A stretch of DNA of 64,000 nucleotides. Origin: a virus. Each line of letters opens with the position of its first letter. Positions within the stretch are counted from its first letter, which is position 1. Positions 1-64,000 of the stretch are shown piece by piece. The translations under genes were made by a program, and so were the position numbers. The DNA lies in the IMG/VR virus record IMGVR_UViG_3300049830_000142, positions 1 to 64,000 of that record, one strand, 5' to 3'. Under the pieces are notes generated by a model. It did no database searches. It saw only the letters and a program-made list of their open reading frames with translations, and had not been told where the DNA came from.

Positions 1-96
1 GAGTAGGATTGCCCGGTGTCCATTCCGAGCCAGTCCTAAACTTGTCGATTGCGAATCCCGTTGCTTTTTTCTTTTGGGGAATAGGAATCATGTTGA

Positions 97-492
97 TTAT
101 TGTTCGAAGTTGACTGTGACTTCGCCAGTTTCCTGGTTAACTGCACGAGAGGTGGAGTAACCCATGTAGGCGAGCTGATCTTCCGCAACGCAGCAGCTAT
201 ACTCCTGCTTGAGTTTGTCAATGTTGTTGCCCAGGCTCTTCTGGATGCTGCCATCGAAGAAGTCACCGTAGAGTTCGATCTCACCCGTCTGTTCATTGAA
301 CAACAGACCGATGTCATATCCCTTAGGATTTTGCATGATCATCGGGTAAACTTTGTTACGGCCGGGATCGCTAGGATATGTGTTGATTTTGCTGTTTTCC
401 TTCAAGCTCCAACCGAAGTTTTCGAGTGCGCGCTTGAGGGCGTTAGTGTGCTCCGTTTTGAAGCTAGAATTGATTTTGACTGTATGGCTCAT
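97..492 (-). CDS. DUF1257-like protein
   Basis: 131 aa. N-terminal MSHTVKI..LKRALENFGW and C-terminal GEVTVNFEQ resemble DUF1257, and it lies in an operon with a Ycf46-like ATPase. Confidence 0.6.
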   Translation of the reverse strand: MSHTVKINSSFKTEHTNALKRALENFGWSLKENSKINTYPSDPGRNKVYPMIMQNPKGYDIGLLFNEQTGEIELYGDFFDGSIQKSLGNNIDKLKQEYSCCVAEDQLAYMGYSTSRAVNQETGEVTVNFEQ

Positions 493-854
493 ATTGCAAT
501 GAATTTTTCGACTTCATCGGTTACCAGTTCATCCATAGGTTGGATGACTAGATCGACGATTCTTTGTTTGTCTTCGTAAATGTCCAGCTGAAGCCTTTTG
601 ATAAGGTCTTGCTTAGATACTACAAAGGTTTTGTTTTTTTCCTTCTCTGTGTCACCTGTTATAACGTATTGAACTTCAGCTGATTCGATTGTCTTGGCTC
701 TACTAGCCCTGTAATCGAATGTAACGTTATTAAGGATACCAAGTGCCTCAACGAAGGGGATGCTAAGTAGTGTAAGTTCTGTCTTGCTACCTTCAGGTTT
801 GACCTTAAGGTAAATGACGTCAAGCAGAAATGGTTCGCCCTCGAATGTGATCAT
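489..854 (-). CDS. hypothetical protein
   Basis: 121 aa ORF tightly packed between co-oriented genes (4-bp overlap with 97..492). Confidence 0.6.
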   Translation of the reverse strand: MITFEGEPFLLDVIYLKVKPEGSKTELTLLSIPFVEALGILNNVTFDYRASRAKTIESAEVQYVITGDTEKEKNKTFVVSKQDLIKRLQLDIYEDKQRIVDLVIQPMDELVTDEVEKFIAI

Positions 855-856
855 GA

Positions 857-1861
857 TCAGATTCCTTCAGTATCAAGTCTCCTAGTGTATTCACCTGTCA
901 AGGCGTCAACGTCAGTCATAGACTTGGCTGTAGTTAGAGTAGTGTTAATCGCTGTGCTAAGACGCACCAATGCTTCGGCGTCAGACTTGAAGTCTGCACC
1001 AGAGCCGATCACCTTCTTAACGAGTGCCAGGTTCTCTTTGACTTTTTTGTCATCGAGGAAATCCAAGGCATCGAAGCTGTCGATCGTGTTCTTGAGCGTT
1101 TTCAGGTTAGCGGTAGACACCACCTCACGGTTCTGGATCTTTTGCGCGATGACTTCAAAGGTCTTGATAATCTCGCCGCGCATACCAGTTGCTGTTTCTT
1201 TAAGGAAGTCCTGCATCTGCTGAAGATGGTGATGGTACTGTCCTTCCATTAGTTTCTCGTATTTGGCCTTAGCAGCTTCTGCAGCAATGTTCTGGGCCTT
1301 GATTTCAGCAACGGAGATCTGCTGCATCCTCTTAGGAAAAGCAATCTCGTAGATGCTGACCGTGAAACCGAATTTCGACCTAACGTCCTGAGCTTCAGGA
1401 TAGTAAGGTTCAAGCAAGGTCTTGAAGTCAGGATAGGCATCCAACATCTTCTGTTTGTAAACAGTGTAGTTGGTGACAAACTTCTCAACCTCGGTCAAGT
1501 AGGCAACGCGGAACTTCTCAAGTTCAGTTATCACGTGCTCCATGTTTTTAGCAGGAACAAAGTGAGCGTCAGCTACAGGGAAACGGTGTGAGTTGTTAAG
1601 CAAGAATGCCCTGGCGTTAGACTCGATGCGTCCAAAGACGAGGCGAACTTCATCGGTAAACAAGGCCTTCTTCCCTAATGTAACGAACGGCGGTAGCTTC
1701 TTTTGCTCCACCCCTTCAGCTGGTTTGTTGTCCAGCCCCAAGTCCTTTTCAGTAGCAGAGACAGTCATGCCCCATTTACTTACGTGAACCTGTACTAAGT
1801 TACCAGCTTGGAACAATTTCTTAAAACGCTTGTCCAAGTCAGGTTGTGTCATGGTATCCAT
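857..1861 (-). CDS. DUF3150-like helical protein
   Basis: 334 aa. LVQVHVSKWG..LGKKALF..RIESNARAFL..RFPVADAHFVP pattern followed by a coiled-coil C-terminal half. Confidence 0.55.
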   Translation of the reverse strand: MDTMTQPDLDKRFKKLFQAGNLVQVHVSKWGMTVSATEKDLGLDNKPAEGVEQKKLPPFVTLGKKALFTDEVRLVFGRIESNARAFLLNNSHRFPVADAHFVPAKNMEHVITELEKFRVAYLTEVEKFVTNYTVYKQKMLDAYPDFKTLLEPYYPEAQDVRSKFGFTVSIYEIAFPKRMQQISVAEIKAQNIAAEAAKAKYEKLMEGQYHHHLQQMQDFLKETATGMRGEIIKTFEVIAQKIQNREVVSTANLKTLKNTIDSFDALDFLDDKKVKENLALVKKVIGSGADFKSDAEALVRLSTAINTTLTTAKSMTDVDALTGEYTRRLDTEGI

Positions 1862-1879
1862 TATTTTAATTTTGAAAGA

Positions 1880-1905
1880 GGGCTGGCCATATTTCAGGCC
1901 AGCCC
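1880..1905 (-). terminator. GC-rich hairpin after the AAA ATPase gene (weak terminator or processing site)
   Basis: 9-bp stem GGGCTGGCC/GGCCAGCCC with an 8-nt loop, followed on the minus strand by TCTTTC. Confidence 0.5.
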
Positions 1906-1914
1906 ATGATTAGT

Positions 1915-3579
1915 TTACGAGAACTTTTCGTCAAGACGGCGGTTGAGACCATCGTCATCCGAACGTTTCCCTTCACCTTCCAGCTGATAGATGCGGCTAG
2001 CACCGCTGGAGTTGACAACACGCAATTTGCCTGCAGCTTTATTGCGCATTTGTTCGATGTCCTCTTTAGCAGTTACGCTGATAGGGACGACTGCTTTGAT
2101 TTCATCAATGATATCGGTCTGCGTGAACTCCTTACCGTCCTTGTCGAAGCGAGTTGACATAGTGCCGATGATGACCTGCTCGATTTCTGCACCGGTGAAG
2201 CCGACCGTCTCTTCAGCCAGTTTCTTGAGGTTACCGCCCTTGATGTCTTCGATCTTACGACCGTAGCGCAACAGGAGCACCTCGAAGATCTTCTCACGCT
2301 CAGCCGGCGAGGGCAGGTCGAGCCAGAAGATTTCATCGAAACGACCTTTACGCACGAACTCTGTGGGGAGACGTGTATGGTCGTTAGAAGTTCCGATCAC
2401 GAACACCGGAGACTTGTGATCACTCAACCAAGTCAGCAACGTAGCAAACGCACGTGAGCTAGTGCCAGTATCACCTGCACCAGAAGTTGCATTGCGGTTC
2501 AAGGACTTCTCGATTTCATCAATGAAGAGCACGCAACGGCCAATACTTTCCACCACTTCGATGACTTTGCGGAAGTTTTCTTCCGATTCACCGACGAACT
2601 TGCCGAACAAGGCACCGATGTCTAACTGGAAGAGCGGGAAACCGAACTCGTTAGCGATAGCTTTGGCGAACTCAGTCTTACCACAACCAGGAATACCGCA
2701 CAGCAAGATGCCCTTAGGATAAGGAAGCTTGTATGCGCGCGCAGCCGTTGAATAAGCTTTACCACGAGCACGAGCCCATTTCTTCAAGCCTTCCATACCA
2801 CCGATGTTGTCGAAGCGTCCACCAGTCTTGATGTATTGCAGCAAGCCGTTACGCTTGACCTGTTTCACTTTCTCCTCGAACACGCTCAAAACGAATTCAT
2901 TGTTGAACTCGTGATTTTCGATGATAGCCAGTGAGAAGGCATCGTGTGCTTCACCAAAGGTCAGACCCTTGGCTGCTTCAATTGACGCCTGTTTGACGTC
3001 TTCCGAGAGCACCTGTTCCGGGCGACCCTTATCTTTCTGCTTCTTGTTGAAGATAGTCATGACGGATGTAAGGATGCCTTCCAGCTGCTTGTCATCGGGG
3101 AGATGATAGTCCAGGATCTGGATGTCTTTCTCCAATTCAACCGGGATCTTGATGATAGGTGAAATGAAGACGATCATGTTACCCTTGCACTTCAGTTCCT
3201 CAATCGCGTTACGAATCGGACGAATCTGACCAGGAGCTTCGATAAAGGAATGGAAATCCTTCATGATGATAACGTTACGACCAGAGGTGCTGCCGATGCC
3301 TTTGATGTTGTCAATGACGTTGGCCAGACCATAGTCTTTGCCAGGAGTGCCTTTGACCTGTTCCCAAGAACCGCCTTGAGCGCCGTTAGCAGACTTGTTA
3401 TGTTTCTCAAGCAAACGTTTGCTATCCCAGCTATAGATCGAGATGGGAATAGTGGCGTCGTTGAGGGAGTTGATGATGGAGCGGGTTACGCGTCCTTCTT
3501 CGTGCGTGCGGATGTAAAGAAGCGGGTAACTAGCGCGCAGGTAGTTTTTGAACTTCTCTTCGAATGATAAGTTTTGCAT
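1915..3579 (-). CDS. Ycf46-like AAA+ ATPase
   Basis: Walker A GIPGCGKT, Walker [20 protein letters not shown]-terminal degenerate AAA domain starting [17 protein letters not shown]. Confidence 0.85.
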
Positions 3580-3587
3580 TTTGTTGG

Positions 3588-3938
3588 TTAGTTTACGTTG
3601 AGGAGCTCAGTCAGTTCATGGTCCAATTTAGGATCACCTTCTTGAGCAATTAGTTTGTGGGCTATCAGTTGTGCACGGCTCATCCCGGAACACTCATGAT
3701 CGTCAATAAGTGTAATGGTGTCGGTTCCAGGAGCTGGCAGTTCATCGGACTCTTCTGCAGACTCAATGTCTGCTAAATTGACAGTAACGGCAGCGTGATC
3801 AAAGTCAACGATTGCGCTGTTACCTTGCATTTCCAGGACTATGCCTGTATGCCCGTGTAGACGGGACAGTGGATCTTCAGGTTGATAGCGCTGTGTGAAG
3901 ACAACGCTATCTCCTGCATTAATTGTTTGGTTTTGCAT
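3588..3938 (-). CDS. hypothetical protein with a small beta-barrel (SH3/KOW-like) N-terminus
   Basis: AGDSVVF..GHTGIVLE..IVDF pattern. Start moved to ATG 3938 (MQNQT), which follows an A-rich leader. Confidence 0.5.
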   Translation of the reverse strand: MQNQTINAGDSVVFTQRYQPEDPLSRLHGHTGIVLEMQGNSAIVDFDHAAVTVNLADIESAEESDELPAPGTDTITLIDDHECSGMSRAQLIAHKLIAQEGDPKLDHELTELLNVN

Positions 3939-4046
3939 CTTTTGTTTTTTGGTTTGTTGTTTTGGTGATGTCCGAAGTATAACTCCCACGAACCTTTTTC
4001 TCGGTATCTTGGGGTTTAGCTTTAGATTTGTATTTTTTTGCCGTTC

Positions 4047-4075
4047 TTGACATAAGGTCTTGAATTGGTTAGAAT
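4047..4075 (+). promoter_or_regulatory. sigma70-type promoter upstream of terminase
   Basis: TTGACA-N17-TAGAAT. Confidence 0.75.
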
Positions 4076-4188
4076 TGTGATTACTTAAAGATTAGCGTGA
4101 TTAGGTTGAAGATTTGTGATAAGCATTGAAAAAATTGATCAGCCGCGAGTTCTAGGCCATAGCCTAGATCATCACGTTCCGAATTCCT

Positions 4189-5895
4189 ATGCTTTCTCTC
4201 CATGATTCCTTTGAAAGGGCTACTCAGCTGCTAAAACAGAAAGATCAAAAGTCACGATTTTTAGCAAGACAACTGCTATTCCTGCACAATCCTTTGAGCA
4301 GGCTCGTAGAACTCTATCTGTATAACAACGAGGGGCAACCGCAGAAATTGGATAAGTTTCCAATGATGCGTGCCATTTACGACGGTGTGCCGAGAAAATT
4401 ACTGCTTAAGTGTTCACGTAAAACTTTGAAATCGACGTTGATTAGTAACATAATCGCCTTGAATCTTATTAGGTATAATTATTATAAGATGATGTACATC
4501 GCACCTAATGAGCAGGCTACCAAACGCTTTTCCCACGACTATTTGAGCGCACGCTTTCAGAGTCCTCCATTGAAGGACATCTTAAGCAAACTATCAAAGA
4601 ACGATGTATACGTTAAGGAAGTCGAGGACTCCCACAGCAACATCATTCTAACCTACGCTAGTGAAGACGCTAATCGTACCCGTGGTCCGGCTACAGATCA
4701 TAACGTATTCGACGAGGTGCAGGGTATGAACCTGGACATCTTACCCATTATCAATGAGACAATGGCTATCAGTCAGGTTAAACGCGAGGTCTACGCAGGT
4801 ACGCCACTTACTACAGACAACACTATTAGCTGTCTATGGAAGAAGGCGCACCAAATTGAATGGATAACTAAGTGTTCAGGCTGCAATCACTGGAACATGC
4901 TTACAGAAGCCAATGAGCCTCTGAAGATGATTCTTAAAGCAGGGTTGAGCTGCAGCAAATGCAGCAAGCTGTTAGACACTAGTGCTGGCCAATGGGTTGA
5001 TATGAATCCAGGAGACAGGGAAATCTACGGGTTTCATATGGCTCAGCCTATCCTACCTTACTACAACCAGACTGAAAGAGGTTGGAAGGAAATTTATAAC
5101 AAGGTACACAACATTGACAGTAGCTACAGTGTGCTACAGGTCTATAACGAAGTCTTTGGACTTCCTTACGACGTTGGTACTAAACCGATCACGGAAGAGC
5201 ATCTGAAGTCATTGTGCGTGCTTGGCGACATTAGGACTGTGTATGGCAGGAACATGAGCAGATACGTCTACACTGCGATGGGTGTTGACTGGGGTGTTAA
5301 TCCAGAAAGCTCTAGAACAGTTTGCACTATACTAGGATTTAGACCAGACGGTATCATTGAAGTCTTTTATATCAAGATCTTCAAGAACGTGGACTATGAA
5401 CAGCAGATAAGAGAGATAGCTGATTTAGCCAGGGCATTTAATTGTAACGTGTTTGCTGACTCAGGACCAGATCCGTTAAGAGCAAAGATGTTAGGTAATC
5501 TATATGAGCCATCCAGAACTCAGCTTATCTCTTATCGTGAAACTAATTTAACTCAGTACACTGATATACCGGCTAATGCTTTGGATTGGAGTCAGACTAG
5601 GTGGTGCTTGAACAGAAGTGAAACTATGAGCTTCACTATGGACTTGCTCAAGAAGAACAGAATCCTATTTCCTGCTTGGGATAGTGGTGATACCGCCGAA
5701 GCTATGCAAGACATCCTCAACATCTTCATTGAGGTTAAGGAAGATAACTTAAGAAGCAAAGTGTTTTATAGGCATCGTGATACTGATCCTGATGACTTCT
5801 ATCATACACTAAATTACGCTGCTTGTTCTGCGCATTTGTGGGCCGGTAACAGTTTCTTTACGACTCACAATATTAGTAGTATGGATGATAACTAA
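4189..5895 (+). CDS. terL: terminase large subunit
   Basis: ATPase domain (KCSRKTLKST Walker-A-like, NVFDEVQ Walker B, YAGTP), CxxC..CxxC zinc insert, RNase H-like nuclease (GVDWG, FADSG, DPDDFYH). Confidence 0.8.
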   Translation: MLSLHDSFERATQLLKQKDQKSRFLARQLLFLHNPLSRLVELYLYNNEGQPQKLDKFPMMRAIYDGVPRKLLLKCSRKTLKSTLISNIIALNLIRYNYYKMMYIAPNEQATKRFSHDYLSARFQSPPLKDILSKLSKNDVYVKEVEDSHSNIILTYASEDANRTRGPATDHNVFDEVQGMNLDILPIINETMAISQVKREVYAGTPLTTDNTISCLWKKAHQIEWITKCSGCNHWNMLTEANEPLKMILKAGLSCSKCSKLLDTSAGQWVDMNPGDREIYGFHMAQPILPYYNQTERGWKEIYNKVHNIDSSYSVLQVYNEVFGLPYDVGTKPITEEHLKSLCVLGDIRTVYGRNMSRYVYTAMGVDWGVNPESSRTVCTILGFRPDGIIEVFYIKIFKNVDYEQQIREIADLARAFNCNVFADSGPDPLRAKMLGNLYEPSRTQLISYRETNLTQYTDIPANALDWSQTRWCLNRSETMSFTMDLLKKNRILFPAWDSGDTAEAMQDILNIFIEVKEDNLRSKVFYRHRDTDPDDFYHTLNYAACSAHLWAGNSFFTTHNISSMDDN

Positions 5896-5897
5896 TC

Positions 5898-5975
5898 TGC
5901 GCTGTGGTAGACTGGAATACACAGCTAAAGTGAAATACCTTTAGCTGCACGGAGGTTCAAATCCTTTCAGCGCAA
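5898..5975 (+). tRNA. tRNA-like element with an elongated anticodon arm; no assignable anticodon
   Basis: Acceptor TGCGCTG/CAGCGCA (7 bp), T8G9, D loop with GG, T arm GGAGG-TTCAAAT-CCTTT. The anticodon stem is 7-9 bp with an 8-nt loop TGAAATAC. No encoded CCA. Confidence 0.6.
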
Positions 5976-5976
5976 A

Positions 5977-6372
5977 TTACAAATAATGTAACTCTTTGTG
6001 ACAGTTTGAGCACAGTAGTATACACTTTTTTGTTTCTTCTAAAACTTCTTTTCTAGTTTTTAAGTTTACCATTTGCCTGATAGAGATAGCTTTACCATTA
6101 TGCTTATATTTAGTAGAAGGATCAGTATGATGAAATTCTAAAGCTTGTAGGCATTTGTCATAACCACATTTTGTACACTTACCACCTCGGTCATTTTTGA
6201 TTGTAATCATGTAGTAGTTTCTCGATTTGTTTTGTCGAGCGTGTTGTTTATTTTTTACATCAGAAGAACAATGATATGCTATATTACCTTTGCTACAGCC
6301 TACTATTTTACTAATTTCCGCATAAGATTTCTTATTTTTACGTAATACTAAAATTCTTTGTTTAAGTGTCAT
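5977..6372 (-). CDS. HNH endonuclease with N-terminal HTH
   Basis: CTKCGY..LEFHH..CILLCSNCHKELH; N-terminal SYAEISKIVGCSKGNIAYH helix-turn-helix; AT-rich relative to neighbours. Confidence 0.85.
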   Translation of the reverse strand: MTLKQRILVLRKNKKSYAEISKIVGCSKGNIAYHCSSDVKNKQHARQNKSRNYYMITIKNDRGGKCTKCGYDKCLQALEFHHTDPSTKYKHNGKAISIRQMVNLKTRKEVLEETKKCILLCSNCHKELHYL

Positions 6373-6378
6373 AGTTCA

Positions 6379-6407
6379 ATTCTACTCAATAGAGTTGAAC
6401 TAGTCAA
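6379..6407 (-). promoter_or_regulatory. sigma70 promoter, leaderless, for the HNH gene
   Basis: TTGACT-N17-TAGAAT, then 6 nt, then ATG 6372. Confidence 0.7.
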
Positions 6408-6419
6408 ATTTTATTTAGC

Positions 6420-6995
6420 TTACTGGAATTTTGCAAGGTACTCATTAATCTTTTCCTTCTTCTTATTGTAGACCTCTGCCAAAGCTTCTTGCTTTTCTAT
6501 TTGGCTATCAGAGTTATGCTCACCAGGCAAAGAAGGCATGATGGCGGAAGGGAATTCATTAGGAGCGAAGAAGAGGCCATATTCTGAAAAGATCATACCA
6601 GCATAGGCTTTGATCTCATCAGTAAATTGCAAACCTTCTTCAAGGAACTTAGAGCGTAACACTTCTATCTCCGGCATTGCTGCAGCTATCTGTTCAGCGT
6701 CAATAGGTTCTAGAGTGTCGTAATCGAAAGGTTCACCATTGAGTGCATGGATGCAATTGTTAAATGCATGCCAGTCAGTCTCAAAAGCGTCGGTATTGAG
6801 AATAGTAATAGCAGCCTGAAGCTTGTCAGACTGTTCTTCTGAGAGAGTGATGTTGTATTCTTCCAACAACTCAATCCTCAGGATATGTGGGTCCCAGGCA
6901 AAGCAATCAACACCGAACTCTGCTACTACTGCTAAGAGTAGTGCGCAAGCCGGTGCTGATTTGTCTTTGAGGACGATTGGGGAAAAATCGTGCAT
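6420..6995 (-). CDS. conserved phage hypothetical protein
   Basis: Acidic 191-aa ORF. Start at ATG 6995 gives a TAATG overlap with the upstream gene's stop. Confidence 0.65.
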   Translation of the reverse strand: MHDFSPIVLKDKSAPACALLLAVVAEFGVDCFAWDPHILRIELLEEYNITLSEEQSDKLQAAITILNTDAFETDWHAFNNCIHALNGEPFDYDTLEPIDAEQIAAAMPEIEVLRSKFLEEGLQFTDEIKAYAGMIFSEYGLFFAPNEFPSAIMPSLPGEHNSDSQIEKQEALAEVYNKKKEKINEYLAKFQ

Positions 6996-8038
6996 TAGCA
7001 AGCAGATATATTGCTCAGCTCTCTAAACAACGCCACATCAGAACCAGGCATAGTCGGGAGAACATCGCGTAGTTCAGTGGCATTGGCAGGATCGATGTCG
7101 CAACCAAAAGCTTGTTTGAAAATGTCTTTGCTGACTTTCTGGAGATCATCCATCTTGTAATAGTCTCCATCCATCTTGACGACGTTCATGATGTCGGCAA
7201 GCTTAGTCATGCTCAATGTCATGGTGCGGTCAACGATATCACCGAATTCACGATAAACCAAAGGCTTGTCGTAAACACCGGCAGATTTTTCAATCTTATA
7301 TGCTTCGGCACAGACACTATAAGCGTCTTCCCTACAAGTAATAGCAGCAGCCTTCTCTAGAAGGGGCTGGTACTCTTTCTGATAAACTTCACTCAATTTA
7401 CGCATGCGCCTAGAGAGTGTGTCTTCAAATTCTCGAACATCAGGGAAGAACATACCGCCATACTTGCAGATTAAGTCAGGCAGTTCAGTGATACCGGCTT
7501 CAGCAGCCTTATCAATGAACGCATGAGCAATTTTGTTTCTCCAAGCGAAAGGGTAATTCTTGATGTTGTTAACGAACTGTTCAGCTTGGAACTTAATGTC
7601 TTCGGCTGTCTTGTAAGGAAATAAATCGTAAGTCGTATCGTTCATCTCTACAGATGCGATAGATTGTTCTGTGTAGTCAGCAGCTGATTTTTCCATAATG
7701 TTAGTGTTATATTTGTCGAGGTCGCCCTTGATAGAAAACACTTCAGCTGCTTTGTTAATTCTGGTCTCCACGTCTTTGACGTAGTTGTGACCCCAAAGCT
7801 TTGCTAACTCAGCCTTCTTGTTTATAAAGTAGGCGTTACTAACATAAACATCAGGTGCTGAATTGATAGGGAAAGCGCGATGGTACTTGTCAGCAAAGGC
7901 ATCGTCTAGCAGTTCATTTGCTGCCAACTTTGTCATACATTCTCCTTGCTTCACGAAGTCAGGAGTGGTATTGATATTCAAGTAGCTATAAAGCTCTCGG
8001 TATGAATAGTCACTGGTTACATCTAGGCTATATTTCAT
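6995..8038 (-). CDS. probable virion/head protein with repeated K-x-A motifs
   Basis: Start at ATG 8038 (MKYSLD) is supported by a promoter 6 nt upstream. Contains KQG, KLAA, KSAA, KAAA, KSAG, KLAD. Confidence 0.6.
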   Translation of the reverse strand: MKYSLDVTSDYSYRELYSYLNINTTPDFVKQGECMTKLAANELLDDAFADKYHRAFPINSAPDVYVSNAYFINKKAELAKLWGHNYVKDVETRINKAAEVFSIKGDLDKYNTNIMEKSAADYTEQSIASVEMNDTTYDLFPYKTAEDIKFQAEQFVNNIKNYPFAWRNKIAHAFIDKAAEAGITELPDLICKYGGMFFPDVREFEDTLSRRMRKLSEVYQKEYQPLLEKAAAITCREDAYSVCAEAYKIEKSAGVYDKPLVYREFGDIVDRTMTLSMTKLADIMNVVKMDGDYYKMDDLQKVSKDIFKQAFGCDIDPANATELRDVLPTMPGSDVALFRELSNISAC

Positions 8039-8044
8039 AGTATT

Positions 8045-8073
8045 AGTATAACCACGGGCATCCAGATCAGCAA
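8045..8073 (-). promoter_or_regulatory. sigma70 promoter, leaderless
   Basis: TTGCTG-N17-TATACT, then 6 nt, then ATG 8038. Confidence 0.6.
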
Positions 8074-8081
8074 GATATTTT

Positions 8082-9422
8082 ATGACAGTCAACGAATTTT
8101 GTACTAGGTTAAACTTACAATCAGTTTTGGTGCATTTTGCCTGCGAAAGGCCTAAATCCACCCACAAAGTCCCTAGGTTAGGACAGCTAGCCTTAGCCCA
8201 AGATGACAATGCTTATAACGCCATTGATCTCTTCTTCTTTACACAGCCGCATAAGATAAAGAGAGATGATTATGAGTTTGGTAGGAAATGCTATAGCTAC
8301 TTTGTACAGGAGCATCCGGAGCTCTTTGATATACCGCCAAAGTATACTGAAACGGACGAACTTAGCTTTGCGCAGGACTATACCTTACATAGAAGTCAGG
8401 AGAGGTTCTGGCTAGCTTGTAGGACTGCTGGCAAGGAGATGCCAATGTATTACAACGGAAAGCCTATCATGATGGGTAAACTGCTGAATGAACTTGGTAT
8501 GCCTAAGTTTACACAGACTGAAATAGGTGTAGTCACTGCTAAGCACATCAGTGATCCTGTCTTCCGTCCACTGTTGTTAAATGAAGCTTACTCTAACAAG
8601 TTACTGTTACCTACGTTTTATGCGCCAGGTAAATTAGCTTCATTAGAGATCATTCTTAATCCTAAGGACATTGCTGACCGAAAGATGATCTACCGTAACC
8701 CCGAACCTGGCTGGTATGGTAGGTTAGGTGGAAGTGTAGTTGGAGATATACGAAACTTGTTTGAGATCGAAGGTTGTACTTGGTCTCAGAAAATTGTTGG
8801 TTGGTCTGATAAAGTATTGAATCTTCATCATTCCTTGAAGCCGCAGCAGTGTATCGAGATTTGGCAACATACTGAAGAGATAGCTTCTAACTGTAATCCA
8901 TTGTCGCTAATAAAAACACCTGATCTGCATAAAGAGATCAAAGGTACGCTAGGAAAGCTGACAATTAAAAAAATGAAGGAGTTAGAAGCGATTACCGGCA
9001 TTCCCTTAAAACAGGCCTGGATTAAGGAGAAGACATCTGAAGTCAATATCAGTGGTACAAAGTTTCTTAGGATCGATGATAGGTACTATTATACTATTGG
9101 AAAAAATACCTATGAGTTCACTAACTTTGCGATGGAACTCTCTGAAATCAAGAAAGTGGGTGATGTCTACTATCAATTCGGTAGCATCATAAAAGACGGT
9201 GAGATTGCAGCATTCAAGATAAAATGCAAAGCTTTCATTAGCCAGTACTCATTGCTAAAAGAAATGACTGACATTATGTTAGATGCAGGCCTGGGCACTC
9301 CTAGAGTTACTCCAAACTATAAGAACTATCTACCAAATGTGATAGAAGCCTTTAATCCGGAGAACGACCAAGAGATGCCCAAGCCCGCTGCAAAGGAACT
9401 TACTGTGCCTGACCTTGACTAA
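8082..9422 (+). CDS. hypothetical protein
   Basis: 446-aa open frame with no recognisable catalytic motif. Confidence 0.7.
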   Translation: MTVNEFCTRLNLQSVLVHFACERPKSTHKVPRLGQLALAQDDNAYNAIDLFFFTQPHKIKRDDYEFGRKCYSYFVQEHPELFDIPPKYTETDELSFAQDYTLHRSQERFWLACRTAGKEMPMYYNGKPIMMGKLLNELGMPKFTQTEIGVVTAKHISDPVFRPLLLNEAYSNKLLLPTFYAPGKLASLEIILNPKDIADRKMIYRNPEPGWYGRLGGSVVGDIRNLFEIEGCTWSQKIVGWSDKVLNLHHSLKPQQCIEIWQHTEEIASNCNPLSLIKTPDLHKEIKGTLGKLTIKKMKELEAITGIPLKQAWIKEKTSEVNISGTKFLRIDDRYYYTIGKNTYEFTNFAMELSEIKKVGDVYYQFGSIIKDGEIAAFKIKCKAFISQYSLLKEMTDIMLDAGLGTPRVTPNYKNYLPNVIEAFNPENDQEMPKPAAKELTVPDLD

Positions 9423-9432
9423 TCAGCACTCG

Positions 9433-9515
9433 TCAAGGGCCAAGTGTATTTTGTTTTAATTTGTGTTTGAGACGTTGGCCCCTGAAGGATACTGACTATC
9501 CTATCAAGGGCCAAG
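9433..9515. repeat. direct-inverted-direct repeat between convergent genes
   Basis: TCAAGGGCCAAG at 9433 and 9504; near-complement TTGGCCCCTGA at 9475; AGGATA/TATCCT extends the right-hand stem. Confidence 0.65.
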
Positions 9516-9521
9516 ACACAA

Positions 9522-11933
9522 TTATGCCAAAGCCTTAGCACGGGCTTCAGCGACGATACCGCGGATTTCTTTCAAAGTCTGGAAACGTTTGAGCTGGCCG
9601 TCAACGAAGACGACCTCCAGCTCACTCTTAGCTTCCTCACCCCAAGTCACCTTCTCTTGGACTTGCAGACGACCCTTGTCATCTTTGTAGACTTTGAGCA
9701 GACCGCAGTTGCTCTTCTTTGTGCCATCGTCGGTAACCGGATCTTTGAAGATGTCGACCGATTTACCGTTGATTTCCACATAAGTGGCTTTCATAGCCAG
9801 ACCGAATGTGTCGCGAGTGTTGCACTGATAGGTATATGAACCAATACCTAGCACAACTTGTGAAGCGAATCCTTTCGCAGCCAATCCTTCGCAGATAGCA
9901 CGGGCGCGCTCTAAGGTAATGCTATCCCCATAGATGACGCCGATGTGTGAGTCAAGAAGCTTGTAGCCTTTGTCTGTAGTAGTCCCTCCGAAGATTTCCC
10001 ACAAACATTGAACTACGCCCTTACGTTCAGCTTCGCTTGCACCATCCGGATTACCACAGATGATTAACTCAGGGTCACCGCTATCAGGGCGGATGACCAC
10101 TTTACCGTCACGAGCCAGCACGTCAGCTTTGAGAGCTAACAGGTATTCGGTGACGACTTTCCAAAGGTCCCAGGTATCACTGACGATTGAAACGATGCCC
10201 TTGGGATAGACTTTGGTGATGAGACGACGGAAGGTTTCAATTTCCGTGCCTTTACCACCGCTACACATAACGCTGTGTTCAGTAGCGGGAACAGAGCCGC
10301 CAACCAATTCCTTGGTCACGTCAGCTCCATAGTAGTATTCCAAACCAGTGATGGCAGGAATCGTATCAGTGCCAGTAAAGCTCAACAAGTGAGCCATGCC
10401 AGATCTTTGAGCGCTGTCCCACCCATCCATGCCTCGGAAGCTGAAGTCGTGCCCTTGCCATTGCACGAACTCCGGAGACATGCCAGTTTCCTTGGCATAT
10501 TTATCCAGGATCAGCCTGTATTGGAATGCGATGGTTGCGCTTGTGCTCATCTTCCAAACCTCTGCGCTAAACAAGCTTTCTACCCAGTTAGTCACCCAAT
10601 AGAACTCAGGCAACGTATTCAAGACAGTGAGGCAAGGAACACGCATAGGAACTAGCGTACCCTCTTTCACAGCCTTGATCTTGATAGGCAGATAACCGAG
10701 CTTGTGCAAATCTTCGACGTGCTTGTATGAAGCCAGGTCTCCAGTTGTGTTGGAGATGATTCGCTTATACTCGCCTAACACTTCAGCAAGAGGTTTCTTG
10801 AAGAAATGTTTGTTGAAGTAGTCAATGAGGACACGTTGGCAGAACATTTGCAAACCAAAGAACATCATACTATCCACTCCAGCTATACGACTCTTACGAG
10901 CAGTCCAGTTAGAATAGACGTATTCAGTTCCTTCCGGATACTGAAAGACGTGACCAACTTTATAGAAGTCAGTCAAGAGCAGTGGATTCGGTTCCTTTTT
11001 AACGAAATGCTCTTTCTTCGGAATGATGATGTCATTCGTCTTGTATTGCAGGTTACCGGCTTTTGCATCGAGAGCAGCGAAGACAGGAACGACAGTAACA
11101 ATCTTGCTACTATAGTTATTGCTGAAGCTATCGCTCGTGATGATGTTGTCGAAATACTTTTCCAACTCCATGAACCCTTTGGAAAAGATGCCGTGCGAAA
11201 CGATCAACGTCATCGTCTTGGGAGGCAAGGCCGAGCCGTCTTTGCAGTCAGCCGAGTATTCCTTGAGCTGTTGAGCAATGGCGGTGAAGGTTGCACCACC
11301 GTCACAAATGTCATCAATGATGACGCAGTTTCTTCCAGAACAGATAGCTGCCACCTCATTCGGAACTTTGAGCGTGATGGCACCAGTTGCAAGGTTACGA
11401 TCTTTCGAGCAATAGACGATCTCTTTGATGTTGGTATTCCAGCCAAGATAGCTCTTCACTTTCTTAGCAGCGCCAGCATCAGGCACTATCAGGACAGCGT
11501 CTTCCTGTTTATATGCCTGGACCAGTTTACTGTTGTTGTGAGCTTTGCTGTGCTTGATTAGAGCTGGAGCGACGTCGCTGTGTGGATCGAAAAGGTTGAC
11601 GACCTTGAAACCGCATTGATTGATTAGATCAGCAACGACTTCGAGGAAGACAGGACCTCCAGGGACCATTACACGGTCAGACCTGGCACCGAGCAAGTAA
11701 GGTATTACGAGCTCAGCTTTTTCGATAAACATATGATCGAGGGCGTTCGAGAGCTGAAGTAAGTTCATTACGTCTAAGCTAGAGCGTAAACGAGCAACAA
11801 CCCGCACACCGTCTTTCGCAGAGTCAACAGAAACCTCTTTCGTGTTGACCGTCAAATTTGGTTGGTTATCCGGAAACATTCCCAGTCCTACTCCAGACTG
11901 TGTATCCAGGTTTAGTGTTTGTAGTATTTTCAT
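9522..11933 (-). CDS. fusion of ribose-phosphate pyrophosphokinase-like and nicotinamide phosphoribosyltransferase-like domains (NARP1 Adps-Namat-like)
   Basis: N-half: IPYLLGARSDR, FDPHSDV, PDAGA, IIDDICDGGAT, VSHGIFS. C-half: LLLTDFYKVGH, HDFSFRG, PATEHSVM, VSDTWD, IRPDSGDP, YGDSIT. Confidence 0.9.
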   Translation of the reverse strand: MKILQTLNLDTQSGVGLGMFPDNQPNLTVNTKEVSVDSAKDGVRVVARLRSSLDVMNLLQLSNALDHMFIEKAELVIPYLLGARSDRVMVPGGPVFLEVVADLINQCGFKVVNLFDPHSDVAPALIKHSKAHNNSKLVQAYKQEDAVLIVPDAGAAKKVKSYLGWNTNIKEIVYCSKDRNLATGAITLKVPNEVAAICSGRNCVIIDDICDGGATFTAIAQQLKEYSADCKDGSALPPKTMTLIVSHGIFSKGFMELEKYFDNIITSDSFSNNYSSKIVTVVPVFAALDAKAGNLQYKTNDIIIPKKEHFVKKEPNPLLLTDFYKVGHVFQYPEGTEYVYSNWTARKSRIAGVDSMMFFGLQMFCQRVLIDYFNKHFFKKPLAEVLGEYKRIISNTTGDLASYKHVEDLHKLGYLPIKIKAVKEGTLVPMRVPCLTVLNTLPEFYWVTNWVESLFSAEVWKMSTSATIAFQYRLILDKYAKETGMSPEFVQWQGHDFSFRGMDGWDSAQRSGMAHLLSFTGTDTIPAITGLEYYYGADVTKELVGGSVPATEHSVMCSGGKGTEIETFRRLITKVYPKGIVSIVSDTWDLWKVVTEYLLALKADVLARDGKVVIRPDSGDPELIICGNPDGASEAERKGVVQCLWEIFGGTTTDKGYKLLDSHIGVIYGDSITLERARAICEGLAAKGFASQVVLGIGSYTYQCNTRDTFGLAMKATYVEINGKSVDIFKDPVTDDGTKKSNCGLLKVYKDDKGRLQVQEKVTWGEEAKSELEVVFVDGQLKRFQTLKEIRGIVAEARAKALA

Positions 11934-12505
11934 TTTATTGGTTTAACGTAAGGCTCCTGGTTTTCACGCCAGCAGATGTTTAGTTGAGCTAGTATTTTGT
12001 CGAGCGCAGGCGATAGGCCTAACGCAGGCTCGTGCGCGTTCATTAGTGATACAAGTGTACGCTTCTGCATACCTGTGCAGTACTCTCGCTCCATGATAGT
12101 GCTAAGCAGATCACGGATATCACTGATTGTGCCACAACAAGGAGCTAACTCGCATTCCTCGTCATACTGCAATCGATCGCTATCTTTCTTAAGACCAATG
12201 GCCTTAAACCACTCGTCTTGTGTTGCTACAACAGGATATGTGACTGCCATTTCTTTAGCCTCCTGATAGCTAAGAAAAAATTCGTCTGCTTTCCAGGCAT
12301 CCAAGAATGTCCCTCGGTCCATGTTGACAATACGCAACCTATAGTCAGTGGCATACAGTATGTCGCCTTTTTCTTTGTCTTTGCCTAGTATACAGAAGTA
12401 GCCTAGGATTTCATCTTCATGCACGTCTTTTACAACAGGCCTGGGGATGAAAACTTTGGTACCGATCGGTAACAAGTCATCCGCAATTTCACAAGTAATC
12501 TTCAT
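11930..12505 (-). CDS. hypothetical protein
   Basis: ORF with a 4-bp overlap to the NAMPT fusion start. Start set at MKITCE (12505). Confidence 0.6.
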   Translation of the reverse strand: MKITCEIADDLLPIGTKVFIPRPVVKDVHEDEILGYFCILGKDKEKGDILYATDYRLRIVNMDRGTFLDAWKADEFFLSYQEAKEMAVTYPVVATQDEWFKAIGLKKDSDRLQYDEECELAPCCGTISDIRDLLSTIMEREYCTGMQKRTLVSLMNAHEPALGLSPALDKILAQLNICWRENQEPYVKPIK

Positions 12506-12524
12506 AGCTAAAAAGTTGGTTAGT

Positions 12525-12785
12525 TTAACTGACAGACGAGCCCACAGCACCAATCTTCCTTTGCAGGTTGAATGGTGCTGTGGGGCTCTGATGGATTGAC
12601 ACTAAGCTTGCGCTCAGTCCATCTTTTGGGCTGTCGGAGGGTTGGTCTATAATGAGGATGACCAACCACGTTCCATTAAGCTTGCGCTCAACGAAAGGGG
12701 GATGTTGGGACAAAGTTCGGCCTTGTATCTGGCCAACCGTAGTAATGTATTGTGATATCACACAAGTAATGGGCGTCATTCCCAT
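12525..12785 (-). CDS. small hypothetical protein
   Basis: 86-aa ORF co-oriented with the operon; no motif. Confidence 0.35.
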   Translation of the reverse strand: MGMTPITCVISQYITTVGQIQGRTLSQHPPFVERKLNGTWLVILIIDQPSDSPKDGLSASLVSIHQSPTAPFNLQRKIGAVGSSVS

Positions 12786-12842
12786 ACCAGCTCCGAAGAG
12801 GTCCGACGATGACCACCACCACCATAGCTCAACGTATCGAAG

Positions 12843-13052
12843 TCACCCAACATAAAGTTTTACCTCAGTGAAATTAGTTACCAGCCAACTGATGAGCCTG
12901 TACATTGACGCCTTCCGCTCATCAGCAAACCTTAAGTCGAGCGTCTGACTACAAGGTCTAGTAAATTGGTTTAGGGGGTGTCGATTCGAGGTTAGGCCGC
13001 TAAGCCTTGTCTCCTCTAACAGTATTATTTTTGGCGTATACTGCTCGTCCAA
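12843..13052 (-). CDS. small hypothetical protein
   Basis: 69-aa ORF with a TTG start; no motif. Confidence 0.3.
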   Translation of the reverse strand: MDEQYTPKIILLEETRLSGLTSNRHPLNQFTRPCSQTLDLRFADERKASMYRLISWLVTNFTEVKLYVG

Positions 13053-13480
13053 AACCTAGGATAAAGCCTTGAATTGTGGTACACCCTAGAACACCTGAAG
13101 CGCTGCCAGCACTTTTGATGTTCTACTTAAGACTCTCCACAAAGACCTTTTCAGGCAACCGGACCCCTTCCTAGGGGGTGTCCGAGGAAGAAACGACAAC
13201 CTCAAGCATCAGCTGGATGAAGAGGTAGCGCCACCATTGGGGGCTCATGTCCCATGGATTTTGTGATCGAACCTTTCCAGCATGGAGGCAACATACGGTC
13301 ACCTTTGGCCAAAACATCGTGGTTCAATACATTATACCCTAATAGGGGCTATTCTGGCCTAGGGGGTGCTAAAAGATACGGATAGGGTTTATGCTATCCA
13401 AGTTATTATACCATACAAACTAAGTTATAGCTTAGGGGGAGGGGGCCCGTACTAGCTTACATGCTTATTTAGGGTATGAT
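12973..13480. promoter_or_regulatory. divergent control region with repeated AGGGGGTG motifs and C-tract..GGTAT(A/G)AT elements
   Basis: AGGGGGTG at 12973, 13173 and 13361; ATTATACC (minus-strand GGTATAAT) at 13331 and 13405; GCTTAGGGGGAGGGGG at 13430; GGTATGAT at 13473. Confidence 0.65.
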
Positions 13481-13544
13481 AAATTGAGAGAGACTCTATC
13501 AATGGAGTCCCCGTAAACTGCAACAAATAACTACAATAAACAAC

Positions 13545-13916
13545 ATGATACATCATACATTCGAAATTAGCCTATTCTGGCTTACCGTCATCATCCTCGC
13601 CGCCCTAGGGGTGGGGGTGTTACTACATCAACGGTATTACAATCGTAAGCTGCCTTGGGACCGCTGGACAACCTTGACTTTCTTCACCGACCCGAACCTG
13701 GGTTTGGAGGGGTGGGTTGACGAGGGTGGAAATGTGGATGATTCTTGGTTTACTACCGAGTTCTCCAACAAGCCGATCTACGCTGGCCGGATACCTCATG
13801 GCACCAAGATCAGGGTTGTCATCAAAGGCATTTCCGGTATGGGTGGTTACGTCTCATATGATATGGATGAGCTCGTGGCTATCGCACGGAAAAACCAGCT
13901 ACCTGTCAAGGCATGA
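13545..13916 (+). CDS. membrane-anchored hypothetical protein
   Basis: N-terminal hydrophobic helix LFWLTVIILAALGVGVLL; first gene of an accessory island. Confidence 0.6.
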   Translation: MIHHTFEISLFWLTVIILAALGVGVLLHQRYYNRKLPWDRWTTLTFFTDPNLGLEGWVDEGGNVDDSWFTTEFSNKPIYAGRIPHGTKIRVVIKGISGMGGYVSYDMDELVAIARKNQLPVKA

Positions 13917-14332
13917 GCACCTTCAAAGCCTTGACAGGTGAGATGGACGCACTCCTTTTTGAGGTTGGTTTGAATGTGTCAGGCATGGAGAATGCACATT
14001 CATCTATTTATGCGACGGAAAAGAAAGAGCGTGTCATGGCAGGTTTGACTAGACTGCGGGAGATCCGTGAATTGTTCGTCCAGCTACCTTACTCCCAGAT
14101 CAGCCAAGCTACAATCAAAATCGAGATCATGGAGTCTATGCCGGCTGCACGGTCTCCAGAAACAAATATCAATCCATTTCACCATGACGCCTATCACATG
14201 GGAATGAGCTTTTCAAAAAACGTGTTGATCATGATGGCAAATCATGATACGGAATCTGCAAAATACATGATTTTGATCAACACTAAAACAGGGGAACGAG
14301 TTAAGCTGTTGTTCCCTGAAGACTGGCAATGA
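13913..14332 (+). CDS. hypothetical protein
   Basis: ATGA overlaps at both ends. Confidence 0.65.
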   Translation: MSTFKALTGEMDALLFEVGLNVSGMENAHSSIYATEKKERVMAGLTRLREIRELFVQLPYSQISQATIKIEIMESMPAARSPETNINPFHHDAYHMGMSFSKNVLIMMANHDTESAKYMILINTKTGERVKLLFPEDWQ

Positions 14333-14598
14333 ACTATCCCTGCAAACACGGCGTTACCAATTACTGCGGCGTGTGTGAGGTGTTTGATAAGCCGCCTAAT
14401 TGGACGGTTGACGATCCCAGGATGTGGAAGGAACAATGCAGGATTGGTGACGTTGCGTTTCAGCACTTGTTCGTCACTACTCATGGATTGCCTGTGCCTG
14501 ACTGGGTTACTGAAGGATTGCCTCAAGTGTATAAACTACTTGAGACGATAAAACATCTGCAACAACAATTAAAAGAAAGAGACGGAAATGAGTCCTAA
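14329..14598 (+). CDS. hypothetical protein with a C-H-C-C motif
   Basis: CKHG..YCGVC N-terminus; ATGA overlap with the upstream gene. Confidence 0.55.
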   Translation: MNYPCKHGVTNYCGVCEVFDKPPNWTVDDPRMWKEQCRIGDVAFQHLFVTTHGLPVPDWVTEGLPQVYKLLETIKHLQQQLKERDGNES

Positions 14599-14887
14599 GC
14601 TGCAGCAAGCGGTCCAGGATAACGAATACTTCGACCCTAAGGAATTTCCTGATGGTAGGGTAGCTTGTTTAATGGGATTGCTTTACACTTGTGCCATTAT
14701 CGTCCTGAGCGAAAAAAACTGCGAGCATAGCTACGATGACCGTTGGTGCTACTGCAGTCCGGAAAAAGCGAAGTTAGCGTTGGCTGCTTGGGATGGTATG
14801 GGTGAACCTACTGGCTGGCATCGTCATCCTACAACAGGACGTAGACGAGAAAATGGAGATCCAACCAAAGAAACAATAAACCACTGA
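14588..14887 (+). CDS. phage hypothetical protein
   Basis: YDDRWCY..WDGMGEPTGWHRHPTTGRRR, a Trp/Gly-rich pattern I associate with small phage proteins. Confidence 0.65.
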   Translation: MSPKLQQAVQDNEYFDPKEFPDGRVACLMGLLYTCAIIVLSEKNCEHSYDDRWCYCSPEKAKLALAAWDGMGEPTGWHRHPTTGRRRENGDPTKETINH

Positions 14888-14935
14888 GTTCTGGAGGAAA
14901 CGAAGTAAACCAAAAAGAAAAGGAGGACTTATGAT

Positions 14936-14983
14936 GAATGCATAGCCTGGGATGGTGGTCCTGGGCTATGCATTCTTTTCTTT
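14936..14983 (+). terminator. intrinsic terminator, probably bidirectional
   Basis: 12-bp perfect stem GAATGCATAGCC/GGCTATGCATTC (extendable by G-T pairs) followed by TTTTCTTT, at a convergent junction. Confidence 0.75.
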
Positions 14984-14988
14984 AGCTA

Positions 14989-15846
14989 TTAGACTGACAC
15001 TTCGTACTTGATAGGGTCACTGTACTTATAGCCGGTCAACCCAGTGTGACCATATTCCCAATCAAAGATACTAGTGAAGTCATCTGTATGTATCTCAGGC
15101 AACTCATGTGTAGCTTGAGTCAATTGCTGCTTAACTCCATCCATGTGGTTAGCATAGATATGAGTATCCATCAAGAACCCGATTAGCTTGCCTTCCTTCA
15201 AATTAGCCTCTTTAGCTAATAGATGAAGTAAGAGAGCGTAACTAGCGATGTTCTGAGGTAAACCACAGCAAGTATCTACACTACGCTGGTTCCAAGCTAA
15301 GTTTAGCTTATCACCTATTACTGTAACTTGAAAACCGTAATGGCAACTAGGTAATGCTGCGTAAGGAAGTACTAAAGGATTCCAGGCAGACACAATCATA
15401 CGTCTGTCACTAGGATTCTTCTTTAAGGTGTCCACTAATACCTTAAGCTGGTCTATCTTATCACCACAGTTATGGCAACCGAATCCTCTCCACTGTGTTC
15501 CATAGATTAGGCCTAGATCGTCTTCAGCAGCCATCTTAGCTTTGGTAGCGTCGTCATTAGCATAGGGAACTAACTTAGGATTACACCAACCATCCCAGTA
15601 ATGACATCCCCTATCCTGCAACCACTTCTTGCTACGTAAGCCCTTGATGAAGAACTCTAACTCAACTTTCGTAGACTTGAACGGAAGCTTTCGACTAGTG
15701 AGTAGTGGAAAGCCATCCGCCATATCGTGCTCAAACATGAAACCGGCAATGGTTAAGCAATCGACACCAGTCCTATTGCCCTTCCATTGCCCTTCAGTAA
15801 GTATCTTGTTGAGTAAGTCTAAGTATTGTTTGTCTGCGTTATTCAT
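14989..15846 (-). CDS. thyA: thymidylate synthase ThyA
   Basis: RTGVD, FPLLTSRK, DLGLIYGTQWR, RRMIVSAWNP, LPSCH, NQRSVD, NIASY, DTHIYANH. Start at MNNADKQY. Confidence 0.95.
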   Translation of the reverse strand: MNNADKQYLDLLNKILTEGQWKGNRTGVDCLTIAGFMFEHDMADGFPLLTSRKLPFKSTKVELEFFIKGLRSKKWLQDRGCHYWDGWCNPKLVPYANDDATKAKMAAEDDLGLIYGTQWRGFGCHNCGDKIDQLKVLVDTLKKNPSDRRMIVSAWNPLVLPYAALPSCHYGFQVTVIGDKLNLAWNQRSVDTCCGLPQNIASYALLLHLLAKEANLKEGKLIGFLMDTHIYANHMDGVKQQLTQATHELPEIHTDDFTSIFDWEYGHTGLTGYKYSDPIKYEVSV

Positions 15847-16036
15847 GACGCAGAGCCAACTGATTCTCACTAAAGATATGTAGCATACCTTCGCCATTAG
15901 CTGTAGTAAGCTCTGCCACAACCCTAGCGTTACCAGTCAAGGTTTTGAATATGCTAACTACTGTACCGTCAAATGCGTATCCTTTAGGTTTACAGATCTT
16001 ATCGCCTACTTTGAATGGAGGTTCAGGGTAATTCAC
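15839..16036 (-). CDS. SH3-fold protein resembling type II (R67/DfrB) dihydrofolate reductase
   Basis: FKVGDKICKPKGYAFDGTVV..E..GMLHIF aligns almost without gaps to DfrB [27 protein letters not shown]. GTG start with GTGA overlap; its 3' end overlaps the thyA start. Confidence 0.5.
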   Translation of the reverse strand: MNYPEPPFKVGDKICKPKGYAFDGTVVSIFKTLTGNARVVAELTTANGEGMLHIFSENQLALRHE

Positions 16037-16404
16037 TTTTCCTCCTCTAAGAATTGCGTTGCCCACTTCTCAGTATCTTCAGCCTGCTTCTTGACCTGAG
16101 CTTCTGTCAAAGCATCAAGTACTGGCTTATCTTTGCGAGGGTCATTTACTGCAGGTCTGTTACCTTCAACCTCAGTCATATACTTAACTGGGTCTGTACC
16201 TTTAGGTAACGTAATGACTCCTGAGTCTGTAGCCATCTGCCAAACTGCGTCTTTTATATCAGTCTTAGGCTGGGTGCTTGCTAAAGCATTGATAATGATC
16301 TGATGTTGAACGAGCTCTGCTTGTGCAGCTGCTTTCTTTCTCTCTGCGTCTACTTTGCGAAATACTGCGGCTTCACTGTTTGTGTCTTGTGTTGGTTGTC
16401 CCAT
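16033..16404 (-). CDS. hypothetical protein
   Basis: 123-aa ORF within the operon. Confidence 0.6.
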   Translation of the reverse strand: MGQPTQDTNSEAAVFRKVDAERKKAAAQAELVQHQIIINALASTQPKTDIKDAVWQMATDSGVITLPKGTDPVKYMTEVEGNRPAVNDPRKDKPVLDALTEAQVKKQAEDTEKWATQFLEEEK

Positions 16405-16405
16405 A

Positions 16406-17164
16406 TTATGTAATTATTTTGTTACCTGCGTCTACTGTTAGCTGGCCTTCTTTAAGTTTACCAACTCTAAAAGCTGTGCAACGATAAATCTCGTTGTGAA
16501 CATCTTCTATAGAGCCTGAAGAATCAATGTTAAGTATCTTACCATTGCTCTCCTTCTCCTTACTCTTTAACCAATCGAAACCTTGAGCTATCCTAGTTTG
16601 GTAAGCTAGAGCCTCGCCCTCAAATCTATCCGTGCCGCCTCTATTAGCTTTGCGCTTAGCTGACTCTTCTGGGCTAATATCCATGACGAAGGTTAGATCA
16701 GGTACGGTTGGGCCTACTGTAAACTGTAGTAGAGCATTGATGATGTTCATGTCAGTCTGTCTACCAAACCCTTGATAGATGATAGTACTATACAAGAACC
16801 TGTCACAAATGCAAATACCGCCCGCTTCAAGAGCAGGTCTAATCTTTTCTTCTACTAACTGAGCTCTGTCAGCATTCATTAGTAATAGTTCAGCTGCATC
16901 ACAAATCTTAGAGCTAGGGTTCTTAACGATTTCCCTGAGTGATTCTCCTAAGCTAGATGAGCCTGGTGATCTGAATTGATGGACATGAAAGCCTAGTTGT
17001 TGGAGAGCCTTAGCTAGTAAATCTACTTGCGTAGTCTTACCTGCGCCATCTACTCCTTCAAAGCTAATCAAATAGCCCTTCTTCAATCCTACCGTAGGAT
17101 ATTGAATACCATCCCTGGCAATCGTATCCTGCATATTCTTTAGAAAGTCTGCATGCTTATTCAT
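16406..17164 (-). CDS. tmk: thymidylate kinase
   Basis: ISFEGVDGAGKTTQ P-loop, FRSPG, ADRAQ, ICDRFLYSTIIYQG, PDLTFVMD, DRFE. Confidence 0.92.
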   Translation of the reverse strand: MNKHADFLKNMQDTIARDGIQYPTVGLKKGYLISFEGVDGAGKTTQVDLLAKALQQLGFHVHQFRSPGSSSLGESLREIVKNPSSKICDAAELLLMNADRAQLVEEKIRPALEAGGICICDRFLYSTIIYQGFGRQTDMNIINALLQFTVGPTVPDLTFVMDISPEESAKRKANRGGTDRFEGEALAYQTRIAQGFDWLKSKEKESNGKILNIDSSGSIEDVHNEIYRCTAFRVGKLKEGQLTVDAGNKIIT

Positions 17165-17588
17165 AAATTGCTTCTAATGCTATAGGGTGTCCTGGGTTGT
17201 AGATATGGTCCAAAGCCAAGTTCACTAACCAAGGGATATTAGGAATTGTCTTTTCTTTACGGGTGATAATATCATTCACTTCGTATATGCCAACGATCTC
17301 AGACTCAACTGTAGTGACATCTAAGATACAGTCCACGGCATAGAAACAAGCGACTACGAAGTTCTCTTCATTCAAGTCGCGTAACGTACAAATCTCTTTC
17401 CAATCAGCTTTGATGTTTGCTTCTTCCTTAGCTTCTCTAGTCATGGCTTGTAGATAAGTTTCGCCATCCTCAACCTTACCACCTACACCATTAAGCAAAC
17501 CTAGCTGCCATTCCGGCTTCTGTTTTCTAATCAACGCTATCTTAGAGCAGTCCTTAGAAAACAGTAAGCCCATTACATATTTAGTCAT
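17157..17588 (-). CDS. Nudix hydrolase
   Basis: Nudix box GGKVEDGETYLQAMTREAKEEANI. Confidence 0.9.
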   Translation of the reverse strand: MTKYVMGLLFSKDCSKIALIRKQKPEWQLGLLNGVGGKVEDGETYLQAMTREAKEEANIKADWKEICTLRDLNEENFVVACFYAVDCILDVTTVESEIVGIYEVNDIITRKEKTIPNIPWLVNLALDHIYNPGHPIALEAIYE

Positions 17589-18129
17589 TATTATACCTTG
17601 CTACTAGCTTACATAAGCTAATAAATTCTTTTTCGTCTAAGTCTTGTTTCATTAAATTAATATTTTTTAACACCCATTGACAGTTATCCTTAGTGTAACC
17701 TTTTGATGAGTCAATTCGGTCTAAAGATGCATTACTAGTCGTGTCTTCACCATACTTACGCAGTGATATTGGAACGTTAGTCAATGCACATAACTTATCC
17801 TGGCGTATAAATAGTTTCCAGCCGTCTTTGATCGTGATCTTAAACGGAATTCCTCGTTTTTTAGCACAATAACGGATACAACTCCATTCTGTGCCACCTA
17901 ATTCCTCGCATCCTAACCATTTCGAGTTTGTCTTGCCACGACGGTTAGTGCACCCACATGATTTTGAAGCACCACTTCTTAAATGATAACCAATCATGCT
18001 CTTGACCTTACCACAATCGCATTGACATTCGAACCTAGATTCATGTCTAGGATTGTGGTTGCCTAAGTCTCTTAAAACCGTTAGTTTACCAAATTTGGCA
18101 CCTTGCTTTATAATAATTTTACTACCCAT
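17581..18129 (-). CDS. free-standing HNH endonuclease
   Basis: FGKLTV..CQCDCG..SKSCGC N-terminus; CALT..ASLDRIDSSKGYTKDNCQWV..INLMK. Confidence 0.85.
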   Translation of the reverse strand: MGSKIIIKQGAKFGKLTVLRDLGNHNPRHESRFECQCDCGKVKSMIGYHLRSGASKSCGCTNRRGKTNSKWLGCEELGGTEWSCIRYCAKKRGIPFKITIKDGWKLFIRQDKLCALTNVPISLRKYGEDTTSNASLDRIDSSKGYTKDNCQWVLKNINLMKQDLDEKEFISLCKLVARYNND

Positions 18130-18135
18130 ATGTAA

Positions 18136-18164
18136 ATATTACACACAGGTAGTAAAAATGTCAA
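18136..18164 (-). promoter_or_regulatory. sigma70 promoter, leaderless, for the HNH gene
   Basis: TTGACA-N17-TAATAT, then 6 nt, then ATG 18129. Confidence 0.75.
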
Positions 18165-18174
18165 GACCAATAAG

Positions 18175-20157
18175 TTATTTCTTAGTAAACTTTATCTCGC
18201 AAGAATCATTACTACAAAATTTTTCAACATCAGCCTCTTCACCATGGATTCCTCTTAATTTTAGAGGTTTCAATTTTTCTAAAATCTCATCGTATTTTTT
18301 AGCAGTTATAGTTTCATAGGGCATTTGTCTATAAGTTGTACCAGACTCTAACATAGGAAGAAATGAAACACCTTTAAGCTGATATTGATAAAGGTCCAAT
18401 GCGAACTTAATTTGATCTGCTTCATGTTTCTTAAATGTAACTGTGCAACTAACTTGGTTATCCGCCCAATAACGCTGCATAAAGGCTGCCATACCCAGTT
18501 GTTCCCACATTGAAACATCTTTTAACGTTCGAATGTTTGTGCCTAAGCTAACAGGAATTTCAACCACCATAGTACTATCTTCCGAGCCATAGCAAGGTTC
18601 TATCTTGTACCCTGCGTCTTTTAGGGGTTGGATTAATTCGCTGTGTTTGCTCAATCGCATTCTACGAATATAGTGTGTGTTTTCTGGAAAATGCACACCT
18701 GGGGTAGCTCCAGCCAAAAGACTTACAGTACCTGATGGTTTAATCGATGTCTTCTTGATGCTTTTTGGAATAGCCAACCAGTCAGAATAAACTTCATCAT
18801 ATCTTTCAATAGCTTTATAGCCTTCCTCACACCAAACTTTGAGCTCATGTATTCCTTTAACCGCAAGAAATTGAGCGATACCACTCATACTGCAGCCTAT
18901 TCTACGGTTTCTAAGCATTACACGATTCGTGTCACTCCAGTGTGTCTCGCCTAAAGTAACGGTCTTAGCATATAGATAAGCGTACTTAAGCGTAACAAGA
19001 TAGTCTGCCATACTATCGTGATTCGATGGGAATGTCTCGACCAAGTTGCAAACTTCATAACTTTCCAAACTCTGTTCTAGACAAGGATTACCTCCAGATA
19101 CTCTAGAGTCTTTGTTGTCCTTGCCGTTATTCATTCTAGAGTAACCTTGCATATTCTCTAACCAAGCAAAACCAGGCTCACCGTTGATACGAGTCCTTTC
19201 AGCTGCGTTGGTATAGTCCATGCCGAGGTCACAAAAGATGCTGTTGTTACTAGTCCAACCAAAGCTCTCTCTCCTAGGGTTGACTTTGTAGTTCTTCAAA
19301 TCCAAATACTCGTTAGAGTTGTAATCACCGAATACTATTTCAGCGGTTCTTCTTACGTTACCAGCTACGACACATTTACCTACTAAGTTCATGATGTCGA
19401 CGATGGTTGTGATTGTGATCGGAGTACCTGCGTTCCTATCTAGAACTGCACGAATCACTTCATGCATCTCTTGTAAAGGACCAGGACCACTAGATACACC
19501 ACCGAAACCTTTGATAGGTAGTCCGGCTACTCTGACTTTGCCATAGTCAAAGACAATCTTTTTAGAACCGTTGAAGTAAGACTCAAGCAATACTTTGAGA
19601 GACTCTACCCAAGCTTCACGAGTGTCTTCTATGACAAATGTCTCGACGTTAGTCTTGTTTGGAGCGTAAATCTGAACCTGACCTGCACCTTTAGTGTCAA
19701 AGCCACATCCTACACCTACCATAGACACGTCCATCAAGAAACAGAAAGGCTTGGACCTATCTTCCTTTAGAGAAGAAGTAGATACGAATGCACAGTTGTT
19801 CAGAGCCATGTAGATGTTACGCTCTTCAGTGATAGGAGAACCCATAGCCCAAAGACCACGACCTGGAGGTAGGAACTTCATACTGAAGATTCGCTCATAC
19901 ATTTCTTGTGCAGACTTTTGGGCTTTCTGTGGTTGCCATCCTAACCTATGCTCTTCAATCCACTTCTTCTGCATATTGAACGTTCCCTCTACTACTCTAG
20001 CTACAGTCTCCCACCAACGTTCGTTCTCACCATTTTCCTTAATGCGGCTGTAAGTACGCATGTAGACTAACTCACCCAAGCCATTGAAACCAAATGGTGG
20101 CTTCTTATGTTTATAGCTAGAAAGAAAGTTGTCTGTTAATCTAAATTTATTTTCCAT
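18175..20157 (-). CDS. nrdJ: class II (adenosylcobalamin-dependent) ribonucleotide reductase, monomeric RTPR type
   Basis: VYMRTYSR, FLPPGRGLW, LNNCAF, GNVRRTAE, GGNPCLEQSLESYEVCNLVE, TSIKPSGTVSLL, C-terminal FCSNDSC; no intein seen. Confidence 0.92.
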   Translation of the reverse strand: MENKFRLTDNFLSSYKHKKPPFGFNGLGELVYMRTYSRIKENGENERWWETVARVVEGTFNMQKKWIEEHRLGWQPQKAQKSAQEMYERIFSMKFLPPGRGLWAMGSPITEERNIYMALNNCAFVSTSSLKEDRSKPFCFLMDVSMVGVGCGFDTKGAGQVQIYAPNKTNVETFVIEDTREAWVESLKVLLESYFNGSKKIVFDYGKVRVAGLPIKGFGGVSSGPGPLQEMHEVIRAVLDRNAGTPITITTIVDIMNLVGKCVVAGNVRRTAEIVFGDYNSNEYLDLKNYKVNPRRESFGWTSNNSIFCDLGMDYTNAAERTRINGEPGFAWLENMQGYSRMNNGKDNKDSRVSGGNPCLEQSLESYEVCNLVETFPSNHDSMADYLVTLKYAYLYAKTVTLGETHWSDTNRVMLRNRRIGCSMSGIAQFLAVKGIHELKVWCEEGYKAIERYDEVYSDWLAIPKSIKKTSIKPSGTVSLLAGATPGVHFPENTHYIRRMRLSKHSELIQPLKDAGYKIEPCYGSEDSTMVVEIPVSLGTNIRTLKDVSMWEQLGMAAFMQRYWADNQVSCTVTFKKHEADQIKFALDLYQYQLKGVSFLPMLESGTTYRQMPYETITAKKYDEILEKLKPLKLRGIHGEEADVEKFCSNDSCEIKFTKK

Positions 20158-20158
20158 A

Positions 20159-20647
20159 TCAAATGTGTATTTCCTTACCGTCTAGCATCCCAGTTAAACC
20201 TAGCTTTCCATCAAAGTAATCTAGGGTAATGCCTGCCTCTGTCATCATCATTTCTGCAACTTTGAATGACTCTACCCACTTCGGAGAGTGAGTTAGATTA
20301 GGCCACTGTTTGTGAACGACTATCTTGACTATTCCAGCCTGAATGATTGATTTCATGCATTCAGAACAAGGAATGCCTTGTGTATAAAGTGTTGAATCTT
20401 GTGTGCTATGTCCCATCAAAGCACCTTGTAGTACTGCATTAGCCTCAGCATGTACCACTAACTGATGCTTAAGAGTGCGGTCTTTATAACGGTCTTCTGT
20501 ATCTCTGACGCCATAAGGAAAACCGTTAAAGCCTGATGCTATAAGACGGTTGTTCTTTTCTAAAATAGCTCCTATCCTAGTTGTAGGGTCTTTGGACTTT
20601 GAAGCAGCGAGATAAACGTGCCTCATATAAAATTCTTGCCAATTCAT
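20159..20647 (-). CDS. dCMP deaminase
   Basis: SKDPTTRIGA, GFNGFPYG, HAEANA, PCSECMK. Confidence 0.92.
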   Translation of the reverse strand: MNWQEFYMRHVYLAASKSKDPTTRIGAILEKNNRLIASGFNGFPYGVRDTEDRYKDRTLKHQLVVHAEANAVLQGALMGHSTQDSTLYTQGIPCSECMKSIIQAGIVKIVVHKQWPNLTHSPKWVESFKVAEMMMTEAGITLDYFDGKLGLTGMLDGKEIHI

Positions 20648-20988
20648 TATCGGTTGTCTCCACTTCCACCTATCACGCCTCTTTCTTTACGAGAAGATAG
20701 CTTGCGGTAGTTGTGTTCCAAAAGCTCGGTCAAAGATAGTCCTAGTGCATCGCATAGTCTAGTCAAGTACCATGCTACATCAGAAGTCTCATCAGTTAAG
20801 GTGAGCTTAGTTGCTGGTGTAAGTACGCCACCGTTATCTCTGATTACTTTCTTTAGCTTACCGCATACTTCGCCAGCTTCGCTAGCTAAGCCTAGAGCTA
20901 AGTACTCTAGTTCTCTTTCCTTAGGATAGATTGCGGTTGATCGTGTAAACTCTAAATATTGTTCGTTGGTTATTGGTTGTTTGGTCAT
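20647..20988 (-). CDS. MazG-like NTP pyrophosphohydrolase
   Basis: LGLASEAGEV..KK..DETSDVAWYL..NYRKLSSR. Start set at MTKQP. Confidence 0.85.
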   Translation of the reverse strand: MTKQPITNEQYLEFTRSTAIYPKERELEYLALGLASEAGEVCGKLKKVIRDNGGVLTPATKLTLTDETSDVAWYLTRLCDALGLSLTELLEHNYRKLSSRKERGVIGGSGDNR

Positions 20989-21122
20989 AAAAAATAAGTT
21001 TCGCGTAAACAATTAGTCACGCGAAATAACAGACTAGCACAAAAATCGTCCGCTGGAAATAGGGACGATGAAGATTTAGGCAACTTTTTAACTTGCCTAC
21101 TTTACGTGAAATTGAGGAACTG

Positions 21123-21353
21123 TTAAGCGTCCTTCAATTCAAGTAATGATAAGACAATGGAACGTAACGTCTTGTACACTTCTGGGTTCTCGTCCTCGAG
21201 ATTTACGAAGTTGTTGTTCAAGACTAAGGTGTTCTTGTCTCCTAATGTTGCTTTAAGCACTATAGAGTCGTCCAATGTCATTACGACTTGTTCGTCCTCT
21301 GGTTCATAATCGATCTCTAATCTCATATGAGTTAACTTTATTGAATTAGCCAT
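21123..21353 (-). CDS. small acidic hypothetical protein
   Basis: ORF co-oriented with the nucleotide-metabolism operon; start uncertain. Confidence 0.5.
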   Translation of the reverse strand: MANSIKLTHMRLEIDYEPEDEQVVMTLDDSIVLKATLGDKNTLVLNNNFVNLEDENPEVYKTLRSIVLSLLELKDA

Positions 21354-21438
21354 AGGCTTGTCAATTCCATTCATAAAAATATTTTGTTTGCTTCTTCTAA
21401 AGGTTAAAACTAGAATAGTACTATACCAAAGGCACACT

Positions 21439-22176
21439 ATGATTAAGTATCGTCTAGGCCGTAAAGCGGCTAAATTTGATAAGCGTACACTACGCCTCGC
21501 CCGTTACCTCGCTCCAAATCTCAAGCCTCCACATAGCATAGCTTGGCAAGGAAAAGTGCAGGACTGGGGTATGATGAAGAACGATGAACTAGGTGACTGT
21601 ACTTGTGCAGCTGCCGGACATTGTATCATGAACTGGACTGCTAACGCTGGTGTGCTTGTCAGACCTTCTGATGAATCAATCTTAACAGCTTATAAGGCAG
21701 TTGGTGGTTATGTGCCTGGCGATCCATCTACTGATAACGGTGCTATTGAACTTGATGTTCTCAAGTATTGGCAGAAGGTTGGTGTTGCAGGTCATAAGAT
21801 TGGTGCATATGTATCAATCAATCCTAAGAACATCCAGCATATGAAGGTTGCTACTTGGTTGTTCGGTGCAGTGTATACTGGTGTTATGCTTACACAAGCT
21901 GACATGGACGCTATTCAATCAGGCAATACTACTTGGAACTACACTAAAGGTTCTTCTATTGGTGGTCATGCTATTCCAGCTTTCGGTTATAATAGCAAAG
22001 GATTTCAATACGTTACATGGGGTGCGGTACAAACCGGTACCTACGAATGGACGTACAATCAGATGGAAGAGGCCTATGCTATCATTAGCACTGACTGGTT
22101 CAATAATCAAGGCAACGCTCCTTCTGGGTTCAACGTCAAACAATTAATGCTAGACTTAGGAGCTATACAACACTAA
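21439..22176 (+). CDS. papain-like (C1-related) cysteine peptidase-fold protein
   Basis: NDELGDCTCAAAGH (Cys), GGHAIP (His), VTWG; N-terminal RLGRK..DKRTLRL propeptide-like stretch. Confidence 0.55.
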   Translation: MIKYRLGRKAAKFDKRTLRLARYLAPNLKPPHSIAWQGKVQDWGMMKNDELGDCTCAAAGHCIMNWTANAGVLVRPSDESILTAYKAVGGYVPGDPSTDNGAIELDVLKYWQKVGVAGHKIGAYVSINPKNIQHMKVATWLFGAVYTGVMLTQADMDAIQSGNTTWNYTKGSSIGGHAIPAFGYNSKGFQYVTWGAVQTGTYEWTYNQMEEAYAIISTDWFNNQGNAPSGFNVKQLMLDLGAIQH

Positions 22177-22859
22177 TGCTAAGTAGACCTGAAAAGATTT
22201 CGAAGCTAAAACAATGGCTTAACCACACTAAGTTGGATAAGGACATTGTTAAGAGTAATGTAGGAGTTGAGGACGATAAGATTAGTCCTCAAGTGTTACT
22301 TGCTAGCTCAGCTAAGCTAATCAAGATCAACAAAGGTGAAGCAGAACCTGATGATCGTGATAACTTGAAGTTCAGTAAATTCATGGGTATTGAAGATTTC
22401 GTAGAGGAACATATCCAACGTGACGCTTCCAAGATACAACAGAAGGCTGCTTACAAGATGCAGATGAAGAAGAATCTTAGCTGGCTTACACCAGGCTTTT
22501 TCACTCCTCAGATCAGGTCAGTTATCATTGGTAACTCTTTAGCTAACAACGTAGACGGTATTAACCCTCTAGAACATTGGGATAATAGTCACAAAGTCAC
22601 TAAGATGGGTCCTGGTGGTATTCCTAGCACTGACGCTATTCCTCCAGAGTCTCGTAACGTAGCACCATCCTCATTCGGTTTCTTTGATCCAGTACACATC
22701 TCTGAGTCTGAAAAGATCGGTGTCACTAGCTATATCAATCACAACGTAGCTAAAGGTGACGATTGCAAGCTATACCGAGTCATGAAGACTAAGCATGGCT
22801 TGAAGTGGATGGACCATGAAGACGTTTTAAGTAAACAAGTACACATTCCAGAATACTAA
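22176..22859 (+). CDS. RNA polymerase beta subunit, middle fragment
   Basis: NPLEHWDNSHKVTKMGPGGI..ESRNVAPSSFGFFDPVHISESEKIG matches the RpoB fork-loop/rifampicin region (NPL..KRR.SALGPGGL..EVRDVH.SHYGR.CP.ETPEG.NIG). Confidence 0.85.
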   Translation: MLSRPEKISKLKQWLNHTKLDKDIVKSNVGVEDDKISPQVLLASSAKLIKINKGEAEPDDRDNLKFSKFMGIEDFVEEHIQRDASKIQQKAAYKMQMKKNLSWLTPGFFTPQIRSVIIGNSLANNVDGINPLEHWDNSHKVTKMGPGGIPSTDAIPPESRNVAPSSFGFFDPVHISESEKIGVTSYINHNVAKGDDCKLYRVMKTKHGLKWMDHEDVLSKQVHIPEY

Positions 22860-23248
22860 CCAGCTTGTAAATAGTTGATCATGCTTTTTAGAATACATAC
22901 GTTATCTTTAGCGTATCCTAGTCCTAAATTACAAGGTTTACAAAGCAATCCCCTTACTTTTCCTGTTGTGTGATCATGGTCTACGTTTAATTTATATCTT
23001 TCACCTACGTTGCCACAAATTTTACATTTACCTAGTTGTAAATCAAACAATTTATCGTAATCTTCAATAGATAATCCATAACTTGTCTTTAGTTCATAAG
23101 CACGGGTAATTTTCTTAACTTTTTCAGGATTTTTAACTCGCCAATTTTTGCTATTACGAATTTTTTGTTTTGAATTAAGCTTATAATACTGTTTCCACTT
23201 TAGCTTATTCTTACTGTAGTAATCTTTATTATATTCTCTAGTGTTCAT
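22856..23248 (-). CDS. endonuclease VII-family HNH nuclease
   Basis: CKICG..LNVDHDHTTGKVRGLLCKPCNLGLG. Confidence 0.88.
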   Translation of the reverse strand: MNTREYNKDYYSKNKLKWKQYYKLNSKQKIRNSKNWRVKNPEKVKKITRAYELKTSYGLSIEDYDKLFDLQLGKCKICGNVGERYKLNVDHDHTTGKVRGLLCKPCNLGLGYAKDNVCILKSMINYLQAG

Positions 23249-23253
23249 AAGTA

Positions 23254-24219
23254 TTAAAGCGCTATCAAAGGTCTTACTGAAGTAAAGTAGTCCTTCTTAG
23301 TAATATCCGCTACATCTGTAAAGTAGAACTGCACTAATCCTGTAGTAGCTCCTGAAGGCATTAGAAATGTGGCTATGTCTTTTACGGCATCTGTTCCAGT
23401 TCTGGATGATGTCAGTACAAACTTCGTATCACTTGCTACAGTACCCTTTGTAATTGGTGCTGAAACTCCGGCTATCAAGATCTGAGATAAATCAGCAAAT
23501 CCAGTTCTATGGGCTGTGCTGTCATAGGTTGAACTAACTGCAGGACAAGTGATGCTAACGCTATCTCCTGCGTAAGCACCGTCTACTGAGAAGTAGATGC
23601 TGTCTATGCGCTCTGTCAATCTTAGCGATGATCCTAAGTCAGATACATTGCTAATACTGTATTGAGGAGAGCTAGCTACTCCATGGTAACCTATAGATGG
23701 TAATGCACCTGACTTAAAGGACGGAAATCCCTGTAACACTATTCTACCATCAGCACCAGTGTTTACAGCTTGAGCTAAGTAAGCTGTAGCTGAACCAGAG
23801 CCTGCAACTCTAAATTGTGTTTGAGGTAAGAATGCATAAAGCTTTCTACCTGCTACAGTAGTGATGCCTGGTGTCCCTTTACTCATATCTGTAGTAAACT
23901 GTACCGTAGCTCCACCTGCTTGAACAGCATCGAATCTGACTGGACAGATATTATTCTCTTCTACTTGTCTCCTTTTAATCAAGTTATGCGCTGTGACAGA
24001 ACCGAAGTCTATCAAGAAGCCATCTGTAGTCTCATAAAAGCAGAGCAGGCTAAAGTACATCGACTTAACACATCTTCCAAAGAAGAACGCTTGATCTGCA
24101 TATAGAGCTGGTTGTCTAACTGGATTAGTGTCAGAGGTAGTGCTCAATGCTAAGTGTAAAGGATCGATGTTCGACCCGTCAAACGGAGCATACTGAGATT
24201 CGTGGATTACTTCCTGCAT
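23254..24219 (-). CDS. probable tail/baseplate structural protein
   Basis: Ser/Thr/Gly-rich, beta-strand-like sequence. Start at ATG 24219 gives a TAATG overlap with the upstream gene. Confidence 0.5.
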   Translation of the reverse strand: MQEVIHESQYAPFDGSNIDPLHLALSTTSDTNPVRQPALYADQAFFFGRCVKSMYFSLLCFYETTDGFLIDFGSVTAHNLIKRRQVEENNICPVRFDAVQAGGATVQFTTDMSKGTPGITTVAGRKLYAFLPQTQFRVAGSGSATAYLAQAVNTGADGRIVLQGFPSFKSGALPSIGYHGVASSPQYSISNVSDLGSSLRLTERIDSIYFSVDGAYAGDSVSITCPAVSSTYDSTAHRTGFADLSQILIAGVSAPITKGTVASDTKFVLTSSRTGTDAVKDIATFLMPSGATTGLVQFYFTDVADITKKDYFTSVRPLIAL

Positions 24220-27200
24220 TAGAATAGAGGAGTGTTGATCGTACAATACGGTGCAGTACTAAACTCCGGATAAATAGCCATCCAGTTGATACGAGGGTTA
24301 GCAGTCCTATTTATGTTTGCTGGAGGATTAGCTGGGTCATACCTAAAGCTATTTTGGTTCTCATGAGTATTGACAGTAGGGATTGAACCATCCAATGTAT
24401 AGTAGATATGAATGTTGTTTGATTTGACACCTATAGCTAGCTCAGTTGTAATACCTACTGGAGTGTAGGTTGGTGCCAACTGAGTCAATAAAGTAATCAA
24501 ACTCTGTTGTAAAGCTGAGTTAGGGGCAGTAGAGTATGCGAATGCATCAACTTTAGCGTTGTGACTACCTGGAGCGGCGGCAGAAAACGTAGGTGTTGAA
24601 TTACTTTGTATAGCATCAGTACTAATCATGTTACCAATCGTCGTATCAATAGCGGGAACTATAATCTTCAAAGGTACTGAGTTATTGTTTGTAGCCCTCA
24701 AAGTTAAGTGAGAGTGTGTCATCTGTTTTACAGCGTAGCTTGTGCTAGCTGCGTTGACTAACGAGACATGGCTACCTAAACTTTTACTAACTGTCACACC
24801 ATTCAAAGGAGCTGTAGGAATGTTGTATTCGGCATAAGCAATAGGTATGTAAGCCTTGAATTGATAATTAGTCGTATCAGATGATCCTCTAGCTTTGATA
24901 GCGTTTAGAGCTGCCTTCTGCAACTGTATTAAGTCTTGTGCTACGTTATTATCGATGCCTACGATTTGAGCTACAGAACTGTTGTAGTAGTTTTGCAAAT
25001 CTGTTGTGCTAGCTGCTGATGCTTGAGCAGGTGTCAAAAGCTTGTAAGTCGTAGTTGTGGCCGGTATGTAGTTTCTGCTACTACTCTGTCCTATATCAAA
25101 GTCTTTGGCTAATCCACGGCATACGGCAGCATAAACAACATTAGTCTCACCAAAGTAATTAGTAGGAGCGAATACTACTTCAAGGTAAACGACATGACCT
25201 GGACTCATCTTGAATGGGGTATCGAGACCAAAGACATGATAACGACCTATTGAAGCTTCACCGTTAAATAGATAAGACTGCGGTACAACCTTGACGTATT
25301 CAGTAGAGTCAGTAGCTGTGAAAGCTGTATTGACTGTTGTGAACTGCGCTGGATCGATTGTTTCCTTGCACTTGACTACGCCGAAAGGAGGGATGATAGC
25401 TCCAGGCACGCTCAAGAACTGTTCTTTCCATTTACCTTCAGCATCGGCAGTTCCTGGTTCAGTAGTAGTATTGGCTAGTGCATTGAAACTAGCTTTATCA
25501 CCTTCAGGGTAAACCATGGTGACGGAACTGTTACTATTGTATCCACTATTACTGTTGTTACCATTGTTACTCCAAGATGCGCTGCCAATACCTGTTCCAC
25601 TTCCTCCTCCACCTCCTCCACCTCCACTAAAGGAAGTCAAGTCTAGTACACCGGAGATAGCTAATGAACAGAAAGGTTTAGTAGGATCAGCAGAGACTAA
25701 CTTAAGATTATTTTGCTGTATTGCTCCACTAGCCGTAGCAACTGTCAGTGTAATCGGCTGTCCTGCGAAAGGTCCTGCAGTGTAAGTTGTCGGGTTAAGA
25801 CTAAAACTATCGCAGTTCAAAGCAGGTATGTGAATCTGTGAAGATGTAAATTCGTAATCACATAAGCTAGCTGCGTGCATCTGTAATGTTGCAGTGCTCC
25901 AAGTACTAGGATTATTTGTAGGACCAATACTGATCGTGACTGGGTTTTGTCCTATTGTGAGGTTAGCACAAGAGGCTATCGGAGGTAGTCCTAAGTTTAG
26001 TTCACCGCTTAGTTCAAATCCGCATTGAGTCTTACCGCTAGTTACGGTTGTGACTTTCTTTAACTCAATCGCGTTGTAGCGAGTCAAGTTATTCGGATTA
26101 TCTGGAGTAGTAATGGGTAAGCTATAGTTACTGTTCAACTTTACGTTGACTGAGTTACTAGCTACAAATCCACCATCGCAAACTGGTATAGGTAGGTTAA
26201 CAGTCGTACCATTCCAAGAACATGGGGCAGCAGGGTCACGCATACCGCCTGCATCAGTTAAGTCAATGTTAGAGCTGATTGCTGCTGGAGTATTGCCTGA
26301 GTCATCTGCAAAAGCGTAACCTGCAAAAGAAATTGGATCATTGAATTGAATACCGTTAGGGTAACAAGGAATGTCTATTGGTGGCGGTGTAAGTGTAATG
26401 TGACACAAATCTGGCTTTGTTACCGAAGTAGTTAAACTATGAGTGCCTCCAAAATATGGATCGCTGATTACCCAAGGAGCTACAGTTAGTACTGGACCAG
26501 TGTCTTTACAAGGGATGTCAATTAGTATTGGTCCACCACCAAAGTTGAATTGACAAGGTACTGAGTTTGATTGTGTAACCGAGATTGATGATGTGTGCGT
26601 AGAACTGTTGACTGAATCAGTAATTGTGAAGTCAACACTACCACTTACATTAGGTCCATCTGGGTAACAAGGGATGGTCAACGGAGGTAAGGTCAGATCA
26701 AAGGAACAGCTATTATCTGGATCTGGGGCTAAAGTAACAATTGACCTGTCTACGACTGGACCTGTAGGGCTTGTCCTAATGTCTAGAGGTGCGTTCTTAA
26801 AGGATATACCATCTGGGCACGGTATCTGAGGTAAATTGATTACAGGGTCGCCAACAAACTGCCAGTTACAAGGAACGTCATGGTCTTTGACAATAGCTAG
26901 GCTAGTAGTGACGACAGTACTTTGGTTTGGGTCTACGACAGTAATCGTTGCAGTACTACTTAACTGCGGACCAGTAGGAAAGCATGGTATGACAACGGGT
27001 GGAAAGTCTATGTTAAAGTTACAGACTGAATCTGCTTGAGATGCTCCGACAGTAATAGAACCTGCTGGTGTATTACTAACAATATCGCTTACTTGCGCGA
27101 AGATACTAACAGGAGTCGGGTTAAAGCTAATACCATTTGGGCAGTTCTCAGGCAAAGGAAATGGGTCAACAACTAAAGGAAACTCAATAAAGAGTGGTAA

Positions 27201-27374
27201 ACAAGTTTTTACATTGTTTGGTGGTGTGATTGACCCTAATGGAGTGGGAGGCGCAACTAATGTAGGTAGCGCACAGTTGATAGTCGGCTTATCAGAAACC
27301 GAAGTTGAGATGTACTGAGCTTGACGATTCGCTTCATTGACGATCGTGATCAAACTGGCAATTGGATTACTCAT
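24219..27374 (-). CDS. large Cys/Pro-repeat structural protein (fibre/adhesin-like) with a C-terminal YYTLDGS.PT domain
   Basis: About 8-9 repeats of C-x-[FWI]..P..[IL]PC, a poly-Gly hinge, and a C-terminal IYYTLDGSIPT (chitobiase/Fn3-associated-like motif). Confidence 0.55.
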   Translation of the reverse strand: MSNPIASLITIVNEANRQAQYISTSVSDKPTINCALPTLVAPPTPLGSITPPNNVKTCLPLFIEFPLVVDPFPLPENCPNGISFNPTPVSIFAQVSDIVSNTPAGSITVGASQADSVCNFNIDFPPVVIPCFPTGPQLSSTATITVVDPNQSTVVTTSLAIVKDHDVPCNWQFVGDPVINLPQIPCPDGISFKNAPLDIRTSPTGPVVDRSIVTLAPDPDNSCSFDLTLPPLTIPCYPDGPNVSGSVDFTITDSVNSSTHTSSISVTQSNSVPCQFNFGGGPILIDIPCKDTGPVLTVAPWVISDPYFGGTHSLTTSVTKPDLCHITLTPPPIDIPCYPNGIQFNDPISFAGYAFADDSGNTPAAISSNIDLTDAGGMRDPAAPCSWNGTTVNLPIPVCDGGFVASNSVNVKLNSNYSLPITTPDNPNNLTRYNAIELKKVTTVTSGKTQCGFELSGELNLGLPPIASCANLTIGQNPVTISIGPTNNPSTWSTATLQMHAASLCDYEFTSSQIHIPALNCDSFSLNPTTYTAGPFAGQPITLTVATASGAIQQNNLKLVSADPTKPFCSLAISGVLDLTSFSGGGGGGGGSGTGIGSASWSNNGNNSNSGYNSNSSVTMVYPEGDKASFNALANTTTEPGTADAEGKWKEQFLSVPGAIIPPFGVVKCKETIDPAQFTTVNTAFTATDSTEYVKVVPQSYLFNGEASIGRYHVFGLDTPFKMSPGHVVYLEVVFAPTNYFGETNVVYAAVCRGLAKDFDIGQSSSRNYIPATTTTYKLLTPAQASAASTTDLQNYYNSSVAQIVGIDNNVAQDLIQLQKAALNAIKARGSSDTTNYQFKAYIPIAYAEYNIPTAPLNGVTVSKSLGSHVSLVNAASTSYAVKQMTHSHLTLRATNNNSVPLKIIVPAIDTTIGNMISTDAIQSNSTPTFSAAAPGSHNAKVDAFAYSTAPNSALQQSLITLLTQLAPTYTPVGITTELAIGVKSNNIHIYYTLDGSIPTVNTHENQNSFRYDPANPPANINRTANPRINWMAIYPEFSTAPYCTINTPLF

Positions 27375-27762
27375 GTTTCAATTTAACTAAAATACCGTAG
27401 CAAACTAAGCTGAAGAACATAGTCAATAGTATAGCTGGTACTACGAAAAGTACAGGCCATAAATATAGCAATGTAAAAATGAACATGATAGGTACCGTCA
27501 GAAATGCTGAAGTCCAAACACAGATACATTTAGGGCATACAAACAATTTTGTAAGAAAACTGTTGTAGTTGGCGCTAAGGTACTGGGTGTAATGTAATGT
27601 CTGATCGTCTACTGTAGCTTCCTTGTACTCATTTACATGAAAGAATTTACCTAGACTAAACAAACTGACGTATTCTACGAAAGCGTTTGTCTTGAACCAG
27701 ATATACAGGAGCGATGAATTGATGGCCCCAAGTAGAAAGAAAAGTATGAGTAAGTCGCACAT
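27367..27762 (-). CDS. membrane protein with a CPxC motif (DUF1360-like)
   Basis: 2-3 hydrophobic helices flanking FVCPKCICVW. Confidence 0.6.
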   Translation of the reverse strand: MCDLLILFFLLGAINSSLLYIWFKTNAFVEYVSLFSLGKFFHVNEYKEATVDDQTLHYTQYLSANYNSFLTKLFVCPKCICVWTSAFLTVPIMFIFTLLYLWPVLFVVPAILLTMFFSLVCYGILVKLKHE

Positions 27763-27822
27763 AAATAGCGAGCCGGCATATCTTAATGATACACCGGCTC
27801 TAGGTCTGGTTAAAGGCTAAAC

Positions 27823-28020
27823 TTAAGCCTCTTTCTGAGCACTAGCAGTATCAGCATCTTCTTCATCCATGACTGCTTTGATCTCTTCATCGATGCGTTT
27901 AACGTTCTCACTGTGTAGTTTAGCTGCCTCTTTCTTTTCAGTTAAGGCTTCCAGGCGTTCCTGGGTTAGGTTAAATACACGTGTCTTACGGTCTGCTCCT
28001 TGCTTAGGTATTGTTGGCAT
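27823..28020 (-). CDS. small coiled-coil protein
   Basis: 65 aa, charged helical sequence, 2 bp from its neighbour. Confidence 0.6.
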   Translation of the reverse strand: MPTIPKQGADRKTRVFNLTQERLEALTEKKEAAKLHSENVKRIDEEIKAVMDEEDADTASAQKEA

Positions 28021-28022
28021 GA

Positions 28023-28289
28023 TTATTTAGTTGATTCAGACTTCTCTTCGACTTTAGGGGCTTCTACTGTCTTGTTGAGCAGGTCTAGGATGAGCTGCTT
28101 CTGTCCAATCAAGATCAATTGCATGCGTTTAGCTTCGTTTGTTTTGCTAGTCAAGTCGTCAATGGTAGACTGAAGATTTGCCAATGACGAGTCTGCTTGA
28201 CCTAGGTAGGTTTGAAGCGTCTTTACAGTGTCTGCAATTGTCATCTTGAAGACTGGGGCTTGCGCCGTATCGGTTGTTGATTCACTCAT
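28023..28289 (-). CDS. small coiled-coil protein
   Basis: 88 aa with heptad-like pattern; downstream of a sigma70 promoter. Confidence 0.65.
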   Translation of the reverse strand: MSESTTDTAQAPVFKMTIADTVKTLQTYLGQADSSLANLQSTIDDLTSKTNEAKRMQLILIGQKQLILDLLNKTVEAPKVEEKSESTK

Positions 28290-28312
28290 AATTTGTGGTT
28301 ACTGTATTTGGA

Positions 28313-28340
28313 ATATTACACAACATATTGGTTGTGTCAA
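28313..28340 (-). promoter_or_regulatory. sigma70 promoter with an internal inverted repeat
   Basis: TTGACA-N16-TAATAT; ACACAAC/GTTGTGT inverted repeat at 28318-28337. Confidence 0.6.
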
Positions 28341-28343
28341 ATG

Positions 28344-28378
28344 AAAAAAAGAGAGCGACCTATTTCTAGATCGCTCTC
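28344..28378 (-). terminator. intrinsic terminator
   Basis: GAGAGCGA/TCGCTCTC stem followed by T7 on the minus strand. Confidence 0.8.
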
Positions 28379-28394
28379 AGAGTTAAGGGTTGAA

Positions 28395-28892
28395 TTACGC
28401 TGGTGTTAGCACAACAGTTACAACCGCACCAGTCAGTGCAGTCTGTACACCAGTAAAGTCTAGTGCTAGACGATCACCAGCAGCCAAAGTTTTGTTAGCT
28501 GTAGTAGCAGTCAAAGTTGCTGTTACGCTAGTATTAGCAGTGGACTTGAGGTTGAAAGCAGCAGTAGTTACGGCTACACCAGCAGAAGCTGCTTGAGTAC
28601 CTGTGCATTTCATGAGCGCAGCAGTTACAGCACCTGCATCGGTACCTGCAGTACTATGTACTTCAGTTACAGAAGTTACAGTGTATGCCTTATCAGCAAC
28701 AAAGATGTTCTGGTCAACTGCTTCGTTAATAGAAGCGATCTGAGTAACAATAGTCACGTTACCAAGTGGTAACCATTGAGTACCTGTGTTAACATAAACT
28801 TGGTTACCGACGAATCGGATTGCACCTTTGTAAAAAGGTGTGGTTGCTGTTCCTAGGGAACTAGCTTTGCGTATACTTGAGGCGTCTGCCAT
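28395..28892 (-). CDS. probable capsid decoration/structural protein
   Basis: Ala/Thr/Val-rich beta-sandwich-like sequence (TANTSVTATL..TLAAGDRLAL); has its own promoter and terminator. Confidence 0.55.
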   Translation of the reverse strand: MADASSIRKASSLGTATTPFYKGAIRFVGNQVYVNTGTQWLPLGNVTIVTQIASINEAVDQNIFVADKAYTVTSVTEVHSTAGTDAGAVTAALMKCTGTQAASAGVAVTTAAFNLKSTANTSVTATLTATTANKTLAAGDRLALDFTGVQTALTGAVVTVVLTPA

Positions 28893-28942
28893 AATAATTA
28901 AATTTGGTTAGTCGAGACGGAATTGTCTCTAACTCTTAGATC

Positions 28943-28971
28943 AATTTACCAGCTAGTTTAGAAGTCGTCAA
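28943..28971 (-). promoter_or_regulatory. sigma70 promoter
   Basis: TTGACG-N17-TAAATT upstream of 28892. Confidence 0.55.
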
Positions 28972-28972
28972 C

Positions 28973-29004
28973 AATATTGTAGCGAATATTGTAGCGAATA
29001 TTGT
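28973..29004. repeat. 12-bp tandem repeat, 2.7 copies
   Basis: AATATTGTAGCG-AATATTGTAGCG-AATATTGT, directly upstream of the -35 box. Confidence 0.85.
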
Positions 29005-29011
29005 TTGAAGC

Positions 29012-29308
29012 TTACTTTCCGTGGAAAATAACGTACTCAACTACTACACTCAATATTGCATTAATTGCTATAGTGATGCCGATGAGTTTGTACTTAAAGG
29101 CATTAAGCGAGTCGATCTTGTCTCTAAGATGCTCCAGCTCATTGCGATAAGTAACACGTAAGTCTTCTAATGCTTGTTGTTTCACAAATGATGTCTTAAT
29201 GTCGACGATGTCACTGCGTATCTTAGATTGACCATCTTCCAATGTTGATAGTTTTTCTAACACAATAGCTCGCCATTCTTTCTGAAGTTCATTGATCTCG
29301 TCTGCCAT
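29012..29308 (-). CDS. coiled-coil protein with a C-terminal TM helix (holin-like)
   Basis: Heptad N-terminus, then KYKLIGITIAINAILSVVVEYVIF. Confidence 0.55.
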   Translation of the reverse strand: MADEINELQKEWRAIVLEKLSTLEDGQSKIRSDIVDIKTSFVKQQALEDLRVTYRNELEHLRDKIDSLNAFKYKLIGITIAINAILSVVVEYVIFHGK

Positions 29309-29328
29309 AAAATTTCGTATATGTTGAT

Positions 29329-29344
29329 ACTTACTATAGTAAGT
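29329..29344. promoter_or_regulatory. perfect 16-bp palindrome (operator-like)
   Basis: ACTTACTATAGTAAGT in the 58-bp intergenic gap. Confidence 0.55.
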
Positions 29345-29366
29345 TAAATTAACTATTAAAACAATC

Positions 29367-30065
29367 TTATTCTTCTTCAGCGCCTATTACTTTATGGTAA
29401 AACTTATCTAACTCACCACCAGAGTAGTGTTCTTTGTTCTTCAGCAAGATTTCTTTCCCCCATACTTCTTCCATATCTTTGTCTGGAATACCCATGTCCC
29501 TTAGCAATCCGTAGAGTTTGATTTCAGTTGTGCCTACTCTATAAACGAAAAGAGCTCGATCTGGGTAAAAAATTACTTTGCCACCAACTCCAGTACCAGG
29601 TACTACGTTAACGTGGGCTTCAGCTTCTCCTGATTCCTTAATACGAGTATAAACACCAGGCTTTAGTCTTTGCTGAGCTGATACTACATACTCTGAACCG
29701 TTCAAAATAGTCGTGTTGCGATCGGTCAACCAAGGTATATGAGCTATTGTAGTGGTCTTAGTATCAAGAACTTTACCCGTCTTTTTGTCGATCATCTCAA
29801 ACGTACCTCTTAAAGGGTTGGAGATGTCACGCTTTTCCATGATAGCTTTGTTTTGTTCTTTGTAGGTTGGAGCATGTTCAGGAAAATTAAAATGCAGATC
29901 AGTGACCTTAAGTCTGTACGCCGGGCTTTCGACTTTGTTCAGATGCTTTTGAAAGGCAGCTAAAGCTTTGTCATGCAGCCAACCTCTAGTCTTCTCAGGG
30001 TCAAAGAAGCCTCTAGCATTCTTAGGCAAAGGTAGACTGTAAAGAGGGTTGATGTTCGTATTCAT
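29367..30065 (-). CDS. RNA polymerase beta subunit, N-terminal fragment
   Basis: IAHIPWLTDRNTTILNGSEYVVSAQQRLKPGVY matches RpoB G.IP.MT..GTFIINGTERVIVSQL.RSPGVY; also LYGLLRDMG. Confidence 0.8.
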   Translation of the reverse strand: MNTNINPLYSLPLPKNARGFFDPEKTRGWLHDKALAAFQKHLNKVESPAYRLKVTDLHFNFPEHAPTYKEQNKAIMEKRDISNPLRGTFEMIDKKTGKVLDTKTTTIAHIPWLTDRNTTILNGSEYVVSAQQRLKPGVYTRIKESGEAEAHVNVVPGTGVGGKVIFYPDRALFVYRVGTTEIKLYGLLRDMGIPDKDMEEVWGKEILLKNKEHYSGGELDKFYHKVIGAEEE

Positions 30066-31048
30066 TAGAACGATTGTGGAGCATTGACTCTTCTTTGTAC
30101 AGGCTGATTTGATCGAGAGCCATCCTCACCACCACCCATGATTTGAGAAAGTAGTGCGATAAGTAATCCACCGCCACCTACACCAGCTGCTAACTTACCC
30201 CAGTTATTTTTTAACCAATCACCAGTTAAGCTTCCAGCTCTTCCTATAGCTGAATTAGTGGCATAGTCTTTTAACTCAGGAAATTGCTGACCCATAGCGT
30301 CTACATTAGGATCTGTAGGACCAGTGGCCTTATTCCATAGATCACCGAAGCCCATCTTACCTGTAGTCTCATCGATATAGCGCTTAGCATCTTGTTGAAA
30401 CGCTGGAGCTAATTTAGCTGGGTAAGCTTCGGTTAATGCTTTAATGAAGCTAGCTTTTTCAGTAGGAGCTAGTTGTTGAAATTTAGGAACGATAGCTTTG
30501 ACATACTCACCAGCCTCATAAGTCTTCTTTAGTCCGTCCATTAAAGCGCTACCACCTGATGACTCGGAGTTTTGAGCGTAGTATTTGCTAACATCCATCG
30601 TTGCTTTAGTAAAAGGATTATTAGCGTCAGGCTTACCACCTGTAAAGTTTTTGTAAGCATCCTCGAAAGTGTCTACCATCTTACCTTGTGGAGCAGCCTC
30701 TAAAGCAGGCTGAAAATCATCAGTGACTAAAGTATTGATAAGTTGTTCAGGAAATTTACCTTTGAACTCATTAGCTAACTGCATACCAGTAGATTGAGGT
30801 GCGCTATTTACACCAGCTACAACTGGAGCACCGGCAGCTGGTGAAGGAGGAGCTGTTGGTGGAGGCAGAGCTGGGGCAGGATCTTGCATAGGCGCAGGAC
30901 CTGGAGATGCCAGAGGTGCTGTCGGAGTAGTTATCGCAGCTGGAATGGGTGCTGGTTTAATAGCAGGAGGAGGTGTAGTTCCTTCTCCTATTTTTTGGAT
31001 ACACCCTAATTCAAACAGAACACCACGATAGAACTCATTATTTTGCAT
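30065..31048 (-). CDS. probable virion protein with K-x-G leader, Pro-rich linker and C-terminal glycine-rich TM
   Basis: MQNNEFYRGVLFELGCIQKIG; PAP-rich segment; AGVGGGGLLIALL. Confidence 0.6.
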   Translation of the reverse strand: MQNNEFYRGVLFELGCIQKIGEGTTPPPAIKPAPIPAAITTPTAPLASPGPAPMQDPAPALPPPTAPPSPAAGAPVVAGVNSAPQSTGMQLANEFKGKFPEQLINTLVTDDFQPALEAAPQGKMVDTFEDAYKNFTGGKPDANNPFTKATMDVSKYYAQNSESSGGSALMDGLKKTYEAGEYVKAIVPKFQQLAPTEKASFIKALTEAYPAKLAPAFQQDAKRYIDETTGKMGFGDLWNKATGPTDPNVDAMGQQFPELKDYATNSAIGRAGSLTGDWLKNNWGKLAAGVGGGGLLIALLSQIMGGGEDGSRSNQPVQRRVNAPQSF

Positions 31049-31991
31049 ATTCGACGCCAGTAGGATACTGGGCCTTCTGTTCGCGTTCTTTCTTCTTGTT
31101 GTGATTATGGATTAGCATAGCTAGCGTACCTAAGCCTACTGCACCAGCACCACCAACCCAAAGATCTTCCATACCACCTGTCATACCACCTGTAGCTTGG
31201 TTAACTGCTTCGTTAAAAGCGTGAGTGCCTCTAGATGCAACATCAGAATGGGCTGAAGCTAATTCACTAGGATTAGCATGGCTAGCAACCTGAGCAATTT
31301 CTTTAGGAGAAACGTTTGGGATGTTTGAGTTTTCTGCACCAAAAAGTGTAGGAGCATATTTGAAACCAGCATTAGCAATTTCAGGTGCGTAGCTAGCAGT
31401 TAAGCCGGCACCACCCAAAGCACCACCAAGGCCTAGCATCTTTTTCCAAGATGGGCCTAAGTTTTGAGCGGCAGTAGTTGCGGCCGCAGGTAACCCTGTG
31501 CTAGCGGACTTTTGAAATTCAATACTTACAGCTTCACAGAACTTATCGACTAATGGAGTCTCAGCGCTAAGTTTATTCATCTGTTGAGCGGCCGCCAACT
31601 GTTCCATGTATTTCTTTTTAGCGTCGGCGATCTGCTTGTTACCTTGGTTTTCTTGGTAATGATCGTAAATAGTTTTAGCTCCGAGGAAACCTACTGGAGC
31701 ACCAGCGATGGCAGCAAGATAAGGAGCATAAGAATCCATGTTACCCATTGCTGATTTAGCTAGCGCAGGCAGCCCAGTACCAGGAGAAGGAGTAGCAGAC
31801 TCAGGCATATGACTATTTGGGTCTTTCATCATTAGCTGAATCTTATTCTGTTCTCGTTTAGGTGGTGCGACTTTATGGCTCATATCCGTCAATAGACGCA
31901 TACCGCCAAATGCACTACCGCCTCCCAATGCACTGAGAAGCATGATCTCAGCTGGTGTTAACTGTGCAACTTTTTCTAGAGCTTGACTCAT
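31038..31991 (-). CDS. probable virion protein with K-x-A motifs and glycine zippers
   Basis: LEKVA, AKSA, QKSA; several GxxxG hydrophobic stretches. Confidence 0.6.
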   Translation of the reverse strand: MSQALEKVAQLTPAEIMLLSALGGGSAFGGMRLLTDMSHKVAPPKREQNKIQLMMKDPNSHMPESATPSPGTGLPALAKSAMGNMDSYAPYLAAIAGAPVGFLGAKTIYDHYQENQGNKQIADAKKKYMEQLAAAQQMNKLSAETPLVDKFCEAVSIEFQKSASTGLPAAATTAAQNLGPSWKKMLGLGGALGGAGLTASYAPEIANAGFKYAPTLFGAENSNIPNVSPKEIAQVASHANPSELASAHSDVASRGTHAFNEAVNQATGGMTGGMEDLWVGGAGAVGLGTLAMLIHNHNKKKEREQKAQYPTGVEYAK

Positions 31992-31994
31992 AAA

Positions 31995-32381
31995 TTAGAC
32001 TTGTGGTTGTTCTTCGCGCTCATCCATATTCTCAAAGTATTCGAGAAAGATTACCAAATCTCCTCGTTGTGTCCAGTTGTCATTTCTATTGATAACTTGG
32101 TAGCGCTTAGTGTTATTGTAAAATTCTTGTAAGAGAGTGCGATCTTCGTCGTCAGCACATGGTTTCAGGAATACACACTTATAGACCTGAGTCTTCTCTT
32201 CTGCAACTTGATGCTGCCTAATACCCAGCTGAGTCTCGTAAGCATCTATCATCTTCTCAGGGTCAGTGCCTTTGAAAAGATCTCTGACTACTTCGGCTTC
32301 AGTCCTAGGCTTCCATTCTAGTTCACTCAATGAACCAGTTAGCATGAAATTTTCTCTTTGTTTGATGTCTTTTGCTTTCAT
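31995..32381 (-). CDS. hypothetical protein
   Basis: 128 aa; TAATG-type coupling in the operon. Confidence 0.65.
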   Translation of the reverse strand: MKAKDIKQRENFMLTGSLSELEWKPRTEAEVVRDLFKGTDPEKMIDAYETQLGIRQHQVAEEKTQVYKCVFLKPCADDEDRTLLQEFYNNTKRYQVINRNDNWTQRGDLVIFLEYFENMDEREEQPQV

Positions 32382-32737
32382 TAGAGTGTGTTCGGATGTT
32401 CAACCTTACCTTGCAAAGACTTGGCAGCTTCCAAATACTGGTCGCGTTCCCTCTGCTTCTTCAGCTGTTGGTTAGTACTATCCTCGTTAGCTAAGTGCCC
32501 GGCATACAAACCTGTACCGGCTAGCATACCTACGCCAGCTAATGAAGCTCCATATGCATTAAAAGTATTCTTCAGAGCATTAGGAATGTTAGTGGTCCAC
32601 CATGCTAAGTCAGCAGCGCCGCCAGCAGTCTTTTGAAGCTTACCACCTAAATGGTCTTCAAAGTCAGCCAATGACTTTCCGCTCTTAGCCAACTCAATCA
32701 TGAGTGCTGTCTTAACTAGTTGTGCACGATCGTTCAT
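32381..32737 (-). CDS. probable virion protein with a glycine-rich hydrophobic segment
   Basis: LQKTAGG; GASLAGVGMLAGTGLYAG. Confidence 0.6.
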   Translation of the reverse strand: MNDRAQLVKTALMIELAKSGKSLADFEDHLGGKLQKTAGGAADLAWWTTNIPNALKNTFNAYGASLAGVGMLAGTGLYAGHLANEDSTNQQLKKQRERDQYLEAAKSLQGKVEHPNTL

Positions 32738-32743
32738 ATTAGT

Positions 32744-32771
32744 ATCTTACCTTAAAATTTGTTTGTGTCAA
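32744..32771 (-). promoter_or_regulatory. sigma70 promoter, leaderless
   Basis: TTGACA-N16-TAAGAT, then 6 nt, then ATG 32737. Confidence 0.7.
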
Positions 32772-33054
32772 TTTGGTAACTCTTTGATTTATCATCATAG
32801 TTAGCAAATCTAGGCCTATTGATATAGTCGTAAATCAATACTCCAATACCAAACCCTGCTGCAGACAATAGTGTCTGGGCCATTTTACTTAGCTTAGCAT
32901 ATTTGGCTGCCGCCAAACCAAGAGCTGCACCACCTACGCCAGACAAAGCCTTTTCCAACTTTCTTTTATTTTCTTCCTTAGAAAGTTCCTGCTTTTGTGA
33001 GCTACCTAGGCCAGTATCACTGTGCGCTAAGTTGATGATTGATTCAATATCCAT
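32752..33054 (-). CDS. small glycine-zipper membrane protein
   Basis: GVGGAALGLAAAK..AAGFGIGVLIY. Confidence 0.6.
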   Translation of the reverse strand: MDIESIINLAHSDTGLGSSQKQELSKEENKRKLEKALSGVGGAALGLAAAKYAKLSKMAQTLLSAAGFGIGVLIYDYINRPRFANYDDKSKSYQIDTNKF

Positions 33055-34004
33055 TATTTACCTGGAAACATTACTGCTTCTGGGTTGTTGATAGCTTTAG
33101 GCATTACACTACGACCTAGTACATTCATACCAGCCATTAGTCCGCCTGGCAACAACATCCTTTGCGATAGTTTTCCACCCTCTTCATCTTCCTGAGCATT
33201 CTCTTCAGAAGTGTTGATTAGGTTACGCTTAGCTAAGTGGTATAACCCACCCGCACCAGCACCTACAGCGCCAGCACTAAGCATATTAGATAGACCAGGT
33301 CCTATTGCATTCTTTAGACCACCAGACATTTCACCTGTACCTAAGAATGGTTCTGCTGCATTTGGATTTGCGTCGCCGTATTCAGTCACAGCACCGCCTA
33401 TCCTACCCGGAGCAGTCAATAGTTTACCTGGGGCATTAGCCAACCACTGCGCGCCTTGTCCTAAAGCGTGGTTGGCATTATCGAAAAAACCGTCAGCTTC
33501 CTTACTCATATCTTCCAACTCTTGAAGCATGCCTTCTTTGACACTTTCAATGTTGACGTTGATAGGAGCGTGAGGTTGCTTTAACATCGCCTTTGCTTTC
33601 CTTGGTTTAGGAATAGCCTTCCACTTAGCATCACCTTCGTGCCTTAGTGTATAGGTCGGGTTGTCTCTACCTTCTTGTAGAGTAAAATAAATGCTGCCTG
33701 GGTCAGACCTATGAACCTGAGCCTTACCTCTTGAGCTTGCATTAGTATACATGTCTGGCAATGGCACATCAGGCATCTTTTCTAGCTCAGTATCCATGTC
33801 TTGCAGATTCCCTTTGAAGCTGTAAGTGTTGGTACCATCAGAAAGATGTACATGTCCGTCACCCTTAGCAAAGTGCCAAGTAGACTGTGATGTAGTATGC
33901 GGAAATAAATTTCCGTTCTTCATGTCGAAGATGTTTGCTCCCTGCTTGTGCAGTCTAAGCATATCTTCTACACCCTTTGCAAATTCGTCGAGGTGGAGTT
34001 CCAT
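33054..34004 (-). CDS. probable virion protein with K-x-G/A motifs
   Basis: FAKGVEDMLRLHKQGA; SKEADG; glycine-rich C-terminus. Promoter TTGAGT-N17-TACTAT lies 5 nt upstream. Confidence 0.6.
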   Translation of the reverse strand: MELHLDEFAKGVEDMLRLHKQGANIFDMKNGNLFPHTTSQSTWHFAKGDGHVHLSDGTNTYSFKGNLQDMDTELEKMPDVPLPDMYTNASSRGKAQVHRSDPGSIYFTLQEGRDNPTYTLRHEGDAKWKAIPKPRKAKAMLKQPHAPINVNIESVKEGMLQELEDMSKEADGFFDNANHALGQGAQWLANAPGKLLTAPGRIGGAVTEYGDANPNAAEPFLGTGEMSGGLKNAIGPGLSNMLSAGAVGAGAGGLYHLAKRNLINTSEENAQEDEEGGKLSQRMLLPGGLMAGMNVLGRSVMPKAINNPEAVMFPGK

Positions 34005-34005
34005 A

Positions 34006-34245
34006 TTAAATAGTAGGTGTAAGCTTTGGAGTACTCAAGTCAAGTTGTTGTCCCATCATACCACCAGCACCTGGCATCATCATACCAGTAGGTGCGCCTA
34101 GAGAGTTACCGGGCATAGCTGGTGTCATTGATGGTGCTGAGCCCATTTGTACGGGTGGAGCAGCTTGACTGAATGACGTATTGGGTTGTTGTGAAAAACC
34201 CATAGCATTAGCTTCCTTCAAAATTTGTGATAAATAGAGCTTCAT
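34006..34245 (-). CDS. small low-complexity (M/G/P/S) protein
   Basis: LSQILKEANA followed by a disordered-looking sequence. Confidence 0.55.
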   Translation of the reverse strand: MKLYLSQILKEANAMGFSQQPNTSFSQAAPPVQMGSAPSMTPAMPGNSLGAPTGMMMPGAGGMMGQQLDLSTPKLTPTI

Positions 34246-34246
34246 A

Positions 34247-34957
34247 TTACTTAGGCATTTGTGGTGGTTTTACTACAGGGCCTGTTGGTGGGTTAGCAAC
34301 TGGAGCTACAGGAGGTTCAACATGTGGAGGAGGCTCAACTGGAGCAGCACCTGGAGCTGGGCTTGCAGAGGTCGGAGCCGGTTCTGCTTTAGGAGGTGTT
34401 CCACCCGCAGGCTTGTTAAACTGACTCATGAAGTTTTGGTTAGTTCCCATAGCACCTAGACCGGCACCACCTAAACCACCAAGCATCATACCCATCATAG
34501 GGTGTTTCATTAGAGCACCGAGCAATAGCCCAATCAATCCACCACCTACACCACCAGTAGCCATGCCGGACAAAGCGTTCGGATTGGATTTTAAGTAACC
34601 GGAAATACCTTCAGGCATCCACTTCTGCCCTTGTAGCCAATTCTGTGCTTCACCCATACCGCCACCAGTCATACCACTCATATAACTGTTAATGCCACCA
34701 AGCAAACCTTCAGCACCAGCCTTCTTATAGAGTTGGTCACGCATCTGGGATAGACGAATCAATTCCATCGCTACTTTAGTTTTGTAGAGAGGATCCTTAG
34801 ATTCTTCGGCTAACTCATCCCAAGCCGCTGCCCATTTCTCAACGATGTCATCCGCCTCTTTAATGTAGCCCCTCAAAAATGGAATATCGCAGCCGTGTTC
34901 AGCTGCTACTTTAAGGAAGCCTTCCTCAAATTGAATGTACTCTGCTGTCTTGATCAT
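34247..34957 (-). CDS. probable virion protein with K-x-A leader, glycine zipper and Pro-rich tail
   Basis: MIKTAEYIQFEEGFLKVAA; GGVGGGLIGLLLGAL..GGLGGAGLGAMG. Confidence 0.6.
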   Translation of the reverse strand: MIKTAEYIQFEEGFLKVAAEHGCDIPFLRGYIKEADDIVEKWAAAWDELAEESKDPLYKTKVAMELIRLSQMRDQLYKKAGAEGLLGGINSYMSGMTGGGMGEAQNWLQGQKWMPEGISGYLKSNPNALSGMATGGVGGGLIGLLLGALMKHPMMGMMLGGLGGAGLGAMGTNQNFMSQFNKPAGGTPPKAEPAPTSASPAPGAAPVEPPPHVEPPVAPVANPPTGPVVKPPQMPK

Positions 34958-34999
34958 AGTTATATGTTATCTTAAATTATTCTTGCTGCCTAGCTTAAA

Positions 35000-36085
35000 T
35001 TAGTTCCAACCCATGGTGTCGTAAATACCAGGTATTTCTTGCGTAGGTGCTGGTTTAGGCTCCTGGTAAACAGGTTCCTTGATCCCTAGCTCTTTGATCT
35101 TAGCCATGTATTCTTGGTAAGCTCGGTCATTCAGATGCTTGTAGACTGGAGTAGCTAGATCACCAGCACCTGCATTGTTTTTCCAGAAATGAGTGTTACC
35201 ACCTAAAGCAGCCCAACCTGAAGGACTAGTCATAGCTTGCTGAGCTTGAGCGCCAGTATTACTTCTATACCAGCTATACAAATTGTCTAGGCTAGAGTTA
35301 CGAGTCTCAGGATTCATACTCTTGATACCTTCCCTGTTATTCTCTAACCAAGCTGCGTTACCACCGGATTCGTTTACAAAGTCTTGTGCACTTTGAGTTC
35401 CGTGGTTAAGTGCAACCTGACCTGCGGTACCCACGGCTGTTGCTGCTAAAGCTGGACCACCTAACAACATACTTGCCGCTCTACCTCCAACCACTTCAGG
35501 AGCGGCGGTAGCGGCTCCTCTTAACAGACTCTTTCCTAAGATAGGATTACTTGCTGCTGAGGTTAGACCTTTCTGCAACATGTTTTTACCTAGCGTAGGA
35601 ACAGAGCCGAGGAGTTGAGAACCTGAGTCAAGAGCACCACCACCAAATTGTAAAGCTTTGTAACCAGCACCTGCCTGGTTATTAGGATCAAGGGCATCTG
35701 ACATCATGCTTAATCCATTTACTCCTAACATACCACGGTTTAGCCAAGGAGCGACTTTAGAGACACCTGGTAAAGCTTTCATAGAGTTAGCCGCTGCCCA
35801 AGGAACCATTAGCTTCTCTGCACCTTGGTTAGCAAGCTGTGTAGTCTTACCCATAACTGAGTCGGATGGGGCTTCACTGAAATCTGTAGGCTTAGGATCG
35901 TAAGGAGCTTTTGGCATTCCTTTGTTAGCCATAGCATTCAAACCATAACCAGCTAAGCCCAGACCACCAGCCATAGCACCCATTCCTAACGGAGTGGAGT
36001 ACCATGGTTTCTTTTTTTGGGGTTCTACGTTTGCCTGTTTATTCAGCTCAAACAATATACCTTGGTAGAAAGCCGTGTTATTCAT
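35000..36085 (-). CDS. probable virion protein with K-x-A leader and glycine zippers
   Basis: MNNTAFYQGILFELNKQA; LGMGAMAGGLGLAGYG. Confidence 0.6.
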   Translation of the reverse strand: MNNTAFYQGILFELNKQANVEPQKKKPWYSTPLGMGAMAGGLGLAGYGLNAMANKGMPKAPYDPKPTDFSEAPSDSVMGKTTQLANQGAEKLMVPWAAANSMKALPGVSKVAPWLNRGMLGVNGLSMMSDALDPNNQAGAGYKALQFGGGALDSGSQLLGSVPTLGKNMLQKGLTSAASNPILGKSLLRGAATAAPEVVGGRAASMLLGGPALAATAVGTAGQVALNHGTQSAQDFVNESGGNAAWLENNREGIKSMNPETRNSSLDNLYSWYRSNTGAQAQQAMTSPSGWAALGGNTHFWKNNAGAGDLATPVYKHLNDRAYQEYMAKIKELGIKEPVYQEPKPAPTQEIPGIYDTMGWN

Positions 36086-36891
36086 GAACGCAATACGTGT
36101 AATGCAACTGCTGACTTAAGCTCTTTATACTTAGTTTCTAGCTCTGGTGGCAAGTTATCAGCGAATTGGATTAGTTCCTTGATTCGATAGTACCATCTGT
36201 CGCCAAGCATAGCTCTTAACGTCATTCTAAAGGTTTCGTCACTTAATTGCAAGCCCTCAACTATCTTCTTTAATCTACGTCTATAACTGTTGGTGTACTG
36301 ATCTATTGTCATACATTTGCCTTGAGTCGGTAATTTCCAGGAATAGAAGAAACGGATATACTTATCTCTGGCTTGTCTAGATAATGGGATATTGCCGATC
36401 AAGTAGTACATATAGGCGTCTTGAGTCTTACGTACTGGTGTCATGAAGATTCGTCCTAAGCCCAGTTCTTCTCCGATAGCCATAAGCTGCTCATTAGATG
36501 TACGCCAAGATTCAGGCAAGGAGTCTTCGTACTTAGCTTTGTATTGTCGGTGGAAGTCGAGGTCAGCTCTCTTCTTAGTTTTGCAATATAACTTGTAATA
36601 GAACTCAGATTGGTCAAAGGCTATCCAATCGAAGGACAAGCTCATCTCAGGCATTTCTACGGCTACGTGAGCGTGCATCTTTCCTTCATCGGCTCTAGTC
36701 ACGACATATACGCCTTTAGGATATAGCAGCTTCAATGTTGAATGTAACTTTGTGATCTTATCACCAAACGCTTTGCTGTCGTAACTTTCCTTTCTAACAG
36801 CCGTGATTAGTATATCACCGATCTGGGCTGGACAGGAAAGTCCCGTGAAGGCTGTTTTTAATTTTTCGACATACTCTTTCCTGTTGTACAT
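36082..36891 (-). CDS. HUH-superfamily rolling-circle Rep-like protein, possibly degenerate
   Basis: YVVTR..GKMHAHVAV (HUH motif), LGRIFMTPV..AYMYYL (motif III region lacking YxxK). Confidence 0.45.
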   Translation of the reverse strand: MYNRKEYVEKLKTAFTGLSCPAQIGDILITAVRKESYDSKAFGDKITKLHSTLKLLYPKGVYVVTRADEGKMHAHVAVEMPEMSLSFDWIAFDQSEFYYKLYCKTKKRADLDFHRQYKAKYEDSLPESWRTSNEQLMAIGEELGLGRIFMTPVRKTQDAYMYYLIGNIPLSRQARDKYIRFFYSWKLPTQGKCMTIDQYTNSYRRRLKKIVEGLQLSDETFRMTLRAMLGDRWYYRIKELIQFADNLPPELETKYKELKSAVALHVLRS

Positions 36892-36899
36892 GATTGGTT

Positions 36900-36927
36900 A
36901 ATATACGCTATCTGTTTTTGTTGTCAA
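36900..36927 (-). promoter_or_regulatory. sigma70 promoter
   Basis: TTGACA-N16-TATATT, then 8 nt, then ATG 36891. Confidence 0.65.
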
Positions 36928-37003
36928 ATTCTAATAGCTAAAAAAAAGGAAAACGGGTAAGGTTTTCCTAGTTAGGTTCTCGGCATTGGGAAGTGCAGAG
37001 AGC

Positions 37004-37378
37004 TTAGAGCAGAAGCTGCCTAAGCAAGTCGTCAGAACTATCGGCTTCACCGGTTCTCTTCTTTATTCCTTTTAGGTGTTTGATAACACCCGACATCGGA
37101 CTAAACATGAGATCATCAGGATAATTCCATCTCTTAGCATTCTCAGCATGCCTAATACGGAATGCTGGGTCTACTATGAGCTGGGTTAGCTTGAGGAAAT
37201 CATCACGAGTCCAACAGCTGCCTTTTACACTTAGGTTCTCTAAAGTGTAATTGTTCAGTTGTTGGATGAGTTTTAGTTTAGTAAGAGAGTCAGAATTAAA
37301 GAGGAGAGTAGTGTTAAGTTTAGGAGTGGTCTTGGCCATGTTAGATGTCGTCGAATACGTGTTTGTCTCCCGTAGCAT
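37004..37378 (-). CDS. hypothetical protein
   Basis: 124-aa Leu-rich ORF; start may be the internal MAKTT. Confidence 0.55.
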   Translation of the reverse strand: MLRETNTYSTTSNMAKTTPKLNTTLLFNSDSLTKLKLIQQLNNYTLENLSVKGSCWTRDDFLKLTQLIVDPAFRIRHAENAKRWNYPDDLMFSPMSGVIKHLKGIKKRTGEADSSDDLLRQLLL

Positions 37379-37471
37379 CCTTTTCAGAATACACAGGTCT
37401 TTTGGAGCCGAAGAAGTAGAGACATAGATAGACTATGACTACGACGGCGATAGTGATAACCAGTATTGTTT

Positions 37472-37843
37472 TCATTTCATCAATTGTTTGATTAGTTGTA
37501 GATCGTCTAGGCTAATAGACAATCTTAGTTGTTCAGTGCGAGAGTTGTTGTGATAATAAGTAGCGCAGTAATCTTGGACAACCATGCATTCTTTGATAGT
37601 GTTGCATTGCTTCAGCTTAGTTAAGAAGCGTACCATAGCTAGTCCTCGACCGTCAGGTATCTCAAAGGCCCAGGAGGCAGCTTTAGGATCCATTATGAAC
37701 GCGTTTAGTCTCAAGAAGTCATACAGGATGCTCCAGCTATACAAGAAGCTCTGAGAAGCTTTGGTGACAGCATGGATAGTCCTAAGCTTCATCTCAGGAC
37801 TAAGATTCTGGATGTACTCAATGTTGAAGGTTTCGTTGTTCAT
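37472..37843 (-). CDS. hypothetical protein, paralog of 37818..38270
   Basis: FNIEYIQNLSPEMKLRTIHAVTKAS..RFLTKLKQ. Confidence 0.6.
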   Translation of the reverse strand: MNNETFNIEYIQNLSPEMKLRTIHAVTKASQSFLYSWSILYDFLRLNAFIMDPKAASWAFEIPDGRGLAMVRFLTKLKQCNTIKECMVVQDYCATYYHNNSRTEQLRLSISLDDLQLIKQLMK

Positions 37844-38270
37844 CGGTTAGGATTATGGTTTGAAGACGTTGCAGATCTATCTCTGAAGGAAAGATGTATG
37901 TGAGCTGGGCTTTCTCCCATTCCTGGTCCTTAGAGACGGCTTTGAGATCCTTAGCTCTCTTTAGTTGTCGGAGCTTGATTAGGAAGCGATTGCCTTGTAA
38001 TGAGTCGTCTAATGTTATTCCATTAGGATCGTCATAGAAGTCCTGAGCATCTCTACTATTGAAATCATCCTCATCATCAAAAGAGTAGGTACGGATGTCA
38101 GAGTCAGGAGTGGAAAGAGCTCTGATAAGGTTTAGACATGAGGAATAGGCAGTATGGGTATTGATGTAACTGTCTATGGAACTCAGTTTGGTTAGGGTGC
38201 TGATAAGTCTCATTCTTTCATCAAAGGAAAGGGACTTGATAGAGGGGATATTGAAGAATGGTTTTGGCAT
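37818..38270 (-). CDS. hypothetical protein, paralog of 37472..37843
   Basis: FNIPSIKSLSFDERMRLISTLTKLS..RFLIKLRQ. Confidence 0.6.
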   Translation of the reverse strand: MPKPFFNIPSIKSLSFDERMRLISTLTKLSSIDSYINTHTAYSSCLNLIRALSTPDSDIRTYSFDDEDDFNSRDAQDFYDDPNGITLDDSLQGNRFLIKLRQLKRAKDLKAVSKDQEWEKAQLTYIFPSEIDLQRLQTIILTDEQRNLQH

Positions 38271-38367
38271 GAGATTAGTACTGGGAAGGGGAATGTGGTA
38301 ATAAAGGTAAAGACGAATCCTCTACTACTAATATCTAAAAAATTGGACTTATACGACTCATCACCTC

Positions 38368-38549
38368 TCCCAACGACTGGGTAAGCAACCATTGCTGGTC
38401 GCCTACCCTTTATCGTCGGGATACTTGGTTAGACTGAGGAACCGTAGCAGGAGATGGTGGACAGAGGTTTTGACACCCCCGCCCACCAATCCCTTCTGCA
38501 ACGCAGAACTCAAGGCTTGCGCCGAGCTCTGCTAGGAGGTCTAACCAAG
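38368..38549 (-). ncRNA. candidate structured RNA (four-way junction plus long hairpin, two GCAA tetraloops)
   Basis: Manually found stems: 11-bp CTTGGTTAGAC/GTCTAACCAAG closing three internal hairpins, and a 13-bp stem with GCAA loop nested in a 9-bp stem. The G-U pairs work only on the minus strand. Confidence 0.55.
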
Positions 38550-38573
38550 GACTGTGAGGACTCCCCGGTAAAT

Positions 38574-38729
38574 TTACTTCGCAGAAGGAGTTACCGTATG
38601 TGCCGTATGGGTCTTGATGATCCCAGGCTGCGCGTCGTTTTGGGGGTTCAGATTGCCCGGATTACGAATAACCCAGCCACCGGCGAACCCACACAGGAGC
38701 ATTATTGAGGCGATAACCGTGAATTTCAT
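38574..38729 (-). CDS. 51-aa signal-peptide/TM microprotein (not in the ORF track)
   Basis: MKFTVIASIMLLCGFAGGWVIRNPG...SAK*, downstream of the minus-strand GGTATAAT element at 38819. Confidence 0.5.
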   Translation of the reverse strand: MKFTVIASIMLLCGFAGGWVIRNPGNLNPQNDAQPGIIKTHTAHTVTPSAK

Positions 38730-38818
38730 GGTCTTAATATTTTCTTACATTGTTTATGTTGCAGTTGGCAGAATACCTTCCCCCGGGCTTGTGAAGGCCC
38801 AGAATACTCTGTCAAGAC

Positions 38819-38931
38819 ATTATACCGTGTATTAGCCTAGTTCTGGCCCGGGGGTGTCTAAACCACATATATGTACGCGATAGGCGATATACCCCTCCCC
38901 CTAAGCTTATAATCGGAAATCAAGGTATAAT
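38819..38931. promoter_or_regulatory. divergent pair of C-tract..GGTATAAT promoter-like elements
   Basis: Minus: GACACCCCC (38850-38858)-N23-GGTATAAT (38819-38826). Plus: CCCCTCCCCCTAAGC (38892-38906)-N17-GGTATAAT (38924-38931). Confidence 0.65.
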
Positions 38932-39127
38932 GAATTGAGAAGGGCTTTTATAGCCTAGAAAATTAAAGTATGTCAAATACCCCTCCCCCTGCAAAGGTGG
39001 CCTCGTCCGATCCTTTGTTTGGTCTACGCCCCGACGAAATTAACATCTGCATGATAGACCCTAAGTTACGGGAGAAGGTCTTTCATGCTCTAAACAATCC
39101 CCCTCCCGTAGAAAGCAAAAAAACGAC

Positions 39128-39406
39128 ATGAATAAACTAATGCGGAGGTTAGCGAGACCTTCAACATATTTCATACTCGCAGCAGTATTAATGATTATGC
39201 TGCTTACTCCTCACAGCGACTATACGCACTCCTATCCTCATACCTTGTCCGGGTTGATAGGTTTGTGGTTATCTATAGTCTTACTGCTCTCCGGTATTTG
39301 GTTGGACAACAGCCTGAACATCACTCCTAAACATAAATTGCCTCATATGACATGCTTATTTGTGGGATTTGCTGTCATCGAAACAATCCTCCACTACTGC
39401 AACTAA
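39128..39406 (+). CDS. small multi-pass membrane protein
   Basis: Three hydrophobic segments in 92 aa. Confidence 0.6.
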   Translation: MNKLMRRLARPSTYFILAAVLMIMLLTPHSDYTHSYPHTLSGLIGLWLSIVLLLSGIWLDNSLNITPKHKLPHMTCLFVGFAVIETILHYCN

Positions 39407-39430
39407 ACAACAACCAAAAAAACTAAACTT

Positions 39431-39781
39431 ATGTCTGCATATCAGTTCAATTATAATGGTCATCTCCTTCCAATCAATCAACGCGACGTTGGCCGCCGCC
39501 CGCTTAGCAACAGTGCTACTGTTAACAACTTACCTGTTCACGCAGTTCCTAACCGGCCTGTCTTAAAGCTGTCATCCATTACAATGTATGGACTTTCGGT
39601 TCGTGAAGGTAAGGTTACACGATACGTTGCAGTAGTCATTGGCCACTACGAGCAAGGTGTTCATATTGAAAAACGTTACGCCGATGATGTTCCGGCTGGG
39701 AATGACCTTCCGCAAGAAATCCTCATGCCATTACAGTTTCATGAAACTGTGCCAGTAGCTGTGCAAGTTCGCCGCGCTTAA
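39431..39781 (+). CDS. hypothetical protein
   Basis: 116 aa after an A/C-rich leader. Confidence 0.55.
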   Translation: MSAYQFNYNGHLLPINQRDVGRRPLSNSATVNNLPVHAVPNRPVLKLSSITMYGLSVREGKVTRYVAVVIGHYEQGVHIEKRYADDVPAGNDLPQEILMPLQFHETVPVAVQVRRA

Positions 39782-39785
39782 ACAA

Positions 39786-39815
39786 TTGGAAGGATGGCTG
39801 ACACCATCCTTCCAA
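39786..39815. other. perfect 12-bp hairpin without a U-tract
   Basis: TTGGAAGGATGG-CTGACA-CCATCCTTCCAA between accessory genes. Confidence 0.7.
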
Positions 39816-39834
39816 CAACCTAAAAAAATTAATT

Positions 39835-40041
39835 ATGAAAGCAATCTTACTTCTACTAAAAATTGTTGGTGTCGTGTTAATGGCTTGAGGTTTTGTGGCT
39901 TTTGTGTATGGCCTAAACGCTGTTTTGGGCCTACCTAAACTGCCACTTGATACCTGTGTGTTCTATCTCGGCCAAGGGTTTGTCCTAATACTGTTTGGTT
40001 GCCTTTGTTGGGGACGAGGCCAACCTAAAAATAAGTTATGA
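39835..40041 (+). pseudogene. two-TM membrane protein interrupted by an in-frame TGA (not in the ORF track)
   Basis: MKAILLLLKIVGVVLMA*GFVAFVYGL...FVLILFGCLCWGRGQPKNKL*. TGA at 39886-39888; the final stop makes an ATGA overlap with 40038. Confidence 0.55.
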
Positions 40042-40463
40042 TCAACATCCGACTGAAGTTCTCGGCAGAAGATTTGCGCCGCATTCAACAGGCTGTCAAG
40101 ACTGACAATCCTGCCTTAATACCGTTCAACCAGAATTACGTGACTCTAGTGCACGCAGCTACGGAGGAAGATTTGGCAAAATGGAAACCGCTCCTACAGC
40201 CTTCACGAATGGTTGTCATGTTTCTGTGCAATGTTCACTGGAATCCTGCTTTGCAATGTGTTTCAGTTTCATGGCATGGTCAGGACTTGCATGACATGTT
40301 TGCACCAGGCGCTAATCACATTCTTCCTTTACGTGGTGTTAAAGGCACCTATATCACCGACTGTCAGACGATGGTCGAAACTCCAGGCGGCTTTGACACA
40401 GCAGAAGCGTTTCATGTAACGTTCATGGGATATGTCATTGCTGAAGCCACTAACCTCAACTAA
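40038..40463 (+). CDS. hypothetical protein
   Basis: 141-aa ORF in the accessory island. Confidence 0.6.
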   Translation: MINIRLKFSAEDLRRIQQAVKTDNPALIPFNQNYVTLVHAATEEDLAKWKPLLQPSRMVVMFLCNVHWNPALQCVSVSWHGQDLHDMFAPGANHILPLRGVKGTYITDCQTMVETPGGFDTAEAFHVTFMGYVIAEATNLN

Positions 40464-40470
40464 ACAAAAA

Positions 40471-40545
40471 ATGAAAATCATCGGATTCGCGGTGCTTACG
40501 GCGTTCTTCCTTTTATGGGTCGTCGTAAACCACGCATCACATTAA
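40471..40545 (+). CDS. 24-aa single-TM microprotein (not in the ORF track)
   Basis: MKIIGFAVLTAFFLLWVVVNHASH* exactly fills the gap between two genes and has an A-rich leader. Confidence 0.45.
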   Translation: MKIIGFAVLTAFFLLWVVVNHASH

Positions 40546-40552
40546 CAAAACT

Positions 40553-41185
40553 ATGATCCCGGACAAAGAGTTCGATCTGGTCTATGGTAAAGAATCTTCT
40601 GGCAGTTTGGGGTATTACGGAATTAAAATCTCTGTGTGTGCCTTCAGACCGTTGACCGACGCTGAAAAAGCGGAACAGAAGAAAGATCATGGCTTCCTGA
40701 AGTTGGAAGTCAAAAAATTGGAACACGTTTCAGACTCTACTTACAAGGCTCTGCAACTTGTTGAAGACGAAGTCATGGCGGCGTTGGCCGCTTCAAACCC
40801 TGACGAAATGCATAGTGCAGCCCAAGATAAGGCGAATCTCTTCGCACTGTTTCCTGGGTTGATTTTCGGTCAGGACATCCCAAATGGGTATTGTAGTCAA
40901 GGTTGCTGCCGGCACAAACCTTGGTTTAGAATCACAACAGCGATCGGCACGTTCAAGATTGGTTGGCGTAAGCGCGTCATCAACCTTGATTGGTCTGAAA
41001 CAGTCTGCACTAAGTCTGGTGAAGAGCTGTTTCCAAACGAAGATGTAACTAAGAGTGGTTGTGGCGAACACTACATCCATGCCTACGGTTACGACAAAGC
41101 CAGGGAGTATATCAAAGCAATCTTCGCAAGCGTCGTTGTTGCCCCTTCCCTCCCTGAACAACCACCAACCAAAAAACTGGAGTAG
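40553..41185 (+). CDS. phage hypothetical protein
   Basis: IPNGYC..CC.HKPWFRITT.IG.FKIGWRKRVINLDWS conserved-looking core. Confidence 0.7.
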   Translation: MIPDKEFDLVYGKESSGSLGYYGIKISVCAFRPLTDAEKAEQKKDHGFLKLEVKKLEHVSDSTYKALQLVEDEVMAALAASNPDEMHSAAQDKANLFALFPGLIFGQDIPNGYCSQGCCRHKPWFRITTAIGTFKIGWRKRVINLDWSETVCTKSGEELFPNEDVTKSGCGEHYIHAYGYDKAREYIKAIFASVVVAPSLPEQPPTKKLE

Positions 41186-41187
41186 CT

Positions 41188-41490
41188 ATGGACGAAAACA
41201 TTGGCAAAAAACTACTCAGCTATCTCGTCCTGTTCATCGCGATAATTGTAATGGCTTTTGGGTTAACGATGCTCTTGGAGAACCTTAGGCAGCGTAAACA
41301 CGATGAAGTTTGGCGGGCGGAAGCAGCTGAGTCGCAGACTTATACTGAAGGATTTTGCGCAGGTATGAGAGCGACCTTAAACAACGTTAAACTCGCAAAC
41401 ACTAATGTAGAATTGGCACCTATATTGGATGAAATGAACCGCCAGTACACGCTATACCATTCAAATAGTTTGGCGCGTGTAAAACCGTAA
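41188..41490 (+). CDS. membrane-anchored hypothetical protein
   Basis: N-terminal TM helix LLSYLVLFIAIIVMAFGLTMLL. Confidence 0.65.
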   Translation: MDENIGKKLLSYLVLFIAIIVMAFGLTMLLENLRQRKHDEVWRAEAAESQTYTEGFCAGMRATLNNVKLANTNVELAPILDEMNRQYTLYHSNSLARVKP

Positions 41491-41507
41491 AACATCTGCA
41501 ACAAAAC

Positions 41508-41969
41508 ATGAAAATACTCAAACTCGGAAAAAAAGCACATTGCCGGCGCATCAACGGCAAGGCCACACCCACTCACATGATCATTGACCGCGATGGTGGT
41601 CGTCGTTATGTGGTGCAGCCTGAAGGTCTGAAAGCGGACAAGACACCTTATGACCGGATGAACTCTGTGGCTGAATCGGAATTCACGGATGCAAACAAGA
41701 TGGACGTGCCAGATATTGATCCGGCTTACTTCGACATGGAAGTCGAAGACACCATGACTGGCTACAAAGGTGTTATCACGCACTTCATTTTCCATCTCGG
41801 CGGCTGTGTCCACGCTGCGGTCCAAAGCCAGAAGCCTAGCAAGACTGGGCCTACCTGGAACATCGAGGAAGTGGACGTCCGGAAGTTGAAAGGCAAGGGC
41901 ATCAAAAAGCTGCTTGACGCCGTCACTAAGGCTGACCGGCCTAGCCCGGACATGAACTTCGTGCTCTGA
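41508..41969 (+). CDS. phage hypothetical protein with SH3-like halves
   Basis: VEDTMTGYKGVIT..LGGCVHAAVQ. Confidence 0.7.
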   Translation: MKILKLGKKAHCRRINGKATPTHMIIDRDGGRRYVVQPEGLKADKTPYDRMNSVAESEFTDANKMDVPDIDPAYFDMEVEDTMTGYKGVITHFIFHLGGCVHAAVQSQKPSKTGPTWNIEEVDVRKLKGKGIKKLLDAVTKADRPSPDMNFVL

Positions 41970-42012
41970 TTCGTAACAAGGTTGGTGGCACCTGGAAGCC
42001 ACCTCTCCATTT

Positions 42013-42618
42013 ATGGAAAATAAACCAACAGCCAGCGTGTCTGACTTAGTTGATCAGCTTGCGAGTAGCCTAGTAATTACACCTAGGTTGATTGGACAAT
42101 CTTGTGTTAACTCCAAAGTGTCGCGTGGTAAACGAATGGGACTATATTTTGTTCAAAGCGGTAAGTGTCATTATTGTCGTAACTTTACAAAGCTTGATAA
42201 GTGGACTGTTGACCATAAAATACCACTTATCAGAGGTGGAACTAACGATGTAAGTAATCTCGTTGGGTGCTGCAGTTCTTGCAACCACTTAAAAGACTGG
42301 TTAACAGATGTGGAGTTCTCCACAATACCTCATGAGCTTATTGTGGAGGTTACGTCAGAAATTGATAGGCGCGAACCTGTATTCAGAACTATCAATGACA
42401 ACGTGCTTCTTGACACAGCTCGCAGGTTAGAGACGGCGGTGAGTAAAAACGATATGACCGCGGTGAAACATCTAAACAATTACCTGGTAAGCTGCATACA
42501 ACAACGACAGCAACAACGACAGAAATATGGTAAGGAGGTCCCCTCAATAATCGGACCTATCCTTAAGAGTGCCTCGGAAAAATTGGCAGAATGCAAACAG
42601 CTGTCTACAAGTGTGTGA
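42013..42618 (+). CDS. HNH endonuclease with a C-terminal helical extension
   Basis: CHYC..TVDHKIPLIRGGTNDVSNLVGCCSSCNHLK. Confidence 0.85.
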   Translation: MENKPTASVSDLVDQLASSLVITPRLIGQSCVNSKVSRGKRMGLYFVQSGKCHYCRNFTKLDKWTVDHKIPLIRGGTNDVSNLVGCCSSCNHLKDWLTDVEFSTIPHELIVEVTSEIDRREPVFRTINDNVLLDTARRLETAVSKNDMTAVKHLNNYLVSCIQQRQQQRQKYGKEVPSIIGPILKSASEKLAECKQLSTSV

Positions 42619-42642
42619 GGGAATATGGCACTGCCAAACTAA

Positions 42643-42667
42643 GGGAGGCTTCGGCCTCTCTTTTTTT
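42643..42667 (+). terminator. intrinsic terminator with a UUCG loop
   Basis: GGGAGGC-TTCG-GCCTCTC followed by T7. Confidence 0.85.
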
Positions 42668-42680
42668 AGCTAACAATAAT

Positions 42681-42708
42681 TTGACAACAAACAAGCATGG
42701 AGTATATT
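42681..42708 (+). promoter_or_regulatory. sigma70 promoter, leaderless
   Basis: TTGACA-N16-TATATT, then 5 nt, then ATG 42714. Confidence 0.7.
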
Positions 42709-42713
42709 ACATT

Positions 42714-43154
42714 ATGATAGAGATTTACACGGATGGTGGCAACAGCTCTAAGAAGAAGGCAGGTGGTTGTAGCGCTGTCATCTGTAAAGGACCTGAGATC
42801 TTAAAGGAGCTCTCTCAAGGTTATGATAACAACCCTACTAATAACATGATGGAGTTGGGTGGAGTTATCTTAGGATTGACCTATATGCTCGAGCATCCTG
42901 AGCTAGGTAAGGAAGTCACTGTCATTAGTGATAGTGAGTATATTGTTAAAGGAGCCTCTACTTGGTTAGAGAACTGGAAGAAGAAAGACTGGAAAGGTAT
43001 GGGTGGTCCAGTTAAGAATAAGCCTCTCTGGGAAGCTGTAGACTATCTTAAGTCACAGCTCACTATAACCTGGAAATGGGTGAGAGGACATGACGGTAAT
43101 GCCAGAAATGAAATAGCCGATAAGTTGGCAGTCAAAGCATACAAAGATTTATAA
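42714..43154 (+). CDS. rnhA: ribonuclease HI
   Basis: IYTDGG, TNNMMEL, SDSEY, NWKKKDWK, VKNKPLW, WVRGHDG..NEIADKLA. Confidence 0.92.
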   Translation: MIEIYTDGGNSSKKKAGGCSAVICKGPEILKELSQGYDNNPTNNMMELGGVILGLTYMLEHPELGKEVTVISDSEYIVKGASTWLENWKKKDWKGMGGPVKNKPLWEAVDYLKSQLTITWKWVRGHDGNARNEIADKLAVKAYKDL

Positions 43155-43724
43155 GAGTTTACAGTTCTCTTGTATCTTTTTAACTTGATTGTAAAATTCA
43201 GTACTGGTTAAAGTACCTTTCATCTTATTACAAATCCAGCAGCAGGCTACACAATTGCTAACTGTGTAGCCTATGGTGTTGTTAACTCTATCAATACCAT
43301 TATGTAAGTAAGTACCATTTGCACTACGATTTTTATATTCTTGTGTAGGCAATTGGTTGCAATAATGACAATTTTCTTTTGTAATTTTTTCGAATAGTTC
43401 CATATCTATGTCAAAGGCTAAACCACGTTTTAATGCGCCTTGACGATATTTAGAATACAACGCATTTTTTGAAGCCTGACCCACTGCTATTTTATTACTT
43501 TCTCCTAATTTTTTTGTAAGTTCCGCATGGAAACATCCACAAGACGTTGCATGTCCTGTTCTTACTGAATTAAACCTAGTTGTATGTGTTTTACCGCAGT
43601 CACATTTGAATAAACCTATCCTATGTTGGCTCTTTTTAACGCATACTGGTGGGTTAACCTCTCGAATATAGGTAAGTCTCCCGAATCTTTCGCCTTTAGC
43701 TATCTTAATTCTATTTATACTCAT
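43149..43724 (-). CDS. free-standing HNH endonuclease
   Basis: FGRLT..CDCG..SCGC; CHYC..NGIDRVNNTIGYTVSNCVACCWICNKMK. Start at the second ATG, 6 nt from the -10 box. Confidence 0.85.
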   Translation of the reverse strand: MSINRIKIAKGERFGRLTYIREVNPPVCVKKSQHRIGLFKCDCGKTHTTRFNSVRTGHATSCGCFHAELTKKLGESNKIAVGQASKNALYSKYRQGALKRGLAFDIDMELFEKITKENCHYCNQLPTQEYKNRSANGTYLHNGIDRVNNTIGYTVSNCVACCWICNKMKGTLTSTEFYNQVKKIQENCKLL

Positions 43725-43730
43725 ATTCAT

Positions 43731-43795
43731 ATTCTAGACAACACTAATATAGGCGTCAATTAATAATTTGACATCTATGTATAATGAGGTATATT
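43731..43795. promoter_or_regulatory. back-to-back sigma70 promoters, both leaderless
   Basis: Minus: TTGACG-N17-TAGAAT (43759-43731). Plus: TTGACA-N16-TATATT (43768-43795). Each is 6 nt from an ATG. Confidence 0.7.
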
Positions 43796-43801
43796 TAATT
43801 T

Positions 43802-44059
43802 ATGAATATCCAAGAATATCCTATTGTTGAAAAATCTGTGTATAGCGGTGTAGCGTTAGGTGTGCAGCATCTTCTCAAAGATGTGTCTAATTTTAATAAA
43901 CCAGAAGTTGTTGTAGATACTATTGTCTATCATGTTATGAGCGAACTATGTGACGTAATAGACTTTGGTCAGACTGCTCTAAAGTTTTCTCCAGCGTTAA
44001 TGACAAAGATGTGGCAGGCGGCTCAAGAACAGGCTGAGAAAGAAGCACCGAAAGCTTAA
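43802..44059 (+). CDS. small hypothetical protein
   Basis: 85 aa directly after a promoter. Confidence 0.7.
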   Translation: MNIQEYPIVEKSVYSGVALGVQHLLKDVSNFNKPEVVVDTIVYHVMSELCDVIDFGQTALKFSPALMTKMWQAAQEQAEKEAPKA

Positions 44060-44060
44060 A

Positions 44061-44088
44061 TTGACGACAGCTACAGATTTGCTATCAT
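44061..44088 (+). promoter_or_regulatory. sigma70 promoter with extended -10, leaderless
   Basis: TTGACG-N16-(TGc)TATCAT, then 6 nt, then ATG 44095. Confidence 0.7.
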
Positions 44089-44094
44089 TAGTAT

Positions 44095-44484
44095 ATGAGT
44101 AAGCACAAACACGTAGAGAAGCCTAAGATTGCTTCCAAGGTTCTAACTATCGCAGCCGTAGCCATTGTCACTTTTGCCCTAGGCTTTGGTTGTAGGAAAC
44201 CAGCCAAGCCTAGCTTACCCGACCCAATCGTCGTTACTAACACCGTTACGTTAACTAACATCATAACGGCTACTAATCTAGTCACTAGTTTAGTTACTGT
44301 AACAAACACTATTGTTAAAGCAGATTTAGTGACACATGTACGCAACATCACTAATGAGACAACTCTCTACAAGTATGTTAGTGTTACCAATAGTGTAGTA
44401 CCTAAGACTTCCCCTTGGTGGGCCTATCGCCCTCACACCAATCCACCTCCTAAGAAGATGTACCCGGTGTTGATTAAGGAGTAA
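44095..44484 (+). CDS. membrane-anchored or lipoprotein-like Thr/Val/Asn-rich protein
   Basis: Hydrophobic helix ending FALGFGC, then VTNTVTLTN-type repeats. Confidence 0.65.
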   Translation: MSKHKHVEKPKIASKVLTIAAVAIVTFALGFGCRKPAKPSLPDPIVVTNTVTLTNIITATNLVTSLVTVTNTIVKADLVTHVRNITNETTLYKYVSVTNSVVPKTSPWWAYRPHTNPPPKKMYPVLIKE

Positions 44485-44488
44485 CCCT

Positions 44489-44530
44489 CCCCTCCCCCTC
44501 CTCTAATTTCGGGTTATTCCATGGTATTAT
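44489..44530 (+). promoter_or_regulatory. C-tract..GGTATTAT promoter-like element
   Basis: CCCCTCCCCCT (44489-44499), then GGTATTATGAAATGAG at 44523. Confidence 0.55.
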
Positions 44531-44577
44531 GAAATGAGGGTGTAATAGCCTTCGCTGAAAAGCACTGAAGAAACGTG

Positions 44578-44613
44578 GGTGAGCTAGGATCATAACCTGG
44601 CTCACCTTTCTCT
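44578..44613 (+). terminator. terminator-like hairpin in the leader of the third accessory island
   Basis: GGTGAGCTAGG/CCTGGCTCACC 11-bp stem followed by TTTCTCT. Confidence 0.5.
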
Positions 44614-44706
44614 ATTGTGGAGAACTTCTTAAGCTAAGTAAGCCATATACACTACCTCGGGTGTATATGATAATAGTCGTTTGAAAGCGGCAAGAGGTCT
44701 TCAGTT

Positions 44707-45009
44707 ATGTCAAACATACAATTCGAAAATTTCATAAGGCTCGCTTTGACTATGCGGGCTGTAAAAAGTGTCGTTAACGGTAAGGCCGACTTCAAAGAGA
44801 TCTCTCGCGTCGCTAGCAGCCTTGTGCGCCATTCGATATCTTTAGATAAACCAGTCATTGAGCTAATTAGCTACTTTCACTATTTTTATAGTCGTGGGCG
44901 CGACACCCGTATCGCCTCATTGATGGCTGTCATGCATGCGCTTCACCCTTTTAATGCTGATGGCAAACCGTTACATATTAGCATAATACCTTTTCAGGAA
45001 TTTGACTAA
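44707..45009 (+). CDS. hypothetical protein
   Basis: 100-aa ORF. Confidence 0.55.
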   Translation: MSNIQFENFIRLALTMRAVKSVVNGKADFKEISRVASSLVRHSISLDKPVIELISYFHYFYSRGRDTRIASLMAVMHALHPFNADGKPLHISIIPFQEFD

Positions 45010-45050
45010 TAACTTACACAGAATTTGAAATTTCAAAACAAAATCAAAAA

Positions 45051-45410
45051 ATGAAAACTTCAAGAGTGCTGTATGACCCAACATACACTCCAGTCAACTA
45101 TCAAGCCGCTTGTCTACTGTCACGGTCCAAGAATCCTGACGAAGACATTGCTGGCCTCTTTAATTCTGTAATGTCGAACATTCCACCCGAGTATCGTCTA
45201 CAAATGATTAAACGGGCTTTCACCTTGCAGTTACAGAGACATCCCATTCCTCCTGGAACGACATTGTTGACGCTGACTGATGTTTTGCCACAACCTGTTG
45301 TTGTGGACATTCTTCGAAAAACACTGGCATCGCTGCACCATTACAACGCCCGATTCCTAAGAGTGGGTGTTGTTCGTGCATATGCCTATTACTCACAATC
45401 GCTAGACTAA
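45051..45410 (+). CDS. hypothetical protein
   Basis: 119-aa ORF after an A-rich leader. Confidence 0.55.
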   Translation: MKTSRVLYDPTYTPVNYQAACLLSRSKNPDEDIAGLFNSVMSNIPPEYRLQMIKRAFTLQLQRHPIPPGTTLLTLTDVLPQPVVVDILRKTLASLHHYNARFLRVGVVRAYAYYSQSLD

Positions 45411-45441
45411 ACAAATAACCTCTGCAAACAAAAATAAAACT

Positions 45442-45856
45442 ATGAAAACAATATCATTAGAAATATGCCAGAAAACGGAGTTTCAATTCGTCGGACGGTG
45501 GTTACAGCACGACGACGAGCTAGTCAAGTTTAAGCTCGACTTACTAAAATCATGGGATAAGCTTGTGGCAGGACTGGCTTTAATAACTGACTTACACCCA
45601 ACTGAGGAGATTATTAACAAACATCTTTTTACGTTGGTTTTTGAAAAAAAATGGTAAACCTATTCAAATCAAGGATAACGATAACTATTTAGTCATCGTG
45701 TTCAATGTGATTACAGCTGCCTCCGAATTTTTAGCGAATGACGAGGTGATAGTTTGTAGTAAGAAACACCCTGGGCAAATCCCGCCAGGCAGCATTGTAT
45801 GGCCTGACTGTGAAGTTAGTGAAGAGCTATTCGAGTTGCTGTTTAAGCCAAATTAA
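45442..45856 (+). CDS. hypothetical protein, apparently one gene split at an A8 tract (track ORFs 45442..45657 and 45641..45856)
   Basis: Removing one A from A8 at 45644-45651 joins FTLVFEK to NGKPIQIK. The second ORF has only a TTG start and no separate leader. Confidence 0.45.
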
Positions 45857-45863
45857 CAATCAC

Positions 45864-45889
45864 AAAGGGGACTGCAAACCCTTTTTTTT
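45864..45889. terminator. probable bidirectional terminator
   Basis: AAAGGG..CCC followed by T8 at a convergent junction. Confidence 0.55.
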
Positions 45890-47696
45890 AGCTAAGAGGA
45901 TTCCTAGACCAGTAGTTCTGATCTCCCTCAGTCATCATGTGGAGGATCTCGTCATTCATCTGCTCTTTACGATTAGCCAAAGCTCTGATGTATTGATCAA
46001 CACCACCCGGCTGTTTATTAAACGTCATTCTATCCCAGAAAGAAGGCTGTGGTTGGGCTAAGTAACGTTGCACTAGTAGATTCTGTTTATCGGCTGGCAA
46101 GTCGTCATGAGAGTGGAAACGAGCACCTCTACCAATGATCTGCTTTTCCTTAGCTACATTAAAGTGTGGGTCAAGCATCTGGATTAATCTAGTACCTCTA
46201 AGATCCAATCCTTCTGCACCAGCTGAGCTAATTAGCAAAGCCCTTATCTTATTAGCATTGTAATCCCTGACCATCTGCTCACGTTGTGCTGGGTTAACAG
46301 CACCTGAGAACTCGCCATAAGGAATGTTGTTCTTTTGCAACAGCTGTTCATAAGGCTTTAGACCACTCTGCAAATAGTTACTATAGACCACACCTTTATA
46401 ACTAGGGTCTTTAGCCATCTGTTGTTTAAGGAAACGGAAAGCATTGTCAATCTTAGGCTGCTGTAACTCATTCTTTCTAGTAGTGAAACCAGAGGTAGTA
46501 TTACTAACCTGTCTCACACCTCCTAAGAATGCTCGCATAGGCTCGAGCTCACCTTTACCTGGGGGCAAACCATTCCTGACTTTCCATCTCACCCACCAAG
46601 GAGCTTTACCCATGATAGAGTTGTAGATGTCTTGTTGATGCTGACCCATAGGCACAGCAACTTCTTTTTCAGTTACACTAGGGTAGCCTTCGTGTGGCGC
46701 GGCGTAGTAGTCTACGTACTTATCTAAAACTTTCTTCAACTCATCTCTGTTTTGAAGATGTTGTTCAACACCAGGCTTAACACCCATGAGCTTTCCTAAG
46801 ATACCTGGACTGACTTCCTCTTGCTTAAAGTACTTTTGATTGAAAGCTCCGGGAGAAGAAGGCAACACATCTTTACCAGCCGCTAAGTTAACTATGTTAG
46901 CTAAATCTGCTGGATTGTTATAGAGTGGTGTGCCTGAGAGTAGTAGACGTTTCTTAGGATGAGTCCTCTGAAGAGCTTGGTAAAGCTGGCTATTAGGATT
47001 ACGAGCTTTCTGCACTTCATCTACAATCTGTAATCCTTTATCATACATCGGAGTCTTGAGAGTGGGGTTCGCCAATCTCTGCTGACTTACGATGTTGACG
47101 TCTCTCGGAACACTACCTGTCCACTTCCTAAGCTCTTTACGATAGTTTTCTTGTAGAGCTGCTGGAACAACTACGTCAGTCGGCATCTTCAAAGACTTAT
47201 AGGCTTCGATACTAGACTTAGTTTTACCTGAACCAGTAGAATGAAATAGTACTAAACCTCTAGTACCTGGCTGATTAATCTTACGGACTACTCTAGCTTG
47301 TTGAGGAGGCATGTTAGCATCCCTCTCCTTGTCAAACTCAGTCCAGTCAGCTTTCTTTATAGCTCTATTACTTAACTGACGGTTACCTCCAATTACGGGG
47401 TAACCTTGGCGTCTCAATTTTTTAGCTAACAGTTCTTCAGCCTTCTCAGCTTCAAAGAAACTTAGTCTATTCTTATGAAATTCAGGTCTTAGCTTCAGAC
47501 CATGATTCTTCACCCAAGTGTTAGCTTTCAAGCCTTCCTTATGTTTCTTAAACCTTTCTTCAGCAGAAAGGCCGGACATACCTACGTAGAGCGGAGGTTT
47601 GTCTGGGTTATAGCTAGGATTAAGATCTCGTACTTTTTTTCTGTCTAGTACTTTCTTATCCAACTCAACCACATAAACGTTGTGAATTCCTGCCAT
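45888..47696 (-). CDS. GIY-YIG-like domain fused to an SF2 (SNF2-like) helicase
   Basis: VYVVEL..LYVGMSG..EERFKKH; then HSTGSGKT, IVDEVQ, LSGTP, SSAGAEGLDL, QIIGRGAR. Confidence 0.8.
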   Translation of the reverse strand: MAGIHNVYVVELDKKVLDRKKVRDLNPSYNPDKPPLYVGMSGLSAEERFKKHKEGLKANTWVKNHGLKLRPEFHKNRLSFFEAEKAEELLAKKLRRQGYPVIGGNRQLSNRAIKKADWTEFDKERDANMPPQQARVVRKINQPGTRGLVLFHSTGSGKTKSSIEAYKSLKMPTDVVVPAALQENYRKELRKWTGSVPRDVNIVSQQRLANPTLKTPMYDKGLQIVDEVQKARNPNSQLYQALQRTHPKKRLLLSGTPLYNNPADLANIVNLAAGKDVLPSSPGAFNQKYFKQEEVSPGILGKLMGVKPGVEQHLQNRDELKKVLDKYVDYYAAPHEGYPSVTEKEVAVPMGQHQQDIYNSIMGKAPWWVRWKVRNGLPPGKGELEPMRAFLGGVRQVSNTTSGFTTRKNELQQPKIDNAFRFLKQQMAKDPSYKGVVYSNYLQSGLKPYEQLLQKNNIPYGEFSGAVNPAQREQMVRDYNANKIRALLISSAGAEGLDLRGTRLIQMLDPHFNVAKEKQIIGRGARFHSHDDLPADKQNLLVQRYLAQPQPSFWDRMTFNKQPGGVDQYIRALANRKEQMNDEILHMMTEGDQNYWSRNPLS

Positions 47697-48391
47697 TATT
47701 GTTTAGCCATATTTTGGCTTTTCAAAAATTGTTCTATCAGACTAATCCTACCTGCATTTCTCTCAGGTGTTTGTTGGTTAACTAAAGAATTTTGCATTTC
47801 TTTTGCTGTATTCTCATAGTTGTTTGCCTTTAATGATTCTAGTAGTTTTGGCCACTTTGTCAAACTACCTGTTTGATAGCCTAAGTCAACTACTGAATCT
47901 TTGACTGGTTGTGGAGTTGAACCCCAATTATTACCAACCAACTTCCCAATACTAGCATCTACATTGTTAACTTTATTAGTCAAGGCGCTGGCAGCTTCAG
48001 GTTCAGTTACCTTACCTAACTGCAGCATTTTAGGATCAGTTGAGCCATAGCCTATTGTCTTATGTCCTAAAGTGTCATTGTAAGGTTCACTACGAAATCC
48101 TTCTTCCTGTTTTAACCTAGCATAAATATCAGGGCTTGAAGCAACTCTTGGTGCTGTAGACACGGGTGGAATAGAGACAGGTTGTGCTCTATGTAATGGT
48201 GTCATAGTACCATCTGAATGCCTGGTAACCGGATTCTGGATAGACTTGGCAACGTCACCGGCTATCCTAGTTTGCGCAGGTTGTAATCCTACTTTAGGCG
48301 CTTGCTGCACATTTACTCCTGTACTAACTGAATTAGTCAGGACAGCTGCTTTGATCATGCCAGTCAAGAATGCATTAAAGACTTTACTCAT
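47696..48391 (-). CDS. T4-type (GH24) lysozyme with a K-x-A leader and linker
   Basis: LKQEEGFRSEPYNDTLGHKTIGYG catalytic E..D..T; N-terminal FLTGMIKAA. Confidence 0.85.
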   Translation of the reverse strand: MSKVFNAFLTGMIKAAVLTNSVSTGVNVQQAPKVGLQPAQTRIAGDVAKSIQNPVTRHSDGTMTPLHRAQPVSIPPVSTAPRVASSPDIYARLKQEEGFRSEPYNDTLGHKTIGYGSTDPKMLQLGKVTEPEAASALTNKVNNVDASIGKLVGNNWGSTPQPVKDSVVDLGYQTGSLTKWPKLLESLKANNYENTAKEMQNSLVNQQTPERNAGRISLIEQFLKSQNMAKQ

Positions 48392-48429
48392 AATAGATCT
48401 TCACTTATGTTAGCTTAATATAACCGACA

Positions 48430-48458
48430 TTGCAAACCGTAAGTTAGTCAGGTACACT
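48430..48458 (+). promoter_or_regulatory. sigma70 promoter feeding a leaderless mini-ORF and the RNAP gene
   Basis: TTGCAA-N17-TACACT, then 6 nt, then ATG 48465. Confidence 0.6.
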
Positions 48459-48464
48459 ATTTAT

Positions 48465-48500
48465 ATGCCAAATGACAAGGAATATTTCAAAGACTCATAA
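48465..48500 (+). CDS. 11-aa upstream mini-ORF (MPNDKEYFKDS)
   Basis: Sits at the leaderless position of the promoter and stops 8 nt before the RNAP ATG. Confidence 0.4.
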   Translation: MPNDKEYFKDS

Positions 48501-48508
48501 ACGTTAAT

Positions 48509-51466
48509 ATGCGCTATACTGTATTAGACAAAGGCAACTTCAAGAAAGTAGATAAGCTGGACGACGACCATCTATCATTTCCTAGTTCCCGAGACCTATT
48601 TTCCATGCCCAGTAACCTTATCACAGGATTGGGTGGTGTGTCTGGTGGTCGTATTTTGCTAGGTGCCAAGGCTTCACTACAAAGCATTCCTCTAGTCAAC
48701 CCAGAAAGACCTTTAGTAGAAAGCTCAGATGACAATGACAAAGAGAGTACTCAAGAAAAGTTTGGTAAGCATTATCTGTCAGTCACGGCTACAAAACCTG
48801 GTATAGTTGATGAAGTGACTGATGAGCATATCAAAGTAAAGAATAAGGATGGTAGTCACAGTACTTATCAGCTTTACAAGAATTTTAACTTAGGACGTAA
48901 AAGCTTCATTACTAACACTGCGATAGTGAAGGCTGGTCATCAAGTGAAGACAGACGAGGTGTTGGCTCACTCCAACTACACCGACCCTAAAGGTAACATG
49001 GCATTAGGTGTTAATTTGACTACCGCTATCATGCCATTTAGATCCGACAACTTCGAGGATGCTTATGCTGTGACTGAGTCAGGTGCTAAAAAGTTGGCAG
49101 CGGAACAGATGCTAAAATATCATCTAGAAAAGAAATTTGGTGTTGATGCAGACAAGAATAAATTTATTGCGCTATTCCCAAACAAGTATACCAATGATCA
49201 AATCAAAGGTATTGACTCTGATGGTGTAATCAAACCTGGTACTGTAGTTCATGCAGGTGACCCAGTTCTATTAGCTTTTTCTCCTAGAGCACTTAAAAGC
49301 ACAGACTTAGCATTAGGTAAACTAAGCAAAGTATTGAAGCACGCTTTCAAAGATAACTCTGAGATCTGGGACTATGAACATCCTGGTACAGTCGTAGATG
49401 TATCTAAGCACGGTGAGTTGATTACAGTTCACATTAAAACTGAGCGTAGTCTATTACCTGGTGATAAGATTGGTAGTATCTTCGGTGCAAAAGGTGTAGC
49501 CACAATTATACCAGACTCACAATCTCCGACTACTCCTGATGGCAAGCCTGTGGATATTATGCTTAACTCAATGAGCATTACATCTAGAGTAGCCCCAGCT
49601 CTAGCCGTTACACTAGGACTAGGCAAACTAGCTCAAAAGAAAAAGGAAGTGATCAAGATGGACCAGTTCACTAAAGAATCGTCAATTGGTAAAGTTCTTA
49701 AAGTACTGGCCAAGAATGACATTTCAGATACCGAGACTGGTAGGAATATTGAGGCTGTTGTTGGACCTCTTTATTATAATCGTCTTACTCACATCTCTGA
49801 GGACAAGCTCAGTACGAGGTCGCAGGGTACAGGCTACTCGTTCGACATGCAGCCTAGCAAAACGACTGGCGAATCTAGTAAAAGGATCGGTAACCTTGGT
49901 ACTACTGCCTTGCTTAGCCATGATGTTAAACATGTATTGGAAGACATTGGTACCGTTAAAGGTACAAAGAACGATGATTTCTGGAGAGCCCTTAAACTAG
50001 GCCAGACTCCACCACCACCTAAAGTACCTTTCATTTTCAACAAGTTTATTGCTAGCTTACAGTCTGCTGGGGTAAACGTGAAACGAGATGGCAGTGTATT
50101 TAACATCATGCCAATGACCGACAAGGATACGTTGGCTATCAGTAATGGTGAAATCAAAAAGCCTACGATGTTCAAACCTCATCAAGATGAACTAGTGCAT
50201 GAACCAGGTGGTCTATTCGATCCTAATACAGTCGGTATCTTGGGTGACAAGTTCAATCATATTAGTCTTAACCATTCCGTACCTAATCCTATCAGCGAAG
50301 ACTATCTTCGTAAATTGTTAGGAGTCACTAAACTCAAGTTTAATGCTATGGTGGTAGATGGTACGATGGAAAAAGAATTAGGCAAGATGAACCTCGACAA
50401 CAAGATTACTGAAATGCGTCAGTATATCGAGGGCGGTAAAAAGACTAAACGTGATGATGCTGTAAAGATTTTGGAATTTTTGACTACGTTAAAGAAGAAG
50501 GGTATCAAGATTAGCGATTTGATGTTGACCAAGATTCCTATCTTACCAGCACAGTTCAGACCAGCTAGTAAGATGGGTGACGTTGTATTGACTAGCGATG
50601 TAAACAACCTTTACAAAGATCTTATCCTAAATAACAATTCTTTGAAAGATACGGCACATATACCTGAAGAGTTGATCAGCAAACTAAAGCAAGATCAGTA
50701 TGACGGTGTAAAGGCTGTGTTTGGTTTGGGTGATCCTATTAATAAGAAGCATGCTGATAAGAATGTAAAAGGTATCTTAGCTACTATGCTAGGTCTAAAA
50801 GGCGGTACTGCTAAATCAACGATGTTCCAGAGCAAGGTCGTTAATAAATCATTGGACTTAGTAGGTAGAGCAGTTTTGACTCCTGACACTAGGCTAGACG
50901 TGGATCAAGCTAGCGTCCCTCAAGATTTGCTGTGGCAGGTATACAAACCTTTCGTAATTCGTAGATTAGTCATGAAAGGCGTCCCAGCTGTATCTGCTGT
51001 AGACTATGTCAAAAAGCACAGTTCGTTGGCAGTTCAAGCTTTGAAAGAAGAGATGGCTGAGAGACCTGGTATTGTAACTCGTGACCCAGCTTGGCACAAA
51101 TTTAACTTGATGGGTTTTCATCTCATCCCTAATCCTAATCCTAAGGACAAGACACTAAAACTAAACCCATTAGTGTTCAAAGGATTCGGTGCTGACAACG
51201 ACGGTGACCAGCTAAACATCCACGTACCGGCTACTGAAGAAGCTAGGAAAGAAGTATTGGCAAAAATGTTACCTAGCAAGAACTTGTTATCAGCCAAGTC
51301 ATTTAGCCCAGTACTCATTCCATCAAACGAATCAGCTCTAGGTTTATATTCGCTTAGCACTGAGAAGAATACTAAAGCAGCCCGTAAATATAAGACGGAG
51401 GCGGAGGTGGTGAAAGCCTATAACTCAGGTCACTTAGAAGAGGGTGACCAGATAGAAATAGGATAA
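48509..51466 (+). CDS. RNA polymerase: beta C-terminal part fused to beta' N-terminal part, containing the catalytic site
   Basis: Beta: GRILLGAKASLQSIPL, MPFRSDNFEDA, GDKIGSIFGAKG, YYNRLTH..KLSTRS. Beta': GGLFDP, IPILPAQFRP, SDVNNLY, RDPAWH, GADNDGDQ. Confidence 0.93.
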   Translation: MRYTVLDKGNFKKVDKLDDDHLSFPSSRDLFSMPSNLITGLGGVSGGRILLGAKASLQSIPLVNPERPLVESSDDNDKESTQEKFGKHYLSVTATKPGIVDEVTDEHIKVKNKDGSHSTYQLYKNFNLGRKSFITNTAIVKAGHQVKTDEVLAHSNYTDPKGNMALGVNLTTAIMPFRSDNFEDAYAVTESGAKKLAAEQMLKYHLEKKFGVDADKNKFIALFPNKYTNDQIKGIDSDGVIKPGTVVHAGDPVLLAFSPRALKSTDLALGKLSKVLKHAFKDNSEIWDYEHPGTVVDVSKHGELITVHIKTERSLLPGDKIGSIFGAKGVATIIPDSQSPTTPDGKPVDIMLNSMSITSRVAPALAVTLGLGKLAQKKKEVIKMDQFTKESSIGKVLKVLAKNDISDTETGRNIEAVVGPLYYNRLTHISEDKLSTRSQGTGYSFDMQPSKTTGESSKRIGNLGTTALLSHDVKHVLEDIGTVKGTKNDDFWRALKLGQTPPPPKVPFIFNKFIASLQSAGVNVKRDGSVFNIMPMTDKDTLAISNGEIKKPTMFKPHQDELVHEPGGLFDPNTVGILGDKFNHISLNHSVPNPISEDYLRKLLGVTKLKFNAMVVDGTMEKELGKMNLDNKITEMRQYIEGGKKTKRDDAVKILEFLTTLKKKGIKISDLMLTKIPILPAQFRPASKMGDVVLTSDVNNLYKDLILNNNSLKDTAHIPEELISKLKQDQYDGVKAVFGLGDPINKKHADKNVKGILATMLGLKGGTAKSTMFQSKVVNKSLDLVGRAVLTPDTRLDVDQASVPQDLLWQVYKPFVIRRLVMKGVPAVSAVDYVKKHSSLAVQALKEEMAERPGIVTRDPAWHKFNLMGFHLIPNPNPKDKTLKLNPLVFKGFGADNDGDQLNIHVPATEEARKEVLAKMLPSKNLLSAKSFSPVLIPSNESALGLYSLSTEKNTKAARKYKTEAEVVKAYNSGHLEEGDQIEIG

Positions 51467-51496
51467 TTGTAGACTACGACAAATTTCCCTGGTATT

Positions 51497-51721
51497 ATGA
51501 TTGTAACTAAAGACTTGTGGCTCACGCTCACTCCAAAACAAAGGTTGGAGAAGTTAACGGAAGCCCTCTCACAATTGAAAGAAATTGGCACAAAGAATAG
51601 TAGACTCAAGGTAAAAGTTGACCAAGGAAGATTGGCCAACGCTAAGAAAGACCTCGAAGCTTTTGTGATTAACGTCGTGACCTGGGAATCTGATAGACAG
51701 CTACAAAAATATCATGGATAA
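51497..51721 (+). CDS. small hypothetical protein
   Basis: 74-aa helical ORF overlapping the HNH start. Confidence 0.55.
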   Translation: MIVTKDLWLTLTPKQRLEKLTEALSQLKEIGTKNSRLKVKVDQGRLANAKKDLEAFVINVVTWESDRQLQKYHG

Positions 51722-52217
51722 AGTTTGCCATAAGTGCGATGAATCAAAACCAACGACAGAATTTCGTAATAGAAAATCTGCAGCGGATGGCTTATCCTAT
51801 TATTGTAAGAGTTGCCTACAAACTAATGACAAGGGTTACTACAAGAAAAACCATGCAAAGTGTATACAAGCTGGTGTGAAATATACACGTAATCGTAGAA
51901 AAACAGATATAACCTTTAGATTACGTGCATTACTGAATAACAGAACTAGAATAGCAATAACGTCCAATTTGAAACAATCAAGTACAATTAAACTGCTTGG
52001 ATGTACCATCCTACAAGCAAGAAAATACATAGAGTCGCAATTTAAGCCTGGTATGAATTGGAGTAACCATTCATTAACAGGTTGGCACATTGATCATAAA
52101 TTACCTTGTGCAGCCTTCGATTTAACGAAAGAATCAGAGCAAAGAAAGTGTTTTCATTACACTAATCTCCAACCTCTTTGGGCTCATGAAAATCTTTCAA
52201 AAAGTGATAATATTTAA
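51714..52217 (+). CDS. HNH endonuclease
   Basis: CHKC..YYCKSC; FKPGMNWSNH..WHIDHKLPCAAF..CFHYTNLQPLWA.ENLSK. Confidence 0.88.
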   Translation: MDKVCHKCDESKPTTEFRNRKSAADGLSYYCKSCLQTNDKGYYKKNHAKCIQAGVKYTRNRRKTDITFRLRALLNNRTRIAITSNLKQSSTIKLLGCTILQARKYIESQFKPGMNWSNHSLTGWHIDHKLPCAAFDLTKESEQRKCFHYTNLQPLWAHENLSKSDNI

Positions 52218-52219
52218 TT

Positions 52220-52849
52220 ATGCCAACATACGGACAAATTCTACAAGATTTAGATTGCTCACTTACTAAGCGAGCTTTCATTCCTTCTCCAACTGGTGGA
52301 GGCGGTGGACAACCTGGACAGCAACCACAAGGTGGACAGCCTCCTGGTCAAGGCGATCCAGCACAGCAACAGGAGATGCAACAATTTGCACAACAAATAC
52401 AACAACAGCAAGCGGCTCAAGGTGGGCAAGGCGGTCAACAACCACAAGGTCAGCCAGGTCAAGGTGACCCTTCTCAAGGCAAGCCTCAAGATCCTAATGC
52501 ACCTCCTGGAGGCGATCTATCTCCTAAGGGTATGGCTCAGAGTTTGAAGAACACTGCAGTAACAGTTACTGTAGCGGACTTGCTCGACCTCGTATCTGGT
52601 GGCAAGGCAAGTCAAGCACATCTCAAGACTGAATCAATGAAAGTCCAACACGGCTTTAAGCACAGGGAGATGTTGCAGAAGGAACAGGACAAACAGCAGC
52701 AGAAAGAACAGGAACGCCAGCAGCAGGCTCAGATGCAGGCTCAACAGCAGCAAGGCATGATGGGCGGCGGTATTTATGGCGGCGGCCCAATGGACGGGCA
52801 AAATGCTCCTGGACAACCAGGTCAACCACCTCAACAAGGAGGCATGTAA
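52220..52849 (+). CDS. Gln/Gly/Pro-rich low-complexity protein
   Basis: LTKRA leader; QPGQQPQGGQ-type tracts flanking a short ordered core. Confidence 0.7.
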   Translation: MPTYGQILQDLDCSLTKRAFIPSPTGGGGGQPGQQPQGGQPPGQGDPAQQQEMQQFAQQIQQQQAAQGGQGGQQPQGQPGQGDPSQGKPQDPNAPPGGDLSPKGMAQSLKNTAVTVTVADLLDLVSGGKASQAHLKTESMKVQHGFKHREMLQKEQDKQQQKEQERQQQAQMQAQQQQGMMGGGIYGGGPMDGQNAPGQPGQPPQQGGM

Positions 52850-52852
52850 TTT

Positions 52853-53479
52853 ATGGATAAGCTAGAACAAGGATACATCGACGGATTTGTTAAAGCTGCA
52901 AATGCACTTAGCGCAGGTATTGTGGCCGGCGTTAAACAACCTATGGAAAGCGCTGAGTCAGCTATAGCTAGGCTACAAAGTCAGAAAACAAAAGATTTCG
53001 TTATGCCTAATAGGAAAAACTTGCTAGGCCAACCTTTAAGTGGTGGTCCTGGATTAAATGCTCCTAACGGTATCAAAGATAAGTTGCATAGCCTATGGAA
53101 TGACCCTAAGAGCAATACTATAGGTGACATGTCATTAAGGAAAGCTACTGGATTAGGTGCAGGATTAGGTGCAGGAACAATTGCAGCTAGCCAAGGTGCA
53201 GGTGCTCTAACCTCAGGTATGGGTGGACATCCTTCTGACTTAGCCCAACGTACTCAAGAAGCTACGCAAGGTCCTTCTATTGATCCTAGTGGTCTTTATG
53301 AAATGCTAAAGCAACATCTGTCTAAACATGAAGTAGGTTACGGTGTAGGTGGTGCAGCTCTTGGTTTAGGTGGCTTAGGCTACTACTTGAGCAAGCATAA
53401 AAATAAAAAGAAAATAGACGAAGGTCAAATACCTTTTAGCTCAGGCGAAGACGAACCAGGCGTAGAGACCAATGAATAA
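52853..53479 (+). CDS. probable virion protein with K-x-A leader and glycine zippers
   Basis: GYIDGFVKAA; GLGAGLGAG; GVGGAALGLGGLGYYL. Confidence 0.6.
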   Translation: MDKLEQGYIDGFVKAANALSAGIVAGVKQPMESAESAIARLQSQKTKDFVMPNRKNLLGQPLSGGPGLNAPNGIKDKLHSLWNDPKSNTIGDMSLRKATGLGAGLGAGTIAASQGAGALTSGMGGHPSDLAQRTQEATQGPSIDPSGLYEMLKQHLSKHEVGYGVGGAALGLGGLGYYLSKHKNKKKIDEGQIPFSSGEDEPGVETNE

Positions 53480-53826
53480 TGAACTTCACTTTACTACAGT
53501 CTTTCTTGGAGCAGTCTTACAACTCAGCCAATCCTAAGATTAAAAGAGCAGCTGAGACTTTGACTGACCAGATGGTGGCCGCTAAAGAGACGGAAGAGAT
53601 TGAGCAGCCGACACTACATTCTGAGGAACGTAATCAGCCGTTGAATAACAGACCTAAGGACGAGATCGATAAACATCTATCTACTTGGATGCCTGATATC
53701 GTAAAACCTGATCCTGAAGTATCTGAATTCGGTAAAGCGGCTTCTATGTTTGACTTATACAGTAAAAAGTTGAATACTAAGCCTACACTATTTCAAAGAT
53801 ATGGCTTACACAACAACGGTAGGTAA
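53479..53826 (+). CDS. hypothetical protein with K-x-A motifs
   Basis: IKRAA, GKAA; TAATG coupling. Confidence 0.6.
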   Translation: MNFTLLQSFLEQSYNSANPKIKRAAETLTDQMVAAKETEEIEQPTLHSEERNQPLNNRPKDEIDKHLSTWMPDIVKPDPEVSEFGKAASMFDLYSKKLNTKPTLFQRYGLHNNGR

Positions 53827-55711
53827 AATCCTACTGAAACATTACAGTCCGGCGGCGACACACGCATTCCTAGATAGTAAGGAGCTTGACAAAAAGAACA
53901 TCGGAGCTTTCTTTGCTAACTTAGCTGAGAAGCATCCGGAGGAGTACATGAAGACTGTCTCTGACCTAACGAGACTAGGCTTCGAGTCAGCTACTAGATT
54001 AGGTAGCACAGTTAGACTAGGCGACCTTGCTCCCCCAGATTTCAAGGACGAGGAGTTCAAAAAACTTCACGCCGAGATCGCAGGTATTCAGGCTAAGAAA
54101 CTTACTAAGGTAAAACAGAATGACGAAATCATTACTGCCCTTAACAAGTTCTCAGGCGACATTGACAAAAGGTTAGTTGAGCATGGTGTCAAAGAAGGTA
54201 AGACATTGGCGAAGGTTGTTAGGGCCGGTGCTCGTGGTAGCCCATCCCAGTATCGTCAAACTATTTTTTCTCCCGTAGCTGTCAATGATAACAAGGGCAG
54301 CGTTCTTACTGATTTCGTAATCGACAGGTCTTTTGCTGAAGGCCTCACCTTACCACAATACTTGGCGCATACCTTCGGTGCTCGTCAAGCTTCTGCAGCT
54401 ACTAAACTAGCTGTTGCTGACGCTGGTTACTTAGGTAAACAATTGGCCAGAGCTGGTATGACGATGAAAGTCGAGATGCATGACTGTGGTACTGATAGTG
54501 GTATTGCAATCAAAGTCGAAGACAAAGATTACCTCGGTACTTATTTAGCCAAGGCGGTTGATAAATATAATCATAACAACGAAGTCACTTCTTCGATGTT
54601 AGCTGACCTCAAAACAAAAGGGGTTGCTGACATTATTGTCCGTAGTCCTATCACTTGCCAAGCTAGTCACGACTCTCATCCAGGTGCAGTATGCCAACTA
54701 TGCGCAGGTAGACGTGAAAAAGGATTACCTGAGATTGGATCTTTCTTAGGAGTTGTGGCTGGAACTACTTTAGCTGAACCGCTATCACAAGGTATGTTAA
54801 ACTCCAAACACTCTGGTGGTTCAGCGAGAACTGCTACGTCATTTGGCGGTTTCAAATACGTTAACCAACTATTCAACATACCTGACTCTTTTGTACATGA
54901 GGCTCCGCTAGCTAACCATGACGGTGTTATTGAAGAAGTCAGACCAGCTCCTCAAGGTGGTAACTATGTCGTAGTCAAACATGTTAACGGCAAGACTGAA
55001 GAACACTACGTTCATCCTGACCTCAACGTATTCATCAAACCTGGCACTGCTGTCGAAGCCGGTGATGTATTAAGTGATGGTATTCCTAATCCAGCCAAGA
55101 TCGTTAAACACAAAGGTATTGGTGAGGGTAGAGTCTACTTTGCTAACGCAGTAAAGAATACATTTGAAAACAGCCAGCTAGGTGGTATCAACAAACGTAA
55201 CTTTGACATCATCAGCAAAGGTATCATTACGCACGTCAAAATTACCAACCCTAAAGGGTTGGGCGACCACTTGCCAGATACTATCGTCAATTACCATAGT
55301 TTAGAGAAGGCTTATACTCCTAGACACGATAGCCGCAAAGTTAGAGTAGACCAGGCAAAGGGATTATACTTGGAAATTCCTGCATTACACTATACAATAG
55401 GTACTAAGCTAACAAGCCATATGATGGACAACCTAAAGAAGCATGGTGTATCATATGTGACAGTACACGATGACAGTCCTGGGTTTGAACCTGAGATGCA
55501 ACGTTTGCTAGATGTTCCAGCCCACGAGCATGATTGGATGCACGCGCTGTACAGCACAAATTTGGAACGCAGATTAGTTAAAGCAGTTAATACTGGAGCT
55601 TCAAGCAGTATTGCTGGCCCTTCGCCTATACCTGGCCTGGCTTATGCCGTCGGCTTTGGTAAGAAGTCTGAGGAAGTCGAGCAAACTGAAGAAGCCTTAA
55701 GTTTCGAATAA
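53801..55711 (+). CDS. RNA polymerase beta' subunit, C-terminal fragment
   Basis: TTVGK, GARGS, SFAEGL..GARQ..ADAGYL (bridge helix), HDCGT..CQLC (zinc), AEPLSQGMLNSKHSGG (trigger loop). Confidence 0.92.
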   Translation: MAYTTTVGKILLKHYSPAATHAFLDSKELDKKNIGAFFANLAEKHPEEYMKTVSDLTRLGFESATRLGSTVRLGDLAPPDFKDEEFKKLHAEIAGIQAKKLTKVKQNDEIITALNKFSGDIDKRLVEHGVKEGKTLAKVVRAGARGSPSQYRQTIFSPVAVNDNKGSVLTDFVIDRSFAEGLTLPQYLAHTFGARQASAATKLAVADAGYLGKQLARAGMTMKVEMHDCGTDSGIAIKVEDKDYLGTYLAKAVDKYNHNNEVTSSMLADLKTKGVADIIVRSPITCQASHDSHPGAVCQLCAGRREKGLPEIGSFLGVVAGTTLAEPLSQGMLNSKHSGGSARTATSFGGFKYVNQLFNIPDSFVHEAPLANHDGVIEEVRPAPQGGNYVVVKHVNGKTEEHYVHPDLNVFIKPGTAVEAGDVLSDGIPNPAKIVKHKGIGEGRVYFANAVKNTFENSQLGGINKRNFDIISKGIITHVKITNPKGLGDHLPDTIVNYHSLEKAYTPRHDSRKVRVDQAKGLYLEIPALHYTIGTKLTSHMMDNLKKHGVSYVTVHDDSPGFEPEMQRLLDVPAHEHDWMHALYSTNLERRLVKAVNTGASSSIAGPSPIPGLAYAVGFGKKSEEVEQTEEALSFE

Positions 55712-55712
55712 T

Positions 55713-57185
55713 ATGTCCTCAATCAACGATACTTGCAAGAACTGGTTAGATAAGCAAGGCTCAGCTTTTTCAGAAAGTTTCAAGGGCTTAGGCTCTCTCG
55801 CATTCAAGCATCTTAAGCAGTCACCTGGTTATGTTGCGAGCACAGCTAAGGTCGGTTTAGGCTTAGGCGTTGGAGCTGCGTTAGGTGAAACTGGTCTTAG
55901 AACTGCCAACAACTGGGCACATGGAGATCCTAGCTTAGGCGCACCAACTTCTACACAACATGCTTTAAGTAGCTTTTATGATAGTCTAGGTACTGGTGCT
56001 CATATTAATCCAGCCATTGCGGCTGTATCCAATAAAGTACTAGACTCAGTTGATGTAAATCCTAAAGCACAAGAATTTTTGTCAGCCGCAGCTAACATTA
56101 CCAATCCTGCTGTACGTAAAGTTTTGATGGGTGACGTTGTTAACGCAGCTGGGCAAGCCTCTGGAGCTGTTGCAGAAAATGTAGGCGGTACAGTAGGTAA
56201 CGCTTTAGGTCAAGGAGTGGGTCACGGTATGGCTGCTGGTTTCTGGGAGAACTTAAAGCATAATCCTATTCCTACTGTAACTGGTGCTGCAGCTGTTAGC
56301 GCAGGACCTTTGATAGCTTATGACATGTTGACTAAGAAGAGAAGACAACAAGAAGCTAAGCGTAATAAAGCAATTCTCCGTTATATCCTTCACCATGAAA
56401 AGGGTGGTTTACAAAAGTCCGGAAATATAGCGCAATCTATAGAATCTGGTGTGAAAGGAATAGCTAGTTCCCCTTTTTTCAAAAAGTTTGTTTATAGACC
56501 TACCGGCATCCCTGCTGATAAAGGTCATATAATGGATGCTTACATGGCCTTCAAAGGACACGTACCAGGTAAAGTAGCTGACAAACTTAAGGAATATCCT
56601 CAGACTCTTTTTAACAATACTGTAACGAGACATCCTATTTCAACTCTTGTAGGCGGTGGTGCAGGCGTTGGCTTTGCACAAACAATGGCTGAGTCTGCTA
56701 CTAAAGAGCGCGCCAATGATTACTCAACAGCTGGCGGTGCTTATGGGCATATGATTAAGAACATGACCGCTGTACCTGGATCGGTTGTTGAAGGTGTAGA
56801 GGGAGGCCTCATGCGTAGTTCAGCGTTACCTCGTGGAGATAAATCTCAATCAGTGGCTAAGATAAACGAGATAATTAGTAACTTTACTAATCCTAATAAA
56901 GATTACGCTTTACCACCGGTTGACCCTAGCTATCGCCCACCACACATGCAATTTTCTCCTGAGCAACTAGAACAGCTAAGAAATGCTGATTTAGGCTTAG
57001 GTGTTGATAAGGGTAAACCTTTAGGTTGGGGACCTTATGCTGCGCTCACCGGTTTGTTTGCAGCACCTGCAGCAGCTTACGGAACATACAAACACTTTGC
57101 AAACAAGAAGGTTGACAAAGCGGTTGACAAAGCTGATAGGATGCAAAATCAGTTAGAGCATGTTAACAAGCTAGTTGAAACATAA
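55713..57185 (+). CDS. probable virion protein, Gly/Ala-rich with hydrophobic segments
   Basis: LDKQG, LQKSG; multiple GxxxG stretches. Confidence 0.6.
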   Translation: MSSINDTCKNWLDKQGSAFSESFKGLGSLAFKHLKQSPGYVASTAKVGLGLGVGAALGETGLRTANNWAHGDPSLGAPTSTQHALSSFYDSLGTGAHINPAIAAVSNKVLDSVDVNPKAQEFLSAAANITNPAVRKVLMGDVVNAAGQASGAVAENVGGTVGNALGQGVGHGMAAGFWENLKHNPIPTVTGAAAVSAGPLIAYDMLTKKRRQQEAKRNKAILRYILHHEKGGLQKSGNIAQSIESGVKGIASSPFFKKFVYRPTGIPADKGHIMDAYMAFKGHVPGKVADKLKEYPQTLFNNTVTRHPISTLVGGGAGVGFAQTMAESATKERANDYSTAGGAYGHMIKNMTAVPGSVVEGVEGGLMRSSALPRGDKSQSVAKINEIISNFTNPNKDYALPPVDPSYRPPHMQFSPEQLEQLRNADLGLGVDKGKPLGWGPYAALTGLFAAPAAAYGTYKHFANKKVDKAVDKADRMQNQLEHVNKLVET

Positions 57186-57188
57186 CAA

Positions 57189-57217
57189 TTGCCTTACGTT
57201 CCATTATAATTTACTAT
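57189..57217 (+). promoter_or_regulatory. sigma70 promoter, leaderless
   Basis: TTGCCT-N17-TACTAT, then 6 nt, then ATG 57224. Confidence 0.6.
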
Positions 57218-57223
57218 TAGCAT

Positions 57224-59470
57224 ATGAACAGCCAGATTAAATTAGCTGCTGGAGATCAAGAGTTTGAGCAGGCCTTTTTTCAATTAGCCTATGACAAACT
57301 ACAAGGAAAACTAAGCAACCTAGTACCTTTCTTAGTAGGATTTCAGCTAGTCAAGAAGTCCGACAATGATACCAAAGCAGTCGGTGTATTCGGTTTTAAG
57401 AGCAACAATGGACAGATCCTATTTGTTCCTGCCTTCTTCGTGAATGGCAAGATCAAGGAGCTGGAAATCCTCTATAGCCGTAACAACAACCAGTTTTATC
57501 CGCTCAATGAAGATTTCGCTGAGCTCTTTTTGAAAGACGATGTTACCGGTATTGGTACTCCTAGTAACGAGAGAAAAGAAGATGTACAACGCGATATACC
57601 TAGCGCTAACATGCGCAAGATTATCTTCCCTCCTAGGACAGGTCGTGTTAGCTATGCTGAAGCCAAGGACTTGGATGAAAAGAATCCTGAAGTATTGTCT
57701 AAGGCTGCTGACTGTTTGTTAAGCAAGAAAAGCTATAACAAAGGTCCAGAGCTAATCGACTTCGTCAAATCAGCAGACAACAAGGTCAAGGAAGCGTTCT
57801 TCTTTATGTTAAACAAGAATGCTGAGTTTGCAGACGCTGTGCGCTCATTCTATCCTGACTCAGCTATCGCAGATTCTCTAACCGTAGCTCCTGTAATTAA
57901 GGAAGCCAAAGCTAAGAAGCTCAAAGTATATGACTTTGAAGCTGACACTGATCTCGACAAACTCCCAGCCTCTAATAAGAAAGAGTTAGTGACCAAAGGT
58001 GTTACTATCGTAGATAATAGGTTAGACGAGGATACTTCTAAGCTAGGTATCTTCAAAGTCAAAGAGTCATTTTCAAATCCTACTCAAACTGGATTCTATC
58101 CTTATATCACTGAGTTAGGAACTATCCGTTACGGTCTAGTATTAACAAATCTTTCAGCTTTCATGGGTGGCTATAACTATCCTAGAGCTATTGTAGTAGA
58201 CTTGCAATCTCCTCGCAAAGGCCAGGCTTACGAAGTTGAGTTATCAGGCATCTTCATCAAAGATCAGATCCACGTTAAAGATCTTTCAGACGCAATGAAG
58301 TTGTTAGAGGAGCCGGCTGAAGCATTGCCTAGTTACGAAGACTATATTCTCATTAACGAGAATTTGCATACTACAGAACCTTTCAGGATTATCGAGAACT
58401 ACAAAGACAGTTCAGGTGTCCGCAGAATCAAGATTGAACCTTCTTGGATGTGCGACGCTTCTCCTCGTCCTAATAGCTTTGATCCTAAGACTAAGGGTAA
58501 GCAGAACGAAGTAGTATTGGTTTTGACTAAGAAGGTTGGTGACAGACTTGAGCATCGTAACCATGCAGTCTACGTCCCTAAAAGTTTCAAGCTATTGAAG
58601 CTACACCTTAGCGACTACTACAGCCCTGAGATAGACTACAATCTCCCTAAAGATGAACGTGATAGGAAGCGTAGTACTATTGAAAAGGACAAGGCTGAAA
58701 TCAAAGCTGGTGCTCCTGGTGGCTTAAGCAGCCTAAATAGTTTCCTACACTCCAACAATACGTTCCCACTCACCATTCATACCAATGGTTCTGAGTACTT
58801 CCTTAACGTAAGTGGTGCTAAGGCTAAGTTTGAAAATCCTCTCGAAGCTAAGATCGCAATGGTCACTGAACTTGGTTTGAGAGAGAAGGATGCTGAAGCT
58901 GCTATCACTGATCTTATACCTAACAAAAAGAGAGACGGTATCGTTAAAGTTTCAGTAACTGGTGAAAATATTCTCAATTTACAAGACGAAACACCTGAGA
59001 ACAACGAGTTTGGACAACCCACTTACTACGGTACTCCTTGGGTAGACCAACATGACGCTTCAGATGGCTACGCTAAAGACCCGACAGAACAAGGTTTAGG
59101 TGTTAAACCAGATGACGCATCACTAAGCACTACTATTAGTCGTGCTGTTAACTTAGCACAACAAGGTCAGAAGGATGTGTTTGATACACAGACTATTGGT
59201 GCTTTGGCTAAGTATACAGACAGCAATAACAAGGTCTTGGAGTATGTACCTAGCTTCGTGTCTTCACTAGATAAACTTGGTCGTATGTTGTTTCTAGCTT
59301 ACTGGGACACTGATACTTTTGAAGACATGTATGGTAAAGACGAATTACCTGAGCTCATTGAGCTAGTCAAAAGCGTATTCAACAATTTAGGAGATCTCGT
59401 CATCTTCTTGAAACGTAAAGTTCCTGACTTGTCTATCAACGACAATGAACAGAGTAAGAACGACATCTAA
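57224..59470 (+). CDS. large phage protein, probably head-associated
   Basis: 748 aa, QIKLAA leader, GFQLV..AVGVFGF..VPAFFVNG N-terminal domain; located in the head-gene region. Confidence 0.55.
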   Translation: MNSQIKLAAGDQEFEQAFFQLAYDKLQGKLSNLVPFLVGFQLVKKSDNDTKAVGVFGFKSNNGQILFVPAFFVNGKIKELEILYSRNNNQFYPLNEDFAELFLKDDVTGIGTPSNERKEDVQRDIPSANMRKIIFPPRTGRVSYAEAKDLDEKNPEVLSKAADCLLSKKSYNKGPELIDFVKSADNKVKEAFFFMLNKNAEFADAVRSFYPDSAIADSLTVAPVIKEAKAKKLKVYDFEADTDLDKLPASNKKELVTKGVTIVDNRLDEDTSKLGIFKVKESFSNPTQTGFYPYITELGTIRYGLVLTNLSAFMGGYNYPRAIVVDLQSPRKGQAYEVELSGIFIKDQIHVKDLSDAMKLLEEPAEALPSYEDYILINENLHTTEPFRIIENYKDSSGVRRIKIEPSWMCDASPRPNSFDPKTKGKQNEVVLVLTKKVGDRLEHRNHAVYVPKSFKLLKLHLSDYYSPEIDYNLPKDERDRKRSTIEKDKAEIKAGAPGGLSSLNSFLHSNNTFPLTIHTNGSEYFLNVSGAKAKFENPLEAKIAMVTELGLREKDAEAAITDLIPNKKRDGIVKVSVTGENILNLQDETPENNEFGQPTYYGTPWVDQHDASDGYAKDPTEQGLGVKPDDASLSTTISRAVNLAQQGQKDVFDTQTIGALAKYTDSNNKVLEYVPSFVSSLDKLGRMLFLAYWDTDTFEDMYGKDELPELIELVKSVFNNLGDLVIFLKRKVPDLSINDNEQSKNDI

Positions 59471-59473
59471 TTT

Positions 59474-59776
59474 ATGACAAAATTACAAGAAGCTTTTTTG
59501 AATGGGTTTATCAAGGCCGCTGCAGGTGCTGGACCAGCCCCAATGCCTCCGCTAGGCTCACCAAATCAGCAACCAGGTCAACCACAGCCTATGCCGCAAC
59601 AAGGACAACCTGCACAGATGCCACAACAAGGTGGAATTACACCTATGCAGCAACCACAGCAAGCGGGCGGAAACAAAATGTTCTATCAGCTATTGAGTCA
59701 ATTTAAGCAGCAGAATCCTGTACCACAAGCGCCGCAAGCAGTTCCAAACCAACATTTGCAGCCTCAGATGGTCTAA
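59474..59776 (+). CDS. Gln/Pro-rich low-complexity protein with K-x-A leader
   Basis: AFLNGFIKAA followed by QQPGQPQPMPQQ tracts. Confidence 0.7.
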   Translation: MTKLQEAFLNGFIKAAAGAGPAPMPPLGSPNQQPGQPQPMPQQGQPAQMPQQGGITPMQQPQQAGGNKMFYQLLSQFKQQNPVPQAPQAVPNQHLQPQMV

Positions 59777-59785
59777 TGAAAAATT

Positions 59786-60862
59786 ATGTCTGCTCCTATA
59801 GTGCCAATAAGCAAAGTTGGTACGCCATTCCAAAGTCCTAATTGGCGTTATCAAGCTACGCTTAATCCTGAGAAATTTGGCTTTGAAAAATATTGTTCAA
59901 AACCAGATGAAGCTAACGCAGGAAACTTAAAGAGGCTTATAGTAAATGGTGTACAGCCGGTTGACGTTTACAAGCTGCCTGTTTACATTAGGCAAATCGA
60001 AGATCAGTTAACACCTGAGTTAAAGCAGGAGTTAGTTAAAGTCTGGAACAAGCATTATTTTCGACGCAGGGAACGAAAAGTAACTTTTAACGTAGCCGGG
60101 CATCGTGGCTTGTTGAACTGGAACGTAAAGGGAATAAAAAAGATAAACGATGATTACTTTAGAAGGTTGATCGCTCATTGCTTTAACATTGAAGGCAACG
60201 AGTATATTTCGGATGCTATAAAATTTTACAAGAATCCGGGCAACGTCATGAACTGTAAGTGGATGAACTACAGTATCTATGGTGGTAAGACTGACGATGA
60301 ATTAGCGTTGCAATGGCACAAACCTAAGGCGTTCATAGAAGCTCTTAGGATGATCTTTTTTGATTACTCCGGTTGGCCTAAGGATAAGTTAGTACAATAC
60401 AGCTGCCTTAGACAATTGGTTTGTAACAAGGAAATTGATGACCAAGATTATCATGCTTTCAAGAGAATTTACGATTTAGGTGACTTAGGATTAAGAAGTA
60501 TCCTAGGCCATCAAGTCCTGGACGAAAAAGAACGTGAAACGGTGAAGCTGTATTTGTCTGGTGCTGGCATCGATAACTTGATGGATCAGCGTTTTGCTAT
60601 CACTAACTTGAAAGAGTCTATCAGCTTTAACAGGTCTGTGGCTGAATTGGCTAACGTAAGCATAAACAGGATTGAGGCTGAACAAAGAGCCAATATCATG
60701 AACTTGACCTCTCAACGTATGCAAAAGGAGTTGGGTATCAATGACAATGATAAGCTGGCATTCGAGGATACAGCTCTCTTAACCAGTATGCGAGAGATGA
60801 TGATGATTGACAAACCAGGCAGTTATCCTAAGTTTATCGACGTAATTGAAGTCAAGCCGTAA
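59786..60862 (+). CDS. hypothetical protein
   Basis: 358-aa ORF in the operon. Confidence 0.7.
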   Translation: MSAPIVPISKVGTPFQSPNWRYQATLNPEKFGFEKYCSKPDEANAGNLKRLIVNGVQPVDVYKLPVYIRQIEDQLTPELKQELVKVWNKHYFRRRERKVTFNVAGHRGLLNWNVKGIKKINDDYFRRLIAHCFNIEGNEYISDAIKFYKNPGNVMNCKWMNYSIYGGKTDDELALQWHKPKAFIEALRMIFFDYSGWPKDKLVQYSCLRQLVCNKEIDDQDYHAFKRIYDLGDLGLRSILGHQVLDEKERETVKLYLSGAGIDNLMDQRFAITNLKESISFNRSVAELANVSINRIEAEQRANIMNLTSQRMQKELGINDNDKLAFEDTALLTSMREMMMIDKPGSYPKFIDVIEVKP

Positions 60863-60921
60863 CCTTAATGAATTGACTAGGATAGTCAGACATATTAACA
60901 TAGTAGTAATAAATACATTTT

Positions 60922-62310
60922 ATGGAAACACCAGACTCATTAGTAAAACACGCTGTTCAAGAGATTGTCCAGGAGATTAATAGTGGACTATCACCACAAG
61001 CAGCTACGACTAAGGTAGCCAAGGTTCTTGAGCTCAAGCCTAATTTTATTAAGCGCAGCTGCGAAGCTATCAACGTCGCGTTGCACCACAACCATTTTAA
61101 GAATCACCCGAACGAAAAAGCGGCCGATTTCGATACTGTTGACTCTCAGCAAATCATCGACGAAGTTTATTCCACTAAAGAGAAGACTGCTTCTGAATTC
61201 CGTTCAGAGTTATTTTCTTCTTTTCAAATACCTGAGACCGCTCCTAAGTTCTCCCGTTATTTAGAAGCCGGACCTCACAAAGAAGCTTTCGCCAAATTTG
61301 TGTCTGCACCAGATGCAGGCAAGACTCCTATGAGTGAAAAGGGAGTTTATAACAAAGCTGCTAACTACATCAAGGATTTGAAAAAGACGGCTTACGACGC
61401 TGAAGGTGCTAAGCTTGGAGCTAAGTTTGAGGTTGAACAAAGTTTCTGTAACATCTTGAGAAAGTTTGCCGAAGACCCAGCCTACCGTTCTAGTTGGGAT
61501 CAATTTGAGACTAGTGTATTTGCTAAGCACGGCAGTGTTTCCACAGGCTATCTAGATTTGCTTTACAAAACCGCTAAGCTAAATGAAGAGCGCGGTAAGC
61601 AAGATTCAACCATTAAGCTAGCATCACTCTGCAAAGAAGTTGAGCTATTTACGAAGTTCCTAGATAAGGTTGCAGCACTCAAGGAAGCTACCGCAGCTTC
61701 AGAAGATGCAGCATATAACCTTAAGTATGAAGAAGACTATCTTAGAGACGCATTTCATAATCGTGGCTGTGAGCTGAACAAGTCTGCGTTCTCTGATGAC
61801 TCTTTGCTTGAAAAGGTTGAGAAGTCAATAAAAGCTGAACGTAGAAAGATTGCTGAAGTAAACCAGCAAGATCCTGTACTCCTTTACATCGCTGAAAAGA
61901 AAGCTGGTGTCGAGACTGAGTTTGATGGCCGTATCAAGTCTGCCATTGATTTGGTGGACATGGTAAAAGGTCCTATAGGTGGCGTAGCTAAGCCAAACCT
62001 AAGCGCTAGCACAAACACACCTGACGCAAACCGTGAACGTGCTTTAATGTTGCAGGAGTTGGTATCTACCGATCCTATCATCAGTAAATTTCCTACACAT
62101 CACGTTGTAGATGCTTATCAGCAGATGCTAAGGATTGCTCCAGAACTAAGTAGTGAAAGAGAAGTCACTCGTGCATTCTTAAGGCAGGCTGGTGCTACAC
62201 AAGCTATCGATCCGTTCCAAGCTGAGCAGTTGATTAAGGCTAACACTTCATTGTTTAAGCAACATCAACTACAAAAAGGAATTCAACCGTCACCTGAGAA
62301 AATAAGCTAA
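60922..62310 (+). CDS. probable head protein with multiple K-x-A motifs
   Basis: VKHA, EKTA, KKTA, IKLA, NKSA, KKAG; helical. Confidence 0.6.
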   Translation: METPDSLVKHAVQEIVQEINSGLSPQAATTKVAKVLELKPNFIKRSCEAINVALHHNHFKNHPNEKAADFDTVDSQQIIDEVYSTKEKTASEFRSELFSSFQIPETAPKFSRYLEAGPHKEAFAKFVSAPDAGKTPMSEKGVYNKAANYIKDLKKTAYDAEGAKLGAKFEVEQSFCNILRKFAEDPAYRSSWDQFETSVFAKHGSVSTGYLDLLYKTAKLNEERGKQDSTIKLASLCKEVELFTKFLDKVAALKEATAASEDAAYNLKYEEDYLRDAFHNRGCELNKSAFSDDSLLEKVEKSIKAERRKIAEVNQQDPVLLYIAEKKAGVETEFDGRIKSAIDLVDMVKGPIGGVAKPNLSASTNTPDANRERALMLQELVSTDPIISKFPTHHVVDAYQQMLRIAPELSSEREVTRAFLRQAGATQAIDPFQAEQLIKANTSLFKQHQLQKGIQPSPEKIS

Positions 62311-62312
62311 TT

Positions 62313-62678
62313 ATGGCAAAGCTACGTATTTTACAGACAATAGTTAACGAGAACTTTAACTTCGTCTTTACTATCGACACTGATAGCATTGGCGATGATG
62401 ACTTTGCTCGTGTAAAGAAGTTTGGTGCACCTAGTATTAACTTTGGCGGTGCCTTCACTAACGGTACTCAGTCATATACTTTGCCTGATGCGTTCTACGA
62501 TTTCCCTGGTGACTTCCCTGTAAATGTATCATTCTCAGGTACTACACCATTTAACACTGCGGTAGAAGCTAACCTAGATTTGTACAGGACAACGATGACA
62601 ACTAGAATCACTACTGCTATCACTACACTAAGAGGTTTGTCAGATGGCTTCACTGGTGAATTTATTACCAATATTTAA
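62313..62678 (+). CDS. probable structural protein
   Basis: 121 aa, Thr/Phe-rich beta-type sequence. Confidence 0.55.
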   Translation: MAKLRILQTIVNENFNFVFTIDTDSIGDDDFARVKKFGAPSINFGGAFTNGTQSYTLPDAFYDFPGDFPVNVSFSGTTPFNTAVEANLDLYRTTMTTRITTAITTLRGLSDGFTGEFITNI

Positions 62679-62680
62679 TT

Positions 62681-63322
62681 ATGCCAATGGATCAATCAAC
62701 ACAACATTTACTAAGTGGCTTACTAACTGACGCTGGCATTGGTGCTGGTGTAGGTGCGGCAGGTATGGGTGCTGCTGAAGCACTTTCACCTGAACAAGAA
62801 GGTCACAAGAAGAGCATTCTAAAAAGCATGCTATTAGGTGGTGCAATGGGAGGTCTTACTGGTGCTGGTACAAGAGCTTTTGCCGATACTGTAAGCCCCG
62901 ATCTTCAACACGATCCTCGTACTATGCTAGCTTCAATGTTTGAAAACAAACAGGCTCCTGCTCCAGAAGAACACAGTATCATCGGTAACCTAGGTAATGC
63001 GGCAGCTGGACATCCGGCTATTGCAGGTTTAACTGGTGGTGTATTAGGCGGTGGTCTATCTGCTTATCGTAAGAGCGGTATTAACAAAGAAATGGTTGCA
63101 GGTGGTCAGGTGCCTAAGAGTTTACAAGACTACATCAACACTCCAAGAGGTTTACGCTTAGGGCGTTTCCCAACTATGCATCCAGCATCTCACGGTGCTT
63201 TAGCAGGTGTAGGTACTTATGCTGTAAGCAAGCTTCTAAACCAGAATGAAGTAAACAAAGATTTGTACAGCAAGGTAAACAATCCTAATGCTTTGAGTGA
63301 ACACCTCAGTCAACCACAGTAA
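62681..63322 (+). CDS. glycine-zipper protein
   Basis: AGIGAGVGAAGMG; LLGGAMGGLTGAG; GLTGGVLGGGL. Confidence 0.65.
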   Translation: MPMDQSTQHLLSGLLTDAGIGAGVGAAGMGAAEALSPEQEGHKKSILKSMLLGGAMGGLTGAGTRAFADTVSPDLQHDPRTMLASMFENKQAPAPEEHSIIGNLGNAAAGHPAIAGLTGGVLGGGLSAYRKSGINKEMVAGGQVPKSLQDYINTPRGLRLGRFPTMHPASHGALAGVGTYAVSKLLNQNEVNKDLYSKVNNPNALSEHLSQPQ

Positions 63323-63325
63323 CCT

Positions 63326-64000
63326 ATGATAAAGTTCACCAGCAACAACGACTGGGTATTCAATTGTGAGAGCGTAGCAATACTGCGTGATTTCTCCCGT
63401 GACCTAGTTAAAAGGGCCAGTGCTAAGAATCTTGCGAACTACGAAAAAGATCCTAAGCAAGAGCACCTTCACATTATTGCTGTAGGAGCTTACGAAGGAA
63501 CTGGTTTCAACCGTAATGGTGACGCTTTCCTAGAAGAGGACTGCAAAAAGAACCATCACTATTTTTCTAAGAGTAACAGAGCTGTCCATCGCCACCACAA
63601 GAACAAGCCTAACGATCCTAAGTATGGTAATATCAAAGCTGCATCATACAACGATAAGATGCGCAGAATTGAGTTAGTTGTAGGATTGGACAAAGGCGCT
63701 TGCGCAGACATTTTACATGAGCAGGAGACGACTGGTAACACTAACTGGTCTATGGCTTCTAAGCAAGCCGAAGACATCTGTTCATGGTGTGGTCATCATG
63801 CCAAGACTGACAATGACCGTTGTAACCACTTGCCTACTAACATAGGTGAGTTGAATAAGAAGGGTGAGATGTGCGGTATGATCAATCCAGACCCTAGGTG
63901 GTTTGAGATTAGTTATGTGCGCAGACCTGCTGACAGAATTGGTATGAGCTTAGGAAAGGTAGCTTCTGAGATCACTTACAAGTCAGCCGCTTCTTATCTT
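63326..64000 (+). CDS. prohead (maturation) protease, truncated by the window edge (not in the ORF track)
   Basis: Open from ATG 63326 to the end of the window: NRNGDAF, HRHHKN, WSMAS, DICSWCG..CNH, NPDPRWFEISYVRRPAD, the HK97/herpes-fold His..Ser..FE.S.V..PAD pattern. Confidence 0.75.
   Translation, partial: MIKFTSNNDWVFNCESVAILRDFSRDLVKRASAKNLANYEKDPKQEHLHIIAVGAYEGTGFNRNGDAFLEEDCKKNHHYFSKSNRAVHRHHKNKPNDPKYGNIKAASYNDKMRRIELVVGLDKGACADILHEQETTGNTNWSMASKQAEDICSWCGHHAKTDNDRCNHLPTNIGELNKKGEMCGMINPDPRWFEISYVRRPADRIGMSLGKVASEITYKSAASYL

Follow-up and report, generated by a model that had tools for sequence, protein, structure and literature searches.

The 65-residue protein encoded directly upstream of thyA in this phage genome is, by its sequence profiles and predicted structure, a real, distant relative of the R67/DfrB dihydrofolate reductase (DHFR). 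It probably works as a tunnel-type homotetrameric DHFR that regenerates tetrahydrofolate for the co-translated thymidylate synthase, ThyA. The homology is supported because the family's sequence profile, the Pfam matches of its members, profile-profile alignment and structure comparison all put R67 first. The phage DfrB branch, its thyA linkage and its activity were already published in 2025 (PMC12486381), and the protein is a further member of that branch, cluster II, since its motif, level of identity, predicted assembly and gene context all match. Beyond that work our results are incremental and concern how large and how predominantly viral the family is, the strict conservation of its residues, the many carriers without a thymidylate synthase, and DfrB-ThyA fusions hidden in Rhizobium phages.

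A small gene overlapping thyA in a nucleotide-metabolism operon

The window analyzed here is a stretch of 64,000 nucleotides from an IMG/VR virus record of 134,588 bp, which is estimated to be 62% complete, with an estimated full phage size of about 217 kb. Its minus strand carries a chain of overlapping or abutting nucleotide-metabolism genes that ends in thyA. At the head of the chain is an adenosylcobalamin-dependent ribonucleoside-triphosphate reductase (class II RNR) of 660 amino acids (18175..20157; TIGR02505, 358.9 bits against a cut-off of 340). It is followed by a Cys-rich ORF of 182 residues, a NUDIX hydrolase of 143 residues (17157..17588; PF00293, E = 8.4e-9), a thymidylate kinase of 252 residues (16406..17164; PF02223, E = 2.9e-44), an ORF of 123 residues (16033..16404), the 65-residue ORF (15839..16036) and thyA itself (14989..15846). 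The 123-residue ORF has no assigned family and no significant Pfam or PHROG match; its counterpart in the related viral locus L002 is 34% identical and conserved in position. A hairpin with an 18-bp stem (14936..14975), found by a consensus scan only, separates the thyA stop from the plus-strand genes that converge on it and is likely the terminator that closes the operon.

The 285-residue thyA product matches PF00303 (E = 2.5e-82) and scores 248 bits with TIGR03284, for which the cut-off is 108; by these models it is a bona fide thymidylate synthase. A dCMP/dUMP hydroxymethylase was considered for this gene and rejected, as the enzyme passes the thymidylate synthase equivalog model.

The 65-residue ORF is tightly joined to both of its neighbors. 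Its TAA stop (15841-15839) lies 8 nt inside thyA, whose ATG is at 15846-15844, and the 8-nt overlap on the minus strand reads ATGAATAA, which bears out the original prediction that the 3' end of the ORF overlaps the thyA start. At the other end, its GTG start codon (16036-16034) forms a GTGA overlap with the TGA stop of the 123-residue ORF, and a Shine-Dalgarno sequence, AGGAGG, read from the sequence at 16041..16046 on the minus strand, stands 4 nt 5' of the GTG.

No FolA-type DHFR (PF00186) was found in the window or in the whole 134,588-bp record, so that the earlier statement that the window holds no DfrA-type DHFR now extends to the record. ThyX is likewise absent from the 134,588-bp record, which has a single copy of ThyA, and a search of its six frames returned the 65-residue ORF as the only PF06442-like candidate. 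Assignment of this ORF itself to the FolA-type enzymes (PF00186, alpha/beta proteins of about 160 residues) was rejected, given its 65 residues, its predicted all-beta structure and the lack of a PF00186 match.

Relationship to R67 and the predicted tetramer

Searches with the 65-residue protein as a single sequence returned little. Pfam gave no PF06442 match and only a chance match to DUF3686, phmmer against the PDB gave only eIF6 at an E-value of 1.6, the best PHROGs match was not significant (E = 0.29), and NCBIfam gave no match. In the six-frame search the protein alone scored 11.7 bits against PF06442 (E = 0.027), missing the gathering threshold of 25 bits. By these scores it falls outside PF06442 as Pfam now delimits it and is a member of the wider superfamily only.

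Profiles gave a clearer signal, and the comparison with the R67 family that had been proposed as a check came out in favor of R67. The best PDB sequence match of a family profile built from 50 homologs (A1) was the Q67H mutant of R67 DHFR (2p4t; E = 0.025), aligned end to end, with the wild-type R67 entries next. Twelve of the 50 members matched PF06442 individually, the best at E = 2.4e-4. We then compared A1 by hhalign with an alignment (A2) of authentic dfrB1, dfrB3, dfrB4 and dfrB10 products from plasmid records and two distant annotated DfrB genes (rhizobial/Pseudomonas). The two aligned with a probability of 93.2% and an E-value of 2.9e-7 over 56 columns, covering R67 residues 20-76, at 23% identity.

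This alignment pairs F8 of the phage protein with F24 of R67, G11-D12 with G27-D28, K16 with K32, G19 with G35, F22 with W38, G24 with G40, E42 with E58, G50 with G64, and L52-H53-I54-F55 with V66-Q67-I68-Y69. The nonpolar/polar/nonpolar/aromatic pattern of beta4 is thus present as L52-H53-I54-F55, K16 is the equivalent of K32, and the loop before the last strand is a net two residues longer than in R67. The original prediction had been aligned by eye, with one two-residue insertion, about a quarter identity and the same key residues, and hhalign reproduces it. In a metagenomic tandem protein of 205 residues, P0080, an LHIF-type domain is combined with a second domain above the PF06442 cut-off (26.7 bits against 25); on these matches the protein bridges the LHIF-type and PF06442 groups.

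The AlphaFold2 model based on A1 (pLDDT 84.8) has four long strands and a short C-terminal strand, and forms an SH3-like barrel that superposes on R67. Foldseek ranks 1 to 7 are all R67 DHFR entries, with TM scores of 0.68-0.80 and rmsd values of 2.4-2.6 Å. The best structural match is therefore R67 and not an unrelated SH3/KOW family, the outcome that had been named as speaking against the assignment.

A tetramer prediction, also proposed as a check, gave a homotetramer with R67-like interfaces. The four-copy fold reached an ipSAE of 0.81, compared with 0.01 for the best of three controls, and the four-copy runs had at least 97% of contacts in common with pLDDT values of at least 85. Of 30 solved same-chain pairs, 20 reach the ipSAE mark, as does one of 23 solved single chains; these counts come from two-copy folds and are only roughly valid for four copies. 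One predicted interface is formed by beta strands (residues 25-34, 38-42 and 48-54), with symmetric contacts 28:28, 40:40 and 54:54; the other places the loop 19-22 against the loop 43-52. The DfrB1-like tetramer is defined by a beta2-beta2 monomer-monomer interface and an L1-L3 dimer-dimer interface (PMC12486381), and the predicted homotetramer has interfaces of this R67- and DfrB1-like kind. Solved R67 structures known to the model may account for part of this result, which speaks to likeness, not to binding. The W38F substitution weakens the DfrB1 tetramer (PMC9835603); the W38 position is occupied by a phenylalanine, F22, in the phage protein.

Conservation and genomic context of the family

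The protein has 71 close homologs at 57-84% identity, all annotated as "hypothetical" and without a Pfam domain. An exhaustive phmmer search (E ≤ 1e-3) gave 687 clusters at 50% identity, a family that greatly exceeds the published set, with its 20 viral homologs, in both size and viral share. Loci in cellular genome bins numbered six, all of them on MAG contigs. Some longer members are fused to a DnaA_C-type HTH domain (PF08299) or to long extensions of no known family. The value of these data lies mainly in annotation and scale, the family being unannotated in public databases.

Across the 325 domains of all retrieved members, K16 is invariant (325/325), and G19, Y20, R38, E42, L52, H53 and I54 are each kept in at least 98%, H53 in 320 domains and I54 in 322. 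Position 55 is F in 312 domains and Y in 11, while position 22 is F in 307, Y in 13 and W in 4. One subgroup, with the signature ECTVPE..G[AM]LHIY and often W at position 22, is nearer to R67 at the W38 and Y69 positions. This pattern, with K16, G19, Y20, R38, E42 and L52-H53-I54 essentially fixed, contrasts with the picture of DfrB enzymes as having no conserved active-site residue.

The neighborhoods of relatives were examined in 80 IMG/VR loci by ORF calling and Pfam matches. A ThyA-family gene lies within 6 kb in 17 of them, on the same strand every time. Overlap or direct contact with the small gene, whichever of the two comes first, is seen in L002, L037, L041, L047, L055, L060, L063 and L065, and a distance within 600 nt in L035/36, L052 and L062, so that about a dozen of the 80 loci have an overlapping or near arrangement. 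On the poorly resolved domain tree, this distribution needs 4-8 changes, and the linkage is therefore spread over several lineages.

The same pairing occurs in cultured phages. In Pelagibacter phage Kolga, the domain is C-terminal in gp36 (150 residues), which ends 4 nt before gp35, annotated as "putative thymidylate synthase". In Rhizobium phages RHEph10 and RHph_N1_10, an unannotated domain shares the reading frame of the annotated thymidylate synthase without an intervening stop codon, and in RHph_N1_10 the resulting ORF of 331 residues runs from a TTG just past the stop of the upstream gene. Matches by tblastn at the equal genome position suggest that RHph_N1_15 and RHph_N2_6 share this in-frame arrangement. 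In these cultured Rhizobium phages, the domain has been missed or is concealed because the start codon of ThyA is annotated wrongly. RHEph10, RHph_N1_10 and Kolga, whose genomes are complete, all lack a FolA-type DHFR.

A targeted search also recovered 18 metagenomic SH3-ThyA fusions of 324-340 residues, each with an N-terminal domain followed by PF00303, and all 18 match the HMM of the window's family with E-values of 1e-12 to 1e-15. At the annotated ThyA "start", most of them have A, D, S, N, K, Y, L, Q or R instead of M; the ThyA domain of those proteins can therefore be made only as a fusion. The thyA linkage of homologs, which the original prediction had put forward for checking, is thus seen as recurrent adjacency or fusion.

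The linkage to ThyA is not general in the family. Whole-record searches covered 47 related viral contigs, 13 of them at least 90% complete. ThyA-family genes are present in 16 of the 47 records and in three of the 13 near-complete ones, FolA-type DHFR in one of the 47 and ThyX in none; a reading in which the small protein partners ThyX was rejected for this reason. The other ten near-complete carriers lack ThyA, ThyX and FolA alike. After L002, the nearest relatives of the window (L003, L004 and L006) have no ThyA; L003 is a complete 217-kb genome with terminal repeats, and L004 is complete too. In these three, the small gene is surrounded by a GIY-YIG/NUMOD1 homing endonuclease, a DenV-type glycosylase, a DNA ligase and a clamp loader, and ThyA-less loci in general have mostly small proteins without known function together with replication and nucleotide-metabolism genes.

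Proposed function and comparison with known systems

For the window's protein, we propose that four SH3-like protomers of 65 residues would assemble into a D2-symmetric tetramer with a central, positively charged tunnel lined by the L-H-I-F of beta4 and the invariant Lys16. The tunnel would hold NADPH and dihydrofolate (DHF) together, so that hydride transfer could take place and tetrahydrofolate be regenerated. The DfrB-like gene would form one operon with the class II RNR, NUDIX hydrolase and thymidylate kinase genes. Because it is coupled to thyA within this nucleotide-metabolism operon, its product would supply the reductase step for ThyA in a phage that has neither a FolA-type DHFR nor ThyX. 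We infer both the activity of this particular protein and DHF recycling as its main role.

Some features could suggest that there is no gene or no R67 relative here at all. The ORF is only 65 residues long, starts with GTG and lacks an annotation in certain phages, the Rhizobium phages among them, as might be expected of a chance open frame in the thyA leader region. This is refuted by its conservation, with hundreds of homologs and amino-acid conservation down to 45% identity; the strong Shine-Dalgarno sequence, the start and stop overlaps with both neighbor genes and the confident predicted fold also argue against a chance frame, whose probability is negligible. SH3-like barrels are common in phages, and the likeness to R67 could be convergent or accidental in an unrelated SH3, KOW, Tudor or HspQ-like domain that binds nucleic acid or protein. 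The Foldseek E-values are indeed modest (2e-3 to 7e-3), with HspQ, CAP-Gly, PWWP, NusG-KOW and Tudor entries close behind R67, and six of the 50 A1 members have weak YccV-like matches, the best at E = 0.029. Against this, four independent lines place R67 at the top, with alignments that span the whole domain and match the key positions, P0080 bridges the two domain types, and an unrelated domain would offer no rationale for the fusion and linkage to ThyA. We regard such a domain as very improbable.

A more serious alternative accepts the DfrB-fold tetramer and holds that it was selected for binding, whether of NADPH, of another nucleotide or for oligomerization or scaffolding within the phage's replication and nucleotide-metabolism apparatus, with DHFR as a weak side activity that matters only in the ThyA-carrying subset of phages. 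Two thirds of the related viral records, including ten of the 13 near-complete ones, are without ThyA, ThyX and FolA, and replication and repair genes are the neighbors in those ThyA-less records. Some members are fused to PF08299 HTH domains or long extensions, and conservation as strict as that of K16 and the other key positions is unexpected for a tunnel described as permissive. The only characterized LHIF protein, A0A6J5PTB3, binds two NADPH in preference to NADPH plus DHF and had the lowest efficiency among the homologs assayed; in the words of its authors, who propose a primary binding function, it is "more of a binder than a catalyst" (PMC12486381). Set against these points, the window gene is translationally coupled to thyA in a record with no other DHFR, ThyA linkage arose or persisted in several lineages and became covalent fusion at least once, and the DHFR domain of a DfrB-TS fusion is kinetically competent (PMC12486381). 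A phage DHFR would also be useful alongside a host ThyA. We therefore consider selection for binding unlikely as the explanation of the window's protein, though clearly less so than the two readings above. At the level of the whole branch, we hold it similarly doubtful that this very large, almost exclusively viral LHIF family was selected mainly for something other than ThyA-coupled DHF recycling. If it was, the tetramer would bind a specific nucleotide or dinucleotide (two NADPH, for example) or a partner from the replication module, and its use as a DHFR would be a co-option confined to lineages that gained thyA.

If the tunnel-type DHFR reading holds, the smallest known DHFR fold would be confirmed as the phages' working partner of thymidylate synthase, and the window would be a clear example from a large phage, with overlapping genes, an RNR-NUDIX-Tmk-DfrB-ThyA operon and no FolA. 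The original prediction of a phage-borne type II DHFR relative is upheld by the profiles, Foldseek and the tetramer prediction; its suggested relevance to the origin of dfrB resistance genes is narrower than proposed. At 23% identity, the LHIF branch is, to judge from sequence, a distant cousin and not a near ancestor of the clinical dfrB1-10 alleles, and what it can tell about the origin of resistance genes therefore concerns only the deep history of this fold. The distance to these alleles is too great for it to speak directly to the recent origin of clinical resistance cassettes.

Among known systems, the closest are the cluster II proteins of Lemay-St-Denis et al. (Mol Biol Evol 2025), who described 386 DfrB homologs and predicted cluster II, with its LHIF and LHIY motifs, to form DfrB1-like tetramers (PMC12486381). 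Compared by its published description, A0A6J5PTB3 shares with the window's protein the LHIF motif and the distance from DfrB (about 24% and 23% identity, respectively), and is likewise a stand-alone protein of about 60 residues from an uncultured tailed phage with a predicted DfrB1-like tetramer. It is 24% identical to DfrB1, forms a tetramer, has a kcat of 1.07 per s and a KM(DHF) of 160 µM, and confers trimethoprim resistance (PMC12486381). The four viral cluster II homologs of that study all have ThyA nearby, at a distance of 5 bp in one case, and their viruses lack FolA (PMC12486381). The window shares this linkage in the absence of FolA; unlike those loci, its gene overlaps thyA by 8 nt and belongs to the RNR-NUDIX-Tmk-ThyA operon of a large phage.

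The LHIY DfrB-TS fusion is bifunctional and tetrameric, and confers trimethoprim resistance (PMC12486381). It has the SH3 signature K..G.Y.F.G ... R.VVE ... G.LHI[FY] and the functional pairing with ThyA in common with the window, which differs in having two translationally coupled genes instead of one polypeptide, and F instead of Y at the Y69 position. Other DfrB homologs are fused to DnaA domains or to an NTP pyrophosphohydrolase (PMC12486381). The multidomain DfrB homologs of Lemay-St-Denis et al. (2023) keep VQIY; two of them come from phages, and none is thyA-linked (PMC9835603).

With R67 and DfrB1-DfrB10 (PDB 1VIE, 2RK1 and 2P4T), the protein shares the SH3-like fold (TM 0.7-0.8), equivalents of K32, G35, G40, E58, G64 and I68, and a predicted D2 tetramer with both R67 interface types. 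It departs from them in its 23% identity, in having LHIF for VQIY, Met for S65 and Phe for W38, in the loop before beta4, longer by two residues, and in lacking the disordered 20-residue N-terminus. The activity of R67 is known to tolerate both Q67H and Y69F, and DfrB12, which has a natural Q67H, remains able to confer trimethoprim resistance (Cellier-Goetghebeur et al. 2022; PMC9774602). The R67/DfrB1-DfrB10 genes are borne on plasmids and integrons, whereas the window gene is phage-borne, coupled to thyA and not part of an integron cassette.

The arrangement also resembles the T4-type frd-td pair and the DHFR-TS enzymes of protozoa and plants, in which a DHFR stands beside or is fused to thymidylate synthase and DHF is recycled. 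In those systems the reductase is a FolA-fold monomer, unrelated to the predicted DfrB-like tetramer in both sequence and structure.

Neighbours of the DfrB-like gene in the operon

Directly upstream of the DfrB-like gene lies an acidic, lysine-rich ORF of 123 aa (16033-16404, minus strand), the stop of which overlaps the start of the DfrB-like gene. Because a 34%-identical counterpart keeps this position in L002, the syntenic viral locus closest to the window, the ORF may form part of a unit with thymidylate kinase (Tmk), DfrB and thymidylate synthase (ThyA). A second ORF of the nucleotide-metabolism operon, Cys-rich and 182 aa long (17581-18129, minus strand), has the class II RNR on one side and the NUDIX gene on the other, and carries CxCxC…CxC motifs. 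An NCBIfam search returned no match for it, and L002 lacks it, as gauged by gene spacing. This ORF looks like a homing-endonuclease-type insertion within the operon.

At the other end, a hairpin with an 18-bp perfect stem (14936-14975) separates the thyA stop at 14989 from convergent plus-strand genes that end at 14887, and is probably a bidirectional terminator.

Close relatives in genomes lacking ThyA

After L002, the loci closest to the window's DfrB-like gene are L003, L004 and L006, with proteins that are 66-74% identical; L003 is a complete genome of 217 kb (IMGVR_UViG_3300046808_001241). ThyA, ThyX and FolA are all absent from these three genomes, where the DfrB-like gene adjoins genes for a homing endonuclease, a ligase, a glycosylase and a clamp loader.

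Tandem and fused DfrB-like domains

Two metagenomic proteins, P0080 (205 aa) and P0157 (300 aa), each contain two tandem DfrB-like domains. P0080 combines a domain with the LHIF-type β4 tunnel motif and a GSVLIY domain, the latter scoring above the cut-off of PF06442, Pfam's R67/DfrB family. Two chains of such a tandem dimer could form the tetramer, with its fourfold symmetry broken.

In P0262, P0259 and P0265 (165 aa; for example, on a Weeksella sp. contig), an N-terminal DnaA_C-type HTH (PF08299) is fused to the LHIF domain, in agreement with the fusions to DnaA domains mentioned among DfrB homologs (PMC12486381).

Fusion to ThyA was found in the reading frames of the Rhizobium phages RHph_N1_10 (MN988505, L097:2995-3990) and RHEph10 (NC_034248, L096:~3983-4999). 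In both, the annotated thymidylate synthase CDS begins at an internal ATG, upstream of which the frame stays open across a 57-aa DfrB-like domain, as far as a TTG immediately past the preceding gene's stop. The extended frame yields a 331-aa DfrB-ThyA fusion overlooked by the GenBank annotation. The tblastn matches in RHph_N1_15 and RHph_N2_6 fall at the equivalent genome position, which suggests the same arrangement there. Whereas the published DfrB-TS is described as bacterial (PMC12486381), these copies come from cultured phages.

Follow-up and report, generated by a model that had tools for sequence, protein, structure and literature searches.

Polymerase genes of the window

The window analysed here spans 64,000 nucleotides, positions 1 to 64,000 of the IMG/VR virus record IMGVR_UViG_3300049830_000142, a linear metagenomic contig of 134.6 kb in full which is about 62% complete (CheckV), so that statements of absence from the record are limited by the 38% of the genome that is missing. 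Within the window the genes of a multisubunit RNA polymerase (RNAP) lie as four open reading frames, all present at the coordinates given to them in a first-pass annotation: beta-N (29367..30065, minus strand), a stand-alone protein of 232 amino acids; beta-M (22176..22859, plus strand), a stand-alone protein of 227 amino acids; a beta-C::beta'-N fusion (48509..51466, plus strand) of 985 amino acids in one frame; and beta'-C (53801..55711, plus strand), a protein of 636 amino acids.

In Salmonella phage Arash (OQ632216) the corresponding enzyme is laid out as two proteins, gp206 (1525 amino acids), which comprises all of beta fused to beta'-N, and gp216 (606 amino acids), which is beta'-C. With these two as tblastn queries against the window and the whole 134.6-kb record, residues 36-227 of gp206 fall on 29933..29370 (minus strand) in beta-N, residues 233-469 on 22188..22853 (plus strand) in beta-M and residues 484-1525 on 48533..51463 (plus strand) in the fusion ORF, while residues 2-599 of gp216 fall on 53801..55660 in beta'-C; no further match to either query is found in the record. 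Since the Arash proteins tile the four ORFs without extra matches, the pieces adjoin in subunit order with nothing missing or doubled. Coverage of the cellular subunits by profiles is likewise collinear (E. coli RpoB 51-1338, RpoC about 31-551 and 622-1288), and the only parts wanting as compared to E. coli beta and beta' are the lineage-specific insertions SI1, SI2 and SI3 and the zinc ribbon. The first-pass annotation had read the ORFs as collinear, intein-free RpoB/RpoC pieces in subunit order, and the end-to-end tiling bears this out, as there is neither a missing or duplicated region of the kind that fragments of different RNAPs would leave nor a gap or spare length for intein halves. Its further claim that the chains must assemble in trans follows from the presence of four intein-free genes on both strands. 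As read from its genes, this large and uncultured phage thus has one complete bacterial-type RNAP core, divided among four scattered genes.

That the C-terminus of beta and the N-terminus of beta' share one gene, as had also been proposed, is confirmed by the succession of Rpb2_6 and Rpb1_1/Rpb1_2 in a single frame. The beta-C part (48509..50095, plus strand; amino acids 1 to about 529, corresponding to about 620-1338 of E. coli beta without SI2) contains the flap, the beta catalytic barrel and beta's own C-terminal motif. It matches Pfam Rpb2_6 at amino acids 95-450 (1.7e-39), aligns with residues 622-1157 of the solved C. difficile beta and, as a profile against E. coli RpoB, extends to residue 1338 of 1342; the beta lysine motif G-x-K-G is kept as G-A-K-G at amino acids 326-329, aligned with that of the relatives. 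The beta'-N part (50096..51466, plus strand; amino acids about 530-985, corresponding to about 20-551 of E. coli beta' without the N-terminal zinc ribbon) contains the clamp helices and the beta' catalytic barrel, with Rpb1_1/Rpb1_2 at amino acids 647-918 and a match to E. coli beta' 176-522. Its profile covers RpoC 31-63, weakly, and 160-551, with about 30 profile positions in place of E. coli beta' 64-159, and the zinc ribbon is not present, the fusion chain being devoid of any cysteine. The catalytic Mg loop G-A-D-N-D-G-D (51188..51208, plus strand; fusion amino acids 894-900) retains all three aspartates, and D-x-D-G-D is invariant in 13 sequences (12 relatives aligned).

Beta'-C corresponds to E. 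coli beta' from about residue 570 to the C-terminus without SI3. It matches Rpb1_5 and the end of Rpb1_3 in Pfam as well as solved beta' chains (E. coli beta' 622-952 and 1131-1288) and retains the four cysteines at the second zinc site. Its amino acid 18 aligns with amino acid 9 of RpoC2, and its start lies about 20 residues before that of cyanobacterial RpoC2.

Neither an alpha subunit nor a sigma factor had been noticed in the window, and no sigma is there; the record does however hold, outside the window at 85478-86116, a sigma-70-family-like gene homologous to Arash gp10 (phmmer 3.8e-15; PHROG 351 at 2.8e-15). Alpha and omega (PF01000, PF01193, PF01192) had no match in the 134.6-kb record, whereas the controls matched in 14 of 14 genomes; as the record is 62% complete, absence of the alpha dimer and omega from the phage genome is probable rather than proven. 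A SNF2-type helicase gene (45888..47696, minus strand; Pfam SNF2-rel_dom and Helicase_C), whose product shares 35% identity with Arash gp217 (1e-90), probably encodes a polymerase accessory factor. A PHROG 19005 ORF (21358..22176, plus strand) is translationally coupled to beta-M; as L003, a close relative, does not have it beside beta-M, it is a variable neighbour. The 3' end of beta-M is abutted by a convergent, free-standing endonuclease VII/HNH-type gene (22856..23248, minus strand; Pfam Endonuclease_7, 7e-23, and PHROGs), which is missing in L003 and L011 and is thus taken for a recent mobile insertion. A second free-standing endonuclease VII/HNH-like gene (51714..52217, plus strand; PHROG 1035, 9e-22) lies just downstream of the fusion gene.

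The small beta pieces and the cuts in beta

Beta-N corresponds to about residues 1-230 of E. coli beta, that is, to the N-terminus and the first portions of the protrusion and lobe. It has no match in Pfam. PHROG 24349, a beta-like family, does however align with it over profile positions 77-202, and a profile of its relatives (A1) matches solved bacterial beta chains at about amino acids 72-208. Beta-M corresponds to about residues 385-615, the second portions of lobe and protrusion together with the fork region; its Pfam matches (Rpb2_3 and Rpb2_2) are weak, and its profile (A2) aligns with residues 418-597 of E. coli beta. The operon around it runs on the other strand. Both small genes begin with an ATG that overlaps the stop of the ORF upstream (TAATG).

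The two pieces are predicted to form a complex with a score of 0.78 as compared to 0.00 for the best control, a mark reached by 58 of 80 solved complexes and by 2 of 110 mismatched pairs, with at least 93% of contacts agreeing between runs, a partner pLDDT of 87 and an interlocked interface of about 360 contacts, although this pass may rest on likeness to, or memory of, solved RNAP beta structures. One might argue that beta-N, beta-M or both do not serve the phage enzyme as subunits but act on their own as regulators, say as decoys for the host polymerase or as modifiers of it, given that they are expressed from units apart from the catalytic chain. The phage enzyme would then have to do without protrusion and lobe, however, and besides the predicted interface, the residues kept in the relatives of beta-N and beta-M are those kept in unsplit enzymes. 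We regard this possibility as very improbable.

Very improbable, too, is the view that the polymerase is inactive or independent of the small pieces, these being what decay has left of a broken rpoB-like gene. While the scattered position of the pieces beside mobile endonuclease genes and the lack of a Pfam match to beta-N would fit such decay, their frames have the same length and ends across relatives that are 42-92% identical, many residues are invariant, dN/dS is 0.05-0.07 for beta-N and about 0.06 for beta-M, and the endonuclease beside beta-M is missing in close relatives. We conclude from these comparisons that the split of beta is real and under selection.

Both cuts in beta fall in variable linkers, at a cost of at most 10 residues, and no domain has been added. 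The position of cut 1 is that of the insertion SI1 in E. coli, and cut 2 immediately precedes the half with flap and barrel, at about residues 615-625 of E. coli beta. Joining of the pieces into a normal beta after transcription or translation, by trans-splicing or split inteins, comes to mind because unsplit relatives carry LAGLIDADG inteins in the fused gene and the catalytic loop of a close relative contains an intein-like insert. Yet the inteins of the unsplit relatives sit at sites other than the cuts, and distances of 7 and 18 kb separate the pieces, which are encoded on opposite strands. No intein halves or splice elements are found at the piece ends, which align with the linkers of unsplit homologues residue for residue and with zero extra residues, and joining of this kind is most unlikely.

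Could the pieces belong to two polymerases, like the virion and non-virion enzymes of phiKZ-type phages, which have 4-5 piece enzymes in two sets (PMC7598289)? The missing 38% of the genome leaves room for a second set. Then again, no beta or beta' region occurs twice in 134.6 kb, the pieces tile one Arash enzyme exactly, and relatives that are 94-100% complete (up to 204 kb) hold the Rpb2_6 gene, the beta'-C gene and the gp10-like sigma gene in a single copy each. By analogy with these complete relatives a second polymerase or an additional subunit is not expected in the missing part either, which leaves this proposal with very little to commend it.

Comparison of split points in related phages, a check suggested by the first-pass annotation, shows that the layout with lone beta-N and beta-M genes recurs in IMG/VR. 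At least 160 clusters of stand-alone beta-N proteins (about 230 amino acids) exist in metagenomes, and stand-alone beta-N is present in 22 IMG/VR contigs. In 15 loci beta-M lies within the fetched stretch, where it stands alone, encoded on the other strand at 5-8 kb from beta-N, and 12 of these 15, counting only loci with beta-N, beta-M and fusion gene all inside that stretch, show the three pieces in the same order and orientation as here. These 12 contigs come from other samples, and three of them belong to genomes rated 97-100% complete, one with terminal repeats. An assembly artefact in a chimeric or mis-joined contig, which the linear, incomplete and metagenomic nature of the record might suggest, can practically be dismissed in view of this recurrence and of the proper starts of both small genes, coupled to upstream ORFs.

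Relation to known polymerases

The beta::beta'-N fusion and the cut in beta' are common to Arash, the Vibrio phages D69, D148 and D181 and dozens of IMG/VR contigs, and the beta'-C gene starts at the same point in more than 30 IMG/VR loci. At 27-31% identity, Arash and the Vibrio phages belong to the same family as the present phage, with the same direct fusion and beta' cut point. Arash also shares the homologous sigma gp10, the SNF2 helicase gp217 and part of the gene order, from polymerase to capsid gene; the gp217 gene comes after beta'-C in Arash. Arash differs in having two genes with the whole of beta in the fusion chain, whereas here about residues 1-460 of beta form two extra genes, moved and inverted. 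In a quick, midpoint-rooted tree the 14 split sequences make up one side of a branch with SH-aLRT 100 and the fused clades lie outside, the direction from fused to split resting on the midpoint root. The comparison indicates that a large phage family, members of which are already in GenBank, has the fusion and the beta' cut as its ancestral layout, and that what sets the present phage apart is the cutting off of the N-terminal 460 or so residues of beta as two stand-alone genes. The first-pass annotation had spoken of a distinct RNAP architecture; this holds for the two extra cuts in beta, which are particular to the sub-clade, but not for the fusion and the beta' cut. On sequence grounds, then, the four-piece RNAP belongs to a widespread family of phage polymerases, as a conserved variant in which the splitting has gone further, and is not a wholly separate architecture. 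No description of the four-piece variant was found in the papers that could be searched, and the Arash paper names gp206 'subunit beta' without mention of the fusion (PMC10585845).

The enzymes of phiKZ/AR9-type phages are, like the present one, devoid of alpha and consist of 4-5 polypeptides equalling beta and beta' (PMC7598289, PMC7824862); their beta' is likewise cut after the catalytic barrel near the cyanobacterial site, and a virion-carried form exists. They differ in coming as two sets, in lacking a beta-beta' fusion and any sigma that can be recognised, and in being much more divergent in sequence. The present clade is marked by a single set, a sigma-70-family factor and the fusion, and its PHROG matches to phiKZ-type families are much weaker. 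A phiKZ-like enzyme was rejected on the grounds of the single set, the sigma-70-family factor and the direct similarity to bacterial beta and beta'. The mReC phages, Caudovirales with deep-branching bacterial-like beta and beta' (Weinheimer and Aylward 2020, PMC7481178), are likewise tailed phages from metagenomes with an RNAP directly alignable to the cellular subunits; the best PHROG matches of the present pieces are full-length beta-like and beta'-like families. As described, however, mReC phages have separate beta and beta' of at least 800 amino acids, and no fusion, split or inteins are mentioned (PMC7481178).

Cyanobacteria and plastids, too, have a beta' split behind the catalytic barrel (gamma/RpoC1 and RpoC2), and the linker concerned is the same; in the phage, the division comes about 20 residues upstream of theirs and the N-half is joined to beta. 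The natural rpoB-rpoC fusions of Helicobacter and Wolbachia and the engineered E. coli fusions also join the C-terminus of beta to the N-terminus of beta', but unlike in the phage both subunits are complete there, and alpha, omega and the zinc ribbon are retained. Aeromonas phage Aeh1 nrdA and the T4 genes 39 and 60 are examples of an essential enzyme gene broken by homing-endonuclease insertion into separately translated pieces that reassemble. As in these 'genes in pieces', free-standing endonuclease genes lie beside the pieces here; unlike there, the flanking endonucleases are recent and not conserved at the cuts, and the pieces are spread over 30 kb.

Proposed assembly, origin and virion carriage

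Taken together, we consider it highly likely that the four ORFs are the phage's only multisubunit RNAP, made of four chains that assemble without splicing and with the mechanism and origin outlined here. Both catalytic barrels sit in the 985-amino-acid chain, since the end of beta passes directly into the start of beta'. To judge by engineered and natural beta-beta' fusions, this covalent link most likely stands in for the absent assembly platform of the alpha dimer. Interlocked with each other, beta-N and beta-M would make up the protrusion and lobe of beta and bind to the fusion chain, while the trigger-loop, jaw and clamp half would come from beta'-C. The phage's own sigma-70-family factor, the gp10 homologue, probably serves to recognise promoters, with the SNF2 helicase as a likely accessory. 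As to origin, an Arash-type two-gene ancestor (beta::beta'-N and beta'-C) probably underwent two clean cuts in the variable linkers of beta, after which the pieces would have been dispersed and inverted.

It had been proposed that the enzyme is packaged because beta-N ends a virion-protein operon and has a 'KNA' leader. Neither ground holds: co-directional ORFs come after beta-N, with the first strong terminator-like hairpin at 28378-28351; no family match was found for its neighbours, so that nothing links the pieces to a virion module; and the leader (residues 13-15) is not kept, position 13 being D, A, L, E or T in 11 of 20 relatives. A different line comes from mass spectrometry of Arash virions, in which gp206 has the most spectra and gp216, sigma gp10 and the helicase gp217 are also present (PMC10585845). 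By analogy with this relative, which is only 27-31% identical and the one case with this type of polymerase where it has been shown in virions, we put the chance at about even that the present enzyme, too, is carried in the virion for early transcription.

But why would beta be divided further at all? A speculative answer, which we think possible though rather unlikely, is that the covalent link replaces alpha in a minimal enzyme without alpha, omega and zinc ribbon, and that the cutting off of lobe and protrusion is adaptive and makes them exchangeable regulatory subunits. With beta-N expressed as part of one operon and beta-M from a solitary gene on the other strand, the split would then not be a neutral accident of rearrangement, but might serve to time or gate the assembly of active enzyme, or might ease its packaging into and ejection from the capsid.

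Four genes that tile one polymerase

The four polymerase genes described in the first-pass annotation are all present where it placed them, and Pfam, PHROG and profile matches agree with its assignments. The beta-M ORF (22176-22859, plus strand) matches Rpb2_3/Rpb2_2, the fusion chain, a single frame of 985 aa (48509-51466, plus strand), carries Rpb2_6 followed by Rpb1_1 and Rpb1_2, and beta'-C (53801-55711, plus strand) matches the end of Rpb1_3 together with Rpb1_5. The 232-aa beta-N (29367-30065, minus strand) has no match in Pfam; it does match a beta-like PHROG, in the N-terminal region of that family, and a profile built from its relatives finds solved bacterial beta chains (residues 72-208). 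The key test of the tiling was a tblastn search of the window and of the whole record with the polymerase proteins of Salmonella phage Arash (OQ632216), of which gp206 (1525 aa) comprises all of beta fused to beta'-N and gp216 (606 aa) is beta'-C. Residues 36-227, 233-469 and 484-1525 of gp206 fall in this order on beta-N, beta-M and the fusion ORF, gp216 falls on beta'-C, and neither protein finds a further match anywhere in the 134.6-kb record. Since the two proteins thus tile the four ORFs once and in order, with no extra matches, the concern that regions might be missing or duplicated does not hold for this polymerase.

When the concatenated pieces are aligned with unsplit homologues, the end of beta-N and the start of beta-M both lie within a variable linker, while beta-M ends directly after a conserved P-E-Y/H and the fusion chain starts about ten residues further on, in a variable loop. 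The alignment reveals no lost sequence at the junctions and no surplus that could be an intein half, so that the pieces are indeed intein-free, as had been proposed. At the start of both beta-N and beta-M the sequence TAATG is found, in which the ATG overlaps the stop codon of the upstream ORF, and this overlap suggests that the two genes are translationally coupled to their upstream ORFs.

Searching E. coli RpoB and RpoC with a profile made from the concatenated pieces and their unsplit relatives gave matches to residues 51-228, 420-932, 1048-1140 and 1177-1338 of RpoB (1342 residues), that is, beta is complete apart from the lineage-specific insertions SI1 and SI2. In RpoC the profile covers residues 31-63 (weakly but collinearly) and 160-551, and beta'-C matches residues 622-952 and 1131-1288; as the stretch 952-1131 is skipped, SI3 is absent. 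In E. coli numbering the first cut, between beta-N and beta-M, falls in the lobe at the SI1 site, the second, between beta-M and the fusion chain, at about beta 615-625, and the third at about beta' 551-570, some 20 residues ahead of the position where the cyanobacterial RpoC2 begins. At the fusion point the alignment shows the beta C-terminal motif running almost without linker into the conserved N-terminal segment G-E-I-K-K-P of beta'; a phmmer search of this junction region against solved structures gave no match. A loss of about 160-175 residues from the beta' N-terminus was considered and rejected, as the alignment and the profile against RpoC show the N-terminus to be there, with losses limited to the zinc ribbon and part of the stretch that follows it. 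The fusion chain contains no cysteine at all, and the second zinc site, in beta'-C, has kept its four cysteines. All three aspartates are present in the catalytic loop, G-A-D-N-D-G-D, and the G-x-K-G motif of beta is there as well.

Conservation and origin of the split

Metagenomes contain at least 160 clusters of stand-alone beta-N homologues. The best 120 of these share 53-92% identity with the beta-N of the window, come from contigs as long as 293 kb and, with one exception, measure 216-286 aa. Scanning viral contigs with the fusion protein as a single query gave no match; an alignment-based scan of IMG/VR yielded 61 loci. In 22 of these beta-N is at least 42% identical, and it is a stand-alone protein in every one. 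Beta-M lies inside the fetched stretch in 15 of the 22; it is always a solitary gene at a distance of 5-8 kb from beta-N and on the other strand. In 12 of those 15 the fusion gene is visible as well, 7-10 kb away in the other direction and likewise on the strand opposite to beta-N, so that these 12 loci match the window in the relative order and orientation of the fusion gene, beta-N and beta-M. Nearly all of the 39 loci of lower identity instead contain a frame of about 1460-1500 aa with all three parts, followed by beta'-C, like Arash and Vibrio phage D69; the exceptions are one locus with another layout of the pieces (L035) and one that stops just past beta-N (L056). In a tree of the beta-N plus beta-M region (quick IQ-TREE search, midpoint root) the 14 split rows fall together on one side of a branch with an SH-aLRT support of 100, as sister to one fused clade, and the other fused clades, among them that of Arash and the Vibrio phages, lie outside. 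Both small genes show a dN/dS of 0.05-0.07 between the window and its relatives, at synonymous sites that are near saturation. Finally, in split-clade relatives that are 94-100% complete, one of them 204 kb long with terminal repeats, the Rpb2_6 gene (about 1000-1014 aa), the beta'-C gene (about 618 aa) and a sigma-like gene each occur exactly once. The stand-alone homologues, the shared order, the tree, the dN/dS values and the single-copy relatives together allow us to exclude with high confidence that the arrangement is a misassembly, a set of pseudogenes or a mixture of two polymerases. The polymerase belongs to the Arash type, of which it represents a conserved variant with additional cuts.

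How, then, did the cuts arise? A free-standing endonuclease VII/HNH-type gene (22856-23248, minus strand) abuts beta-M; it is missing from close relatives and is therefore not the cause of the cut. Further free-standing genes of this type follow the fusion gene (51714-52217, plus strand) and lie at 5977-6372 (minus strand). An intein at the beta-M/fusion junction was likewise discarded as the origin of the split, because the insert that BLAST coordinates had suggested there in two loci (L045 and L059) is placed by alignment about 40 residues upstream, at a conserved fork motif and away from the cut. In unsplit relatives LAGLIDADG inteins occupy several conserved sites of the polymerase gene, none of them at the cut points. 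A reasonable but unproven view is that rearrangements produced the cuts, the gene being a hotspot of mobile elements.

Intein-rich unsplit polymerase genes with such LAGLIDADG hotspots are found in loci L025, L036, L051, L059 and L061, with up to three inteins in one gene in L061 (a 2773-aa frame) and one, in beta'-C, in L025. In two relatives 77-79% identical (G006 and G007) the fusion gene is broken at the beta' catalytic loop, at about residues 890-900 of the fusion chain. The G006 locus (L068, G006:C1:55000-60300) has ORFs at 2239-5034 and 486-2207, both on the minus strand, of 931 and 573 aa and 31 nt apart, and G007 is alike. The insert in G006 is about 480 aa long, intein-like and matched by Intein_splicing and LAGLIDADG, and Rfam finds no group I intron in the interrupted gene; the interruption could be a broken intein, an assembly frameshift or an atypically split intein. 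Yet another layout is seen on a 23-kb contig of a distant lineage (G010), where the beta-N and beta-M ORFs are adjacent: in L035, a 495-aa ORF (1263-2750, plus strand) comprises beta-N and about 230 additional residues, and a 557-aa ORF (2916-4589, plus strand) comprises beta-M, interrupted in frame by an intein, and stops at the beta-M boundary seen in the window. The beta-C part lies 13 kb away (L069, 5368-8370, plus strand), starts at the same point as the fusion gene of the window and has another intein inside. This layout may represent an independent or an intermediate fission.

Genome setting, assembly and possible packaging

The window covers positions 1-64,000 of one IMG/VR virus record of 134,588 bp, linear and about 62% complete according to CheckV. 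Among the phage genes of the record are those for the large terminase, the portal, the major capsid protein and a ribonucleotide reductase, and Arash is the source of the closest cultured relatives of these genes. The homologue of the Arash portal gp204 is found at 133709-134588 (plus strand) of the record, truncated by the contig end. In Arash the polymerase gene comes directly after the portal gene; here the fusion gene is preceded, counting from the contig start, by the terminase gene (4189-5895) and some 48 kb of further genes, beta-M and beta-N among them. The ribonucleotide reductase (18175-20157, minus strand), which adjoins the beta-M region in relatives too, is of the class II (B12-dependent) type, whereas Arash has class Ia genes.

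Multisubunit RNA polymerases are thought to require alpha, or its archaeal and eukaryotic equivalents, for uniting the two large subunits. Neither the alpha nor the omega family has a match in the 134.6-kb, roughly 62% complete record. A sigma-70-family protein of 212 aa, homologous to Arash gp10, is encoded outside the window (record 85478-86116, plus strand) next to homologues of the Arash structural genes gp13 and gp14, and each of the five split-clade genomes examined has retained a gp10-like sigma, with an identity of about 47% in the clade. The SNF2 helicase of Arash, gp217, has its homologue at 45888-47696 (minus strand). A scan for promoters and terminators around the pieces found no more sites than in shuffled sequence, and a shared promoter was looked for upstream of the four genes and not found. 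When beta-M and beta-N were predicted as a complex the score was 0.78, compared with 0.00 for the best control; solved complexes attain this mark in 58 of 80 cases and mismatched pairs in 2 of 110, and the prediction shows at least 93% contact agreement between runs, a partner pLDDT of 87 and about 360 interface contacts. A predicted interface of this extent would fit, as expected, beta-N and beta-M building the protrusion and lobe together. Since bacterial beta has been solved many times, the score may come from resemblance to known structures and need not be independent evidence.

The first-pass annotation stands in its observations and only in part in its interpretation. It had argued for packaging of the enzyme in the virion from a position of beta-N at the end of a virion-protein operon and from a KNA leader. 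However, more co-directional ORFs follow beta-N before a terminator-like hairpin is reached, and Pfam, PHROGs, phmmer against the Arash proteome and a protein atlas gave nothing usable on its neighbours. The K of the supposed leader is substituted in 11 of 20 relatives, and the invariant residues directly after KNA are part of an ordinary beta N-terminus. The one real argument that this phage may package its polymerase comes by analogy from Arash, a relative 27-31% identical, in whose purified virions gp206 tops the spectra (3516, 100% coverage) and gp216, the sigma gp10 and the helicase gp217 are likewise abundant (PMC10585845).

Relation to known polymerases

Reviews of phage multisubunit RNA polymerases describe the phiKZ/AR9 type as two sets of four to five chains without sigma and without a fusion (PMC7598289, PMC7824862), the mReC enzymes have full-length and separate beta and beta' (Weinheimer & Aylward 2020, PMC7481178), and gp206 is listed as 'subunit beta' in the Arash paper (PMC10585845). 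In the literature searched, we found no paper on the beta::beta'-N fusion or on its four-gene form. The polymerase family is common in metagenomes. It constitutes a natural enzyme with both catalytic barrels on one chain, which lacks the first zinc site and probably alpha and omega too, and which has retained a factor of the sigma family. Its four-piece sub-clade maps two cuts that beta tolerates, one in the lobe at SI1 and one ahead of the half with the flap and barrel; such a map is of use for understanding the modular assembly of RNA polymerases and for split-polymerase engineering. Arash is a cultured phage of the two-gene form with the enzyme in its virions, so that alpha-free assembly, promoter recognition by a phage sigma and the injection of a chain of 170 kDa can be tested directly. 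The feature bears on both transcription and phage biology.

Follow-up and report, generated by a model that had tools for sequence, protein, structure and literature searches.

Within the stretch of DNA analysed here (64,000 nt, referred to as the window), a densely folded RNA element lies on the minus strand in the gap between two genes of the same direction, one encoding a membrane microprotein and the other opening a run of small leftward genes. The earlier note had placed it between a microprotein gene and the operon beginning at 38270, and this position is borne out, with the stop codon of the 51-aa gene 24 nt before the first helix of the element (P1) and the start of the 150-aa gene 98 nt after its end. 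The features of the locus, in the direction of leftward transcription, are the following:

38947..38976, minus strand: sigma-70-like promoter, TTGACA-18 nt-TATAAA as read from the sequence, about 390 nt upstream of the RNA
38849..38864, minus strand: leader segment GGUUUAGACACCCCCG, with 15 of 16 positions complementary to the hairpin-B apex (5' arm plus loop, 38481-38466)
38574..38729, minus strand: gene for a 51-aa one-helix membrane microprotein, with a positive coding score and a homolog, P0003
38368..38549, minus strand: the whole structured RNA element, 182 nt; minimum free energy (MFE) -109.4 kcal/mol, z = -11.27
38424..38549, minus strand: P1 domain, hairpins A and B enclosed by an 11-bp helix (38549-38539 with 38434-38424); z = -8.25 alone
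38503..38532, minus strand: hairpin A, 12 bp interrupted by a UU bulge and capped by a GCAA tetraloop (38520-38517); z = -3.8
38444..38502, minus strand: hairpin B, about 22 bp in three segments with four G-U pairs and an apical loop (38475-38470); z = -6.1
38368..38421, minus strand: hairpin C, two stems (10 bp outer, 13 bp inner) on either side of an AAA/A internal loop, capped by a GCAA tetraloop (38395-38392); z = -8.57
38333..38344, minus strand: conserved block AAUUUUUUAGAU (a U-run), 23 nt after hairpin C; it reads NFLD in translation both here and in the P0002 extension described below
37818..38270, minus strand: 150-aa gene, the first in the run of small leftward genes, with one homolog at 66% identity

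The window corresponds to positions 1-64,000 of the 134,588-bp IMG/VR record IMGVR_UViG_3300049830_000142, for which CheckV gives a completeness of 62%. The record carries genes for split and fused multisubunit RNA polymerase subunits, a class II ribonucleotide reductase, a NAMPT fusion protein, an SNF2 helicase and a gpA-type terminase, and it is therefore assigned to an uncultivated jumbo phage. The nearest isolates are Salmonella phage Arash and Vibrio phages D69, D181 and D148, with only about 30% identity in the RNA polymerase, and the lineage is almost unsampled, with one genome and two short contigs. Sigma-70-type promoters (TTGACA/TATAAT-type consensus) and ordinary hairpin-plus-U terminators were found in the record, as were terminator-TTTTTTAGCT-promoter units, for example at 42661 on the plus strand and at 36947 on the minus strand. 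A Shine-Dalgarno-like 4-mer was present upstream of only 12 of the 96 long ORFs in the whole record. The combination of few Shine-Dalgarno sites with consensus promoters is a hint about the host, which apparently makes no use of such sites.

The earlier note had left the fold to be compared with shuffled sequence. In RNAfold, the minimum of -109.4 kcal/mol compares with -60.0 +/- 4.4 kcal/mol in 200 dinucleotide-preserving shuffles, none of which folded as well (0/200), giving the z value of -11.27 listed above. In a 180-nt sliding scan over both strands of the whole 134,588-bp record, the element was the top minus-strand outlier. The sub-domains are each significant singly (z from -3.8 to -8.6), while the flanks are at the chance level, with z = -0.68 for the 281 nt upstream and z = -0.64 for the 97 nt downstream, and the same fold was obtained when the element was embedded in transcripts of 571 nt and 616 nt. 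The element is thus a genuine minus-strand RNA structure, sharply bounded and far beyond chance.

In the minimum-energy fold (RNA position i equals window coordinate 38550 - i), the P1 domain and hairpin C are joined by a two-base linker, and the P1 domain itself contains two pyrimidine-rich single-stranded joints, 38538-38533 (CUCCUA) and 38443-38435 (GGUUCCUCA). All helices named in the earlier note were found in their places on the minus strand, including the 11-bp P1, the hairpin GGC-GCAA-GCC and the long G-U-rich hairpin with arms GGUGGGCGGGGG / CCUCUGUCCACC, and the two GNRA tetraloops that it reported are the GCAA loops capping hairpins A and C. Its description of the last hairpin was right as to a 13-bp stem with GCAA inside an outer stem, although this outer stem comprises 10 bp rather than 9 bp. 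The core that it drew, with P2 and a UUCUGC-GUU-GCAGAA hairpin, turned out to be a true alternative rather than the predicted minimum, in which hairpins A and B are formed instead. In this alternative, a four-way fold at -105.6 kcal/mol, the basal GCAGA/UCUGC helix of hairpin A gives way to pairing with the base of hairpin B. Four GCAGA/UCUGC-type segments can thus form two mutually exclusive pairings, 3.8 kcal/mol apart, and in the ensemble the pair probability is 0.93 for the minimum-energy pairing against 0.003 (about 0.3%) for the alternative. The helices are long and nearly perfect, and few unpaired positions are available that could make a binding pocket.

Several observations bear on whether the structure belongs to RNA, to DNA or to a coding sequence. 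The plus strand reaches only -77.3 kcal/mol (z = -5.7), which is 32 kcal/mol poorer than the minus strand, and folds of the single-stranded DNA, with z = -6.2 and -3.6, are much weaker than that of the minus-strand RNA at z = -11.3. On the minus strand, nine of the 70 pairs are G-U; these account for all of the non-Watson-Crick pairs, and A-C 1x1 mismatches are absent. In a decaying DNA palindrome, transitions would give G-U and A-C in equal numbers, so that nine of one kind and none of the other has a binomial probability of 0.002. The asymmetry between G-U and A-C, together with the difference in z between the strands, speaks for selection at the RNA level, in agreement with the earlier proposal that strand-specific G-U pairs point to selection on RNA structure. 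Nor does the region resemble protein-coding sequence. Coding scores, calculated as codon-usage log-odds trained on the long genes of the same phage, range from -0.19 to -0.42 in the six frames across the element, compared with 0.33 +/- 0.12 for the true frames of real genes; by this measure the element is non-coding in all six frames.

The 51-aa microprotein upstream consists of an N-terminal hydrophobic helix and a polar tail. Its homolog on a 682-nt ENA contig, P0003, shares 72% identity with it by BLASTP (86% of the query) and 66% in a MAFFT alignment, and the changes are conservative. With this homolog and a positive coding score, the 51-aa ORF is probably a real gene. No toxin family in Pfam or NCBIfam matched it. 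The annotation of the record leaves out the 51-aa ORF at 38574-38729 (minus strand) and calls instead an 84-aa antisense ORF at 38454-38708 (plus strand), for which no homolog was found among 5.8 billion proteins; a call of this kind over a conserved microprotein looks like an annotation error. On the other side of the element, neither the 150-aa protein nor the products of the neighbouring small genes belong to any Pfam, PHROG or NCBIfam family, an ESM Atlas search of the neighbouring proteins was uninformative, and the AlphaFold model of the 150-aa protein was unusable, with a pLDDT of 51. A protein of 1,314 aa, P0005, contains 23 tandem matches to positions 118-156 of the P0001/P0002 profile, that is, to the GNRFLIKLRQLKRAKDLK region at about residues 79-117 of the 150-aa protein. 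The GNRFLIKLRQLKRAKDLK segment is therefore considered to be a repeat module.

Judging from its sequence, the TTGACA-18 nt-TATAAA promoter is likely to give rise to the leftward transcript containing the RNA, from a putative start site. A 14-nt direct repeat, AGGGGGAGGGGTAT (minus strand), is present at 38889-38902 and 38977-38990, 88 nt apart, and exactly twice in the 134-kb record; the promoter directly follows one of the copies. Both copies fall within the divergent promoter region that precedes the RNA-bearing operon, which makes the repeat a possible operator. That it might be a genome-wide promoter motif was ruled out, as the only two copies are both at this locus.

For the RNA itself, a sigma-70 promoter and an intrinsic terminator of its own were sought, and neither was found: there is no sigma-70-like promoter directly upstream and no canonical terminator directly downstream. 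In an intrinsic terminator the U-tract follows a GC-rich hairpin by 0-3 nt, and in the canonical terminators elsewhere in this genome the U-run is adjacent to the hairpin; here a run of six U starts 23 nt past hairpin C with no hairpin between. The flanking genes share the direction of the RNA (minus strand), and neither a promoter nor a terminator lies between them. Co-transcription with the microprotein gene is therefore likelier than a stand-alone small-RNA gene, and the RNA would most simply be internal to an early transcript of about 2 kb, whose end would be the terminator-promoter unit near 36947. Pairing of 38720-38707 with 38367-38353, a long-range helix that would enclose the microprotein ORF, was considered and set aside as not compelling (P = 0.04), and a T7-promoter-like 10-mer on the plus strand (38351-38360) was attributed to chance, with only two loose copies in the genome.

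The match between the leader segment GGUUUAGACACCCCCG and the apex of hairpin B has P = 0.001-0.002 in 1,000 shuffles, whether the leader is shuffled or the entire upstream part of the transcript. By itself the duplex has -29.1 kcal/mol, and it is absent from the MFE structure. Formed within one molecule, this pairing lies about 23 kcal/mol above the minimum and is thus not the ground state. The match is an unexplained lead that was spotted after the fact, and it could correspond to either a hok-like fold-back or a pairing in trans after processing.

Only two relatives were found in the databases, P0002 and P0003, and both were compared as protein sequences. P0002, the single relative of the 150-aa protein, is encoded on a 1,982-nt Logan contig, and a profile search of 1.84 billion protein representatives returned only P0001, P0002 and two long repetitive proteins. 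As called, the P0002 gene has a 39-residue N-terminal extension that starts with MVAYPV. These residues correspond to AUG GUU GCU UAC CCA GU, which is the last base of the GCAA loop of hairpin C plus the 3' arm of the inner stem. Ten residues beyond MVAYPV, NFLD is found in both the phage and P0002, and the residues between differ. From the ATG of MVAYPV to the true start codon of the 150-aa gene there are 122 nt in this phage and 117 nt in the relative, which means that the frame is not kept. With MVAYPV and NFLD shared and the intervening residues different, the arm of hairpin C and the U-run have been kept while the spacer diverged. Read in this way, the pattern gives a partial indication of conserved non-coding blocks in a diverged spacer, coming from one relative, one arm of one helix and amino-acid resolution. 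The 3' strand of the outer stem of hairpin C is altered in the relative (PVPVD against PVVGR), which is a point against the processing and stability reading put forward below. The string of the conserved U-run block, TTTTTTAG(C/A)T, occurs elsewhere in the genome after true terminators and before TTGACA promoters.

The earlier note had recognised no Rfam family in the element, and the covariance search agrees: Rfam 15 gave no family at gathering score anywhere in the 64-kb window, and at E <= 10 only two microRNA precursor models overlapped the element (E = 5-8, 12-17 bits, far under their thresholds). There was no Rfam match to GOLLD or ROOL, and ARAGORN found no tRNA or tmRNA gene in the 64 kb. 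A single-sequence covariance model recovered only the element itself in its own genome, with no second copy, and gave no match in the closest isolates searched, Salmonella phage Arash and Vibrio phages D69 and D181. Searches for related loci in viral, metagenome and genome collections, starting from the 150-aa protein, its two-sequence alignment, the RNA polymerase or the microprotein alignment, yielded only L002 and L009. Both were rejected, L002 being a weak, unrelated viral locus and L009 a spurious membrane-helix match in a Dormibacteraeota MAG; the covariance model found nothing in the record of L002 and noise only in the L002 and L009 loci. Against 50,697 phage records, blastn with the locus and with the RNA alone gave nothing, or chance matches of 19-22 nt at E = 8, and tblastn of P0002 against phage records gave nothing. 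Exact and degenerate patterns of hairpin C had no matches in viral, metagenome and genome collections. The element is in no catalogued family and stands as an orphan among the broad class of structured phage intergenic RNAs. The reading of the earlier note as a structured non-coding RNA is upheld; of the three identities that it put forward (cis-regulatory leader, ribozyme or small RNA), nothing supports a ribozyme. A hammerhead-like UGAUGAG after hairpin C was dismissed, with the rest of the ribozyme core missing and no match in Rfam, and nothing in the analysis supports an identity as a riboswitch.

Other stretches of the record also fold strongly. A second multi-hairpin region at 12500-12720 (minus strand; MFE -81.3 kcal/mol, z = -7.2) contains two hairpins of the form GAGC-GCAA-GCUU; its end coincides with a U-run and with the start of gene 11930-12553. 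The stretch 12553-13545 at this place is poor in ORFs, with about 1 kb devoid of any ORF of 70 aa or more. At 44511-44706 (plus strand), a closed multi-hairpin element (MFE -70.9 kcal/mol, z = -6.0) abuts the next start codon, and at 9230-9500 (minus strand), a hairpin of about 45 bp (MFE -102.3 kcal/mol, z = -8.0) closely follows the 3' end of the NAMPT-fusion gene 9522-11933 and runs antisense to the last part of ORF 8082-9422. A covariance model search of the genome showed that these three stretches are not homologous to the element at 38368-38549. Outside the window, positions 110926-111195 of the record hold a 16-bp perfect palindromic hairpin (CUAGCCAGCUGCUCC... / ...GGAGCAGCUGGCUAG), with an equal fold on both strands. 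Hairpins of the GCGCAAGC type were considered as a repeat family and rejected, since only a handful exist in the genome.

The structure described above is well supported, and what can be said of its function is inferred only. The long helices, the few positions that could form a pocket, the lack of its own promoter or terminator, and the three further folds at gene boundaries favour a general role in RNA handling over four bespoke RNAs. Our tentative preference, held with rather less than even confidence and arising from analysis of the fold and its context, is that the element may be a self-contained RNA module, co-transcribed in the early leftward operon, that acts in cis as a processing/stability element. 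According to this proposal: the module would be transcribed within the early-type leftward transcript, together with its neighbours; its long, near-perfect helices, of a type that is cut by the double-strand-specific RNase III or that resists exonucleases, could be cleaved; a cut would part the microprotein message from the downstream message; the helices would shield the resulting mRNA ends, with a presumed stabilising effect; and cleavage would also release a compact RNA with its ends sealed by P1.

Phage RNase III sites, such as R0.3-R1.3 of T7, take the form of a helix at least two turns long with one internal loop. Those between the T7 early genes (R0.3, R0.5, R1, R1.1 and R1.3) separate messages and protect their ends, and a 5' stabiliser formed by the RNase III site of SP82 is known from Bacillus phages. 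Such sites are characterised by a near-continuous duplex of at least about 20 bp, in which one internal loop is common, and a duplex of this kind is present in hairpin C (10 + 13 bp) and hairpin B (about 22 bp). Like the T7 and SP82 sites, the element is located between co-directional, presumably early genes downstream of a predicted host-type promoter; it has hairpins roughly two helical turns long with one internal loop and would leave mRNA ends protected by hairpins. It has no sequence similarity to those sites, and cleavage here is putative. In addition, unlike the single hairpins of T7, it joins a 23-bp hairpin to a three-way junction closed by P1 and carries two GNRA tetraloops, a more elaborate design that speaks against a processing element.

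As this architecture is richer than that of the T7 single hairpins, a released stable RNA is a serious rival, even if we regard it as somewhat unlikely. A trans-acting ncRNA, whether freed from the early transcript or expressed from a phage promoter of unrecognised type, would bind a protein or another RNA; one candidate target is the leader of the operon that it belongs to, contacted by the hairpin-B apex. The element forms a compact multi-helix domain with both ends sealed by P1 and with two GNRA tetraloops, the fold is extremely stable, the GC content of 54-56% exceeds the 42% of the genome, hairpin C (loop and 3' arm) is kept in one relative, and the 15/16 complementarity with the leader has a P of about 0.001-0.002, all of which would suit such an RNA. 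The absence of a promoter or terminator of its own is less easily accommodated, as are the almost perfect helices with few conserved-looking unpaired nucleotides, the single copy with no detectable homolog in distant relatives, and a leader pairing that is post hoc and costs about 23 kcal/mol in cis. The element shares with GOLLD and ROOL that it is phage-borne, GC-enriched, tetraloop-rich and very stable, and these traits, as grouped here, include being absent from Rfam or of unknown function; at 182 nt, it is much smaller than either. A regulatory leader of the downstream operon (riboswitch-like, a protein operator or an attenuator), switching between the two folds of the P1 domain, could draw on two exclusive pairings within 3.8 kcal/mol, a position 98 nt upstream of the 150-aa gene and a conserved U-run after the element. 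We find it quite unlikely, as there is no expression platform, the U-run being 23 nt off the nearest hairpin and the start codon region not sequestered; the MFE fold dominates by 0.93 against 0.003; no Rfam riboswitch matches; and the junctions are short.

Another possibility is that the element forms the structured 3' domain of a type I toxin-like mRNA of the hok family, in which the 51-aa microprotein would be the toxin and the 3' fold plus a fold-back would keep the message inert. The microprotein is indeed small and conserved with one membrane helix, its gene and the RNA form a GC-rich block in an AT-richer genome, and the candidate long-range pairing between leader and 3' domain recalls hok/sok, where a small hydrophobic peptide is likewise encoded in a highly structured message. 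However, the likeness does not extend to the other parts of hok/sok: no antisense or antitoxin RNA gene was found, nor any plus-strand promoter-like site in or beside the locus; the peptide is in no known toxin family of Pfam or NCBIfam; the leader segment is 120-135 nt upstream of the start codon, so that the pairing would fall off the translation start and not over it; and the fold-back is not in the MFE structure. This explanation appears distinctly improbable to us. Finally, there might be no RNA function at all, the inverted repeats being a chance cluster or else a DNA-level element such as an origin, a site of recombination or a palindrome in decay. Shuffled sequences are indeed outdone by both strands and by the folds of single-stranded DNA, but the nine G-U pairs with no A-C mismatch contradict symmetric DNA pairing, the DNA z values of -6.2 and -3.6 fall far short of the -11.3 of the RNA, and one helix arm has been kept in a diverged relative; we consider this the most improbable of the explanations.

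A bolder reading can also be proposed, although we think it unlikely: the element may represent a new family of phage RNA, in which a compact module of about 180 nt is cut from the first early transcript and its exposed hairpin-B apex then pairs with the leader of the operon that it came from, or else the module folds back on that leader in cis to gate translation of a membrane-active microprotein. If true, either version would amount to an RNA timer, complete in itself, for the genes that a jumbo phage expresses first. Little is understood of what happens at the RNA level in jumbo phages that encode multisubunit RNA polymerases of their own, and with three more folded modules in the same genome, this phage would be a good subject for studying RNA-based gene organisation in a host that apparently makes no use of Shine-Dalgarno sites. 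A bounded, very stable module within the first early transcript would offer a handle on how early messages are cut, protected and timed.
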